64,000 nucleotides of DNA, from positions 99,448,001 through 99,512,000 of the forward strand of contig OZ260663.1 of assembly GCA_965285935.1 (NCBI GenBank), written 5' to 3'. The DNA comes from Ophelia neglecta. Its lineage: Eukaryota. Position 1 is the first letter of the stretch; each line of letters starts with the position of its first letter. The notes under the pieces were generated by a model. That model searched no databases, was not told where the DNA came from, and saw only the letters and a list, made by a program, of their open reading frames with translations. This document shows, one piece after another, positions 1 through 64,000 of this stretch. Both the position numbers and the translations under genes were made by a program.

Positions 1-46
1 TAGTGTACCATCATTGCAATTAGGGATATAAGTGCAAATGTTCTAC

Positions 47-1582
47 CTGTATAGTTCGTTGTAGCAATAAGGGTATATCCCCTTGACGTGTAATATGTGT
101 TGACATTTTCTACTGGCTCTTTATCAGTCATTTTCCTGTAGACAACCAGATTAAACTGGTACCGTGTCTCAGGCAGTAGTCCTGATACAGTCCCCTGCTG
201 CCACTCTGTTTTAGAGTAACGCACGTCAGCTCCTAGTAACCACCCCTCTGATGACGTTGTATACAGTCTGTAATATACATGGTATCCGATGTAAGGAGCG
301 GCTCTGTCTGAGATGTCTGTACTCTCCTTCCATCTCCACGTGACCGAGTTTGTGGTCAATGATACCGGACTAGTCGGAACCTCGTCAGAATGGCCGAAAT
401 TCATCTGTGCTAGTAAAACCAGAGTAAATCACTTTGAAAAAAGGAAGCATTTTCTTGAATTAATGTATATATTTGCTTCGTTCTGCGCATACGACGAGTT
501 GAGCGCGAAAAAACAACAAATTCCGAGTTAGTTACAATAACGATATATATATAATGATAGTTGACACTCACGTATTATGATATCACACTGGTCCCCTGTC
601 AGCCAATAACCCGTCCCCTGGATATCACCACAGCCATCAGTACACACCCCGCGGTCCCTGACACACAGTCTGGCCTTACACCCAGGGTTACAGACGTCAT
701 GGCATTCAGAGGCATCCCGGCAGGCTGGAAGCACAGAAAATCATGTTGAAGATTACCTTTAATTGATGTGCGTCCGACGGAACACTCATCTAAAGGAGTA
801 ATAATTCACTGATAACATGGGCCACGTGTATAATCACAAAGTGGTCAGTTAAATACTAGGGAATTGTGTGAATACAAGTTTATTTATTTTTTAAAGTTAA
901 TTAAGCTACCTGTTTTTCCGCATAACGTTTGCACGTGCCAAATATAGCTAATAATGTATATGAAACACGTGTGTTATGTATGTATGATGATTTTCGCATT
1001 ATCTTATGTCCACGTATATGTACGTATGTTTATAATTTCCAGAAATTGAACAATTTAATTCCTCAGCCCCCCCCCCCCCCCTTAACACACACACCCATCC
1101 CTTTTCTTCTATGCCTCTTCCCTCTCTCCCTCCTACTTCCCAAACCCCTCTTAATACAAAGACAGTTTCGCCCCCATCCTAGTTGTTTGTTTACGGCCAA
1201 GACGAGGTCCATTACATACCCCTTTTTTTCTTCGAAAAAAGTGGGAAATAAACAGGAACTGGAATAACCGTACCAGAAGGAGGCAGACAAGGAGGAAATA
1301 ATGCTTATAAGTGAATCTCGTTAATATTACGCCCATTGGATAATATTCGCTATGGTTCTCAGTGGGCACAAGCTTTAAAATGGAGGAATTATAGTTGAGC
1401 TCTTGGTCCATTAATGAAAGAGTCGTGACTACTATATTATAATGGTGTACACCACACTATGTTTTTGTTAAAGTTGAAAAGAGCGTCCTACACTGCTCTA
1501 GAGTGATATAAAATAAAGATGTACCTTGTGTGTCCGCCAAGGACAGGAAGAGCATCGATAGACATATTTTCATAGCTCCCAT
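47..1582 (-). CDS. Receptor A, 5' part (signal peptide-EGF-FN3); paralog of Tyr-motif receptor D, continues off the left edge
   Basis: Exons 1525-1582 (MGAMKICLSMLFLSLADTQ, phase-1 GT), 572-724 (EGF-like CRDASECHDVCNPGCKARLCVRDRGVC...C) and 47-409 (FN3 ..VTWRW..YIGYHVYYR..WQQGTVSGLLPETRYQF..). All are GT-AG and in frame. Assignment to the short type is inferred from colinearity with 32593-34850. Confidence 0.85.
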
Positions 1583-2196
1583 TTTTTGTAGGGATTGAAC
1601 CTAAAGGGAGTTCCACTGGTGAAATGCTTCGCTGTTTTCCTTCTTCGTTAACTTTTACCAAAGTATATTAAGGCTGCATTCATTACCTCTGCATGATAAA
1701 AGGTGTCGGTAGAAATGTCAAATATGACTCGGTGCGTTCCCTTTAAACCGGTATTACGCAGTATTAACCTCAATATTCTGCTGCCCAAATAATCTCCGGT
1801 AGAGTGGGGATTCAAAATGTGTACTTCCTTGTTTGTGACATAGATCCAACCAACCGAGAACGCTTCATTCACCAATTTCTATACGTGAATATCGCGCTAG
1901 GGCAAGGGATATGCATTGGCGCTTTGCCTTAAGTCTGGTTAGGACGTTTCAAATGCGGATCCTTACCTTTTAACAATAATTCGTGAAGCAGTGAGGGCGT
2001 AGACAACCTTCACAAAAACTTACCTCTGTTGACGAGGTAAGGAGAATGGGGATAACTGTAAAACCCAGATACGAGACACAGATAATCAGATATGATATAC
2101 AAGTAATTTAAAACGTAGCCGTTTAATGTAGGTTTGTGGTAGGGGTTAGGCTTAAGGATGGAAAGTTTCACTAAGGTTGTTTGCTAAACCCTACCC

Positions 2197-2235
2197 TCCT
2201 CGCACATAGATTATTGGCCTCAGTCCGCCCCTGTC
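2197..2235 (-). promoter_or_regulatory. Conserved GC-box-containing upstream block shared by six first-exon cassettes
   Basis: cctcgc..g(g)cct(c/t)agtCCGCCC at 2225, 20549, 24716, 35500, 53198 and 55819, which is 630-770 bp upstream of each ATG. Confidence 0.45.
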
Positions 2236-5200
2236 TACATAACAAAGGACATCTCAAAGCATTCAAGGTAACCCAGCAAAATTCATATGTACCTTTAGAA
2301 ATGTGTTAAACGTCTGCAATAAATCCCAGTAAACTGTCTCATAGAAAACATCCATTATAGCTCCCGACGGAGTCATTGAACCATGTCTTACAGTGATGTA
2401 TTTACTATTTAAGGGCGCCGAGTGTAAGTTTAAGCAGCCGTACTTGACAATACGGTGTACGGTGTATTAGCAAGAACTCACCGCAGGTAACATCTTTATA
2501 TGAATATTACTAATAGTTTCTAATAATTATTTCATTTGTTTGTACCAATAGAAACATTTAGTACAAACAATGAATGTGCAGTAAAACATCTTTTCTGATC
2601 TTGGCATAGTTAACGCTGTGACAAGAGATATTCAAAATTATCTTCTTGCGTCCTTCATGCCAAAGTCCGATAATACATGTAGTCAATAAACGATGATTTT
2701 CTTTATAGTTAAATGTACTTTTTATAAGATAAATATCTGTATTAACGTATATAGTATCGTATCTTAACGGAGTATCTTATATATTTATTAGAAATCACAT
2801 TGAAAACGATATACAGTGACCGCAGGAAAGCTCTTTCCTGGTACACCGTATATACCAAGGCGTCTGTATATTTAAAGCTTGTGTTGCATTGAAATGCAGA
2901 CGACATTCCTGTTTGAACACGTTATGTATATATGATGACATTGGTTTTTTTCTTGTATCATATAAAGAGCAGGCGAGGGGGGGGGGGGGTTACCATGTAA
3001 CCCAGCAATAAATGGCAATTTGAGTAAGTGTACCGGAAACTAATGATTATCCGACTAACATGCTGTCGTACTTTTTCCAATCATCCATTAGTCTACCTTT
3101 TTCAAATCGTATTACAACCACTGATATATTACTTAGAACCAACACTGACAACGAGTTACAAAGAACGCTGGACATAAAATCGCTGTACAAATCAGGTCAA
3201 CCATACCATAGTGTCATTGCAAGGATCGGGCCACGTCAAGTGTTTGATTGAAAGAGTAATGTAGTTGCTGAATGTGTAGCAGTAACCATATTTGAATTTG
3301 AACCATATTTGAAGTCATTAAATGCACAAAGTCTGTCTTTAAAGGCTATATCCTGTGTTGTCATAGCAACGCATTTACCAGTTACAACTAATTTTGAAAC
3401 TTGATGCAACAAAGAAACTTAACTGGTAACTGGGTGAATCAAGTGGCGGCTGATATTTATCTTTACCGGATGATATAGTGAATGTCATAGAAAGTAGGGT
3501 AATATGCCTATTCTATAACAGCCGTTTCAAATCAGCAATGTTGCTCCATCCTCACTAGTCGGAGCACCGATTTCTAGTTTGCAGGAAACTAAATAAATCT
3601 CCTATCGTTTACATGTTAAATGAACATTATTCGACATCATTTTTCACATATTCAATAACATTTCTGCCCAGTGGCCTACATTTCAGGGGAAAATAAAATT
3701 AACACAGCATATGTACAAAAAAGTTGATAGAGGCCCTGGGAGAAAATGTGGCTACTTTACGTGTTTTTTCACACGAACCCATGAATATCCACTTATCTCT
3801 TTCACAATCCCACATTTCCAAAATAATAACCTTGCCTTAAATTGTTTAGTGTTCATAAGCATAGTATCTATATTTTACTATCAATATATATTCCAGGCAT
3901 TCCACGTACGTTTCTGCCTTATTGGCCTATCACAGGTCGGCTTGGCCAATCTCGACTACTGGTATCTTGGGGAATCTCTTATACGAATTCCACAAGCTTT
4001 GTCCACCGTGCCCAAAGCACACTCATTAGTTACTAGCTTCGCCCACCACGACCGAAGCCTAGTCCGAACACCTTCCTGTCCGGCTACCGTCTAATTTGAT
4101 TAACTGCCGGCTCTGGCTTATAATGCCAGCCACAACTTGGCAGGAATACACCTACTAGCCCTGTGAGAATAGTATGTGAAATGATTCACTCCATGATCAG
4201 CTCTCTTGTAAAGCTCAGGAAACGCCTCTCCGAGTGCTTCATGAACAACGCGTTAAATAACTCACTCCGTGAACAGCTTCCTTAAATACAGCCCACATTA
4301 TCCGCACAGTTCACAAGCTACAAGTGCTCTTAAGCACTCACTGACATAAACATGCCAACTATACTAGCTTCTATAACAGCTACAGTAAACCAGTCAATAA
4401 ACATGGGGTTTACAATCATATTTACTAATACCCAACATTATTAAGCCAAGCACTGTGCTATATGTAACACGCACACGTTTAAATGGAGAATAGGTCTTAT
4501 TATACATTTTAATATTCCTTGAACTGAGGTTTCTTACTTCAGACATGAATAACTAATAAAAAACGGTTTCCTAGCTGTAGAGTTTGCGATGGTATGTTTC
4601 TAAATATATTTGGGCGTACCAGGAGAATAATTGATCATAGCATTGCCTGTGGTCTTTCCAGCACATTAAATGGTACGTTTTTGTATTTCATAGCTTAGTA
4701 ACGATTAAAATCATCAAATCTTCCACGTATAAACACAAATCTACAAACATTTAAACTTTTTAATGGTATTATAATAAAAAGCGTTTATTAATTTTTTATA
4801 TCATAATACAAAATGTTTGGCAAGCAAATTACAAATAGAATATGCTAATATGTCAAGGGCCACCATTATTTTGTTAAATTTCATAATTTTTAATTAACTT
4901 GATCAACTAGACCAACATGCTGATAACTTGTATTTGTACAACGTCCTTATTAGCATTCATTGATATCACTGGCGCTACTTTATGAAATCATGACATCATA
5001 CTTATAAATACATTACTTCTTTTCACATTAATTATATAACACTTAGTAACTGTGCTATCGGAAATTCACAAATCCTCTCTCACAGTGTCACTCGACTTGT
5101 CAATATAGGAAATTAAACGACAAGCCTATATAGTCAAGGCATTTGACATCCATGTCTATGCCTCGAATTATTATATCATATAAGAAGAATTTCTAAATAA

Positions 5201-8200
5201 AGTCACACACAAACTTTATATCATAACAAGTTACATTGTCACATCATATTTAGGATGCACTGATTCCTCGAATAAATCTAACAAAAAAGCAAAACTTATC
5301 TAAACAGACTGTCAACAGACGCATTAAAAGAATGCAAAGGAAAGGGGCATATAGTAGTAGTAGTGGTTTATTTGTATTTCAATAATAATGTACATGACTA
5401 AGTAACTAGACAGCTTTACAGGACGCCATATAACATATTTGTATTTGTCAGTGTAGGTCATCAGATAGGAAGAAATATCAATATGAGTTGTTTATACACA
5501 GCAATATCTGGACAAATTAAACTATATAAAAATAAAACCAAAAAGCTATAGCCATCAGAGCTAGAGCCAGGCAATAATACCATCCGTACATGAATCTATC
5601 CCAGACTTGGTGTAAAACAACATTGACACCGTACTGCAATTTTGGCAGAAACTGTTTCTGCCCTTCGGATTTAAACTATATCCGAAAAAAAACCTTCTTC
5701 GAGATATCACTTTCCACCAAATATTTAAGATTTTTCAAAGCTGGTCCGAGAATACATTCCGGCGGTAGCAGAACCATCAGGATCCCGCAGGTGATCAGTG
5801 CACTTAATCACACAAACTTCTATTTCTCGACGATCCAGTTTTATCGGTGAAATGCAGTCCCGGGCTAAATTCCCTCCGAGCTCCCCATTTACTGATATTT
5901 ACAAAACCATCAGCCAATGAGGGGCTCGGAAGGCATTAAGCCCGGGCAAAATGGCAAACAACGGAAACTGCCAAGAGATTCAGTCATAAATTCAAATAAG
6001 GCGCCAAATCTAAAGACTCAGATTGATAGTTAGAGACTACAAATGGTGGCGAAACATGTCTCGATCACAACAAGCTCCAATCTCTGTGCTGTTACATTTT
6101 TCCATGCGTGTAAATATATACATTGTTAATTTTACTGTTGTTCAAACAGGATGCTTTATAAGTGTTCTGGTGTACTTTGTCCTTTCTGTTGGCTTTGTAA
6201 TTAAATGCGGAAATATAATTATGTGATATATAAGCAAGCTTGTACAATTGACAAGATTTGCAATTTAGGTCGCTACTCTGAGTTGTACGTACTACCATTG
6301 ACATTTCTGGCGTTGAAGAAACCGGATATCTTGAAGCTCATCCTTACTGGAAGTTGGCATATGAGGCATATCTGGACATACAGTGCAATGCCAGATCATG
6401 GAGGTATCTGTACTGAGCCTGTAACGACAAGGGTACGGGACAATACTGTATAGTTGCTAGACCAAGGCCTTCACCAATAAAATACAAAAGTGAAGAGCGG
6501 ATTACAAACACGATAACTACATCGTTGATAAATATATTAATTTTCCTTTAACGGAAAACAATGAAATCGAATAGTAGTTAGCATAAAGTTACAGGATTAA
6601 ATACTCGAAGTCATTTAAAGAAAATAAATCTTGAAACATGGGCTATTATAAAACACATGAAATAAATACATAAATAATTATAATGCTCTGTTCTTTTCGT
6701 ACCAGTGAGTTAACAAACTGGGGTCTTCGGTCGCAGACGTAACGGAGACAAAGGAACACGTCGACCGCTTGGTCGACTTTCATCTTCTCTAAAATACAGT
6801 TGGCAGCACAAAACAGGCCACTCCTCATCGCCCCGTCCCTGGAGGAAAAAGAACATAAGCAAGTCGGTTTGGATTTGTTCAAAATATTTAGATAATCGGA
6901 TGAAGTTTCATATTTTAATAATCATTACAGGATGAGGAAACATCGTAGGCCCTCCCCCGATCCCACCCCTAAATACTTACATGCACTGTACAATGATTGG
7001 TTTGGCATGGTCTCTATCTCTCATCCAACTTTCTATTGTGTCTAAGAGATCCAAGAGAGAGTTCATCCCTGGCAGCTCACTGGTGTCCGGCCAATCCGAT
7101 AACTGGAACTGCCTTACAATCAACGGCTCGCTGTCATCCTGTACGAGGAAATCATATACTCAACGCTTGATACTTATTTTAAGAAGCTATTAAAATGCCC
7201 CCAACTGTATGGAGCAGTATAAATAGTGTCGTAGCGGGTATTTTTTCTTATATCACCAAAGTCGGTTTTACCAAGAACACACAGATGAAAGACATCAATG
7301 TTTATTTCACTATTTGGTCATGTGTATACCTCGTCTGGTTCTGTGACTTGGAACTCTCTAACAAGGATAGGCCCGACTGTCTCTGTTAATATGATCTCCA
7401 CTTGTATTCCGCCGTACATCGGTCTGTGGTACTCGTCGGCGTCTGGCCAGTAACTCGGAAACGACTGAGAAGAGAGAAACGAGTTGTTTGCAGAGATAGG
7501 AAACAGCAAAATTCATGAAGCTAATGGCTCGCAAAATTTCATTCCATATGCACATTACCGTAATTGTAATTGTGGGCATTGGGTCCAGAATGAAGGTTAT
7601 AATTCATGCTAATATTATTGTCTTATGTTTAGCTTACCTCCTTTACATATCAGGGTACGAATCATTATGCGGATTACTAGACGTACTGAATGCATTTATT
7701 ATAAATATAGATATGGATAATCGCCGTTACCGAGTCATTCCCATCTTGTTTGTCCAGAAGTACAATAGTAGAAGCTTTCTGCTGGTAGACCAGGCGCCAG
7801 AAGTCGTTCATTGTATTGGTCAGCGGCATTTGGGTGGCGATCATTGCATTCTCCTTCCGATATGTCTAATCATGTAACAAATAATGCTACAAATTGGATA
7901 ATTAGGTTTATATTTTGTTTTGGGTTGAAGGGGACGGAACCTTATGATAGTGTGTAAACATTAAAGTTCACTAGCATCATTTAAACGCTGTCTACAGATT
8001 TGAAAACCGTCAAACACATTTCCCGGATGATGAGAGTTATATATTTGTCTAGAGGCTTAAAGGAAATACAGTTGTGCTTAAAATCGAACCCTCCATCTTG
8101 CAATGATAGAGTAAATAAAATCCTACATACTTAGTACATAATAGCAAAAAAGTCCGCATTCAACAAATGCGGCATTATATTGCTTTCAAAGTTACAGCCA

Positions 8201-11200
8201 TGAGCCCAAATAATCTCCCACTGGGCATATACTACTTTCTTTAATTACGTTCTTACATCCACGAAAACGGCATTGATGTAAGTTCCCTCTTTTTCCGAAG
8301 TCTTCTTCAGTACAGGAAAGTCATCGTCTCCTGTACGAAGATTAATTAAAGTTAATTAAGGTATACCTTATACATAATGCAAAATTACAGATACGAGAAG
8401 CGGATACACAGATAGAGAGTATAAGGAAATTGGCTTCATGTATAAGGTTTGGTATGTTTCAGTTAAATTCGCATAGCAAAACTATACGCCTAACACCGTT
8501 TCAACCAAAACTAGTTGTATCCGTACAAGTGCATCTCGTATTTCACTCGTGTCTCGTTTCTAGTTTTAAAATATGGCGTAAACCAAGCTAAAGAAAATGC
8601 TTCTTGATTTATTTTTTTCTACAAATATAAAACCATGCAAACTTGTCAGTACATACTAGGAACGATCTCGTCATTTCTGTTCTTGTCGGTGTTTTCATCC
8701 AGAAGGCCAATCAGGTTTTCCCGTTCGATTGTCGCTTTGACGCTGTTCAATTTCTAAAGATAATATTAAACATGTCATTCCTTTAACAATATTGCGCTAT
8801 AAGTACCAGGCACAATTATTGTGACATCCGGATTCCATTTGAAGATGTTGGTGTCTATAGCTAAGATAAAACATTATTAATTCCATATAGCCTTGTTTGT
8901 CCGAAAAGAATTAACATTGACACATGTGTATCCAGAATATACTTTGTAATGCCAGATACCTAGCTACAGGGTTAATTAGTACCTCAAATTGTTCCCCTAG
9001 AGGTGTCGTCTTATTTTCATTAACAGTCCCAAGGGCATTCATTGTCAACTGGAGGTTGCCGCATGGAATGGAGGTGTCTCCGCAGGTCACATGGTCAAGC
9101 AGAGCTTTATAAACGAACTCGTATTGGGCCTGTAATAGCCTATGTTTTAGTGTAAAGCTAAGCATGGCATAATAAGAGAAGTATCAGGCAATGGAAACGG
9201 GGAGAAAGTTGAATATTCCCTAGACGGATCCATTAACCTAAGTACTATTAATGTACTTCTGTATCGTACTAGATTTGGGGCTGCGTATATCTTCTTTTAT
9301 CAGGACCGTTACCTTAGTTTGTACCATCTTGAGCCTCTCCCGCCTCAGGCAGTTGACCAATGAGAAGACGTCCACTTTACACTCCGCCTCGGCTTGTTGT
9401 ATCAGACAATCCAGGGCGATAAATGTCCCAGTTCGTCCTACCCCGGCACTGAAGCGAATAACAGCCAATAAACTAACATCCATTACAATACAGTGTGTAT
9501 GCCACTCTTTATTTCGTTATATCATTTTATTATAATTAAGTTCTCTTCAATAACAACCCTCTTCCCACAACCCAATCGCCACATAAATTTATTAACTATC
9601 CGAGAGAAAATTTACTGTGTTGCATTTCTCTTATCAAATAGTTATTTCCTGTTGTTTCTGTTTACCTGCAGTGCACGATCATTGGGCCCTTACTGACGCT
9701 GTCAAAGGATCTGACCTTCCTTCTGAAGGCAAGCAGAGGGTAAGCCTGCTCCGGAGCCTTCTTGTCGGGCCATTGCAGAAATTGCATATGACGTACAGTC
9801 CTGGATTCTTTCTGTACAATAAACAATGTATGATTAGTTTCGCTTTTACTACTTTGGTTTATTATGAGCATTAAGGGCGGTGTCTTTTGGTGTTTTTCGA
9901 CATTTGATATGGCTTAAAGCAATTAAAGATGAATGTTTCTTATGCATTGACGTTATGGCTGAAAGTACCCATACTTATGTCATGTGATCAGCAGTTTTCC
10001 GGACAAGGTGTTGCGGCTAAAACTCAATAGGTGGCGGAGAAGCAATGCAGCCCATGTAGGCTTTGGGTGATATTTGATTAACCATTGGACACACGAATGC
10101 CAATCAGTCTTAAGTGCAAATAAAGTTGGCTCACATTGCTGCATTACAAGTCATATAGTCCAAGAACCAAAATACACGTACCATTGATAATGGCTCTGAA
10201 TCGAGGTGGAGTGCAGAACGGTTTATCTAGCATATAGTACCCTGGGTATACTCTAATGGTCCATGTGTGGATACTATACCTTATGAACCGTTGGTTAATA
10301 ACACTACCGTGAGAATTTATCGTACATGAGCCAAAGAAAATAAACTGCTGAAAACGGGATCTTCAAGTTAAGTACCACAATTCTGTTCTCACGAAATTGG
10401 CATTAGTACCTACCCTTTTACAGACGTTGAGTATGCAAAGGTTGTAATCCGTGAAGGCATCACGGCTGACTGTGGTGATCCTGTAGTTACCATACTGTTC
10501 CTGGCCCCCAACCGTCTCAGGCCAGTATCTCTCACACTTCCTCTGGTAACGAGGGAATAAGTAAGTTAAATAACTTCACTGTTAAATATATATGTATTTA
10601 TACCAGGTTTGAACAATCAAACCCGTTGAATTCTGCTTTGGTCAGATAAAAAATAATGAACATAATTTAGATATAGCATTGGCTTGCTTAAACATTGTTT
10701 TGATAAACTTCATAATTATAAGCTACATAGACAATGACAAACTTTGTAAAGATAATATGGTGACCTCTTTAATTTTCAGATATCTCATACAGGTATTTAG
10801 ATTTCCACAACAAATAAATATCAACTAGTCATATACCTTTTTATTTTCTACAAACTTGGTGAGCATTACAATTCTATTAGCTTTGGATTGCCAAATCATT
10901 CTCCACATATCACGAGTAGTTTGAGGCCTTGGTCCTGAAAAAAGAAAAGAGTGGCGACCCTGTAATCTATGTTAATTAAAGAACTTTTTAATGTAAAAGT
11001 TTGGGTATTTTTGTATATTTAGTAGAGTAAGTCTTTGATGAACGCACCTTGTGAAGCAATGTAAGCTTTCTCCGTCCAGTTGTATCCCTGCGGATTGAAA
11101 TATTTAATGGCATGGAAATGGATGGAGATACGAATATGAGTTGACAGTTGACGTCAATGGAATTGTATAATTTCGACACAATCTATCTGGCGATTAATAA

Positions 11201-12485
11201 AACCATCACGTATACTTATATACTACTAAAATGTAAATAAATGTTTCTTATGTCGTAAGATATTATGACCATTGATGGTTTACTGATTGTTGTAATATTA
11301 GTACATCTTACCGTGATAAAACTGGCGTTTATGTAGTCTGTTTCCCTAGCCGATTCTTCTATATCTAACACCACTCTATTATAGTCATCTGTATATGTAT
11401 GAAATGTTTATTATTCTGCTTCTACAGTTTACTCCTCAATTTATAAAGAACTTAATAAAGCCAACATTTTATCAGCCTCAAAAATGAAATTTCATGCGGC
11501 TGTTGTTCCACTATAAACAATAACAAATCACTTTATGTCATAAAAAAATCTTATAGCCTTTAACTAGTTCAGCAGTCAAAGACACATACATGCAGTTATA
11601 TCGTTAAACCTATTTTTCGGATGGTTTTCAGTCAATCGCCCTACAAGTATATCAAAAAGGGGTTCGCCTGGGATATCCTGAAAGAGAAGAAAACATACTT
11701 ATTTGCTCATTTTGCTCCTCACATCCGGTTAGACATATTCTGATGTTTTATTTTACGTTTTCCTAAATCAGAAAAAAATGACTTTATTTCAGTTGGAACC
11801 ACTTTGGTAGATTTATTAGTGTAGCAAGTGTAATAAATGGTCTTTGAGTCAATATCTAATTACATTTATATGACAGTATATGACAGCTTTAAGTGTGGTT
11901 CTATTGGCTGAAGTTGTGTTTAGGAAGAAATCGATCAGCAGTTTAATATACTTACAGGTGCTTTACCAGGCGTATATAATTCTGACCCTATAGAATATAA
12001 GTATAGAGCATGCAGACAATTTTACTTATCAAGTTCTTGTCCATATATACAAAATACCCCAAAACAAGAAATGATCAATCGTTTCAAACCCTAAATTCCT
12101 CTTTGAATCCGTCACTCTTCCCAGCTGGTCGTCGATGTAAGTCTTTAGATTCTCGACACTGATGACATTGGGCTCGAAGGACGGCGGGGACGGCAGGGAA
12201 GGCGTCTCATTCGCTGGACGATGTACCGTCAATTTATTATCCTCCGGGAATCGCACTCTCTTAATTCCCGTTGACAGTTTTTTCAGTTTTTCCAGTGTTG
12301 TTGGTTTCGGTGGCTTCTCCGGTTTGTGCGGGTTAGGTGATGTCTTGGTTGCCGGTTTTGGTGATTTATCAGGATTGGCCGCTGTGAAATCAGGCAATCA
12401 GAATAAATCACAACAATTGAAATGCATCGAATTCTACAACAACATCGCCAGTCATCCTTAATATTGTTGAGTTTATATGGATCTA

Positions 12486-12517
<32 letters not shown>

Positions 12518-13233
12518 TGCAGTTATCAGTGAATTCAGAGATGTCTGTTGACCAATGTTTAAAAGTGTAGCTGTTTAATCTAAGCCTCGGGCATATGCAC
12601 ATCAACATAAACATGGCTTTTCTAATGTTTACTGATTTGGATTTTTTTTTAAAGCAACACCTCATTTTTAAAATACCTATTTGTTCCGTAGGAATAATCG
12701 GCAGTAATTCTCCGCCATGCTCGGCATTATTTTGTTCCTTGCCTCCACCATGTACTTGGCACCTAGTGCACATATGACACGATTTCTTTCTACGTCTGTA
12801 AAAAATCCAAAATGTGATAACTGTATATTCTAAATCACAAGCTAGTTGCATTCAAAGCTTATCAGAACTCATCTATTGCTGGTGGACCAATCATATGTCA
12901 GCAAATTAAGCTTCATTTTGCGGTACAAGACGGTTAAACTCCCAAACCATTATAGCATGTATTGGCTTATGCTAATATGTACTCTAACACCTCCAATATT
13001 CAAGCAGCGTTTAACAGTTCCTATATCCGTGACCGATAGCTAACTGGAGGGAAACTAACAGTCCGTCCGATCGTAGGTTGTCTCCAAGAAGTCGGCGCGC
13101 TTAGTCTAACAGGAGCACTTGAATATCGGCGGAACTTACTTGTATTTCCCTGGCATTGTTTGGTTGGTTGCTAGCTTCGGATGATTTCGGGTTACCACTC
13201 CCGTTATGTTTCCAAACGCAGTTATAGTATAAT

Positions 13234-13329
13234 ATGAGGCTTTATGACCCCATAGACCATTTTTGTATAAAGTTTTGACATGCCACTTAATACTATTCTT
13301 CATTGGTCTAGTAGGTCATAAAGACTCAT
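13234..13329. mobile_element. Short inverted-repeat (MITE-like) remnant, also at ~46342-46437
   Basis: atgaggctttatgaccccatagacca ... tggtctagtaggtcataaagactcat form imperfect ~26-bp inverted repeats. Confidence 0.45.
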
Positions 13330-16300
13330 TACCATATTGGTATTGCTTAATTAGAACACACCTATAGGCGGCCTACGTGAATTGGTCGCGGTCACATAGC
13401 TGTTACTTTAAACACTACTTAACTCACTAGACGACGCGGAAATCTTTCTGGCTAATATATTTTTCACATTAACGCTACATTTAAACTGCATTTTAAATCT
13501 GTAATACTTTCTAATGCAGTTTATCTTGCAATAGACAGTCAATACTCTTGTTTTATTGCCTAAATATATCATATTGTTACCTTAGAACAACAAATATCAG
13601 GACGCCAACAGCTAGTGCGATCAGGAATACACAGGCAACGACAATTCCAGCTATATGTCCAGACTCAAGCCCTATGATAGTTTGTGGGTCGTTGGTGGCC
13701 ACTGGCATCGAAGTGCTTACTGTGACATATGTGAACCGTGTCGTCCCTTTAGTCGTTATTTCTGGGATAGGCGTTTTAGTCGTACTCGGTTTATGGGACG
13801 AAGTTGGCTTTAGGGACGTTGTTGTCGTTGACATATACATTTTAGTTGAAGAACCTGCAGAAGAAGGAACAACAGAACGTGAACCGTAATTCACCATTAC
13901 ATGCTCCACATGAAAAACGAATTATGATAGAGGTAAGACAAGGATAACACAGCGATACTAGAAAATATAGACTATTGAATAAGACGCTGTGGAAGTGCAG
14001 TCATTGTATTCCAGTAATGCTATGTGTTGCTACTATTCTACTCTTATTGTCACTATTGATGCCTTCCTTCTGATACAACACAAGCAAAAAGATTGTAGGT
14101 TGGGTCTCAGGCATTGAATAACATTATTGCCATGCACTAATGGAGCCAGTGATTAACTGGTGATCTTGTTAAAGCCTGACTTCAGATGTGTTATGCATAT
14201 GGTTTGCAATGATGACTGGTGTCCTTCTGCAGAGTTCATTCGTTTACACCCTGTAAAGAATGTGGGCTGTGACCAGTGTGCAGCATGGGCAGCGTTCAGA
14301 ATTATACAGAACTTCTCCTTCTTATATTACATGATTCTAATCAGACTGGCAGCGCTAGTGCTCTCACTGATACATTGGTTTAAATACAGGACACCAAAAA
14401 GGATATAGCATACAGGAAAATTTGTCAGATGTTAACGATAATTCGACCAGCATAGTTATTGGCCATATACAAATGTCCATGTAACTTTTCCGGATATACC
14501 AGGGATAGGGAAGCTTAAAGCAGCCAGTCGCTTAGCCATCTCCTTCGGCTGCAAATAAAATCTCTGCTCAGCCATCGTCTACATTCTCCGTACCACATGT
14601 TTTACCTTGATTGTGATATTGAGGATATAACAGTGAAAGGCAGGCTAAAAAGAAAAGTCCTAGCCCCACAGTGCAAGCCATCTCCGTATAACCTGTGCTT
14701 CAGCATTTTGAACTGGCTTCTTTTCGTTTACGTTCAATTTAGGATAGTACGGAGTGTGAATATATATTGTTGTTTTTAAAATGTTAGGTGCATCATCATA
14801 CATACACATTGTGTGGTTCAAAATTGGTTCTCTTCACAAATAAGAATGATTGTACTGGCTGAACGCCTGCTCTCTTCTTTTTCTATAAAACTTAGCAAAT
14901 GATCTAACCAATTGTTTTAGCCAGTGATTACTTTCAAGTGATCCTTGGGTGATCGGATCAGTGCATTTATTACATGCAACAAGATATATGTGCATAGAAC
15001 CGATCACCCAGGGATTACCTGAAAATAATCACTGGCCGAATCAATGAGTTACATCATTTTTACGTATCTAAACACATATATCGATGGATACTAGGAGAAA
15101 TACTAGCATCCAGCGTTCAGTGCTGGCCTGATGATTTCGGCCCGATTTCATGGACTTTTCTTGAATTGTGATTTGGTCTCGCTTGCTGGGTATCCAGTTG
15201 TCCCTCTTTATCACATAGAATATAATAATCTCTTGGTCATTACCAGTAATTGTCAACGCTGATGAGCTTCTAAAGCTTGTCTGTTCAGATGTCATGTCTC
15301 TTGATGTGGATGCTCCTGGTGTTATAGTCGTAGAAACGCTTGGTGCAGACGTCGTTTTACCAAAATCTAAATAGTAGACCAAAGAACAAAATCATGATGA
15401 AGGTGTACATGTTTATTTATATGAACACTATTCAAAATTGGCGCGTCTCATTCCAAAGAAGAATGTTAATTCAAGTTGGTTTCAACTTAGAAAATGCTTC
15501 ACCTGGAAATGTGCTGATGTTCAGATACGACTTAGTGAACGTATAGTATGTTTCTGGACTTTCTATTTTCTGCCCTGTCGTGTTAGTCCTGTAAGCTTTC
15601 AAATCAAACAGGTATCGAGTGTCGGCCTGTAGTCCTGATACAGTTCCCTGCTGCCACCCTGTGTTATTGTAAGGCACGTCTGCCCCCTCTGTCCACTCCC
15701 CTGATGACGTGCTAGGCCGTCTGTAGTATATACGGTATCCGATGTAAGGAGCGGCTCTGTCTGAGATTCCAGTCAGACCTTCTTTCCATCTCCAGGTTAC
15801 CGAGTCCATACTCACAGATACAGGGGTGGTGTCAGCCACATCAGACCCGCCAAAGCGCATTGTGGCTGGAAATTTGGCAAAAAGCAGGCATAGGAATATT
15901 TCTAAGTCAAACATGTAATAAAGAACAAATCTAGAATGTATGAAAAAAACTTCGCAATAGAGATTATAGCAAGGTGTATTTCATAATCTGCACCGTATAT
16001 ACTACCATAGCAAATTCTTGCAATCGAATTTAACACGGCAACCGTACATATCGTTTAAACGTTGTAAAACGATGGTAGAGTACTCCCTATGGCCAGACCT
16101 AGAGGGGCGAAGGGTGATACATTGGTCCTCTTGGCGCCCGTCAAACAAAGATACGGTAAAAACATTGAAGCAAAGTAGCGTTTTTCCCTTAAAAATGACT
16201 ATGATGTCAGATGTCAATGATTTTTTTCGCCGACACATACACACAGCAGGCACCGATATCCATGGAATGAGCCGTATTACACAGCGGGGGAAACCAGAGT

Positions 16301-16902
16301 AGAGGTTCCATAGCTAGCATAAGAATGGTATGCGTTCCTCTTATTCCCTTCATATTTGATGCGTATGTCCACCATTCATTTGGTTCGTAATGCGGTAAAC
16401 GTTGACGGTAAATGCCATAATTCGAGGATAGGATATACTCCAAGTGTTCTCGGGGGAGCGAAAAGTGAATCGACGGGTGTGCAACTTCCAATACCTCTTA
16501 TTCGCTGTGTGTTCGGTGTTCATACATAACCAAAGGGTATCTAGTAGGTCGTATTTCCACAAAGTTCATTACTGCTATTGGGTTAACGGCTGTACTTTGG
16601 CAGTAGCTAGTTAAAGCTCTTATGGTCATCTGTATATGGACCCATTATTGAGGCTCAATAGATCTCGCATGAGGCCTTGTCTATGATGTTGGGGCGGGGG
16701 GGGGGGGGGTCAGAAAATAGCGTGCGGGGTGGGGACTAGAAGGGAGATAAATGGAAGGGGTGTGGAGCGAATGGAAGCTAAGACCACTGCCTTTATCATT
16801 CAAAAGCACATATTCAGTTTATATTTTAAGCCAATGGTGCCTGCCAAATATTTCGAACATTATACATTATAAGGCAGTTGGACCTTTACGGTTATTGTTC
16901 AG

Positions 16903-17438
16903 ACTCAGAATCAGACATATTTATTTTGACCAAAAATATACACAGCAAATGTAACAAAAGTATAATACACATTTATGTAATAAAGCAATCTATTAAATAC
17001 AATATAGAAATGACAGTCAAGGAAACCCTCACTTAATATAAAAGTTTATCGCTAGCGAGAGGGCCACCCGTGTAAATACATTTTACACGAAGCGACGGGG
17101 TATCCCACGCCACGGTAGCCCCAATGCGACGCCACAAACCTAACGAAACATACCGTCACCTCCCCTGCCCACGCAGGACTCCCGCTACCATCAGTGGACC
17201 CAGAAATGGGCAAAATGTGAATAATTAAATCGCGACTCAAAACAACAATCTAGCGGGACACTGTCACACTCAACAAGTCTCTTACAATTTCAACTAGCAA
17301 ATAATCATGCTCAGATGTCACCAAAAAAAACACAAATAATTGAAACAAATAAAAGAGAAAAGAGAAGAGGAAAGCAAGACATTTCATCCCATTAATGACA
17401 ACAATTAGCCAATAATAAATGCAACCATACAACCATTT
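16903..17438. mobile_element. Foreign ~540-bp segment replacing the end of the FN3-1 exon and the EGF-2 exon of PTP-B; possible retroelement fragment
   Basis: Homology to PTP-E stops at both edges. The left edge reads on the minus strand as AATAAA followed by (TCTGAN)3, resembling a non-LTR element 3' tail. Confidence 0.45.
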
Positions 17439-20400
17439 ACCTTGTCCCCGGCTGTAGCCCTGATACAGCTCCCTGCTGCCACTCTGCTGAGTTGGAATAA
17501 GGTATGTCAGCTCCTACCGTCCACCCACCGGATGATGTTGTATCGGATGACGTTGTATACAGTCTGTAGTAAATACGGTATCCGATGTAAGGAGCGGCGC
17601 GGTCTGAGATCCCCGTGGTACTCTCCTGCCATCTCCAGGTTACAGAGAACGCGGTGACTGATACCGGAATAGTCTGTACAGTGTCAGCAGAGCCGAAATT
17701 CATTTGTGCTGTTGAATTAAAATAGAAATAACCATGAGGGACAGTGTAGAGAGACAGATAGTGTAAAAACAACAAGGCGCGAGAACGAAACGTCTGTATA
17801 AGTATAGTTCATACTCACGTATTCGGATGTCACATTGGTCTCCCGCCAGCCAATCCCCGTTGACATTGTCTACACATCCTTCAGTACATGCTCCCGTCGT
17901 CCTCGCACACAACGAGCTTTTACAATTCTGGTTACATATAGCTGTGCAATTTGTCCCGTATCGACCGTCCGGGCAGTCTGGATGAAAATATCAATTATAA
18001 TTTAAAATTGTTTCATTATCTTGCACTTAACAGTAGAAATTAACATTCTATTCGTTTACCCTGGTGGTTTTACAGTTAAATGGCTTAATAGCCATGTTAA
18101 TTAATTGTAACTTTTCATATTTATGTAATCATACTTGTTATATTTTAAATGTATTGCCTACATGCCTAGATTATTTTCCAAAATTCCAGTCGTAGAGATG
18201 GTTGGTTGAGTTGTAAGTGAATTTATTTTATTGCAGTTTAGCAAGTTGGTGGACCAGACTATCTAACGATTGAATGGTTAGTTTAAATGAAATGGGAAAA
18301 ATCTTTAATTCAGATGATATTATTCCGAATTCCTTGTGGTAACGAAAGACATAAAACACAATGCCTATCGATTTATAAAATAAATATGTAGGCGGTGAGT
18401 TTATTTATTGAGTTTACTTATAAGTACAGTACATTAAATGCCAATATACAAATCAACAAGTAGGACAGCTATTGCGTTATACGTCACAGATCGTGTGCGG
18501 CCTGATACCAGACTCAATGGGACAACTAACAAGGCCGGCTTATTGACAATTCACGCTTGCTGCACACAACATCGGCATGAAGCGTCTGGTTACTGTAAGT
18601 CACATTGATAAAGCATGTATTTATATTCACCTCTATGTTTAGGCATTTCGCTAATCCTATATTATACGTACACACAACAAACATTTGTTAGAAGTCATGG
18701 TCATCGGACAATGCCGGGGTTTGGGATTCGTCCACATAAATCGTAAAAATCTGCTTCGTCGACTATTAATCTTAGAATAGAATGGCTGCCATATTTGTTT
18801 GGTTTACACTCAGCCGTGCAATGCCTATTGCGCCGTACCGTACCAGTGCAATAGCCGTGATCAGGGAGAGAGCCTCCATACAAGACTTTACGAGTAGCGG
18901 CTTGATTTTTCAATGGTCCTTACTAATAAATCCTCGGCTTCTTACAAATCATGCTACGATGTTAGCTCGTTTTCTTTATAGAATTAATCCACCTGGTGTC
19001 CAATTTGTCTAATGGTGTGTCTTTGTATAATCAACACCCTTTTTCACGTATGTTGGCAGCTCGTCCGCTATCTTTAGAGAAAGCATTGCCCCAAATCATG
19101 AATTAACTATGGCTAAATGGTACTTTAAGTATTTAACACTATTTACGAGTTCGCAAATAGGCGAGAGAAGTTTTTTTACTAGAAGTCCATGCATACGCCT
19201 ACTACAACCAGCCCAGCACAGATTTCCAAATGGCCGACTCTGGAACCATCAGCGCCGCAGTTAAGACAACCATCGGCGCCTCCAAGCGCCTGAAAAGTGC
19301 TAACTTGGATACTGAGAATTATAAGGTCTGGTTTCTAGACAACCGGGTTCGTGAATGGCCGGATTCGGTGTAAACACGTGGTCTAGCGTCAGATACGGAC
19401 AGAGCCTGAACAGCTGATACCACTGTGCTAATAATTAAGGAGTCGCTAATATTACAATATTGTTTAACTTGGCTCAGCCAGTCAGTTTATATAGTATAGC
19501 TCTCATACCCACAGGCTACACATAGACAATAAGATAGTTCTGCTTTGTCTTCCACGCTGGACGAATGTAGCACACGCATCACATAGGAAATATAGCTGAT
19601 AGCTTTTCCCGCTAATAAAGGAGTCGATATTATTAATATAATGTTGTACGCCACCATAACAGCTAGTGCTGGCGACAGGTGAAAACGGCGCGTCCTACAT
19701 TGCCAGAGAGTAATCTAAAGTATCGATTTACCTTGTGTGTTCGCCAAGGCCAGGAACAACATGGATAGACATATCTTCATAGCCCACATGTTACCTAGGT
19801 ATTAAACCTAAAAGTAGTTCTCCTGGTGAAATGTTAAGTTGTTTTCCTAGTATGTAAGCCTTAATCAAAGCGTACTAAAGCTGCATTCTTCACCTGAGTA
19901 TAGGAAAATGTTGGAAGAACCGAGAACAAGGCTTCGTGTTTTCCTTTTAAATGGGTATTAAGCAGGTATTAAAGTCACTGATACTCTGCTGACCAGATAC
20001 ACTGCGTGAGAGTGGATATCCTAATTTTACTTCCTGGTTCGTGACGTCGATCCAACCCATCGAGAACCTTTCATACAACAAATCTCTGTAAGTGTATACT
20101 GCGCTAGAGCAGACGACACGCCTGGGCGGTTTGCTTTAACATGACAAAGAAATCTCAAGGACGGATCCTTAAATCTTGAGACGGCTTAAGGTCTCAGACA
20201 GGGAGTAGGTACCCATCCTTTTGTAAACTAAGGATGGGACATATGTCAAGCGGGACATTTGTCAAGCGGGTTGAGGCTTACAGTAAAACCTGACATTGTT
20301 GAAGATAAAAGACACAGCTAATAGAAACGAGTAATTTAGCTATATTGATAAGGTTCGGCGTAGGAGTTAGAATCAAGGATGGATTTGTTTTTACCTAGGG

Positions 20401-23400
20401 AGTTAGCATAACCCGTTTCACTAACACTGGCTTAAGCCATACTTAACATATGGTTGTCGTATGGGTGTATCTCACACTTCTCTCGCATCTCCTATCAGGG
20501 TTTACGATAGTATAATATCCTCCTCGCATGAGGGCTATCGGCCTTAGTCCGCCCCGTCTGCACCATACAGGTGATCTCACAGCATTCAAGGCAACCCAGT
20601 TATGTTTACATGCGTTGATATCAATCTTTGGATATGTGTATAATGTCTGTCATAAAGCCCGGGACTCATAGAAAATCTTCTTTTCAGTCCCAGACGGTGG
20701 TCAATAGACCATGTCTTTCAGCGCTGTATTTACAGTTTGAGATCGCCGAGTGTTAGTTTAAACAGTTGACAATACGCCACTTATCCGTTCTATGGTGTAT
20801 CAGCAAGAACTCACCCCAAGTAATATATCTAAGCGAATAAATTGTTTTAGATTTTCTAATGTTTAAATCATCGCTGTATGTACATCTACCATATATATCT
20901 ATACGGTATTAGTATAGGCAATCCGGCTTGCATATCAGCCTTAATGTTCGGTAAAACCGCCCGCACACTCCCAAAGCAATATCTCCACGCGAAGCAAATC
21001 GTAAAATTTAAAGCATTATTTCTGATATTTGGTTCCCACAAGTTATTTTATAATAAACCTAATACAATCTCATTCAGCCAACAACGATAAACCGTTCAAC
21101 TTCACTTTATTGGTGTGCTTAAATAGAAAAAAAACTCAATAAATGCCGCAAATGATTGCTAAATATAGTATTCAATCAATCCAGTCTTTAAGTACTATTA
21201 ACGAGCTTCAGGTAAAGCCGATATATGTCTTTTTTTATCTATGTGTAGTAATATCTGTGTAAATTTCAACAAGTAATATACATACGCGAGATATATAACC
21301 AGACTTTAAATCAATAGTTTCAGGTCCTTGACAAGCAGGTGTATTAGATTATTATCTCAATAGATATATTTACGAATTTTATGAATGAATGTACATTATA
21401 ATATATTTTTATTACGTATCTGATCTCGACATTCTGAACGCAGGGATAAGATATAAGTTAGTTTTTTGCTGGCATACTTCATGCCAAATTCCGGAAATCA
21501 TGTAAATAAACGATAAGGGCAGGGTTTTTATAAGTTAATTGTATTTTTATAAGATGCCGAGCTGTGATAGATTTCATAGTATTGAATCGTAATGAAGCCT
21601 CTTATATATTAATAAGATTAATAAGAATAACACTGAAAACGAGTTACAGGGACCACAGGAAAGCTCCTGCCTGGTACACCGTATAAACCAACGACAGTAA
21701 ATATCAAGCTTGTAGTGGATTGAAATGCAGACGACATTCCTGTTTACACATGTTATGTATACAGTGTGGTTTTCCTTGATTCAAATGAATATAAAAGGAA
21801 GGCAGGCCACCTTTGTAGGTGTGTGTGTGTGGCGTGGGGGGGGGGGGGGGGCGGCGGTATTAACCAGGTGTGTAAATAATGCTAGACATCTCGTTAGGTC
21901 AACCCAGCATCAAAGTAAAAGAAACGTTGTTTGTGTCTTGTCGCAACTGTCCTATACTATAATATATATGTCTCTAATTGGCATTCCCATGAAACAGGAT
22001 AAAAAAACAAACATACTCAATTCTAGTTTTTAGAGAAGACAATAGAACCCAAGGCAGCTCAATCTAGCTTACATTGGCATTTGTAATTAGGTACTACAGA
22101 TGTAAAATAATATAAGAAACATGTTATATTTAATAATTAACCCTCCTTAACATGGACGAATAATGGCAAGGTTTAAAGCAGCTTTTTTCGGCTATTTGCC
22201 CACATCCGTTAGGACACCTAGCGTCAAATCGTATTAAAATCAGTGATATAATAATTGGACACAAGACTGACAACGATTTACAAAAGAACGCAGGATATGA
22301 ATTCGCTCTGTTTACACTGTAAACATCCGCTCGATCATTCTATTATGTCATTACAGGTGTCAGGCTATAGCAAGTGTTTGATTAAAAGCTTAACTTAGTT
22401 GCTGAAGGATGTTCATGTGTATACTTTGATATCTACTTTACAGGTACACGTTCTATCAAATCATCCAATTATGACTTACGCCTTGAGGCTTTATGGAATG
22501 CCATCAAAGATTCCATCGAGTTTTACACTGTTCATATTTTGGTTTTGGTTGCCTTTGTTTTACGGCGGAAAAAATGGGTCATATCTCAGGGCCAATCGCC
22601 AGTTCATCTGCTTCTTACTGATATGTTGCAGTGACCCGTGCTCAGTCAGAAAAAAGGTTGGCAAGTTAACTTAACATAGTTAACAGTTTACTGCACTATC
22701 GTTGAGACCAAAGATCTAGTGTTGATCATTTAATTTTCGCATTACTGTCGTTAGCAGCCCAGCTAATATTTGAAGGCCTACAGCTGACTTGCTCCTTATG
22801 ATTTTGGGACAAATTAATGCAATACTCATTATTATCGATTTTCTTTATCGGCCGGTTTGCCATCCCCGGCTTTGTTGGGCATTATAAGACCCAAAAATAG
22901 AGATCATGAAATGGTCTAGCTCACATCCTATACCGAATTATGCATAACGGTTGAACCTCCGTTTCCTCTCCCAAGTAAAGCCAAACGGAGATGGCGTTTA
23001 AGGCTATAAAAGGGAATGCGCACGCTATTTTAAGCAGTCAGCAGTCAGCCACTACTGACTGAAAAAAACAGCCTAAACGCAAAGCGTTAGACATGGTAAT
23101 TTTTATATTTGTGAAACAACCAAGAGAAAAAGTTAACTAATTGTTACTTGCTGAAAGAAACGTCACCTCCGAGTAAAAATGTCAAATTGTAATGCTAGAA
23201 ATAAAGTTACTTCTCAATTTTTTTAAATTACTTGTATGATATTCCAGAACCATACCAACAGGCTGCAAGTAGCAGCAAATCCGCGCACGAGACAAAAGGA
23301 ATAATTCAATGCTGGCAAAAAAAGAGTCACGATTTGTACAATATAGTTGAACTTGTTTCCACAACTCAGTATCTATAGTCTTACTCTTATACCTGTAAGC

Positions 23401-24036
23401 CACATCTTGAAAATCAGATAATATTGCATTATTTTCCGAGCTGGAAGAGACGCGTGTAGGACACATAACACGGAGGATAGCTGTAGTGATTTTGACGCCA
23501 ATAATTAAGACATTTTTTATTATCATGTTGTAGGGCAAGCCAATACCAAGCTCCGGTAACAGCTTACACCTGCGCGTCCTACATAATTCCTACAAGCCAA
23601 TTGTTTGCCCTCCCCAAATAGGCGAGCCTTCTGAAATCGACCATAGCTATGTGCGCCGGGTGTAACTCTGGACGGAAGGAGTTTTGACCCCGGTTTCGTG
23701 TATATTTGATGTTTTAGCTGCACGATTCAAAGTTTCGATTGCTCTTTATTTTATTCGCTCAAATTCTCATGCCGGATTTGTCGGTGTATCAGCAAATGTA
23801 TAGGCCCATAATATCTGTATACTCGAAGCGATTTCTTCATCTCAAAGTATGCTTATTCATGTATTTGTCCCTACCTTTAAACTTTCATTTATTCAATTTA
23901 CGAAACATTTGTGAATTTCCTTGTTTTATGAGCGCCATTTGGCAAATATTTTGCTGTTGCAACCGTAAATTAATTCCCTTCTCCGTCTGACTAGGGACTG
24001 GTAGCTAGGTAAACAGTACCTAACCTATTGTATTAC

Positions 24037-24085
24037 CTTTAATATCGGCCAAGGCCAGGCAAAGAATCGATACACATATCTTCAT
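24037..24085 (-). CDS. Extra signal-peptide exon (candidate alternative first exon of PTP-B)
   Basis: ATG..MKICVSILCLALADIK-G|GTAATA, phase 1 like the other first exons. The first ATG of the family is mutated to TTG and the second ATG is retained. The homologous upstream cassette extends to ~24930. Confidence 0.6.
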
Positions 24086-25987
24086 AGCAGCCAAAACCGT
24101 AGCTATCACACCTAATGTTAGGATTTCTCCTGGTGAAATGCCTCGCTGTTTTGTTCTTGTCCTAATCCTTTTCCTGATTACATTAAAGCTGCATTCATCA
24201 CCTGTGTATGTAAAAAGGTGTCGGTGGAACCGATAATATTGCTTGATGCTTTCCCTTTAATCCGGTATAACAGAAATTAAATTTTTCAACTTAATATCCT
24301 ACTGACCAAATACTGGGTAGCGTGGAGTTTCTCACTTTTCTCTTCCTCGCTTGGGTCGTAGATCTAACAAAAAGAGAATGCCTCATTCACAAACTGCCTA
24401 TAAGTAAATATTACGCTAGAGCACGTGACACCCCGGAGACATCCTTACCAAAGCTATATAGATTAGGTAGGGGTAGATGCACTGCTCAGGGTGGAATGTT
24501 TCACGTGGGTTGTCACCAAAACCCTACCCCTATCGCAATCCAAACCAATTAATCCACTGAATTCGAATCTAGTTAGCTCTAACTAATAATCCCATTTAAA
24601 CCTTTATTTATTGTTTTGGTACCTGTATATGTTTATTTTACACTTCCTTCGTACCTAGTTTTACAAAACACGACTAGTATTGTATTCTCCTCGTACATGG
24701 ACGATCGGTCTCAGTCCGCCCATGTCTGCACTATTAGAGATTACATCCTAGAACAACTCATTCATAGAAAACATTCATATTTGCTTCCGACGGTAGTCAA
24801 CAAACCCAGTCTTCCAGCGCTGTTTTTCTACCATATTACAGCATTGTGTTTTAGTTAACATCCATATTTAACAAGACGCATGTTATCTGCGGTACGAGGT
24901 TTTATCAAGAACTTGTCACAAGTAATACATCTAGACGATAATTATTTCTGTTTTTTATATCAAAACTTTAATTAACTAATTATGTTTTGAATAATATTTA
25001 GGGAGCTAGAATATGGTATAACAGCGAAAACTGACCGCAAGGAATATTTACAGATAATTGTCTCCAAAATATATTATAATAATGTCGTTCTGTTAAACAG
25101 TGGGTCTGTATGAATTCCCAGCAATTAGTATCTTCACGCAATGTTTTGTTTCAAGACAACATTTTCAAGTCCTTGACAAGCAGTAACAAGGAATATAGTA
25201 ATCCCAATGATGTGGGATATTCAAAATATTTTTTTGCTTTCTCTCTCTCAGCCTGTAAGTATAATATTCCATCCTCACTGCGCCGATGGACATTATAACA
25301 ACAGATCTCCTGGTAATCAAAGCATCTAAAACATAACCAGGTCGGTGATAGGTAGTTTTACCTTGATAAATAATGTCGTGGCTTTTAGGAAGCGCATTCA
25401 AGGGCATGTATACCGTTTGTGTTAACCAATTGAAAATAGATTCCTCCTCCGAGTAGCACATGCACACTCACAGCTATCTGGGAGTTCGGGAAGTCCTTGA
25501 ATTTTCAGAAAACAGTGTGTTTAGAATGATCATTACTGAAGGAGATGCCTGTAGGTCACTGACATATTGATGCACTTTGGTAATGATATAAATTGTACGC
25601 TGCACTATTAAGATTAACCATGTAACCGATCGCAAGAGGTGGAGTATGCTAATGCTAGACGGGTAAACTCGACATTAGATTTTTACCAAAGCAACATGGT
25701 AGGGTTTAAAACCAGCCCAAAGCCATCGCTAAAGTAGTCACACTATGTATATATCGGAGGAGTAACTATTAATCTGGGGGGTTGAACAAAATAAATAACA
25801 ATATTGTGCCAACAATTTATGCTATTTTATTTCATCCATTGATCAGAACCCTCTGTAACACAAGTTTATTATCATGTGAGCCTTATTAAACTAATGTGAC
25901 TACATCTATATTTGCTATAGTACTGGATGGAATGTAACATTGTTCTATGTTATTACAATATAATAGGTCATGCTGGCAGGTTTTCAT

Positions 25988-28900
25988 TCAGTTATTGTTG
26001 TTTAGATTGACGTCTTCATACTCGCCATTGATGACCGTCTGGGGTAAGTTAAGTGCTTCGTACTGTACCACACCGGTGTTTTCTAGAAACAAATGTGCAT
26101 CGCATTATCATGAAAATATGAACGTAAATTAACATTAATAGGTAACGGATAATTGATCACACAAATAATAGTATCCTCTCAGTATTAATTGTCCTTGGGC
26201 AGGATTCAGATTCCTAAAAAATTCAGACCTTTTATGACCTAAACGCAGTTACAAGTAATCAACAAATAATAAAAGCATACATGTAATTAATGAATAATAA
26301 AATACATTGAAGATAGCCTAAGAATGTCCGGAAAACCCCATTAAGATACGTCGTGGATGGCTGTCGCGTGGCAACCCTTCATGAAAAACGATACACCAAA
26401 TGAAAGCAGATTGGGTATATTTTGTTTGACACGGTACATTCCCTGAGCCATGTGATCTACACGCCTGATAATTCACAAATAGAAAATTTAAATGTTTACT
26501 ATCGTATGACAGCGGTTCAGTAAAAGGGTATTGCAATTCTAATAAAATGTTGGGGTGGGGAAAGGGTTGGGAGCCAGTTCTGTTAGTGCGAAGAATAAAT
26601 AACATTGCGTTACGCTGGCGAGTATAAATCGAAGAGAAAGAGTCTTAACTAATGAAACGTCAAAGGGCACTCACCATACGGAGGCACATTGTTTGTAGTC
26701 GGCGACTCATATACACGGACATTTTCCAGTGGTACATTCTCCACCTGAAGCTTGGACACATCGATGTCTTCGTATTGGGCTGGTTGGGGGTCGGAGTGAA
26801 CATCAGCGGCTGGTTTTGCCAATCTCTTTCTCTGGATAAACATTCTAAATAAAACCATGTTGTGTTTTAGCCTTACCATTGGCTCTTATACATGCGATAC
26901 GTACATAGATTATTTATATTGGATGACTTTAACATACAGTTACATTGGAGAATTGAAGAAGAGCAGCAAGCTCAGGTTACTAGTGTTCTCGCTATTCAAG
27001 TGCTAAAGTATTATATAGCTTCTTAAAGGTACATTTGTCCTTAAATTTACAACCAATGAAATCAATAGCAGGTAGTGCGTTTACTAGACAACTACTTTGC
27101 ATATATCAAAGGTACTCAGACTTTAGTTTGTTAAACATATGGACTGTACTAAAAAAGGATAGCGATAATTCATGGCGTGAAATAGTAATAGTCACGAAGT
27201 AATCAATGAGTGTCATGCCCGACGTTCGTAGTAACATAATTGTATAGTGTATTTCGGACGCCGCATTTTATTAGTGCGTCCATACTTCAAGAGTAAAATG
27301 TATCATATATTTAGCCAAATAAGAATCTGCCATATGTACCATAATATGCTAAAAGTTGAACACCCGTGAACACAGTACTTGGAGATGCAATACCTGAGAG
27401 TCATTCTTAAATGTTGACATGCCTTACTGGCTTCACCTTTCAGAAACGATGGATTGCACAATACCGCCAATGGTCAAACGCGGCGTCTGCTAGGCGTGTG
27501 TGTTTTAAGCAGTCAACTTATATGGCAAACAGAATTGAAGAAACATGTTAAACGGCGGGTTAGCTACACATACAACTGCAGAAAAAGCAGTAAGTAAAAA
27601 CGAATACCATATTCTAATAAAAATAAATCGTGTGCGCATTTTAGCAATTTGTAATTAGTTTTCTGTAAGGTTTGGCAGTATTTATGAGCACTTACTGTTT
27701 GCAGATGGACTTTTGTGTGCTTTGCGTTATACCAAACAATATGATACAAAATATTGAGCAATATAGCGAAATTTGGCTTACTTGAATACTAAACCAGAAC
27801 GAGGCTCATTGGCTGACAGCTCAAGAATTAATATACTGAACCAGAAGGATGTTCATTGGATGACAGTCAAAAATATTAATACATAACATACAGATAGTTT
27901 TATTTCTGAAGTTAATGTTTTCCATATATATATACTCATATACATACCCAAGATAGAAAAGAACTCCTCCCACCACACACATCCCTATCACTCCTCCCAC
28001 GGCGACTCCTATCACTGTAGACGTATCACCTGTCACCTGGACTGGACGTCTCGTGGAAAGTGATTTATCAATGGTTACGACACTTTTGGGCCCCATGCTG
28101 GTCGTTATTGGTCCACCGCCCTCTGTGATTAGTGACGGTATGGTGAGCGACTCTGCGTTGGTAGAAGAGATTATTAGGTTTTTACAGGCAGTTTAAATAC
28201 GGCATTAACTGTTTTGTTTTCTTAAACAGTTGCTTGAAGACAAGTTATACATTTTAACTATAAATTCATCTCCTCACATATTCGTCCTTGCATCATATCA
28301 TGTATATAATGTACTTTATATAAATGGCATTAATGTAAGTTAGTGCGGGACTCCTTTATTGAGACAATTTCATCATTGGTCTCTAAATTATGAAAGAAAT
28401 TAGACCGTCATAGACTCTCCAAGGACGAATTTCATCTGTGTTCTAGATAGAGAGGGTGGGGTGGGGGGGGGGGGGTTGTGGTACACAAATGAAGTTTTAA
28501 ATTGTTGATTAACGGCTTCTTCATTGTAAATATTCACGTAAAAACAGTCCTATTTTATTCAAAATAATGGTGGCTTATTATTGTTAACATGTTGTTGGGG
28601 TATATTTACTCCAGTTTTCTGATCATTACAATTGGACCTGAACAAATTATTTGTTAAGCGGCAGCACTTTTCCATTTGGCAAACGTTAAAATCGAGTATT
28701 TTCATCAATAATCAGACACCAGATCAGTATATTCGCACAAATGCGATGTAGCCCCAAAAGCCTGCTTGGGTAGATTTTTGGAAACTAGAATCGCAAAATG
28801 TAATCGTGGCTACACAAGTTTTTTGCAGTGCGGCGATCATGCACTCCCGGATGATTATAGAAGGCATAAAGACATTCTTGAACCCTAAGGTAGGCCTATG

Positions 28901-31900
28901 TTCATATATATTAATCAATTCAGCACGCACATGATTTCCTGACTTTTCATGAATCGTTTCGTAATACTGATACATAGTTCATTCAAAACCAGTAGCATGT
29001 CTAATAGAGAGTTCTAATAGAGTTTATTGGACATACATCGGAAAACACGACATCTGGTGGTGGGGCGTTGAAGGTAAAATCAAAATTAAAGTCCATGCTT
29101 GATGCAATGACGCATTGTGCTGTTATAATTCTAGTCGATAACATTTCCCAAACATATAGATTTTTGTTTAAAGTACATTGTTATTGATATAAATTCCTTT
29201 TTTTCTAATTGAACAAATGTAAAATCCCTGCCTTTCTTGAATGTGCAATTTGACATTAAAATCCCAACTAAAACTTGCCAATATACTGTCCCTTGCCGAT
29301 AACTCTTAAAGTATGGTTGAATAATTTTGAAAAGGTTGATGGGAAACAGGCATGGTGACTGAAATCCTCTGTATATGCCTACAGTACACTTCATGGCCAA
29401 AAATTACATTTCAATAATACAGACTTAACCTGTCATTAAAATATAAAGGCTAGAAGGAAACAAATAATAAACATATAGCACCGAATTAGCACATTTATAA
29501 ATGGTACCTTCTCCTCCAGATGTGTTCTTGCCATGTTAAGTGCATTTTTAACGTTATACTCCCAGGGTAGATTAGGGTTCTTTTTGGGGTAACAGCCTTG
29601 TGAATGTTTTTCTAATTTTTCAGACAATTTAAGGGTCCCACACATTCAATAAAGTTTACTAATTTCGCGAAAAGTGGGCGTTTTTTGTTACGACCTCCAT
29701 CATCTAAACAGCTTATAGCTAACGCTTTATTCTATAATAAGTTGTACACATTATGCACCTATTTATCCCACGAAACTTTTAAAAAAGGAGTAATTTAGTT
29801 ATATTTGTATAAGCGTTATGTGCAAGGCCAAATCCTCTGCACGTGTCTACCTTACAGCAACTAAACCTGACTGTAGCAACTAGAGTGCATATAAGCAAAA
29901 TTGGATTTTTTATATATAATATAGCCTACGATCGCGATATGTATTAAGGCCTATTATTTAGCGCGGTGCTATCATGGGTTGCTAGCATAATTTAGTCTTC
30001 ACGAGGATATGTATAAAAGGACAATTATTGCGGGCTTACACTGTGATTATACAGTAACGACTGGACAGTATGTTAATTTGCGTGTAGCTTGAGTCTTCCA
30101 ATGCCTACAAGCAACAATGTTTACTACAACTTTGCAACATATAGGCTGTTGTCTTTAACGTATCTCAATCGGACCGGTCTCAAACTGGCCTCAGTAGGTT
30201 TATAGTGAGTGCCCGGATTGGGGTAAAGCAATCGGAAGTCTGATATCTGAAACGTCACCTAAAATGCGGATTGCATTTAAACGTCATCTAAAATGTGCAT
30301 AGCTCTTAGAGGTATCCGCTCTGAAACATCTGGCACGGGTACTTCTGCAATGTCAGCGCATTATGCAGTCATCTGATAAAATACGTATTTCTTGCCTACT
30401 TGAAATGTTACAATTGACATCGTAAGCATGGATACCCCTCTCCCGTAGTAAATTAGCGCCCTCTATTGAAGTGTGTAATTGAACGGCCTAAGGAATAAAA
30501 GGCAGTATCTAGTCTAAACAGGGCATGCGTAGTACGCTACAACGCTACATGTTAAACGTTCTATATATGGATGTGATGTTGCTTTTAAATAACTAACAGC
30601 AGAAACTTAATTAGATTGAATTAATCGTAACTATAATACTAATCATAATAATAGAGTAGAGTGGTAGGAGTCGATGCATAGAGAGCTCCGTATCCTTAAC
30701 ATATGACAATACATTCCACGCATATATTTTGGTAGGTATAGATAGTAAGATAATAGAGCTTGTAGTTGTAAAGACCTCGAAGCATTTAATATAGCTCTTC
30801 GCGGCTAGGACTGTAGTTATATGCTTGGTTTCGTTTGCCCGTACATCTAACAGGGGCCAAATCCCTCAACTTTCATAATGAAATCTCAGTAGAAAGGTAG
30901 ATGGATTTTGGATGACACCCATATCTAAGGACAATTTACCCATGGTCAAAGCTTATTCGATTTTTGTTGTTGATAATTTGCCATCCCGAAATTTAACCGT
31001 ACAAGGATGCACATGCATTCCAAAAAGAATGAATAGTTACAGATATATTAAAGCTGCTGGTAAGGACGATGGTGCTTTCGGGAGGGTAAGGTTGTGGCTG
31101 GTGAGGGGCGAAGAAAATTTAGTTTGTTTTGTCGCAGTTAGTAAACCAAATATACTTTTGTTGTGGTTTACATAAACATAAATACCCCGAAAAAGATAAA
31201 GCATGATTTCATTATTTCTTATCTGTAGAAAGAAGGTCATGTTCTTGAAAGCCACGGGTCAGACTTAATTAGAAATAAACGGCAGCAGAGTTTAACGGTA
31301 TGTGAGCTTAATGGGAGGTGAGCTTAACGGGAGGTGAGTTTAACCGTCGTTGAGCTAAACGGGTGGACACCATCAGATGTGAGGACACATATTTGTGACA
31401 CTGTTCATGAATTCAAAATAACCTATCAAAATCAATATATTATTAATATAAGTAAGAAAACAATAAAGATTTATTTCTATTTTCAATAAAACAAGTGTGC
31501 AAAAATCTGAATCCGCGAATTTATTGTACAAGGGCCCCTAAATTAATTAATCAATATGTATGTATCAAAAATACTTGCATCGTATATACAATGGTAATGG
31601 CTGTGAGTGAATTTTCGTATCTGATAAATTGTGTAGTTCTTGCCAACTTTAAATGTTACTGTGGCTTGCTTTATAATGATCAAATCAAAATGTTTTACCT
31701 GACAAAGTCCGGGCATCCAAATACGACAATTTGTACTTGTAGTATGTTTCCAGACTTTCTACTTTCTGTCCAGTAGAGTTGATCCTGTACACAGCCAGAT
31801 CAAACTGATACCTAGTGCCGGCCCGTAATCCCGATACAGTTCCCTGCTGCCAGTCTGTTTTGTTATATTTGACGTCAGCTCCAACTGCCCAACCCCCCAT

Positions 31901-34850
31901 TGACATGATATAGAGTCTGTAGTATATGTGGTATCCGATGTAAGGAGCGGCTCTGTCTGAGATGCCCGTCAGACCTTCCCTCCATCCCCAAGTTACCGAG
32001 TCTTTGCTAATAGATAGAGGTGTCGTTTCAAACTCGTCAGACCCATCAAACCGCATAACGGCTGGAAAAATATGTCTGGTTGTCATATTGCTTGTTAATA
32101 GTACCTTAAACATTATTTACAACGGGATCGAAATTCATGGTCTAGCTCCAATTCATGGTCTAGCTCCAATTCATGGTCTAGCTCCAATTCATGGTCTAGC
32201 TCCAATTCATGGTCTAGCTCCAATTTGCAAGGTAAACTAATTTGCTACTGACCAGACTAGTATAGTAAAAAGATACCTGCAATCAACGTCTGTAATACTA
32301 CCTGAGAAACACATAGTATATTTATTGTGCTGGTTACTTACGTATTATGATGTCACACTGTTCACCTGCCCGCCAATCACCACTCACATTGAAGTCACAG
32401 TCAGTACAAGCTCCGCTCTCCGGCTCACAGCCATCCTTACACAGCCTGTTACATCGTTTTGTACAGGCAGGGCCGTAATAAGCTACCGGACATTCTGATC
32501 AATATACATAATGATTTTCTTATATTTATTTAATATTTTAAAAAGATAGTGTACCATCATTGCTATTAGGGATTTAAGTGCAAATGTTCTACCTGTAAAG
32601 GTCGTTGTGGCACTAAGGGGATATCCCCTTGATGTGCTATATGTGATGCCACTTTCTACTAGCTCTTTATCAGTCATTTTTCTGTAGACAACCAGATCAA
32701 ACTGGTACCGTGTCCCCGGCTGTAGTCCTGATATAGTCCCCTGCTGCCACTCTGTGTTAGAGTAAGGAAGGTCAGCTCCGAGTGTCCACCCCCCTGATGA
32801 CGTTGTATACAGTCTGTAGTGTATACGGTATCCGATGTAAGGAGCGGCTCTCCTTCCATCTCCACGTGACCGAGTTTGTGGTCACTGATACCGGACTAGT
32901 CGGGACCTCGTCAGCAAAGCCGAAATTCATCTTAGCTAGTAAAATGAGAATAATGCACCTTGAAACAAAGGAGGTATTTTCTTGAAATAATGTTTATATT
33001 TGCTTCATTCTTTGCATACAACGAGTCGAGTGTGAAAAACCAACAAATTCCGAGTTAGTTACAAGAATGATATATATTAATAGACAACACTCACGTATTA
33101 TGATATCACACTGGTCCCCTGTCAGCCAATAACCCGTCCCCTGGATACCACAGCCATCAGTACACTCCCCACGGTCCCTGACACACAGTCTGACCTTACA
33201 CTCAGGGTTACAGACGTCATCGCATTCAGTGGCATCCATGCAGTCTGGAAGCAAAGAGAATCATGTGGATGTTTAATTTTAATTGATGGGCGTCCGACGG
33301 AACAATCATCTCAAGGAGTAATAATTCACTGATAAAATGTTCCACGTGTATAATCACACTGTAGTAAGCTACACACACCACACCTGTGTGAATACAATTT
33401 CAATTTTTAAAAATTTAGTATGCTATCTGTTTTTCCGCATAAAGTTGACGCCACGTGCCAAATATATCTAACAATGTATATGCTACATTCTTGTTTAGTA
33501 TGTATGAGGATTTTCGCATTATTTTATGTGTACATCTTATTTGTACATCTGTATACATAGCTTTAAAATGTATGTATAAATTATCTGAAATGCTGACGTA
33601 TTTACTTAAGGACATAGGTAAACAAAGCGTTTGGATACGCCAAGGAAAGGGAAAGGAAACATGTCGTTTAAAGATTTTTCTTTTCTTTTACCCCCCCCCC
33701 CCCCTGCATTTTCCAGAAATTGAAAAAAAAGAAAACAATTTACAACCCCTCACTCCCCTCCACACACACACCCTTTCCTTCTATGTCCCTTCTTTCTCTC
33801 CCTCCTCCTCCTTCCCAAACCACTCTGAAATGCAAAGAATGATTCGCCTCAATCCTAGATCCCGTCATCTCTAACCTCCAACCCGCACCCCCCCCCCCCC
33901 CATTCTACACGACCCCGCAGCTTCCTGGCCTCAACGCACTAACAAGATTCACATCCCTAATGAGTTCATAAGCTAATCTCTGTGTCAGAGCTTTTTATAT
34001 AACTGGTAAAACTAATTTGTTTGTTGCATAATGCAATCGCCAAAAATATCATAACCTTCCTGGGGCTCATAGCTCAAGTCTGTCTTGTCTAAACTGGAAC
34101 CTTTCTCTTTACATAATAAGAGCCTGTTTGCTCCTACTAAGATATCAAAGCCTTGTTTGGCCAGAACACATGACATTATAATGCAACCCCCTTCACTGCC
34201 CCTGATTGTTTCCTTTCTTTCTCAAAACAGTATAAAACGCCTGAAATAGAAAGAAAAGCAAAAATAAAGCGAAAAATGAACCATGTTCAGCAGATAGCAA
34301 ATTTGGTTTATCGTTGCCATGGCAGCCGAACTATTTAAGGTAACAGATTTTGCTGTATCAAGCGCAGTGTTTAAAATTTCGTAAAAGTAGTAGCAGTAGT
34401 AAGTTTATGAAAGGTATCCACAAAATGTTTTTTAAAATTCGACCAAATGCATTCAATGCGCCAAAAGTTGGTTTTTTTACGGCCAACATGAGGACCATTA
34501 CATACCACATATTTTTATTGAAAAGGTGGGGCATAAATACCATGGAAATAAGTAGGCACGGAGAAAATAATGCTGATAACTGAATGGCTACATCTGAACG
34601 CTTAGGTTCCTAGTGGGCAGAATGTCGTACACGCATCAAAATAGAGGAATGAAAGCTGATATCTTTGATTGCTAATGAAAAAGTCGAGACTACTATATTA
34701 TGATGGTGAACACCACGATAACACTAAGCTTTGGCCTTTTGCTGATAAGCGCGTCGTACATTGATCTAGAGTAATTTTAAGAAATGGTTTACCTTCTGTG
34801 TCCGCCAAGGCCAGGAAAAGCATCGTTAGACATATTTTCATGGCACCCAT
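25988..34850 (-). CDS. Receptor D: SP-EGF-FN3-EGF-FN3-TM receptor with a tyrosine-motif tail and no phosphatase domain (FN3-1 exon frameshifted; open only if that exon is skipped)
   Basis: Exons 34793-34850, 33095-33244, 32593-32935 (343 nt vs 363 in A), 32342-32494, 31699-32061, 27948-28152 (TM VIGVAVGGVIGMCVVGGVLFYLG), 26675-26844, 25988-26082 (stop TGA). Phases are consistent. AATAAA lies downstream on the minus strand at ~25826-25870. 518 aa if the deletion is repaired, 397 aa if exon 3 is skipped. Confidence 0.8.
31287..31364. repeat. Degenerate 16-bp tandem repeat (tgagcttaacgggagg-like) x~5
   Basis: gagtttaacgg.. gagcttaatggg.. gagcttaacggg.. gagtttaaccg.. gagctaaacggg at 16-nt spacing. 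Probably part of a non-autonomous transposon remnant. Confidence 0.7.
32132..32225. repeat. 18-bp minisatellite (aattcatggtctagctcc) x5, intronic
   Basis: Five perfect units read directly from the sequence. Confidence 0.95.
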
Positions 34851-37800
34851 TTTTCGTAGGTTTGAACCTAAAGGGAGCTCCTCTTGGTGAAACGCTTTGC
34901 TTTGCTTTTTTACTTGTTCGTTAACTTTTCCCAAAGTATATTATGGCTGCATTCGTCACCTCTGCATGATAAAAGGTGTCGGTAGAAATGGCCAATATGA
35001 CTCTGTGCTTTCCCTTTAATCCGGTATAACGCAGTATTAAACTCAATAATATTCTGCTGACCAAATAATCTCCGGTAGAGTGGGGATTCAAAATTTGTAC
35101 TTCCTTGTATGTGACATAGATCTAACCAACCGAGAACGCTTCATTCACCAATTTCTATACGTGAATATCGCGCTAGGGCGAGGGATATGCATTGGCGCTT
35201 AGCCTTAAGTCTGGTTAGCACGTTTCAAATGCGGATCCTTACCTTTTAACAATAATTCGTGAAGCAGTGAGGGCGTAGACAACCTTCACAAAAACTTACA
35301 TCTGTTGACGAGGTAAGGAGAATGGGGATAACTGTAAACTCATATACAAGACACCGATAATCAGATATGATATACAAGGAATTTAGAATGTAGCTATTTA
35401 ATGTAGGTTTGTGGTAGGGGTAAGGCTTAAGGATTGAAAGTTTCACTAAGGTTGTTTGCTAAACCCTACCCACCTCGCACATAGATTATTGGCCTCAGTC
35501 CGCCCCTGTCTACACGACAAAGGACATCTCACATGATTCAAGGTAACCCAGCAAAATTCATATGCACCTTTAGAAATGTGTTAAACGTCTGCGATAAAGC
35601 CCAGTAAACTGTCTCATAGGGAACATCCATTATAGCTCCCGTCGGATTCATTGAACCATGTCTTACGGTGCTGTATTTACTATTTAAGGGCGCCGAGTGT
35701 AAGTTTAAGCAGCCGTACTTGACAATACGGTGTACGGCAAGTTTCTAATATTTATTTCATCAATACCGATATAAGCATTTAGGACAGACAATGAATGTGC
35801 ATTAAAATATTCCATTGATTATCTGATCTTGACATAGCTATCGCTCAGACAAGACATATTCAAAATTATTAATCTTCTTGCATCCTTCATGCCAAATTCC
35901 GATAAAACATGTAGTCAATAAACGATGATTTTCTTATAGTTAAATGTATTTTATATAAGATAAATATCTGTATTAACGTATATAGTATCGTATCTTAACG
36001 GAGTTTCTTATATATTTATTAGAAATCACATTGAAAACGATATACTGTGACCGCAGGAAAGCTCCTGCCTGGTACACCGTATATACCATATTTAAAGCTT
36101 GTGGTGAATGAAATGCAGACGACATTGCTGTTTACACACGTTATGTATATATGATGACATTGGTTTTTCTTGTATCAAATAAAGAGCAGGCGGGGTGGGG
36201 GATGGAGGGGGTATAAACCATGTAACCCGGTAATAAATGGCAATTTGAGCAACTGTACCGGAAACTAATGATTATCCGACTAACATGCTATCGTACTTTT
36301 TCCAATCATCCATTAGTTTACCTTCTTCAAATCGTATTACAACCACTGATATATTTCTTAGAACCAACACTGACAACGAGTTACAAAGAACGCCTGACAT
36401 GGTATCGCTGTACAAATCAGGCTAACCATACCATAATGTCATTGCAAGGATCGGGCCATGTTAAGTGTTTGATTGAAAGAGTAATTTAGTTGCTGAATGT
36501 GTAGCAGTAACCATATTTAATTTTGCAAGGTAATGACATTAAAAATGCACAAAGTTTGTCTCTAAAGGCTATATCCTGTATTGTCATAGCAACGCATTTA
36601 CCAGTTACAATAAATTTTGAAATTTGATGCAACAAAGGAACCAAACTGGTAAATGAATGAATCAAGTGGCGGCTGATATTTATCTTTACCGGATGAAATA
36701 GTACATGTAATAGAAAGTAGGGTTCTATGCTATATATATTCTATGACAGCCGTTTCAAATCAGTAATGTTGCTCCATCCTCACTAGTCGGAGCACCTATT
36801 TCAGGTTGCAGGAAGCTAAAGAAATCTCCTTTCTTCTGCATGTTAAATGAAGGTTATTCGACATCACTTTTCACATATTTAATAACATTTCTGCCCAGTG
36901 GACTACGTATCAGGGAAAAATGAAATTAACACAGCATATGTACAAAATGTTGATAGAGGCCCGGGAAGAAAATGTGGCTACTTTACGTGTTTTTTCACAC
37001 GAAACCATGAATATCCACGTATCTCTTTCACAATCCAACAATTCCAAAATAATACCTTTGCCTTAAATTGTTTACTATTCATAAGCATAGTATTTATATT
37101 TTACTATCATTATATATTCCAGGCATTCCACGCATGTTTTTGCCTTTTTTGGCCCATCACAGGCCAGCTTGGCCAATCTCGACTACTGGTACCTTGGGGA
37201 ATCTCTTATACGAATTCCACAAGCTTGGTCCACCGTGACCAAAGCTCACTCATTAGTTACTAGCTTCGCCCACCAAGACCGAAGCCTAGCCCGAACACCT
37301 TCCTGTCGGGCTACCGTCTCATTTGATTACCTGCCGGCTCTGGCTTATAATGCCAGCCACAGTTTGGCAGGAATACACCTACTTGCCCTGTGAGAATAGT
37401 ATGTGAAATGATTCACTTCATGACCAGCTCTCTTGTATAGCTCAGGAAAGGTCCCGCCGAGTCTGCATGAACAACGCGTTAAATGACTCACTCCGTGAAG
37501 AGCTACCATAAATACATCCCACACTATCTGCACAGTTCACAAGCTACAAGAGCTCTTAAGCACTCACTGACATAAACATGTCAACTATACTAGCTACTCT
37601 AACAGCTACTGTAAACCAGTCAATAAACATGGGATTTACAATCATATTTACTCATACCCAACATTATTAAGCCAAGCACTGTGCTATATGTAGCACGCAC
37701 ACGTTTAAATAGTGAATAGGTCTTATTATACATTTTAATATTCCTTGAACTGAGGTTTCATACTCCAGACAAGAATAACTAATAAAAACGGTTTATTAGC

Positions 37801-39514
37801 TGTAGAGTTTGTGTATGTATGTTTCTAAATACAATTGGGTGTACCAGGAGAAAAAGTGATCATGTCATTGCCTGTGGTCTTTCCAGCAGATTAAATTGTA
37901 AGTTTTGTATTTCATGGTCAGTAACGATTAAAATTATCAAATCGTCCATGTATAAACACAAATGTATAAACATTTTAATTTTTAATGGTATTATAATAAA
38001 AAGCGTAGTGCCAACTATTAATTTTCTATATCATAATACAAAATGTTTGGCAAGCAAATTACAAATAGAATATGCCAATATAGCCAGGACCACCGGTATG
38101 TTCATTAGTTTGTTAAATTTCATAATGTTTAATTAACTTGATCAACACGATCAACATGCTGATAACTTGTATTTGTCCTTATGAGCATTTGTTGATATCA
38201 CTGGCGCTACTTTATGACATATTAGAAATCATGACACACTACTTATAAATATATTACTACTTTACATATTAAAAGTGCCACACTGAGTAACTCGATAAAT
38301 GGTACTTTGCTATCGGGAATTGACAAATCCACAGTCACAGTGACAATCGACTTGTCAATATAGGATATAAAACAACAAGCCAACATAGTCAAGGCATTTG
38401 ACACCCATATCTATGCCTCAAATTATTATATTATATAAGAAGAGTTTCTAACTACATTCACCTACATAGTTTATACCATTACATGTTACTTTGGTGTTAC
38501 ATCTTGTTGAATATACACTCATCCCTCGAATAATTCGAACAATAAAGCCAAACTTCTCTAAATAGACTCCCATTAAATGAATACATAGAACATAGAACAT
38601 ATTTGTATTTGACAGTGTAGGTCATCAGATAGGAAGAAAAATCGATATGTGTTCACTGTTGTGTATACACAGCAATATATAGACAAATTTTACTATATAA
38701 AAACAAAACCAAAAAGCTATAGCCATCAGGGCTAGAGCCAGGCAATGATACCAAAGGTACTTGAATCTATCCCAGACTGGGTGGAAACAACATTGTCGCC
38801 GTACTGCATTCATGGCAGGAACTGTTTCTGTCCTTATATCCGAATAATCCCTTCTTCGAGATATCACTTTCCACCAAATATTTAAGATTTTTTCAAAGCT
38901 GGTCCGAGAATACATTCCGGCGGTAGCAGAACCATCAGGATCCCGTTGGTGAACAGTGCACTTAATCACACAAACTACTGTTTCTCGACGATGCAATTTT
39001 ATCGGTGAAATGCAGCGCCGGGCTAAATTCCCTCCGAGCTCCCCCCCCCCCATTTACGGATATTTTCAAAACCATCAGCCAATGAGGGGCTCGGAAGCCA
39101 TTAAGCCCGGACATCTACTCCAGAAATAGCAAACAACCGAAACTGCCAAGAGATTCAGTCATAAAATCAAATAAGCGTCTAATCTAAAGACTCAGATAGA
39201 TATTTGGAGACTACAAATGGTGGCGAAACATGTTTCGATCACAAGCTCCAATCTCTGTGCTGTTCCATTTTTCCATGCGTGTATATATACATTGTTAAAT
39301 TTAGTGTTGTACAAACAGGATGCTATATTAGTGTTCTGGTTTACTTAGTCCTTTCTGTTGGGTTTTGTAATTATATACGGAATTATAATATATGTGATAT
39401 ATGGGCAAGCTTGTACAATGTCCAAGATTTGCTATTTAGGTCGCTTCTCTGAGTTGGACGTACTTCCATTAACATTTCTGGCGTTGAAGAAACCGGAAAT
39501 CTTGAAGCTCTTCC

Positions 39515-42500
39515 TTACTGGAAGTTGGCGTATGTGGCATATCTGGACATACAGTGCAAGGCCAGCTCATGGAGGTATCTGTACTGGGCCTGTAACGACA
39601 AGGGTACGGGACAATACTGTATTTTATAGTTGCTAGACCAAGGCCTTCATCAATAAAATACAAAAATTCGAACACATATGTACGATAACTACATCGTTGA
39701 TAGATATATTAATTTTCCTTTAACAGAAACAAATGAAATCGAAAGGTAGTTAGCATAAAGTTACAGCAGGATTAAATACTCGAAGTCATTTAAAGAAAAT
39801 AAATCTTGAAACATGGGTTATTATAAAACACATGAAATAAATGCATAAATAATTATAATGCTCTGTTCTTTTCGTACCAGTGAGTTAACAAACTGGGGTC
39901 TTCGGTCGCAGACGTAACGGAGACAAAGGAACACGTCGACCGCTTGGTCGACTTTCATCTTCTCTAACATACAGTTGGCAGCACAAAACAGGCCACTCCT
40001 CATCGCCCCGTCCCTGGAGGAATAATAACATAAGCAAGTTGGTTTGGATTTGTTCAAAATATTTTAATAATCGGATGAATTTTCATATTTTCATAATCAT
40101 TGTAGGATGAGGAAACAACCTACGCCCTTCTCCGACCCCCCCACCCCCACCCCCAAATATTTACATGCACTGTACAATGATTGGTTTGGCCTGGTCTCTA
40201 TCTCTCATCCAACTTTCTATTGTGTCTAAGAGATCCAAGAGCGAGTTCATCCCTGGCAGCTCGCTGGTGTCCGGCCAATCCGATAACTGGAACTGCCTGA
40301 CAGTCAACGGCTCGCTATCATCCTGTACGAGGAAATCAAAGTCAGGATATGCTCAAGGCTTGTTAATTATGCTAAAAAGCTATTAAAATGCCCCAAATTG
40401 TATGGAGCAGTTTAACTTGTTTCGTAGCGGGTATTTTTTCTTATATCATCAAAGTCGGTTTTACCAAGAACCCACAAATGAAGACATCAATGTTTATTTC
40501 ACTATTTGGTCATGTGTATACCTCGTCTGGTTCTGTGACTTGGAACTCTCTAACAAGGATAGGCCCGACTGTCTCTGTTAATATGATCTCCACTTGCATA
40601 CCGCCGTACATCTGTCTGTGGTACTGGACATCATCTGGCCAGTACCTCGGAAACGTCTGGACAGAGATGAAGAGAAACGTGTTGTTTGCAGAGATAGGAA
40701 ACAGCATAATGTCTGCACCTAATGGCTCGTAAGATGCTTAGCACTAAACTAAATTCATTTCATAAACACATTACCGTGATTGTAATTGTGGGCATTGGTT
40801 CCTGAATGAAGGTAATGATTCATTCTAATACTATTGTCTTATGTTAAGCTTTCTTACTTTACATATCAGGGTACGATTCATTATGCGGATTACTAGACGT
40901 ACTAAATGCATTGATTAAAAATATAGATATGGATAATCGCCGTTACCGAGTCATTCCCATCTTGCTTGTCTAGCAGTACAATAGTAGAAGATTTCTGTTG
41001 GTAGACCAGGCGCCAGAAGTCGTTCATTGTGCTGGTCAGCGGCATTTGGGTGGCGATCATTGCCTTCTCCTTCAGGTATGTCTGACCATGTAACAAATAA
41101 TGCAACGAATAGGATAATTTTGTTTATATCTTGTTTTGGGGTGAAGTGGGCCGAATCCTATGATAGTGTCTGCACATTGTAGTTCACTAGCATCATTTAA
41201 ACGCTGTCTACAGATTTGAAAACCGTCAAACACTTTTCCCGGATGGATGGAGTTATATCTTTGTCTAGAAGGTTTAAGGAAATACCTTTGTGCTTAAGAT
41301 CGAAATGCGGCATTATTTAGCTTTGAAAGTTACAGTGATTAAGCCCAAATAAACTCCGACTGTGCATATACGATTTCCTTTAATATCAGTTACATTCTTA
41401 CATCCACGTAGACGGCATTGATGTAAGTTCCCTCTTTTTCTGACGTCTTCTTCAGTACAGGGAAGTCATCGTCTCCTGTAAGAAGATAAGTTAATTAAGG
41501 TATACCGTAAGCATACCCGGTAATACAGAATTACAGATACGAGAAGCGGATACAAAGATACAGGGTATAAGGACATGTATGTATATGTATATGGTTTGGG
41601 ATGTTTCAGTTACATTATTAGCATAACCATAAACCATACGCCTAACACTGTCACAACTAAAACTTATTGTTTTCGTACAAGAGCATCTCGTATTTCACTC
41701 GTGTCTCGTATCTAGCTTTAAAATATGGCCTAAACTAAGCTAAAAAAAAATATTAAAACTTGTTTTAACATACTAGGAACGATCTCGTCATTTCTGTTTT
41801 TGTCGGCGTTTTCATCCAGGAGGCCGATCAGGTTTTCCCGTTGGATTGTCGCTTTGACGCTGTTCAATATCTAAATATAATATGAAACATGCCAGGCACA
41901 ATTATTGTGACAGCGGGGTTCCATTTGAAGATCTCGTTGTCTATAGCTGAGATATTACAATATCAATTCCATATAGTATTGTTAGTTTGTTAAAAAAGAA
42001 TCAACATTGACACATGTGTATCCAGAATATACTTTGTAATGCCAGATACCTAGCTACTGGGTTAAGTAGTACCTCAAATTGTTCCCCTAGAGGTGTCGTC
42101 TCATTTTCATTAACAGTCCCAAGCGCGTTCATTGTCACCTGAAGGTTGCCGCATGGAATGGAAGTGTTTCCGCTGGTCACATTATCCAGCAGAGCTTTAT
42201 ATACGAACTCGTATTGGGCCTGTAATAAGCTATGTTTTAGTGTAAGGCTAAGCATGACGTGATAAGAGAAGTATCAGGCAATAGAAACGACGAGAACGTC
42301 GAATATTTCCTAGATGGGTCCATTAACCCAAGAACTATTAATGTGCTCATGTATTGTCCTAAAGTTTGTGGCGGCGTATATCTACTTTTATTAAGCCACC
42401 TTTTGAGGCAGCATGTATATGCGTTTAACAAGCCTGTTACCTTAGTTTGTACCATCTTGAGCCGCTCCCGCCTCAGGCAGTTAACCAATGAGAAGACGTC

Positions 42501-45500
42501 CACTTTACCCTCCGCATCGGCCTGTTGTATCAGACAATCCAGAGCGATAAATGTCCCAGTTCGTCCTACCCCGGCACTATGGCGAAAAACAGCCAATAAA
42601 CTAATATGAATTACAATACAGTGAGTAATAGTAAGCCTCTCTTTATTTGTAATATTATTTTATTATAATTAAGATGTTATCTTCGAAAAGAAATCATGTT
42701 TCTATAACCCAACCACCACAACATTTATAAATTATACGAGCAGAAATTGCATTTCTCATATCAAATAAAAGTTTCCCTTCTGTTTACCTGCAGTGCACGA
42801 TCATGGGGCCCTTACTGACGCTGTCAAAGGATCTGACCTTTCTTCTGAAGGCGAGCAGAGGGTAGGCCTGCTCCGGAGCCTTCTTGTCGGGCCATTGCAG
42901 AAATTGCATAAGACGTACAGTCCTGGATTCTTTCTGTACAATAAACAATGTATGATTAGTTTCGCATTGAACACTTTGGTTTATTATGAACATTAAGGGC
43001 GGTGTCTTTTGGTGTATTTCGACATTTCATATGGCTTAAACCAATTAAAGATAAATATTTCCATTGACTTTATGGCTTAAAGTACCCAACCTCATGCTGT
43101 CGAGTGATCAGCAGTTTTCCGGACTAGGTGTTGCGGCTAAAACTCAATAGGTGGCGGAGAAGCAATGCAGCCCATGTAGGCTTTGGACGATATTTGATTT
43201 ACCATTGGACACACGAATGCCAATCAGTCTTAAGTGCAAATAAAGTTGGCTCACTTTGCTGCATTACAAGTCGTATAGTCCAACAACCAACATACACGTA
43301 CCATAGATAATGGCACTGAATCGAGGTGGAGTGGAGGACGGTTTGTCTAGCACATAGTACCCTGGGTATACTCTAATGGCCCATAGGTGGATACTACACC
43401 CTATTAACCGTTGGTTAATAACACTACCGTGAGTATGTATCGTACATGAGCCAAAGAAAATAAACTGCTGGGAAAGGGATCTTCAAGTTAAGTATCACAA
43501 TTCTGTTCACACGAACCTGACATTAGTACCTACCCTTTTACAGACGTTGAGTATGCAAAGGTTGTAATCCGTGAATGTATCACGGCTGACTGTGGTAATC
43601 CGGTAGTTACCATACTGTTCCTGACCTCCCACCGTCTCAGGCCAGTATCTCTCACATTTCCTCTGTTAATCAGGAAATAATTAAGTTAAATAACTTCACT
43701 GTTAAATATATATGTATTTATACCAGTTTTGAACAATCAAACCCGTTGAATTCCGCTTTCGTTAGATGAAAAATAATGGATATTATTTAAATATAGCATG
43801 GGCTTGCTTAAACATTGTTTTAATAAACTTCATAATTATAAGCTACATAGAAAATGATAAATTTTGTAAAGATAATATGGTGACCTCTTTAGTTTTCATA
43901 TATGTCATACAGGTATTTTGATTTCCACAACAACTAAATATCAACTGATCATATACCTTTTTATTTTCTACAAACTTGGTGAGCATTACAATTCTATTAG
44001 CTTTAGATTGCCAAATCATTCTCCACATATCACGAGTAGTTTGAGGCCTTGGTCCTACAAAAAAAAGAATACCGACCCTGTAAGCGATGTTAATAACAGA
44101 ACTTTTTAATGTAAAGGTTTAGTGTATTAGTGTAGAAATAGTAGAGGAAGTCTTTGATGAACGCACCTTGTGAAGCAATGTAAGCTTTCTCCGTCCAGTT
44201 GTATCCCTGCGGATTAATATATTTAATGGCATGGAAAAGAGTGGAGATACGAATATGAGTTGACAGTTGACGTGAATGGAATTGTATAATTTCGACATTT
44301 CACAGTCTATCTGGCGATTATTTAAACCATCACGTATACTTATGTACTACCAAAATGTAAATAAATGTTTCTTATGTCATAAGATATTATGACAATTGAT
44401 AGTTTACTGATTGTTGTAATATTAGTTCATCTTACCGTGATATAACTGGCGTTTATGTAGTCTGTTTCCCTAGACGATTCTTCTATATCTAACACCACTC
44501 TATTATAGTCATCTGTATATGTATGAAATGTTTATTATTCTACCTCTACAGTTTACTCCTCAATTTATAAAGAACTTAATAAAGCCAACATTTTATCAGC
44601 CTCAAAAATGAAATTTCATGTGGCTGTTGTTCCACTATAAACAATAATCAAATCACTTTATGTCATAAAACAATCTTATAGCCTTTAACTAGTTCAGCAG
44701 TCAATCACACATACATGCAGTTATATCGTTAAACCTATTTTTCGGATGGTTTTCAGTCAATCGCCCTACAAGTATATCAAATAGGGGTTCGCCTGGGATA
44801 TCCTGAAAGAGAAGAAAACATACTGATTTGCTGATTTAGCTCCTCACATCCGGTTAGACATATTCTGATGTTTTATTTTACGTTTTCCTAAATCAGAAAA
44901 AGAAATGACTGTATTTTAGTTGGAACCACTTTGGTAGATTTATAAGTGTAGCAAGTGTGATAAATGGTCTTTGGATAAATATTTAATTACATTTATTTGA
45001 CAGTATGACAGCTTTAAGTGTGGTTCTATAGGCTGAAGTTGTGTTTTGGAAAAAATCGATCAGCAGTTTAATATACTTACTGGTGTTTTACCAGGCGTAT
45101 ATAATTCTGACCTTATGTAATATAAGTATAGAGCATGCAGACAATTTTACTTGTACTTTACCATTAATACAAAATACCCCCAAACAAGAAATGATCAATC
45201 GTTTCAAACCCTAAACTCCTCTTTGAATCCGTCACTCTTCTCCAGTTGGTCGTCGATGTAAGTCTTTAGATTCTCGACACTGATGACATTGGGCTCGAAG
45301 GACGGCGGGGACGGCACGGAAGGCGTCTCATTCGCTGGACGATGTACCGTCACTTTACTATCCTCCGGGAATCGCACTCTCTTAATTCCCGTTGACAGTT
45401 TTTTCAGTTTTTCCAGTGTTGTTGGTTTAGGTGGCTTCTCCGGTTTGTGCGGATTAGGTGGTGTCTTGGTTGCAGGTTTTGGTGATTTATCAAGATTGGC

Positions 45501-48500
45501 CCCTGTGAAATCAGGCAATCAGAATAAATCAAAACACTTGAAATGCATCGAATTTTACAACATCGCCAGTCATCCTTTATATTGTTGAGCTTATATGGGT
45601 CTAAGTCAAAACAAAATTTAAATTGCAGTTATCAGTGAATTCAGAGCTTTCTGTTGACCAATGTTTAAAAGTGTGGCTGTTTAATCTAAGCATCGTGCAT
45701 ATGCACATCAACATAAACATGGCTTTTTTAATGTTTAATGATTTGGTAACTATTTTTTTTAAGTAACACCTCATTTTCAAAATACCTATTTGTTCACTAG
45801 GAATAATCGAGAGTAATTCTCCTCCTTGCTCGGCATCATTTTGTTCCTTGCCTCCACCATGTTCTCGGCACCTGGTGCACATATGACACGATTTCTTCCT
45901 ACGTCTGTAAAAATTCCAAAATGTGATAAATGTATATTCTAAAACACAAGCTAGTTGCATTAAAAGCTTATCGAACTCATCTATTGCTGGTCGACCAATC
46001 ATGAGTCAGAAAACTGTGCGTCAGTTTGCGATACAAGACGGCTAAACTCCCAAACCATTATAGCATGTATTGGCTTATGCTAATATGTACTCTATCACCT
46101 CCAATATTCTAGCAGCGTCTAACAGTTCCTAAAGCCTAGACCGATAGCTTACTGGAGGGAAACTTAAAGTCCGTCCGATCGTAGTTTGTCTCCAAGAAGT
46201 CGGCGCGCTTAGCCTAACAGGAGCCCCTGTATTCCAGCGGAACATACTTGTATTTCCCTGGCATTGTTTGGTTGGTTGCCAGCTTCGGATGATTTCGGGT
46301 TACCATTCCCGTTTTGTTTCCAAAAGCAGTTATAGTATAATATGAGGCTTTATGACCACATAGACCCTTTTTGTATAAAGTTTTGACATGTCACTTAATA
46401 CTATTCTTCATGGGTCTAGTAGGCCATAAAGACTCAATACCATTTTGTTATTGTTTAATTATAACACACCTAGACGGCCTATGTGGGCTGTTTGCGGTCA
46501 CATAGCTGTTACTTTAAACACTACTTAACTCACTAGACGGCGCGGAAATCTTTCCGGCTACCATATCTCTCTCATTTAAGCTTTTTATTCATTTATGAAA
46601 ATCAATGATTTCGAAAAGATTTTCCAAATTATTGGGGACAACTAAAAGAATCGAAAATTATTACTAACGTGACGATTTAGCGCGAGAGTAGTTCATAATC
46701 TCCAGAAATCCAACGTAATGTTAAGTCAATTGGGCTAGCGATATATTCTGTGTCGTGATTTTAGGACTGTGATTTATGAACGTTGGGCTCTGTCATGCTT
46801 GTAATTATACGATCATTTGTCATTTGTAGAAAAATTTACGCTGAGCCAAAGTGCATATAATAGAGGCTCTTTGCGCAAGCGCAAACCGCTTAGAAGATCT
46901 ATGAGTGGTATGAGAAATTATCTATATGTGAGCCTAACTATACTCTGTTCCACTGAAGCGCGATCATTGCAAGCAGTTCCATTTTTTCAAATGGTTGCAG
47001 ACGTCCACTCCGTTAGGGGAAAGAGTCATGAGATCATAATCAGAATGTGATCTTTGGATCCGGTGTGTTCTAGAGGCAATAACACTTCGGATTTATATTT
47101 TACTGTCAAATAGACTGCATTTAAAATCTGTAAGGATTCGTCATGCAGTAAATATAGCAAAAGACAGTCAATAATCTCCTATTATTGCCTAAATATATCA
47201 CATTGTTACCTCAGAACAACAAATATCAGGACGCCAACAGCTAGTGCGATCAGGAATACACAGGCAACGACAATTCCAGCTATATGTCCAGACTCAAGCT
47301 CGATGACAGGTTGTGGGTCGTTGGTGGTCACTGGCGTCGAAGTACTAGCTGTGACATCTTTGAACCATGTCGTCCTTTTAGTCGTTATTTCTGGGATAGG
47401 CGCATTAGTCGTACTCGGATTATGGGACGGAGTTGGCTTTACGGACGTTGTTGGCGTTGAAATAGACATTTTAGTTGAAGGACCTGCAGAAGAAGGAACA
47501 ACAGAACGTGAACCGTAATTCACAATTGCATGCACAAATGAGTATGATTGTACTGGCTGAACGCCTGCTTTCTTCTGTTTCTATAAAACTTAGCAAATGA
47601 TCTAACCAATTGTTTTAGCCAGTGATTACTTTCAAGTGATCCTTGGGTGATCGGTTCAGTGCACATATTACATGCAACAAGATATGTGTGCACAGAACCG
47701 ATCACCCAGGGACTACCTGAAAATAATCACTGGCCGAATCAATGAGTTACATCATTTTTACGCATCTAAACACATATATCGATATATCCTAGGAGAAATA
47801 CTAGGATCCAGCGTTCAGTGCTGGCCTGATGATTTCGGCCCGATTTCATGGACTTTTCTTGAATTGTGATTTGGTCTTGCTTGCTGGGTATCCAGTTCTC
47901 CCTCATTACCACATAGAATAATGTCTACTATCTGGTGGTCATTACCAGTAATTGTCAACGCTGATGTGCTTTTAAATGTTGTCTGTTCAGACGTCATTTC
48001 CCTTGATGTGGACCCTCCTGGTGTGATAGTCTTAGAAGGGCTTGGTGCAGGCGTCGTTTTACCAAAATCTAAAAAGTAGACCAAAGAAATAACGAAAGCG
48101 TCATAAAGCTTTACCAATTTATTAAGTTGGACGAGCAAATTTTGCACCCAGATACTGCTTGTACAATATTCAAAAATGGTGCGTATCATTCCAAGGAAGA
48201 ATGTTAATTTAGTTGGTTTAAACATAGAAAATCGAAATGCTTCACCTGGTAATGTACTGGCGTTCAGATACGACTTAGTGAATGTAAAGTAGGTTTCTGG
48301 ACTTTCTTTTTTCTCCCCTGACTCGTTAATCCTGTAAGCTTTCAAATCAAACTTGTACCGTGTCCCCGGCTGTAGTCCTGATACAGTTCCCTGCTGCCAC
48401 TCTGTGTTACTATAAGGCACGTCAGCTCCGACCGTCCACTCCCCTGATGACGTGGTATACAGTCTGTAGTATATACGGTATCCGATGTAAGGAGCGGCGC

Positions 48501-51500
48501 CGTCTGAGATTTCCGTCAGACCTTCTTTCCATCTCCAGGTGACCGAGTCTATACTCACAGATACAGGGCTCGTATCAGCTTTATCAGATCCGCCAAAGCG
48601 CATTATGGCTGGAAATGTATGCATGCGTATAAATATATAAATGGCATAATTGGTATAAGCAATGAGCTACTTCCAATACGACAAGTGTGTGGTAAAGAAC
48701 AAATTTAGAAGTATATTAATGAATCATACTAAACTTCGCTATAGAGATTATAGGAAGGTGTATTTCATGATCTGCAGCGTATATGCTACCATATCTAATA
48801 CTTGCAATCGTATTTAACCCGACGACCGTACATATCGTTTAAGCATAGTAAAACGATGGTACATGACTATGTATGGTATGGCCTAGAGGTGGGAAGGGTG
48901 ATACATCGGTCCTCATGGGGCCCATCACGAAAAGATACATGAACAAGATTCACGTATAGTAGCGTTTCTTTCCTTAAGACGATTTGCACAGTTCAGTTCA
49001 TTTATTAATCGCCGCCACATCCATAAAGCCGGCACAAATCTCTATTGAATGAGACGTATTGTTATAGCAGAAATTAGAAACCGTAGCAGAGGTTTCCGTA
49101 AGAAGCATAAGAATAGTAAACGTTTCTCTTATTGCCGTCATATTTGACGCGTTTGCCCACCATTCCATTCGTTCGTAATGCGATAAACTAATCATTAAAG
49201 CTATGTGGTGTGCCTTAATAAACTGCAGTGAGATTTGCAATACTGTTACCGAGAGGCCTGCGTCAGGGAGAGGAGGCCTTGTTTAGGAATTAGGGACGGG
49301 TTAGGAACTTGGGTTTGAAGGAGAGATGAAAGGGGCGTAAAAATGGAAACTAGGCTCCCTATATCCTTTAAAAACACATACTCGGTTCATATGATCAGCC
49401 AAATATATGTTTGCCAAATTTTTCGAACACTTTATGGCAGTTGGAGCTTACTCGCTATTTATTCAGCAGTCTTGGTGACATGGTCTCCATCATACCGGGC
49501 ACTATTTACTGAATAACGGCGCTGGTTACTTACGTATTACAATGTCACACTGGTCGCCAACCAGCCATGCATTGTTCACATTGAAGTCACAGTCAGCACA
49601 TGCTCCACTTCCCCGGTAACATACATCCTTACACAGAGAGTTACACTGCTCAGTACAGGCCAGACCGGAAAGACCAACGGGACATTCTGATAAACATATA
49701 TAAGCGTTTCTTTATACATGATGAACAATTCGGAAATTAGAGAGCAACAAAATTGAAGTGTGTGAAATATAATCACAAATATATCCTACTTATTATTTTT
49801 TCCGTTGTAGCTTCCAGAAAGTCTTCACTCGTTCTGCCATATGTGTTGGTACTTTCAACTGCTTCTTGGTCAGACATTTGTCTGTAGCCAGCAAGATAAA
49901 ACTGGTACCTTGTCCCCGGCTGTAACCCTGATACAGTTCCCTGCTGCCAGTCTGCTGTGTTGGAGTAAGGTATGTCAGCTCCTACCGTCCACCCACCGGA
50001 TGATGTTGTATCGGATGACGTTGTATACAGTCTGTAGTAAATACGGTATCCGATGTAAGTAGCGGCGCGGCCTGAGATCCCCGTTGTACCCTCCTGCCAT
50101 CTCCAGGTTACAGAGTACGCGGTAACTGAAACCGGAGTAGTCTGTACCAGGTCAGAAGAGCCGAAGTTCATTTGTGCTGTTGAATTATAAAAATAACAAT
50201 GAGGGACACCAGTGTCGACAAGAATACTGGTTGTTTGTCATTATATACTGAAGCCCGAAAGATTGTATAAAAACAACAAAGCGCGAGAACGAAATGCTTG
50301 TATATGCATAGGACATACTCACGTATTCGGATGTCACATTGGTCTCCCGCCAGCCAGTCGCCGTTGACATCGTAATCACATCCTTCAGTACATGCTCCCG
50401 TCGTCCTCGCACACAACGAGCTTTTACACTTCCAGTTACATCTAGCCTTGCAATCGGTCCCGTGGTAACCGGTCGGGCAGTCTGGATAAAAATATCGATT
50501 CCTACTTCAAAAGATAATTTAAAATTGTTTCATAGTTCTTTTCTTAACTTAATCATTTGTCAAATCACAAAAGCAATTAACATTCTATTCTCTTACACTC
50601 GCTGTTTCACAGTTAACTGGCCATGTTTAACATTAAATTGTAAGTTCTCATGTTTATGTAATTATGCTTGTTATTTTTTAAACCTTGACTACACGCCTAG
50701 ATTACTGTCCACAGTTCCAGTCGTAGAACTGGTTGGTTGAGTTATGAATTAATTAATTTTATTCTATTCCAGTTTCACCAGACGGTCTAACGATTGGAAG
50801 GATAGTTCAAATGAAATGGCGAAGTCTTTAATTTATATATTATTGAGAATTCCTTGTGGTGACGAAAGACAAAACACCAAGCTTATTGATTTATAGTGCA
50901 AATATGTAGACTTTGAGTTTATTTTTATATGTTTGATGACAGTGTGTGATGAGCTATCCTTGTAAACGTTAATTGGTATTTTGTATATATATATATATAT
51001 TTGGTCTATTGTATGTTTTTTTCTTTCTCCATTCATCTATATACCTATTCTGTGCCATCAGAACTTTTAAATACAATACTTTAAATGCCAATATACATAT
51101 CAAGTAGGACAGCTATACGGCACTGATCGTGTGCGGCCTGATACCAGACTCAATGGGACAACTAACAACGCCGACTTATTGACATTTCACGCTTGTTGCA
51201 CACAACATCGGCATGAAGCGTCTGGCTACTGTAAGTCACATTGATAAAGCCTGCATTAATATCCACCTCTATGTTTAGGCATTTCGCGTATCCTATATTA
51301 CAGGTATATATTATATACACAACAAATATTTGTTAGAAGTTATGGTCATCGGACAATTCCGGGGTTTGGGCTTCGTCCACGACATTGTAAAATTGTATTT
51401 CGTCGACTATAAACACTAAAACAGAATGGCGGCGAGATTCGTTGTTTTACACTCAGCCATGCAATGCCTATTGCGCCGTACCGTACCAGTGCAATAGCCT

Positions 51501-52429
51501 TGATCAGGGAGAGAGCACCCATACAAAGACTTTTCTCGTTCCAGTCGCGACTTGATTTACTAATGGTCCCTACTATCAAATCATCAACTTATTACAAATC
51601 ATGCTACGATGTTTGCTTGTTTTCTTTATAGAATTATTCCACATGGTGTCCGATTTGTCCAATGGTCTCTCTTTGTTTAATTAACACACTTCTTCACGTA
51701 TGTTGGCAGCTCGTCCGCTATCTTAAGAGAAAGCATTGCCCTAAATCATGAATTAACCATGGCTAAATGGTACTTTAAATATTTAACACTATTTATGAGT
51801 TCGCATATAGGCCAAAGAAGTTATTTTACTAGAAGTCCATCCATAGGCCTTCTACAAGCAGGCCAGCACAGAGTTCCTAGTGGCCGACTTTGGAACCCTC
51901 AGCGCCGCCGTTATGACATCCATCAGCGCCTCCAAACGCCTGAAAAAGTGCTAACTTGGATACTGAGAATTATAAGTGCTGGTTTCTAGACAACCGGGTT
52001 CGTGAATGGCTGGTGTAAACGCACGTGGTCTAGCGTCAGATACGGACAGAGCCTGAACAGCCGATACCACTACGCTACTAATTAAGGAGTCGCGAATATT
52101 ACAATATTGTTGACCGCTCAACCAATCAGTTTATATGGTAACGCTCTTATATCTACAGGCTACAGACAAAAAGAAGGAACTGCTTTATCTTCCAGGCTGG
52201 AAGAATGTAGCACACGCATCACATAGGAATTATAGCATATAGCTTTTCCCGCTAATAAAGGAGTCGATATTATTACTATAATGCTGTACGTCACTAGAAC
52301 AGCTAGTGCTGGCGACAGGGGAAAACGGCGCGTCCTACATTGCCAGAGAGTAATTTAAGATATGTATTTACCTTGTGTGTCCGCCAAAGCCAGGAAAAGC
52401 ATCGATAGACATATCTTTATAACTCTCAT
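39515..52429 (-). CDS. PTP-E: receptor-type protein tyrosine phosphatase, SP-EGF-FN3-EGF-FN3-mucin stalk-TM-PTP D1-PTP D2, 1199 aa, apparently intact
   Basis: 24 GT-AG exons summing to 3600 nt: 52372-52429, 50323-50481, 49790-50176, 49534-49686, 48246-48608, 47946-48068, 47210-47483, 45786-45904, 45210-45502, 44715-44802, 44436-44512, 44167-44206, 43957-44054, 43534-43662, 42788-42933, 42441-42576, 42073-42219, 41774-41870, 41402-41475, 40947-41081, 40522-40656, 40165-40322, 39878-40013, 39515-39589. Motifs include KNRF, DYINAS, YIASQGP, KCERYWP, WPD, VHCSAGVGRTG and MVQTKAQY; D2 has VQCMDGAMRSG. Confidence 0.92.
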
Positions 52430-53668
52430 GTTACCTAGGTATTAAACCTAAACGTAGCTCTCCTGCCGAAATGTTTTGCTGTTTTCCTAGTTTGTAAGCC
52501 TTTATAAAAGCGTATTAAAGCTGCATTCTTCACCTGGGCATGGGAAAATGTCGGTAGAACCGAAATTATGGCTTTGTGTTTCCATGTAAATATGTTGTAC
52601 GCAGGTTTTAAAGCCACTGATACTCTGCAGACCAGATAAACTGTGTAAGAGTGGATATCCCAATTTTACTTTCTCGTTCGTGACGTAGATCCAACTAATC
52701 GAGAACCCTTCATACACCATATCTCTGTAAGTGTATACTGCTCTGGAGTCGATTACACGCCTGGGCGATTTGCCTTTAATGTGATTAAGAAATCTCAAGG
52801 ACGGATCCTTGAATCTTGAGACGGCTCAAGGTCTCACACAGAGAGTAGGCACCCTTCCTATAAGCGTGCCTCCTTCGATGAACTTAGTAGGATCGGTCAT
52901 ATTTCAAGGGGTTGGGCATACATTAAAACCTGACATTTGTTGGAGATAAAACACACGGCTACGAGATACGAGTAATTAATAACTTAGCTTTATGGATGAG
53001 GTTTGGAGTAGGAGTAAGGATCTAGGACAGGACTTTTTTTTTTACTAAAGAAGTTAGTTTAACCCTACCTGTAACCCTGTCATAACCCGTACTTAACTTA
53101 TGGGTATCGTATATGTGTATCTTGCATTTCTCTCGCATCTCGTATCAGGATTTATTATCTACCGTATCCTCCTCGCACGAGGACTATCGACCTCAGTCCG
53201 CCCCTGTCAACACGATACAGGTAATCTAACAGCATTCAAGGCCACCCAGTTATGTTTACATATGGCAATAATAATCTTTGGAAATGTGTTGTATGTCTGC
53301 AATACAGCCAAGGACAACTTACTCATAATAATAGGTCCCGACTGTAGTCAATAAACCATGTCCTCCAGCGCTGTATTTACAGTTTGAGATCGCCGAGTGT
53401 TAGTTTAAACAGTTGACAATACGCCTCTTACAAGTTCTACCGTGTATCAACAAGGACTCACCGCAAGTGATATCTCTACACGAGGAATATTTCTGGATTG
53501 TCTAACGTTTATATCGTCACCCTATGTACAAGTAACATATATCTATACGGTATTAGTATAGGCAATCAAGCCTACATATCAGCATTCATGTACCGTGTAA
53601 CAGCCAGCACTCACCCAGAGTAATAAATCCTCGCGAAGCAAATCGTAATATTTTAAGCATTATTTCTG

Positions 53669-54526
53669 ATATTTGCCTCCTGCGAGCTATTCTATAATAA
53701 ACCCAATACAATCTCATTCAGGCAACAACGATAAACCGTTCAACTGCACATTGTTGGCCTCAAGTGCTGAAATATAGAACAAAAACCTTATAAGTGCTGC
53801 AAATGGCTGCTAAACATACCAAGGGTAACTGTTTCATAACGGCTATATTAAAACGGAAATTGTCGCAGTACCGATTCCCTTTCTTATGCTACGGACTTTT
53901 TTTTGGTATTAGCAGTTTTGCTCCCCCTGCCGGCAATCTTCAATTCACCGATCAAATAATACAACTTGCATGCATCAAACTCTCGGGGGATGGTTAGTGG
54001 CTATTATGTCTGTGACGTCACACCATTGTTTGAGCAGTTTATTTGTACGTTTGAATATACCACTATAGTAGCATGAATAAATTCTTGCTTAAAACATAAT
54101 ATTTGCCTCCTGCGAGCTATTCTATAATAAACCCAATACAATCTCATTCAGGCAACAACGATAAACCGTTCAACTGCACATTGTTGGTCTCAAGTGCTGA
54201 AATATAGAACAAAAACCTTATAAGTGCTGCAAATGGCTGCTAAACATACCAAGGGTAACTGTTTCATAACGGCTATATTAAGCGGAAATTGTCGCAGTAC
54301 CGATTCCCTTTCTTATGCTACGGACTTTTTTTTGGTATTAGCAGTTTTGCTCCCCCTGTCGGCAATCTTCAATTCACCGATCAAATAATACAACTTGCAT
54401 GCATCAAACTCTCGGGGGATGGTTAGTGGCTATTATGTCTGTGACGTCACACCATTGTTTGAGCAGTTTATTTGTACGTTTGAATATACCACTATAGTAG
54501 CATGAATAAATTCTTGCCTAAAACAT
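53669..54526. repeat. Near-perfect ~430-bp tandem duplication
   Basis: atatttgcctcctgcgagctattctataataaacc starts at 53669 and again at 54099. The two units differ by only a few bases. Confidence 0.9.
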
Positions 54527-55001
54527 CTGACCGGCCCTATCGCGCCTCATTACACGAGGACAACAATGGTAACAAGTAGGTCTGGTTTCTAGGCAACCGG
54601 GTTCGTGAATGACTGGATCCAGTATAAATGCCGAAGTGTTCTAGTGTCAGATATGGACAGAGCCTAAGGTCCCTCTCCAAAAATCCGATAATACTATGCT
54701 ACTAGTAAAGGGGTCCGAGTATTACAATATTGTTGAACTTCGCCCAGCCAATCAGTTTATATACTATCGCTCTCATACCCACAGGCTACATATAGACAAT
54801 AAGATGAAACTACTTTATCTTCCAGGCTGGACGAATGTAGCACAAGCATCACATAGGAATTATAGGTGATAGCTTTTCCCGCTAATAAATGAGTCGATAT
54901 TATTAATATAATGCTGTACGTCACTAGAACACCAAGGGCTGGCTACAGATGAAAACGGCGCGTCCTACATTGCCAGAGAGTAATTTAAGATATATATTTA
55001 C

Positions 55002-55059
55002 CTTGTGAGGACGCCAAGGCCAGGAACAACATGGATAGACATATCTTCATAACCCACAT
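55002..55059 (-). CDS. Second signal-peptide first exon upstream of PTP-E
   Basis: MWVMKICLSMLFLALASSQ-G|GTAAAT, 58 nt, phase 1. Flanks are homologous to those of 52372-52429 and 19732-19789. Confidence 0.7.
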
Positions 55060-58000
55060 GTTACCTAGGTATTAAACCTAAAAGTAGTTCTCCTGGTGAA
55101 ATGTTTTGTTGTTTTCCTAGTATGTAAGCCTTCATCAAAGCGTACTAAAGCTGCATTCTTCACCTGAGTATAGGAACATGTTGGAAGAACTGATAATAAG
55201 GCGTGGTGTTTTCCTTTTAAATGGGTATTACTCAGGTAATAAAGCCACTGATACTCTGCTGACCAGATACACTGCGTAAGAGTGGATATCCTAATTTTAC
55301 TTCATCGTTCGTGACGTCGATCCAACCAATCGAGAACCCTTCATACACCAAATCTCTGTAAGTGTATACTGCGCTGGAGCAGACGACACGCCTGGGCGGT
55401 TTGCTTTAATATGACAAAGAAATCTCAAGGACGGAACCTTAAATCTTGAGACGGCTTAAGGTCTCAGACAGGGAGTAGGTACCCATCCTTTTGTAAGCTA
55501 AGGAGGATGGGACATATGTCAAGCGGGACATATGTCAAGCGAATTGAGGCTTAAAACCTGACATTTGGAGATTAAAGACACAGCTACGAGATACAAGTAA
55601 TTTAAAACTTAGCTATATTGTTAAGGTTTGGAGTAGGAGTTGGAATCAAGAATGTTTTTTTTTTCCTATGGAGTTACCATAACTGTACCACTAACACTGG
55701 CTTAAGCCATACTGAACTTATGGTTTTCGTATGTGAGTATCTCATACTTCTCTCGCATCTTCTATCAGGGTTTACAATCGGATAGTATCCTCCTCGCTAG
55801 AGGGCTATCGGCCTTAGTCCGCCCCGTCTGCACCATACAGGTGATCTAACAGCATTCAAGGCAACCCAGTTATGTTTACATGCGGTAATATCAATCTTTG
55901 GATATGTGTTAAATTCCTGTCAAAAAGCCTGGGACTCACAGAAAACCTTCTTTTTAGGCCCCGACGAATGTCAATAAGCCATGTCTTTCAGCTGGATTTA
56001 CAGTTTGAGATCGCCGAGTGTTAGTTTAAACAGTTGACAATACGCCTCTTATCCGTTCTACGGTGTATCAGCAAGAACTCACCCCAAGTAATATCTCTAC
56101 GCGAAAAATATTTCTAGATTTTCTAATTTTTAAATCATCGCTGTATGTACATCTACCATATATATCTATACGGTATTAGTATAGGCAATCAGGCTTGCAT
56201 ATCAGCCTTAATGTTGGGTAAAACCGCCCGCACATGCCCAAAGCAATATCTCCACGCGAAGCAAATCGTAATATTTAAAGCATTATTTCTGATTTTTGGC
56301 TCCTACAATTTATTTTATAATAAACCCAATACAATCTCATTCAGCCAACAATGATAAATCGTTCAACTGCACATTGCTGGTCTCATGTGCTGAACTAGAA
56401 CAAAACCCTTATAGATGCTGCAAATGGCTGCTAAACATACCAAGGGTAACTCCTTCATAGCGGACCACAATCGGGATTGTCCTACAGTATTCAAATAATC
56501 CAGTCTTTAAGTACTATTAACGGGCGTCAAGTGTGAGCTAAAGTCACTATCAGTTTTTTTTATCTATGTGTCTGTGTGAATTCCAAGCAAGCAATATATG
56601 CACGCGAGATATGTTTCTAGATATTAAATCAATAGATGATATTACAGTATTATCTCAACAGATATATTTATATATTTGAACATTGACTGTTCATTACAAT
56701 ATAATTAATAACGTATCTGACTTAAACATAGTAAACGCAGGGTTTTTTATATTTGTATTTTTTATAAGAAGCCGTGCTGTATTAACTTTTATGTTATCGA
56801 ATCGTAATGAAGCCTCTTCTATACTAAATTAAGAAAATAACACTGAAAACGAGATACAGGGATCACAGGAAATCTACCGCCTAGTACCCCGTATAAACCA
56901 AGGCGTCAGCTTTTGGTGAAATAAAATGCAGACGACATTCCTGTTTACACACGTTATGTATACAGTGTGGTTTTCCTTGATTCATATAAACATAAAGGGA
57001 AGGCAGGCCCGCGTTTGGGTGGGGTGGGGTGGGGTATAAACCAGGGGTGCGAATTGTGTTCGACGATCTCGTTAGGCCAACCCAACATCTGATTATTAGA
57101 AAAGATATTTTGTGTCATAGCGCAACTTTCCTAAACTATAATATTGATGTTCTTTATCGTCATTCCCAGGATACATGATAAATATACAAACATATTTAGT
57201 TTTTGTTTTTAGAAAAGAGAGTGGAACCTAAGGCAGCTATATCTATCTTATATTGGCCTTTGTAATTAGGCACTACAGATGTATATCACTATAAGAAACA
57301 TGTAATTAAGTACTATAGATGTATTATTTTACGAATCATGTCTAGAGTTTATGATTAACCCTCTATAATATGGACGAATAATGGCAAGGTTGGAACCGGC
57401 TATTTTCGATCAACCAATAGAATGCCTTGCTTAAAATCGTGTCAAAACCGCTGATATATTAAATAGAAACAAGAATGACAACAAATGACAAAAAATATTG
57501 GTTGAATTACGTAATCGGACGGGCCGGAACTTTCAGTTCCAGTGGGTTCGGGACCAACACGCCCTGATTACTTATTTATTAAATATAATCAGGCGATTAG
57601 GTGCAGAATGAAAAGCAGATGGTGTATTACTGTTGAATTGTTATCCATGGTGCTATACATGTAATTATATGTAATTTGTAGCAAAAGAGGACACTGAAGC
57701 TTGAAGTTTACGGCAAAAACATCGGTACCTTAAAGAACTCAGAAAATCAAGAGTGTACTAAGCGAAAGCTAGAAATACCCAGGCAAATGTGTTCAAAAGT
57801 TACCGAACCGAAAGTCAAAGCTCCCTAATTCTTTGGTGAACCTTCCCTAGATATATTCTCTAATGTACTCGACAGGACATATATCACATTCGCTCCCTCC
57901 CCCCCTCCCCCTACGAAGAAGTCTCAAAAAAAAACTACCGGAACAGACATCTCGAGCAGTCCTGTATATCCTAGGAACCGTCAGTTTAATTGGACATTTA

Positions 58001-59191
58001 CGAAACAGCGGTAAAGACACGTTTATGTCACGAACGTTATCGTCCAAAACTATGTCTATGCGTTGGTGAGGCATGGGGCGGATTCACAGCCCGAGTGGCA
58101 GAACGGAAATTGTCGCAGTACCGATTCGCTTTCTTATGATACGAAGTCCTTTTTTGGTATTAGCAGTTTTGCTACCCTTGTCGGCAATCTTCAATTCACC
58201 GATCAAGTAATACAACTTGGGCCCACTGGAGGCAAGCCTTATGGAGAAACGCACCATCTTCAGTTCACTAGTGCATGCATTGAACTCTCGGGAGCATGAC
58301 GGTTAGGGCCTATTATTTATGTAACGTCACACCATTGTTTGAGCAGTTCATTTTTATGTATGAATGTACCACGATAGGAGCTTGAATAAATTCGTGCCTA
58401 ACACATCCCACTGACCCTATCCCGCCTCAGTAAATCTAAATGCCCTAATCAAATGTAGCTTATCAATTATCTTATACAGAATGTGTGATACTTCCACGTT
58501 TGACAGTGACAAGAAACACACCCCATCCATAGTGCGTGGGCCACTTGCGCTATTAATTTGATTCGAAACGTTTCTTCCGTGAGCCTATATACATTAAGTG
58601 TACTAATTAAGTTCAATCAATGTAAGATTAACAAGCCCTAATCAATTTTTTCTAGACATACACAAGGTCTTGAGCACACATTTTTGGTAACGTACCTATG
58701 AACCAGCCAGAAAATATGATCATCATTCGCGCTTTCCACATTACACGAGGACAGTAATGGGTAATAAGTAGATCTGGATTCTAGGCACCCGGGTTCGTGA
58801 ATGACTGGATCCGGTGTAAATGCCGAAGTCTTCTAGTGTCAGTTATGGACAGAGCTTAAGGTCTCTCTCCGAAAAGCCGATAATACTATGCTACTAATAA
58901 GGGGTGCGAGTATTAAATATTGTTGAACTTGGCTCGGCCAATCAGTTTATATACTATCGCTCTCATACCCACAGGCTACACATAGACAATTAGATAGTTC
59001 TGATTTATCTTTCCGGCTGGCCTAATGTAGCACACGCAGCACATATGAATTATAGCTAATAGTTTTTCCCGCTAATAAAGGGGTCGATATTATTACTATA
59101 ATGCTGTACGTCACTAGATCACCAAGTGCTGGCTACAGATGAAAACGGCGCGTCCTACATTACCAGAGAGTAATTTAAGATAAAGATTTAC

Positions 59192-59249
59192 CTTGTGTGT
59201 CCGCCAAGGCTAGGAAAAGCATCGATAGACATATCTTTATAGCCCCCAT
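59192..59249 (-). CDS. Third signal-peptide first exon upstream of PTP-E (upstream region cut by the Gypsy element)
   Basis: MGAIKICLSMLFLALADTQ-G|GTAAAT, 58 nt, phase 1. Homology to the other cassettes stops abruptly at ~59358. Confidence 0.65.
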
Positions 59250-59360
59250 GTTGCCTAAGTATTTAACCTAACATGAGTTCTCCAGGTTAAATGTTTTGCT
59301 GTTTTCCTAGTATGTAAGCCTTTATCAAAGCGTTTTAAAGCTGCATTCTTCTCCTGCGCC

Positions 59361-59570
59361 AGTAGTATATTATGTTTATAGGTATAGGTCTACGTCAGTA
59401 GTGCATTATGTTTATTGGATATAGAACTAGTGACTTCTCCCTGCGCTTGGTGTATAACGACTGGCCCCCTTCTTGTAGTGTGTTTACCTTTCTAAATACA
59501 ACGATTCGACCCAGGTCTTGACTCCCTGTTTTATTGTAATATTGGCGTGGTGGCAGCCGCTTAGGATTCG
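59361..59570 (+). promoter_or_regulatory. Putative 5' LTR (~59361-59547) and tRNA-Leu-type primer binding site (59548-59570)
   Basis: TGGTGGCAGC..GGATTCG resembles the complement of the tRNA-Leu 3' end and precedes the gag ATG. LTR limits are uncertain because the 3' LTR is outside the window and there are no canonical TG..CA ends. Confidence 0.5.
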
Positions 59571-62500
59571 GACTTGCGCTAACTATTCACTGTTGGTTAA
59601 CCACGTACAATTGGATACAGATTTATACAGGTATGGCAGCAGCTTTACGTACGCCAAAGCTGCGATCTCTCACGAAGGACGAGACGCTGTCATCGTTTGA
59701 CACTTGGCGACAAAGTCTGATATACACTCTCTCATTAGATCCATCATTCGCTCCGTTCCTCATCGACGGCATACGATGGGAAAAGCGGGGCCGCAACAAT
59801 CCCAACCGCGGATTTCAAAACGACCCAGTGGCCAACCAAAACGCACAAACTGCTGCTCAGAAGGTAATCAACTTAGAACTTCTACTAGGCCAGTTTGCAA
59901 ACTATGCCCCTATTATAAGTCGCAATCAGATAGTAAAGCAAAGCACTGGTCTGGAGGGCGTGTGGCAAGCTCTGCGGCTCCACTATGGTTTCCAGTCCAC
60001 GGGGCTCATTTCCTTGACATTGCTAACATAAAGCTAGAGCCGGACGAAAAGCCAGAGGATCTCTACCAGCGGATCTTAGCCTTTGTGGATGACAACCTAC
60101 TAACTCGTACAGGGGGAATTTACCACCATGGTGCCCTCCCTATTGAGGACGAGGATATGACTCCCTCCCTCAAGAATTTTGTTTGCCTCGTTTGGTTAAA
60201 ACTTCTGCATCCTGACCTCCCCCGACTAATAAAACAGCGATATGGGACCGAGCTACGCACACGTACCCTTGCCACGATCAAGCCAGAGATTAGTCAAGCT
60301 ATGAGTTCTCTTCTTGACGAGGTGCACACTGTGGAGGATGTTCGCACCATGCGTTTAGACACTCGCCCCAGACGTCCCCGCTCCTACCAGCAACAGGCTG
60401 GTCGTCGTTCAGGAAATCAACAACGACAAACGCGAGTATGCCCGCTCTGTTCCCAAACAGGTAGGTCCCCTGCGGATCACTTCCTTAGCCGTTGTCCTTA
60501 CCTGCCAGACCAGGACAAAGCCTATCTTACAGGAACCCGCTCTGTGGAGATAGAGGATTTATACGAGGTGCACCCAGGTGATGACTCCCCCCGCATTGAG
60601 CACGAGGAACCAGCCTACCATACTCCAACTGTTGCCCGGGTCAGCGTCATCAAATCCCCCCTCCTGGATGTCACATTTGGCTCACTACCTATTAGCTTAC
60701 TCCTGGACTCAGGAGCCGAGTCGAAATTCATTGTCTATGATCTCGCTCGCAAACTTAACGTTAAGATACACCCCAACAAGGAACAGATTCCCAGCCAAGC
60801 TGATGGTATTTCACGCATGATCGTTAGAGGCGAGGTCCACCTTGTATTTACGAGGGACAGTCAACAGTTCAAATTTGACGCCCTGGTCGTCAACCAACTC
60901 GGGTCCCCAATCATTGCTGGGAACCCCTTTCTCGTTACCAATGACATTACTTTAAAGCCAAAACACCAGGCCATCATTCTGCAGAATGGATCCACTGTCT
61001 TTTATGGCTCCCCATCTGTTCCTGGCTCTATGACAACACCATGCACCTTCCGAGTGTGTACGAGGCTTGTACGAGGCCCGGACAAGCCCATGACCCTGTG
61101 GCCTGGAGATTTGCTGAAGGTTCCTGTTAACTGGGAAACCAACTCAGGTGAGATATGCATATTGGAACCTCGCTTTGACAATTCCCGTTCTCGGTTGCCC
61201 TGTACGCCTATGTCCTGGCCTCCAGCCCAGTGCCTACCTGTTGGGGATAACAATATGGTGAATATCCGTAACACCACATCCCTACCTGTCAACTTACGCC
61301 CTGGCGATCACATTTGTTCTCTCACTCTAGGTGGTATCTATGAATATGGAGATGGTGGAGGGACTGAGTATGGTACTTATGATGTCTCCCCAGTGCTGTG
61401 TGCTACAGCAGACTGTCGCAAGGGACTTGCTTCCGCCTCTGTTAACATTGATCCAGATAATATTTTGCCTGGTGAGTGTAAGAGAAAGCTATCTCAATTA
61501 TGCGCTCAGTATGACAATGTATTTGATCATTCCCTCCCCGGTTACAACGGTCATTCCGGCCCCTTCAAGGCACGTGTCAACATGGGTCCTACACTCCCAC
61601 CTCAACGCAAGGGCAGACTCCCACAGTATGGAAAAAACCGTTTGGTCGATCTACAGAACAAATTTGATGAAATGGAGCACCTCGGCGTATTTGCTAGGCC
61701 AGAGGACCTTGATATTACAGTTGAATATTTGAATCCCAGTTTTCTGGTAAAAAAACCTAATGGGGGATTCAGATTAGTCACAGCATTTGCCGAGGTGGGA
61801 AAATATACTAAGCCGCAGCCAAGTCTCCTCCCCGACGTCAATTCTACTCTTCGCAAAATAGCCCAGTGGCGCTATCTGGCAGTCACGGACCTCACCAGTG
61901 CTTACTACCAAATCCCTCTTTCAAAAGATTCCCTAAGGTTTTGCGGGGTGGTTACCCCATTCAAAGGGGTCAGGGTATACACGCAGCGCTATGGGCATGC
62001 CCGGCTCGGAATCGGCACTTGAGGAACTCATGAGTCGGGTACTCGGTGAGCTACTCATGGACGGTTTTGTTGCCAAGCTTGCGGATGACTTGTACGTGGG
62101 AGGGAATAACCCTGATGAACTTCTTGAAAATTTTGGAAAAGTACTACGGAGGCTACATCAAAATGGCTTGCGTCTATCACCCACTAAAACAGTGATTTGC
62201 CCTCAATCCACAGGTATCTTGGGATGGAGATGGAGCAATGGTAGAATCACTGCGTCAAAGCATGTCATCTCGACTCTTAGCGGCTGTGAACTTCCCAAAA
62301 CCATCACCAACCTCAGATCGTTCGTGGGCTCAGTAAAGGCACTATCCAAGGTGCTCCCGCACTGTGAAAGCTATGTCGGGCCTCTCGATGATATGATAGC
62401 AGCCTACAAACCAGGTGACAACATCTTTTGGTCTGATTCCGAACTTTCTGCTTTCAAGTCTTGTCAAACGGCTCTTGGTGATTGCCGTCAAATTACCCTA

Positions 62501-64000
62501 CCACGTGCTAATGATAAACTCTTGTTTAGTTACAGATGCGGCCTCGACACACCAAGGACTAGGTGCAACCCTGTATGTCGACAGAAATGACAAGCTCAGC
62601 GTGGGGGGGGGGGGGGGGGTACTACAGCGCAAAATTACGCAGGTATCAAGCAGCATGGCTACCTTGTGAACTCGAGGCTTTGGCTCTAGCCTCCTCTGTG
62701 AAGCATTTTTCACCATATATTGTACAGTCCCGTCTCCAGACCACCGTACTTACTGACAGTCGGCCCTGTGTCCAGGCTTTCGACAAACTCAGACGGGGTC
62801 AGTTCTCCTCCAGCCCCAGGGTCTCAACATTCCTGTCTACCCTCTGTCAGTATGACATCGTCCTGCTTCACCTGGCTGGCTCAAGCAACTTACCCTCCGA
62901 CTTCGCTAGTAGGAATGCTCCAGTCTGCTCCGATGATAAATGCCAAGTTTGTTCGTTTCTGGGCGAACTACAGGACTCTGTTGTGATCCGTAGCACACAT
63001 GCCATGCCAGGAACACTATTCACGAACCGTAAAACGTGGCTAGCCATTCAAAATGACTGTAAGGATCTCCGTCGTGTGCGCGCCCATCTCCACCAAGGGA
63101 CACGTCCACCTGCTAAGGTTACGGATGCCCGCGACGTCAAGAGGTACCTCTCACAGGCCACAGTCGCAACAGACGGTTTGTTGGTGGTCCGAGTAGACCA
63201 GCCCTTCGAGTCTCCGCGCTTCCTTACTGTTGTTCCCCGCAGAGTACTCCATGGCCTGCTTATGGCTATTCACCTGCAAATGAATCACCCCTCTTTGCAC
63301 CAGCTCCGCTCTATCGTCAAACGCTACTTCTTTGCGTTGGACCTCGACAAGGCGGTTGAGACCACAACGTCCCAGTGTCATCAGTGTGCCTCCCTGACGA
63401 CCTGTCCCCCTCGCTATCAGGAGCAAACGTCTGAGGAACCTCCACCAAGAGTTGGCCAGTATTTCGCAGCGGATATATTGCGTGCCAGCTGCCAGTTCAT
63501 CTTCGTCTGTCGAGAAACTGTGACAAGTTACACTGTGGGCACAGTCATACCATCGGAGAAAGCCAGTGATTTACGTGACGCTATTATATCTGTGTGTGCC
63601 GAGCTGTGTCCTTTGGACGGCCCATGTGTCTCAATACGCACTGACGCTGCACCTGGCTTCTGTTCTCTCCAGCAGGACGAGCAACTACGTTCTCTAAACA
63701 TCCGTTTGGAGGTGGGTAATATTAAAAACAAAAACAAAAACCCCGTAGCAGAACGAGCTGTTCGAGAGCTACATGAGGAGTTAACCAAGAAGGACCCAAC
63801 GCGAACTCCAGTCTCCTCCCCACAACTCTCCTTGGCTATCCGTTCCCTTAACTCAAAAATAAGGGCAAGGGGACTGTCAGCACGTGAAATGTGGCTCCAA
63901 CGTGACCAATTTACCTTTCAACAACTCACCTTTTCCGACACAGACCTTATAGAGGCACAATTCAACCATCGTCAGGACAACCACCACCACAGCGCCCGCT
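59361..64000 (+). mobile_element. Ty3/Gypsy-type LTR retrotransposon (gag-PR-RT-RNaseH-IN), frameshifted, runs off the right edge
   Basis: Gag from 59633 with Cys/His knuckle CPLC-x9-H-x4-C; protease LLDSGA ~60700; RT (YLNPSFLVKK, TDLTSAYYQIP, MGMPGS, KLADD 62075-62089); RNase H VTDAA ~62530; integrase H-x4-H..CHQC 63271-63387 and D..D..E at ~63472, ~63643, ~63751. The PR-RT-RH-IN order indicates Gypsy. Frameshifts at ~60000, ~61985, ~62525 and in the poly-G at ~62610. Confidence 0.93.

Follow-up and report, generated by a model that had tools for sequence, protein, structure and literature searches.

The analysed window, a stretch of 64,000 nucleotides of the Ophelia neglecta genome (contig OZ260663.1, positions 99,448,001 to 99,512,000), contains three genes of the receptor tyrosine phosphatase (RPTP) type, namely PTP-E, PTP-B, and the 5' part of gene A, and one gene with a tyrosine-motif tail (gene D, referred to as tail type; Table 1). 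The minus strand is the coding strand for every gene in the window, in agreement with the sequence-only reading of this DNA, which had placed both gene types on a single strand, and Pfam matches to Y_phosphatase and fn3 were obtained in minus-strand exons. A plus-strand reading was ruled out, as no coding signal was found there except for one retroelement. Since gene A is an RPTP (see below), the genes follow one another as PTP-E, D, PTP-B, PTP-A. The 58-nt signal exon (ATG...CAAG/GT) is present in seven copies, each with approximately 330 nt of conserved upstream sequence, and the homology of signal exons and upstream regions noted earlier was thus borne out. The EGF-like exons have a length of 150–159 nt and the FN3 exons of 360–387 nt; all of them are of phase 1-1 with conserved AG/GT sites, so that exons can be gained, lost or swapped while the frame stays intact. 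The identical phases proposed for the EGF-FN3-EGF-FN3 series were recovered, but the full intact set was found neither in PTP-B, where FN3a is broken and EGF2 absent, nor in D, where FN3a is frameshifted. Overall, the observations of the sequence-only reading were partly confirmed.

Table 1. Genes, exons, and additional signal exons in the window (all positions are those of the window).
Gene	Feature	Position	Strand	Remark
A	5' part of gene	47-1582	minus	
A	signal exon	1582-1525	minus	
A	EGF-like exon	724-572	minus	
A	FN3a	409-47	minus	
PTP-B	gene	6344-19789	minus	
PTP-B	signal exon	19789-19732	minus	
PTP-B	EGF1	17977-17819	minus	
PTP-B	FN3a		minus	ends prematurely at 17438
PTP-B	FN3b	15865-15503	minus	
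PTP-B	stalk exon	within 15071-15391	minus	open stretch; exact ends not set
PTP-B	TM exon	within 13580-13921	minus	
PTP-B	juxtamembrane exon	within 12032-12397	minus	1-nt deletion near 12120
PTP-B	D1 exons	about 11700-8914	minus	
PTP-B	D2 exons	about 8300-6344	minus	
	extra signal exon	24094-24037	minus	diverged, with upstream region; between D and PTP-B; first ATG now TTG
D	gene	25988-34850	minus	
D	signal exon	34850-34793	minus	
D	EGF1	33244-33095	minus	
D	FN3a	32935-32593	minus	
D	EGF2	32494-32342	minus	
D	FN3b	32061-31699	minus	
D	stalk/TM exon	28152-27948	minus	
D	tail exon 1	26844-26675	minus	
D	tail exon 2	26082-25988	minus	stop included
PTP-E	gene	39515-52429	minus	
PTP-E	signal exon	52429-52372	minus	
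PTP-E	EGF1	50481-50323	minus	
PTP-E	FN3a	50176-49790	minus	
PTP-E	EGF2	49686-49534	minus	
PTP-E	FN3b	48608-48246	minus	
PTP-E	stalk exon	about 47926-48087	minus	
PTP-E	TM exon	within 47209-47580	minus	
PTP-E	juxtamembrane exon	within 45156-45518	minus	
PTP-E	D1 exons	about 44531-42004	minus	
PTP-E	D2 exons	about 41081-39515	minus	
	extra signal exon	55059-55002	minus	with upstream region; ahead of PTP-E
	extra signal exon	59249-59192	minus	ahead of PTP-E; upstream region cut off by retroelement

The D1 exons matched PF00102 with 44.1 and 50.4 bits (cut-off 20.9), and A, B, and E all retain the QWPD and VHC/SAGVGRTG motifs. A D2 exon matched the same profile with 24.8 bits, and the D2 blocks are kept in all three genes up to the terminal YANFQ and stop; this ending, which had been claimed for the PTP genes, was confirmed directly before the stops at 6344 (PTP-B) and 39515 (PTP-E). 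Judged by these matches and motifs, A, B, and E possess the PTP domain and the second PTP domain of classical tandem receptor PTPs, and for the one D1 exon that was searched the best matches among solved structures were PTPRS and LAR. PF00041 scored 27.3 and 27.7 bits for FN3b of PTP-B and FN3a of A (cut-off 25), and 22.9–23.4 bits, slightly under this cut-off, for the FN3 exons of D. For the EGF-like exons no Pfam profile matched even at E<=10. In 30 of these exons, eight cysteine positions vary little or not at all, and the look-alikes indicated by a protein language model were mollusc EGF_laminin/EGF_PEAR1L clusters (score 0.92, 181–183 shared features); the AlphaFold model of the exon had a mean pLDDT of 48. 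The designation as EGF-like is based on the eight-cysteine pattern and the language-model look-alike.

The genes in the window differ in their state of preservation. PTP-E and gene A show no break in the exon blocks compared, a comparison made block by block. PTP-B lacks half of one FN3 exon (FN3a) and one EGF exon (EGF2) and carries a 1-nt frameshift in the juxtamembrane exon, which suggests that it is probably a pseudogene. The FN3a exon of D has a length of only 343 nt owing to a 20-nt deletion near 32850, which shifts the frame. Unless splicing leaves out the broken exons, these frameshifts or deletions mean that D and PTP-B are both probably in decay. The deletion in D was neither confirmed nor contradicted by unitigs from three DNA-like runs of one sample, the only ones matched in a search of sequencing runs, which were compared over 27700–33400; apparent joints in these unitigs were rejected as signs of splicing, as they stem from paralogous FN3 repeats. 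The TM and tail exons of D have compatible phases, and its stop is followed after 118 and 157 nt by AATAAA/ATTAAA signals.

Gene A had been taken for a tail-type gene in the sequence-only reading, which had named PTP exons in this gene in advance as evidence against itself. Left of the window, gene A continues with EGF2 and FN3b, followed by TM, juxtamembrane, D1, and D2 exons of PTP type, which lie 2.2–9 kb beyond the left edge and identify A as a receptor PTP; in the 20 kb downstream of the gene no D-type TM or tail exon was found. The 5' module of A (2100 to about -920, introns and upstream region included; negative positions lie left of the window) has 82–89% nucleotide identity to the tail-type genes D, L021, L019, and L025, and its 3' part (-2924 to -8998) has 75–81% identity to PTP-B and PTP-E. 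By these identities, gene A is a mosaic of a 5' module like that of the tail-type genes and a PTP-type 3' part. On the protein level, the tail-type gene L021 and PTP-A share 82–96% identity across all four ectodomain exons. The ectodomain of D is closest, within the window, to that of PTP-A (84–88% amino acid identity), whereas identities to the neighbouring PTP-B and PTP-E reach only 48–66%.

The tail of D comprises 88 amino acids, close to the 85 or so estimated before, and contains the five expected Y-E motifs (YEDI, YESP, YENT, YEAL, and YEDV). Tail exon 1 has 27 genomic copies, all on C5, the sequence that also carries the cluster described below. The five tyrosines are almost always kept in about 22 aligned loci, the exceptions being two loci with a premature stop in the last motif (one of them also with a Y>F exchange) and one split tail. 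Across 19 paralogues, in which all five tyrosines are kept, the tail has a median omega of about 0.36–0.37, with values below 1 in all 166 pairs, which indicates purifying selection on the encoded tail. The consensus motifs are YEDI, VYExP, YEN, and YE[AS]L-x10-YEDV, the last of these being present in nearly every copy aligned. Measured against the ITAM consensus (D/E)xxYxx(L/I)-x6-12-Yxx(L/I) (PMC6994640), the first half-site of the last pair and its broad spacing fit, but the residue at +3 of the second half-site is V, and the D/E at -3 is missing. The C-terminal pair of the predicted tail is ITAM-like only and falls short of the strict consensus. ITAM-Syk signalling has been demonstrated experimentally in oyster (PMC6994640). 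In at least 11 of the 20 tail-type loci, all exons that could be recognised are open and have their AG/GT sites; in L013, L014, L015, L017, L024, L025, and L026, an exon is broken or incomplete or the tail contains a stop. There are two subtypes of the TM exon in tail-type genes, both of which end with the same ...LG/GT junction. A phmmer search with tail exon 1 among 1.84 billion representative proteins found no relatives, which leaves the reading of the tail without support from annotation or conservation elsewhere. Look-alikes of the tail suggested by the language model (Atlas) were uninformative. The conserved tyrosines, the omega of about 0.36, and the open genes argue that a receptor family with two kinds of tail is real.

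The window is part of a larger cluster. Between 99.2 and 101.1 Mb, C5 carries about 24 genes of the PTP type and 20 of the tail type (approximately 1.8 Mb), where genes without retrieved sequence were classified from coordinates by their nearest downstream exon. The sequence-only reading had proposed that the two gene types alternate and had suggested searches with the ectodomain and both tails to see whether the pair repeats. The alternation did not hold: gene A breaks it locally, and the order of classes over the 44 genes comprises 21 runs, where chance predicts 22.8 and strict alternation 41. Within the cluster, PTP-type and tail-type genes are randomly mixed. Duplication of the pair as one unit did not hold up either. 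The segmental duplication that was found (about -906..21167 versus 31567..53818, 80–90% nucleotide identity) encompasses a block of approximately 22 kb which consists of an ectodomain cassette and a PTP gene and lacks a pairing of PTP and tail.

The ectodomains do not separate along the lines of the two classes. About 12 PTP and 10 tail genes carry an alpha ectodomain module and about 8 PTP and 7–8 tail genes a beta module, counts obtained from identity ranks and coordinate-based classes. The identity ranking interleaves PTP and tail classes, both ectodomain subtypes are joined to both tails, and six tail-type genes have 78–92% identity to exons of PTP-B or PTP-E. The omega values of the ectodomain exons (0.3–0.8) correspond to moderate purifying selection and do not clearly point to diversifying selection. 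The genome contains at least 398 candidate PTP catalytic exons, of which 150 scored matches lie mostly on C5. With respect to a third, kinase-tailed class, 128 of 922 tyrosine-kinase candidates were scored, and none of these gave a match within the cluster.

Taken as a whole, we consider it reasonably probable that the locus represents a slice of a birth-and-death cluster of about 1.8 Mb made up of single-pass receptor genes, in which a common 5' module is joined to either of two 3' cassettes and the resulting classes act as a paired system. The 5' module, with which every gene begins, consists of the upstream region, the 58-nt signal exon, and alternating 8-cysteine EGF-like and FN3 exons. 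One 3' cassette provides exons for the TM segment, the juxtamembrane part, and tandem LAR-like PTP domains, the first (D1) with WPD and VHCSAGVGRTG; the other, unrelated to it, provides a stalk/TM exon and two exons for the 88-amino-acid tail with five conserved tyrosines. Both classes may bind shared ligands. In such a system, the tail type would dock SH2 proteins once Src- or Syk-type kinases had phosphorylated it, and the PTP type would bring a phosphatase to the same site, where it might erase the signal or, as CD45 does, tune the kinases. We infer this opposition of signals from the contrast between PTP domains in one class and tyrosine motifs in the other; it is predicted that FN3b is spliced to the TM and tail exons and that the two classes are co-expressed. 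A more specific version is tentative and, in our view, less likely than not: a paired-receptor recognition system whose counter-arm, in place of an ITIM receptor that depends on a cytosolic phosphatase, would be a twin receptor with tandem PTP domains fused to the same ectodomain, the arms being kept matched by exchange of exon cassettes within the cluster of approximately 44 genes.

Both receptor classes could also be functional but independent of each other, the tail type being an adhesion or engulfment receptor similar to Draper/MEGF10/PEAR1 and the PTP type a LAR-like adhesion phosphatase, with the shared ectodomains resulting only from exon shuffling in a rapidly evolving cluster and no opposed signals acting on one ligand. 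This seems unlikely, albeit with an appreciable chance, since the upstream regions of the twins are 82–89% conserved, which suggests shared regulation, and each ectodomain subtype has been kept about equally often in the two classes, with identities that interleave; the resemblance of the EGF-like exon to mollusc laminin/PEAR1-type EGF clusters and the moderately purifying, not diversifying, selection on the ectodomain would fit independence. We regard it as improbable that the tail-type genes are debris, that is, RPTP copies which lost the phosphatase half, lie upstream of unrelated TM and tail exons by chance, and yield no protein. The frameshift in FN3a of D, the damaged loci listed above, and the lack of a tail homologue in the protein library point in this direction, but the TM/tail cassette is found in about 20 cluster genes, and its compatible phases, conserved tyrosines, open loci, and identical junction in both TM-exon subtypes are not expected of unconstrained debris. 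A strictly alternating module of RPTP and tyrosine-tail receptor, duplicated as a unit and co-engaged by one ligand, is highly improbable given the class of gene A, the number of runs, the content of the duplicated block, and the low identity of D to its neighbours, even though the minus-strand order from the right flank (tail gene, PTP-E, D, PTP-B) comprises four alternating genes with homologous upstream regions and signal exons in all. Of the earlier paired-receptor idea, one ectodomain family with either PTP domains or a tyrosine tail in one cluster has thus been retained, but the alternating two-gene module was abandoned.

The two-cassette cluster shares features with several known systems. 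The KIR, LILR/PIR, SIRP, Siglec-5/14, and CEACAM1/3 families are also clustered and fast-duplicating, with related ectodomains and alternative cytoplasmic parts interleaved in one locus, and related ectodomains with different cytoplasmic parts were found here in approximately 44 genes within 1.8 Mb. Unlike the Ig or lectin ectodomains of these vertebrate paired receptors, those of Ophelia are composed of EGF-like and FN3 domains; a built-in tandem PTP takes the place of an ITIM that recruits SHP-1/2, and the receptors' own tyrosine motifs that of a charged TM residue recruiting an ITAM adaptor. An opposed function of the two arms is here a prediction. Draper/MEGF10/PEAR1 (Jedi) resemble the tail type in being single-pass receptors whose short tail carries ITAM-like and other phosphotyrosine docking motifs, and the putative EGF-like exons recall their laminin/PEAR1-type EGF repeats, but the genes described here have neither EMI nor NPxY, alternate EGF with FN3, and encode a tail without similarity in the protein library. 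The PTP type shares with LAR/PTPRS/PTPRF (and functionally with CD45 and CD148) a signal peptide, an FN3 ectodomain, one TM, a D1 with catalytic motifs, and a D2; it differs from classical RPTPs in the alternation of 8-cysteine EGF-like and FN3 domains and in its very large lineage-specific expansion. We know of no vertebrate RPTP subtype with such an alternating ectodomain. Among invertebrates, the accessible portions of the papers on Hydractinia Alr (PMC9546547) and Botryllus fester/uncle fester (PMC12582321) describe clustered lineage-specific receptors with related ectodomains and differing tyrosine-motif tails; in contrast to the genes studied here, these have IgSF or SCR ectodomains, and the same portions name no member with a phosphatase domain.

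No description of RPTP/tyrosine-tail twin receptors was found in the literature searched. If the two classes do share ligands, they would represent an independent invention of the paired-receptor logic with a different set of domains and with inhibition made more direct by a phosphatase that is part of the receptor. This would give a reason for some of the very large expansion of RPTPs in the genome, and the balance of phosphotyrosine signals during recognition by invertebrate cells could be studied in a tractable family. Even without a paired function, the cluster is a clean case of symmetric phase-1 exons and segmental duplication rewiring one ectodomain cassette to unrelated signalling cassettes.

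The genome assembly has a size of 762 Mb. As the sequence-only reading had held, all receptor exons of the window lie on one strand, the minus strand, by six-frame inspection and Pfam matches to Y_phosphatase and likewise to fn3; in the 5' to 3' order of that strand the genes are PTP-E, D, PTP-B and A (see the table, in which negative coordinates lie left of the window start). Positions -906 to 21167 and 31567 to 53818 form a segmental duplication of 80–90% nucleotide identity. Plus-strand coding signal is confined to the right end of the window, from about 59.7 kb onward, where a single retroelement shows aspartyl protease and RT sequence: a 772-aa ORF matches aspartyl protease (59704–62019, plus strand) and an RT fragment lies at 61991–62587 (plus strand). 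The element's G + C content is about 50%, compared with about 39% in the surroundings, and it truncates the region upstream of PTP-E's third signal-exon copy; no ORF of at least 150 aa was found in the next 10 kb beyond it.

Features of the receptor locus and its left flank
Feature	Coordinates	Strand	Remark
Retroelement	59400-64000	+	running on into L006
PTP-E	52429 down to 39515	-	further first exons up to 59249
D	34850 down to 25988	-	
D stalk/TM exon	28152-27948	-	ends in phase 2
D tail exons	26844-26675 and 26082-25988	-	phases fit
PTP-B	19789 down to 6344	-	
Y_phosphatase exons (examples)	9665-9913, 9241-9516	-	Pfam
D2 exon	6980-7159	-	Pfam
A	1582 down to window start	-	at FN3a (409-47)
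A EGF2	-59..-211	-	left flank
A FN3b	-432..-794	-	left flank
A PTP-type TM exon	-2243..-2395	-	left flank, then juxtamembrane exon

The proposed 58-nt signal exons were recovered: the window contains seven copies of a coding first exon of the form ATG...CAAG|GT, one each for A and D, two upstream of PTP-B and three upstream of PTP-E, each with approximately 330 nt of alignable upstream sequence and a product reading M-x-x-[MI]-KICLSMLFL[AS]LA... Ahead of PTP-E, a unit comprising the upstream region, the signal exon and the beginning of intron 1 is present in three copies (51979–59356, 81–88% nucleotide identity), and PTP-B is preceded by two copies of a similar unit, one at 19.7 kb and a diverged one at 24.1 kb; such units may be alternative first exons or remnants of deleted genes. 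The repeated upstream region of PTP-E also contains a 429-bp tandem unit in two copies of 98% identity (53669–54526). The EGF-like exons (eight cysteines, 150–159 nt) and FN3 exons (360–387 nt) are in phase 1 at both ends with conserved AG/GT sites. The identical phases of the EGF-FN3-EGF-FN3 series thus stand, but the series is incomplete in PTP-B, which lacks EGF2 and whose FN3a ends abruptly at 17438. Searches and structure models took the exons one at a time. The EGF-like exon had no match in Pfam and its AlphaFold model was poor; its nearest language-model neighbors are mollusc EGF_laminin/EGF_PEAR1L clusters.

In the PTP genes a stalk, a TM and a juxtamembrane exon precede the catalytic domains D1 (QWPD and VHC|SAGVGRTG) and D2, the latter extending to the ...YANFQ* terminus, in agreement with the tandem domains noted before. 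The sequence-only reading had taken A for a tail-type gene, and had itself named continuation of A into PTP exons as evidence against its proposal. Examination of 20 kb on either side of the window revealed just these exons: the PTP-type TM and juxtamembrane exons are followed by D1 and D2 blocks with the YANFQ* end near -8980, and the 20-kb left flank holds no D-type TM or tail exon downstream of A. A is therefore a receptor tyrosine phosphatase (RPTP). A near-identical copy of its first 1,200 window bases (FN3a and EGF1 exons with flanks) is located 1.38 Mb away (G000:C5:100825574-100826782, locus L002), with 100% identity over 741 nt and 98% over 1,200 nt. This copy, which has a PTP catalytic exon 6 kb further downstream, either was duplicated very recently or is duplicated only in the assembly.

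For D, the predicted tail of about 85 aa was confirmed at approximately 88 residues with all five Y-E motifs (YEDI, YESP, YENT, YEAL, and YEDV). Two of the window's four genes, D and PTP-B, are damaged. A 20-nt deletion near 32850 leaves FN3a of D at 343 nt and leads its reading frame into stop codons; DNA-like unitigs from one sample neither confirm nor contradict this deletion. Compared with A and E, the juxtamembrane exon of PTP-B is missing 1 nt near 12120. Since all ectodomain exons are symmetric, skipping of a broken one would leave the frame intact. The D intron between EGF2 and FN3b contains a perfect minisatellite (18 bp x 5.2, 32132–32225).

Tail exon 1 has 27 genomic copies, all on C5: 21 at 99.47–100.97 Mb (two in one split gene) and six at 103.6–104.6 Mb. 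It has no relative among 1.84 billion representative proteins. The motifs QYEDI, VYExP, QY|EN, QYE[AS]L, and EYEDV recur in almost all copies aligned, and Nei-Gojobori omega has a median of 0.37 and is below 1 in 166 of 166 pairs (ectodomain exons, 0.3–0.8); judged from these substitutions, the tail is shown to be under constraint. Tail exons 1 and 2 were present in all 20 tail-type loci fetched, (EGF-FN3) x 1–4 in 18, and none had a PTP exon between ectodomain and tail exons. At least 11 of the 20 have every recognized exon open with AG/GT sites; in the remainder, one exon is broken or partial, as is an FN3 exon of L025, 1.34 Mb past the window, or the last tail motif contains a stop. Conservation throughout the family speaks against reading the TM/tail cassette as debris. 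Most carry the D-type TM exon and the others a second subtype. One subfamily (L009, L015, L018, L019, L023, L025) has three EGF-FN3 pairs and this second kind of stalk/TM exon (...VIGGVTAAGVVFLAVVSGLLVCLG), which the D TM query did not match in tblastn, yet which has the identical ...LG|GT terminal junction.

The D1 catalytic exon of the window's PTP subfamily has 24 copies (99.23–101.07 Mb), embedded in a far larger RPTP expansion that is mostly on C5 among scored matches. This expansion comprises 398 candidate catalytic exons (150 scored, all with E < 1e-10) at about 96–107 Mb of C5 and on C7 and C16, most scored exons lying in long C5 arrays at 97–98.8 and 103.6–104.6 Mb. When the 24 PTP-type genes and the 20 tail-type genes are taken in coordinate order, 21 runs result, with 22.8 +/- 3.25 expected by chance and 41 under strict alternation. 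The value close to chance indicates random mixing of the two classes, with no alternation and no segregation. Of the proposed locus structure, the common strand, the exon types and the tail of D thus hold, while the alternation and the tail-type assignment of A do not, which refutes the alternating paired module.

Ectodomains do not follow these classes. Within the window, the ectodomain of D is 84–88% identical to A but only 48–66% to E, and B's two intact ectodomain exons group with E (79–81%). From 540 nt upstream of the ATG to just past FN3b, introns included (2100 to -920), A has 82–89% nucleotide identity to D and the tail-type loci L021, L019, and L025, whereas from -2924 onward it has 75–81% to PTP-B and PTP-E; on these comparisons A is a mosaic gene. 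The four ectodomain exons of tail-type L021 are 96, 82, 96, and 95% identical to A at the amino acid level, and exons of PTP-B or PTP-E have matches of 78–92% in six tail-type genes. Genome searches with the EGF1-FN3a segments of A and E gave the same picture, with class inferred from coordinates as the nearest downstream cytoplasmic exon: A's segment matched about 12 PTP-type (P) and 10 tail-type (T) genes with interleaved identities (100 P, 93 T, 92 P, 91 T, 89 P, 88 T, and onward), and E's matched about 8 PTP-type and 7–8 tail-type genes, tail-type matches of 92 and 91% preceding the best PTP-type match (90%).

The motifs suggest that the tail could dock several phosphotyrosine-binding proteins, with putative sites of the Src-SH2 (YE-D-I/V), Grb2 (YxN), and Crk/Nck (YxxP) types. 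The C-terminal YxxL-x10-YxxV pair is ITAM-like but departs from the ITAM consensus quoted in PMC6994640. ITAM-Syk signaling has been reported in oyster hemocytes (PMC6994640), which makes such machinery plausible in molluscs. No paper describing RPTP/tyrosine-tail twins was found in the literature searched, and the two-tail architecture, which is real at the family level, is apparently undescribed in those papers. These results show a two-tail receptor family made by cassette exchange among symmetric exons; we infer a paired function of the PTP-type and tail-type classes, for which opposed signaling would be plausible.

Follow-up and report, generated by a model that had tools for sequence, protein, structure and literature searches.

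A conserved five-tyrosine cytoplasmic tail in an Ophelia neglecta receptor array that exchanges ectodomains with receptor phosphatases

The stretch of Ophelia neglecta DNA analysed here (64,000 nucleotides, referred to as the window; Table 1) contains a receptor gene whose cytoplasmic tail was predicted to carry five Y-E motifs (YEDI, YESP, YENT, YEAL and YEDV), with receptor phosphatase (PTP) genes as its neighbours. This raises the question of whether the five motifs form a genuine signalling module and, if so, what such a module might do within the array of genes that surrounds it. The exons encoding the predicted stalk, transmembrane helix and tail are bounded by AG acceptors and GT donors and can be joined without a break in the frame, and their predicted product includes the 87-aa tail, ending in a stop, that the first-pass annotation of this DNA had given. 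Tyrosines lie at tail positions 24, 45, 56, 64 and 78 (hereafter Y1 to Y5), each followed by glutamate, so all five motifs are present, although the gaps between them (21, 11, 8 and 14 residues) contradict the regular spacing ascribed to them earlier. YENT would indeed come into being only after splicing, since its tyrosine is encoded in the first cytoplasmic exon and its glutamate codon is interrupted by the intron. Spacing apart, the Y-E observation on this tail is real. Five YE pairs appeared in none of 200,000 shuffles of the tail, and at least four in none of the 23,640 unspliced six-frame windows of 87 codons in the DNA examined. A Pfam search of the tail exons found no domain. Three runs behave as DNA contigs: they cover the introns and, among the joints displayed, include none at the predicted junctions, and they do not constitute a splicing test. 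What speaks for the predicted splicing is its conservation among paralogues.

A DNA search of the genome located 27 near-paralogous tail loci, all at C5:99.47-104.58 Mb. Twenty-five of these were rebuilt, leaving out one locus with an exon split by a 3.8-kb insertion and another with the last exon only. AG is found at both tail acceptors in all 25 rebuilt paralogues, and the first tail exon measures 170 nt in 24 of them and 164 nt in the remaining one, its donor being GT in 19 and GC in six. Y1, Y3 and Y4 are kept in 25/25 tails, Y2 in 23/25 and Y5 in 24/25, and both the asparagine at Y3+2 and the proline at Y2+3 are invariant (25/25). Synonymous TAT/TAC variation occurs at four of the five tyrosine codons. 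The pairwise dN/dS of the tail is 0.46 (0.35-0.81 in a bootstrap on 10 sequences), and on the tail tree the five tyrosine columns account for two changes in all, versus a mean of 2.3 for each of the remaining columns (permutation p = 0.002). The tyrosines are therefore conserved among paralogues, a check that the first-pass annotation had itself proposed. That annotation had also pointed to the tail of gene A, at the left edge of the window, for the same comparison; gene A ends in PTP domains and was rejected as a tail paralogue, so the comparison is impossible as it was framed.

The GC-donor tails form a subfamily at C5:99517, 99636, 99769, 99813, 99996 and 100851 kb, and a sixth motif, YEN[L/I], is present in five of these six genes as well as in two GT-donor genes. 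Two further tails, at C5:99623 and 100947 kb, are cut short by a stop in the glutamate codon after Y5 and thereby lose the last motif only.

The same motifs recur in a divergent tail subfamily, in which 14-18 of the 56 residues of the first tail exon are identical. All eight members examined contain YEDI/YEYI and YExP, and seven of the eight have the exon-final tyrosine. Where its last exon was found (five genes), it adds YQGL/YQEL, and a YxN motif (Y-V-N) is completed over the junction in four of the five. The junction-spanning YxN is kept though the split codon encodes E, D, G or V. Conservation of the tyrosines in paralogues and in the divergent subfamily thus indicates that the tyrosine motifs are under selection, the splice-generated one among them, and the tail is very probably a genuine, selected tyrosine-docking module.

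Which partners would such a module recruit? The earlier suggestion of a tail that docks several SH2 proteins gains support from the selection signal, namely the slow tyrosine columns and the invariant Y3+2 and Y2+3 positions, with YxN as a presumed Grb2 ligand, YxxP as a presumed Crk/Abl ligand and YED[IV] as a presumed Src/Nck ligand. Like NTRs (non-catalytic tyrosine-phosphorylated receptors), the tail receptors appear single-pass and non-catalytic, with conserved cytoplasmic tyrosine motifs. For ITIMs and ITAMs, the consensus definitions of a Hydractinia Alr preprint (bioRxiv 10.1101/2022.03.04.482883) were used. VQYEAL fits the ITIM consensus [I/L/V/S]xYxx[I/V/L], as had been claimed, and this consensus is found in 16/25 tails, the residue at Y-2 of Y4 varying among V, G, A and E. 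The description of YEAL-x10-YEDV as ITAM-like fails, because both its spacer of 10 and its second half, YEDV, depart from the consensus Yxx[I/L]x(6-9)Yxx[L/I]. Scanning the 25 tails for an ITAM returned none with a spacer of x6-8 and two with x6-12, both with a spacer of 10. An extra YEDV-x6-YEN[L/I], present in 7/25 tails, misses the ITAM consensus only through its V.

Upstream of the tail, the ectodomain exons are arranged in the order signal peptide-like, EGF-like, FN3, EGF-like and FN3, all of them phase 1-1. Pfam gave no match for the two EGF exons; a search with an EGF profile gave SCARF1 as its sole PDB match, a weak one (E 0.33), and the EGF modules alternate with FN3 and form no repeat run. 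Alignment to the corresponding exon of gene A disclosed a 20-nt deletion in the first FN3 exon, overlooked by the first-pass annotation and flanked by two AGAG repeats. A transcript retaining every exon would meet a stop after 120 aa; when the first FN3 exon is skipped, the frame continues for 394 residues to the tail stop. A pattern scan returned eight paralogous FN3 exons, all with the undeleted spacing, the pattern being unable to match a deleted copy. The deletion may be an assembly error or reflect heterozygosity. Unless the first FN3 exon is skipped, this copy is probably a pseudogene or encodes a secreted fragment. The gene is likely a damaged family member, whose tail would reach the membrane only with the frameshifted FN3 exon skipped, an event that keeps the frame. 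An intronic tandem repeat, about five copies of an approximately 18-nt unit, occupies window positions 32130-32230.

Table 1. Predicted exons of the five-tyrosine tail gene and its neighbouring genes, in window positions.
Feature	Position	Strand	Description
Gene A, 5' part	1..1573	-	Continues left of the window into PTP domains
Gene B, downstream neighbour	6347..19780	-	Shared ectodomain family, tandem PTP domains (Pfam Y_phosphatase); first FN3 exon stops at about 17440
Tail gene, last coding exon	25988..26082	-	Completes YENT over the junction, then VQYEAL, YEDV and stop
Tail gene, first cytoplasmic exon	26675..26844	-	Basic stop-transfer stretch, YEDI, YESP and exon-final Tyr of YENT
Tail gene, stalk/TM exon	27948..28152	-	Ser/Thr-rich stalk and uncharged, Gly-rich transmembrane helix; homologous exon in paralogues
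Tail gene, second FN3 exon	31699..32061	-	Intact, phase 1-1; Pfam fn3 match slightly below the curated cut-off (E 7.9e-5)
Tail gene, second EGF-like (8-Cys) exon	32342..32494	-	Intact, phase 1-1
Tail gene, first FN3 exon	32593..32935	-	343 nt; 20-nt deletion near 32850, frameshift and premature stop
Tail gene, N-terminal EGF-like exon	33095..33244	-	Phase 1-1
Tail gene, signal-peptide-like first coding exon	34793..34841	-	ATG to GT donor; near-identical exon upstream of most paralogues
Gene D, upstream neighbour	39905..52420	-	EGF-FN3-EGF-FN3-TM-PTP-PTP; no lesion in exons screened; runs slightly below 39905

The tail gene is one member of a large tandem array. Exon-type mapping over approximately 1 Mb yielded 59 gene models, comprising 27 PTP genes, 27 tyrosine-tail genes, two divergent-tail genes and three fragments, and more divergent-tail genes lie at C5:101.1-102.5 Mb. 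The order of classes along the array is irregular (PPYPYYYYYPYYYPPPYxYPYY..., where P denotes PTP and Y denotes tail), which rejects a strict pairing of PTP and tail genes. The tail may, as the first-pass annotation suggested, be a substrate of the neighbouring PTP, although gene B, the PTP neighbour on the downstream side, has a truncated first FN3 exon. Genome-wide, the FN3 exon gave 495 candidates, and the 150 that were scored all lie at C5:99.2-104.6 Mb; the PTP D1 exon gave 294, of which the 150 scored are mostly on C5. No kinase-bearing sister gene was found at C5:99.2-104.6 Mb among the 128 of 922 candidates scored. Lesions (a stop, a truncation or a missing exon) affect 12 of the 27 models of each class among the exons screened, a count in which two models are fragments or cut by the edge of the DNA examined and for which PTP exons were screened in part; these numbers are consistent with birth-and-death evolution.

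Very large RPTP expansions also occur at C5:95.8-98.8 and 110.6-112.7 Mb, at C7:87-91 Mb and on C16. Within gene B, about 1 kb of unrelated DNA (window positions 16400-17440) stands in place of a segment that is present in gene D. In addition, orphan divergent-tail exons lie at C5:99685881 and 100907718, approximately 3.5 kb past the last-mapped D2 exon of two PTP genes and, where checked, beyond the PTP stop; they are likely leftovers of tail-to-PTP swaps.

The two classes share ectodomains. The ectodomain of gene A, a PTP gene, is 83-89% identical in protein sequence to that of the tail gene in the EGF and second FN3 modules, and the nearest N-terminal module of the tail gene belongs to a PTP gene at 94% identity. 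Of 45 genes compared, 29 have their closest N-terminal module in the opposite class, and the best cross-class identity of this module is 89-96% in 44 of the 45 and 82% in one. When 53 N-terminal EGF+FN3 modules are placed on a tree, the label PTP or tail changes 19 times versus a mean of 17 after shuffling; at least 11 class changes are forced by well-supported branches, and a single tail clade is rejected (AU test, p = 2e-63). Clustering by class is only a little stronger on the tree of membrane-proximal FN3 exons, with 13 changes versus 16, and 35-45 of 500 shuffles are as low. A Mantel comparison of ectodomain and tail identity (rho 0.19, p = 0.03) includes one mis-assigned tail, and no weight is placed on it. 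Because the tails share a common origin while the classes are scattered over the ectodomain tree, recombination must have joined ectodomains and cytoplasmic modules many times. The array thereby shows two hallmarks of paired receptors: highly similar ectodomains joined to different cytoplasmic modules within one cluster, and ectodomain exchange or gene conversion across the classes, as documented by the tree and the AU test. Average dN/dS values of 0.37-0.62 for the ectodomain exons speak against gross diversifying selection on them, and unequal crossing-over within the tandem array could have mixed the ectodomains as a neutral side effect.

The D1 domain of gene B retains intact WPD, HCSAGVGRTG and Q-loop motifs and a KNRF pTyr-recognition loop, and a D2 domain follows, which is the layout of a classical tandem-domain RPTP. 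The best PDB matches of PTP D1 are PTPRE and PTPRA; a PDB search with the PTP last exon gave no match. The PTP ends in YANFQ, which we take to resemble the C-terminal phosphosite of RPTP-alpha. SHP2/PTPN11 is usually a low-copy gene; here 11 tandem SHP2/PTPN11-like loci, 56-100% identical over one exon, are located at C2:96.40-96.67 Mb. A tandem-SH2 kinase of the ITAM-linked Syk/Shark type is present in the genome: Syk was identified through its best PDB match (E 1e-19), and C8 contains an ORF of Shark-like SH2-ankyrin-kinase layout. Src-family-like kinase exons form a tandem cluster at C5:3.28-4.36 Mb, where at least one locus has two SH2-start exons, and further exons, named by eye, are presumably those of Src-family, Csk, Abl, Crk and Nck proteins.

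Taken together, the architecture leads us to favour, with moderate confidence, a paired on/off system, in which predicted non-catalytic EGF/FN3 receptors sharing the conserved tail are interleaved with PTP sisters and swap ectodomains with them. Ligand-driven clustering would lead Src-family kinases to phosphorylate the acidic Y-E sites of the tail, and the phosphorylated tail would dock several SH2 proteins, through its Grb2-type YxN, Crk/Abl-type YxxP and Src/Nck-type YED[IV] motifs. SHP2 might dock at VQYEAL as feedback, and a PTP twin with the same or a similar ligand would strip the phosphates from the tail. The tail receptors would then constitute the signal-emitting arm and the PTP receptors its built-in brake, the balance of engaged twins setting the output, most likely in immune recognition. 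Several points count against parts of this proposal. Ectodomain dN/dS reveals no excess of amino-acid change, unlike that of many pathogen-driven receptors; the absence of an ITAM from all 25 tails, together with the ITIM in 16 of them, leaves an 'on' polarity of the tail receptors conjectural; neutral recombination could account for the mixing of ectodomains; and the copy described here is frameshifted. A broader version, tentative and on the doubtful side, would see here a spiralian paired-receptor system whose inhibitory arm is the receptor phosphatase: dozens of EGF/FN3 ectodomains, shuffled time and again between a catalytic PTP module and a five-tyrosine adaptor tail, alongside an 11-copy SHP2 array, would make up a germline-encoded, recombining self/non-self repertoire that arose independently of KIR, Ly49 and Alr.

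Other arrangements of the same parts are conceivable. The two classes might cooperate, an improbable arrangement in which an RPTP-alpha/epsilon-like twin would remove the inhibitory phosphate from Src-family kinases and Src would then phosphorylate the tail scaffold, both receptors being needed for the on state. The PTPRE and PTPRA matches of D1, the YANFQ terminus with its presumed likeness to the RPTP-alpha phosphosite and the Src-family-like exon cluster on C5 at 3.3-4.4 Mb all speak for cooperation, but it offers no reason for interchangeable ectodomains in roughly equal class numbers. We consider it just as improbable that the tail receptors are themselves inhibitory, leading from the ITIM to SHP2, so that both classes would dampen another activating receptor, one by its own phosphatase and the other by a recruited one. 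Such a role would agree with the ITIM and ITAM counts (16/25 and, at canonical spacing, 0/25), with the expansion of SHP2 to 11 tandem loci and with a transmembrane helix devoid of a charged residue for an ITAM adaptor; however, the Y-2 residue of the ITIM is not fixed at Y4, whereas the YxN and YxxP positions are invariant, and the SHP2 loci, which lie on a different chromosome, may work for other families of receptors. A role in non-immune adhesion, scavenging or neural recognition, with tails signalling to the cytoskeleton and neutral mixing of ectodomains, seems less probable still. The combination of EGF/FN3 ectodomains and RPTPs is characteristic of adhesion and axon guidance, the average dN/dS carries no signal of diversifying selection and the EGF module weakly resembles SCARF1, but the expansion is lineage-restricted with many broken copies, and it resembles the snail clusters tied to parasite resistance in the passages of PMC12297450 and PMC13712769. 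Finally, that the motif pattern is an artefact of splice sites picked by eye or a neutral relic is very improbable: the tail gene is frameshifted upstream and its splicing is read from sequence, but splice sites, exon length and frame are conserved among the 25 paralogues, tail dN/dS is below 1 and the junction-spanning YxN persists whether the split codon specifies E, D, G or V.

How does the favoured paired on/off system compare with known receptor clusters? Multi-tyrosine docking is a known receptor design, and the tail alone is ordinary; the significance lies in the array, where ectodomains are swapped between phosphatase and tyrosine-tail receptors. KIR, PIR and Siglec pairs, alongside the CD300 pair discussed below, are vertebrate paired immunoreceptors. 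The closest known system is the SCARF/MEGF-RPTP clusters of Biomphalaria. As described in passages of PMC12297450 and PMC13712769, the SudRes1/LG5R receptors are tandem single-pass receptors with EGF-type ectodomains that undergo gene gain, gene loss and domain loss. Tandem PTP domains are confined to part of them (subgroup 1C), while the majority have a short tail without catalytic domains. The tandem cluster, the EGF-type ectodomains and the coexistence of PTP and non-catalytic ends are thus common to both. In contrast, the Biomphalaria ectodomains in these passages contain galactose-binding/fucolectin domains, whereas those described here alternate EGF and FN3; the short tails are described as lacking signatures, the main texts containing no mention of ITAM or ITIM (PMC12297450, PMC13712769); and the main-text passages describe no exchange of ectodomains between PTP and tyrosine-tail receptors, although the supplements may hold tail sequences.

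Among vertebrate paired immunoreceptors, CD300A and CD300C have near-identical ectodomains kept so by gene conversion, different cytoplasmic signalling and frequent pseudogenes, according to passages of PMC12447643. The similar ectodomains, divergent cytoplasmic signalling and pseudogenes are shared with the present array, without homology. In the vertebrate pairs, as far as these passages go, inhibition works through ITIMs that bring in SHP and activation through a charged TM coupled to an adaptor, whereas here one arm has PTP domains of its own and the other an intrinsic five-tyrosine tail behind an uncharged TM. NTRs, in the passages of PMC11399299, are likewise non-catalytic and have conserved tyrosine motifs in the cytoplasm, whose state Src kinases and receptor phosphatases plausibly determine; their triggering is attributed there to size-based exclusion of unrelated large phosphatases, whereas the phosphatase ectodomains here belong to the same family and are of similar size. 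Invertebrate counterparts exist in Hydractinia Alr (bioRxiv 10.1101/2022.03.04.482883) and Botryllus FcoR (PMC12065747), which, in the passages available, share with this array single-pass clusters, exon shuffling, pseudogenes, tails with ITIM, ITAM or tyrosine cores and several SHP homologues in the genome. Their ectodomains are Ig-based and those passages report no PTP-bearing sisters, whereas the array has EGF/FN3 ectodomains with PTP sisters; moreover, Alr tails are described there as highly divergent, in contrast to the single tail design that is maintained in the present array. The literature, partly covered, contained no description of a PTP/tyrosine-tail array with shared ectodomains.

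Outside Ophelia, the closest named eukaryotic homologue among ten looked up is Capitella teleta ELT98150.1, which matches the FN3 profile (E 5e-16) and has the same FN3/EGF-like/FN3 alternation; it is a hypothetical, partial and uncharacterised protein, compared by its ectodomain only. Most other matches to the FN3 profile were generic FN3 proteins or unnamed fragments of a single exon, and an Atlas search with the Capitella homologue returned nothing beyond generic FN3 clusters, all of them under 0.9. The tail exon, an FN3 exon and a PTP exon gave no match in word-based protein searches, which is weak evidence.

Large spiralian RPTP expansions, including the snail loci tied to schistosome resistance, have been without a signalling model, and the array offers a testable one. 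In this model, every phosphatase receptor would be matched by non-catalytic twins whose ectodomains are interchangeable with its own and whose tyrosine tail is conserved; particular SH2 proteins are put forward as partners, and orphan RPTPs are given a candidate class of substrates. It further predicts that the 'featureless' short tails of snail and bivalve clusters merit re-reading for spliced tyrosine motifs.

Two additional kinds of element were observed in the window. Extra signal-peptide-like exons with flanking repeats, situated upstream of several genes, lie at positions 24044-24085, 55003-55050 and 59193-59240, and may be alternative first exons or remnants of deleted genes. Positions 59540-64000 on the forward strand contain Gypsy-like LTR retrotransposon ORFs in several frames, with gag-, protease-, RT-, RNase H- and integrase-like segments recognised by eye.
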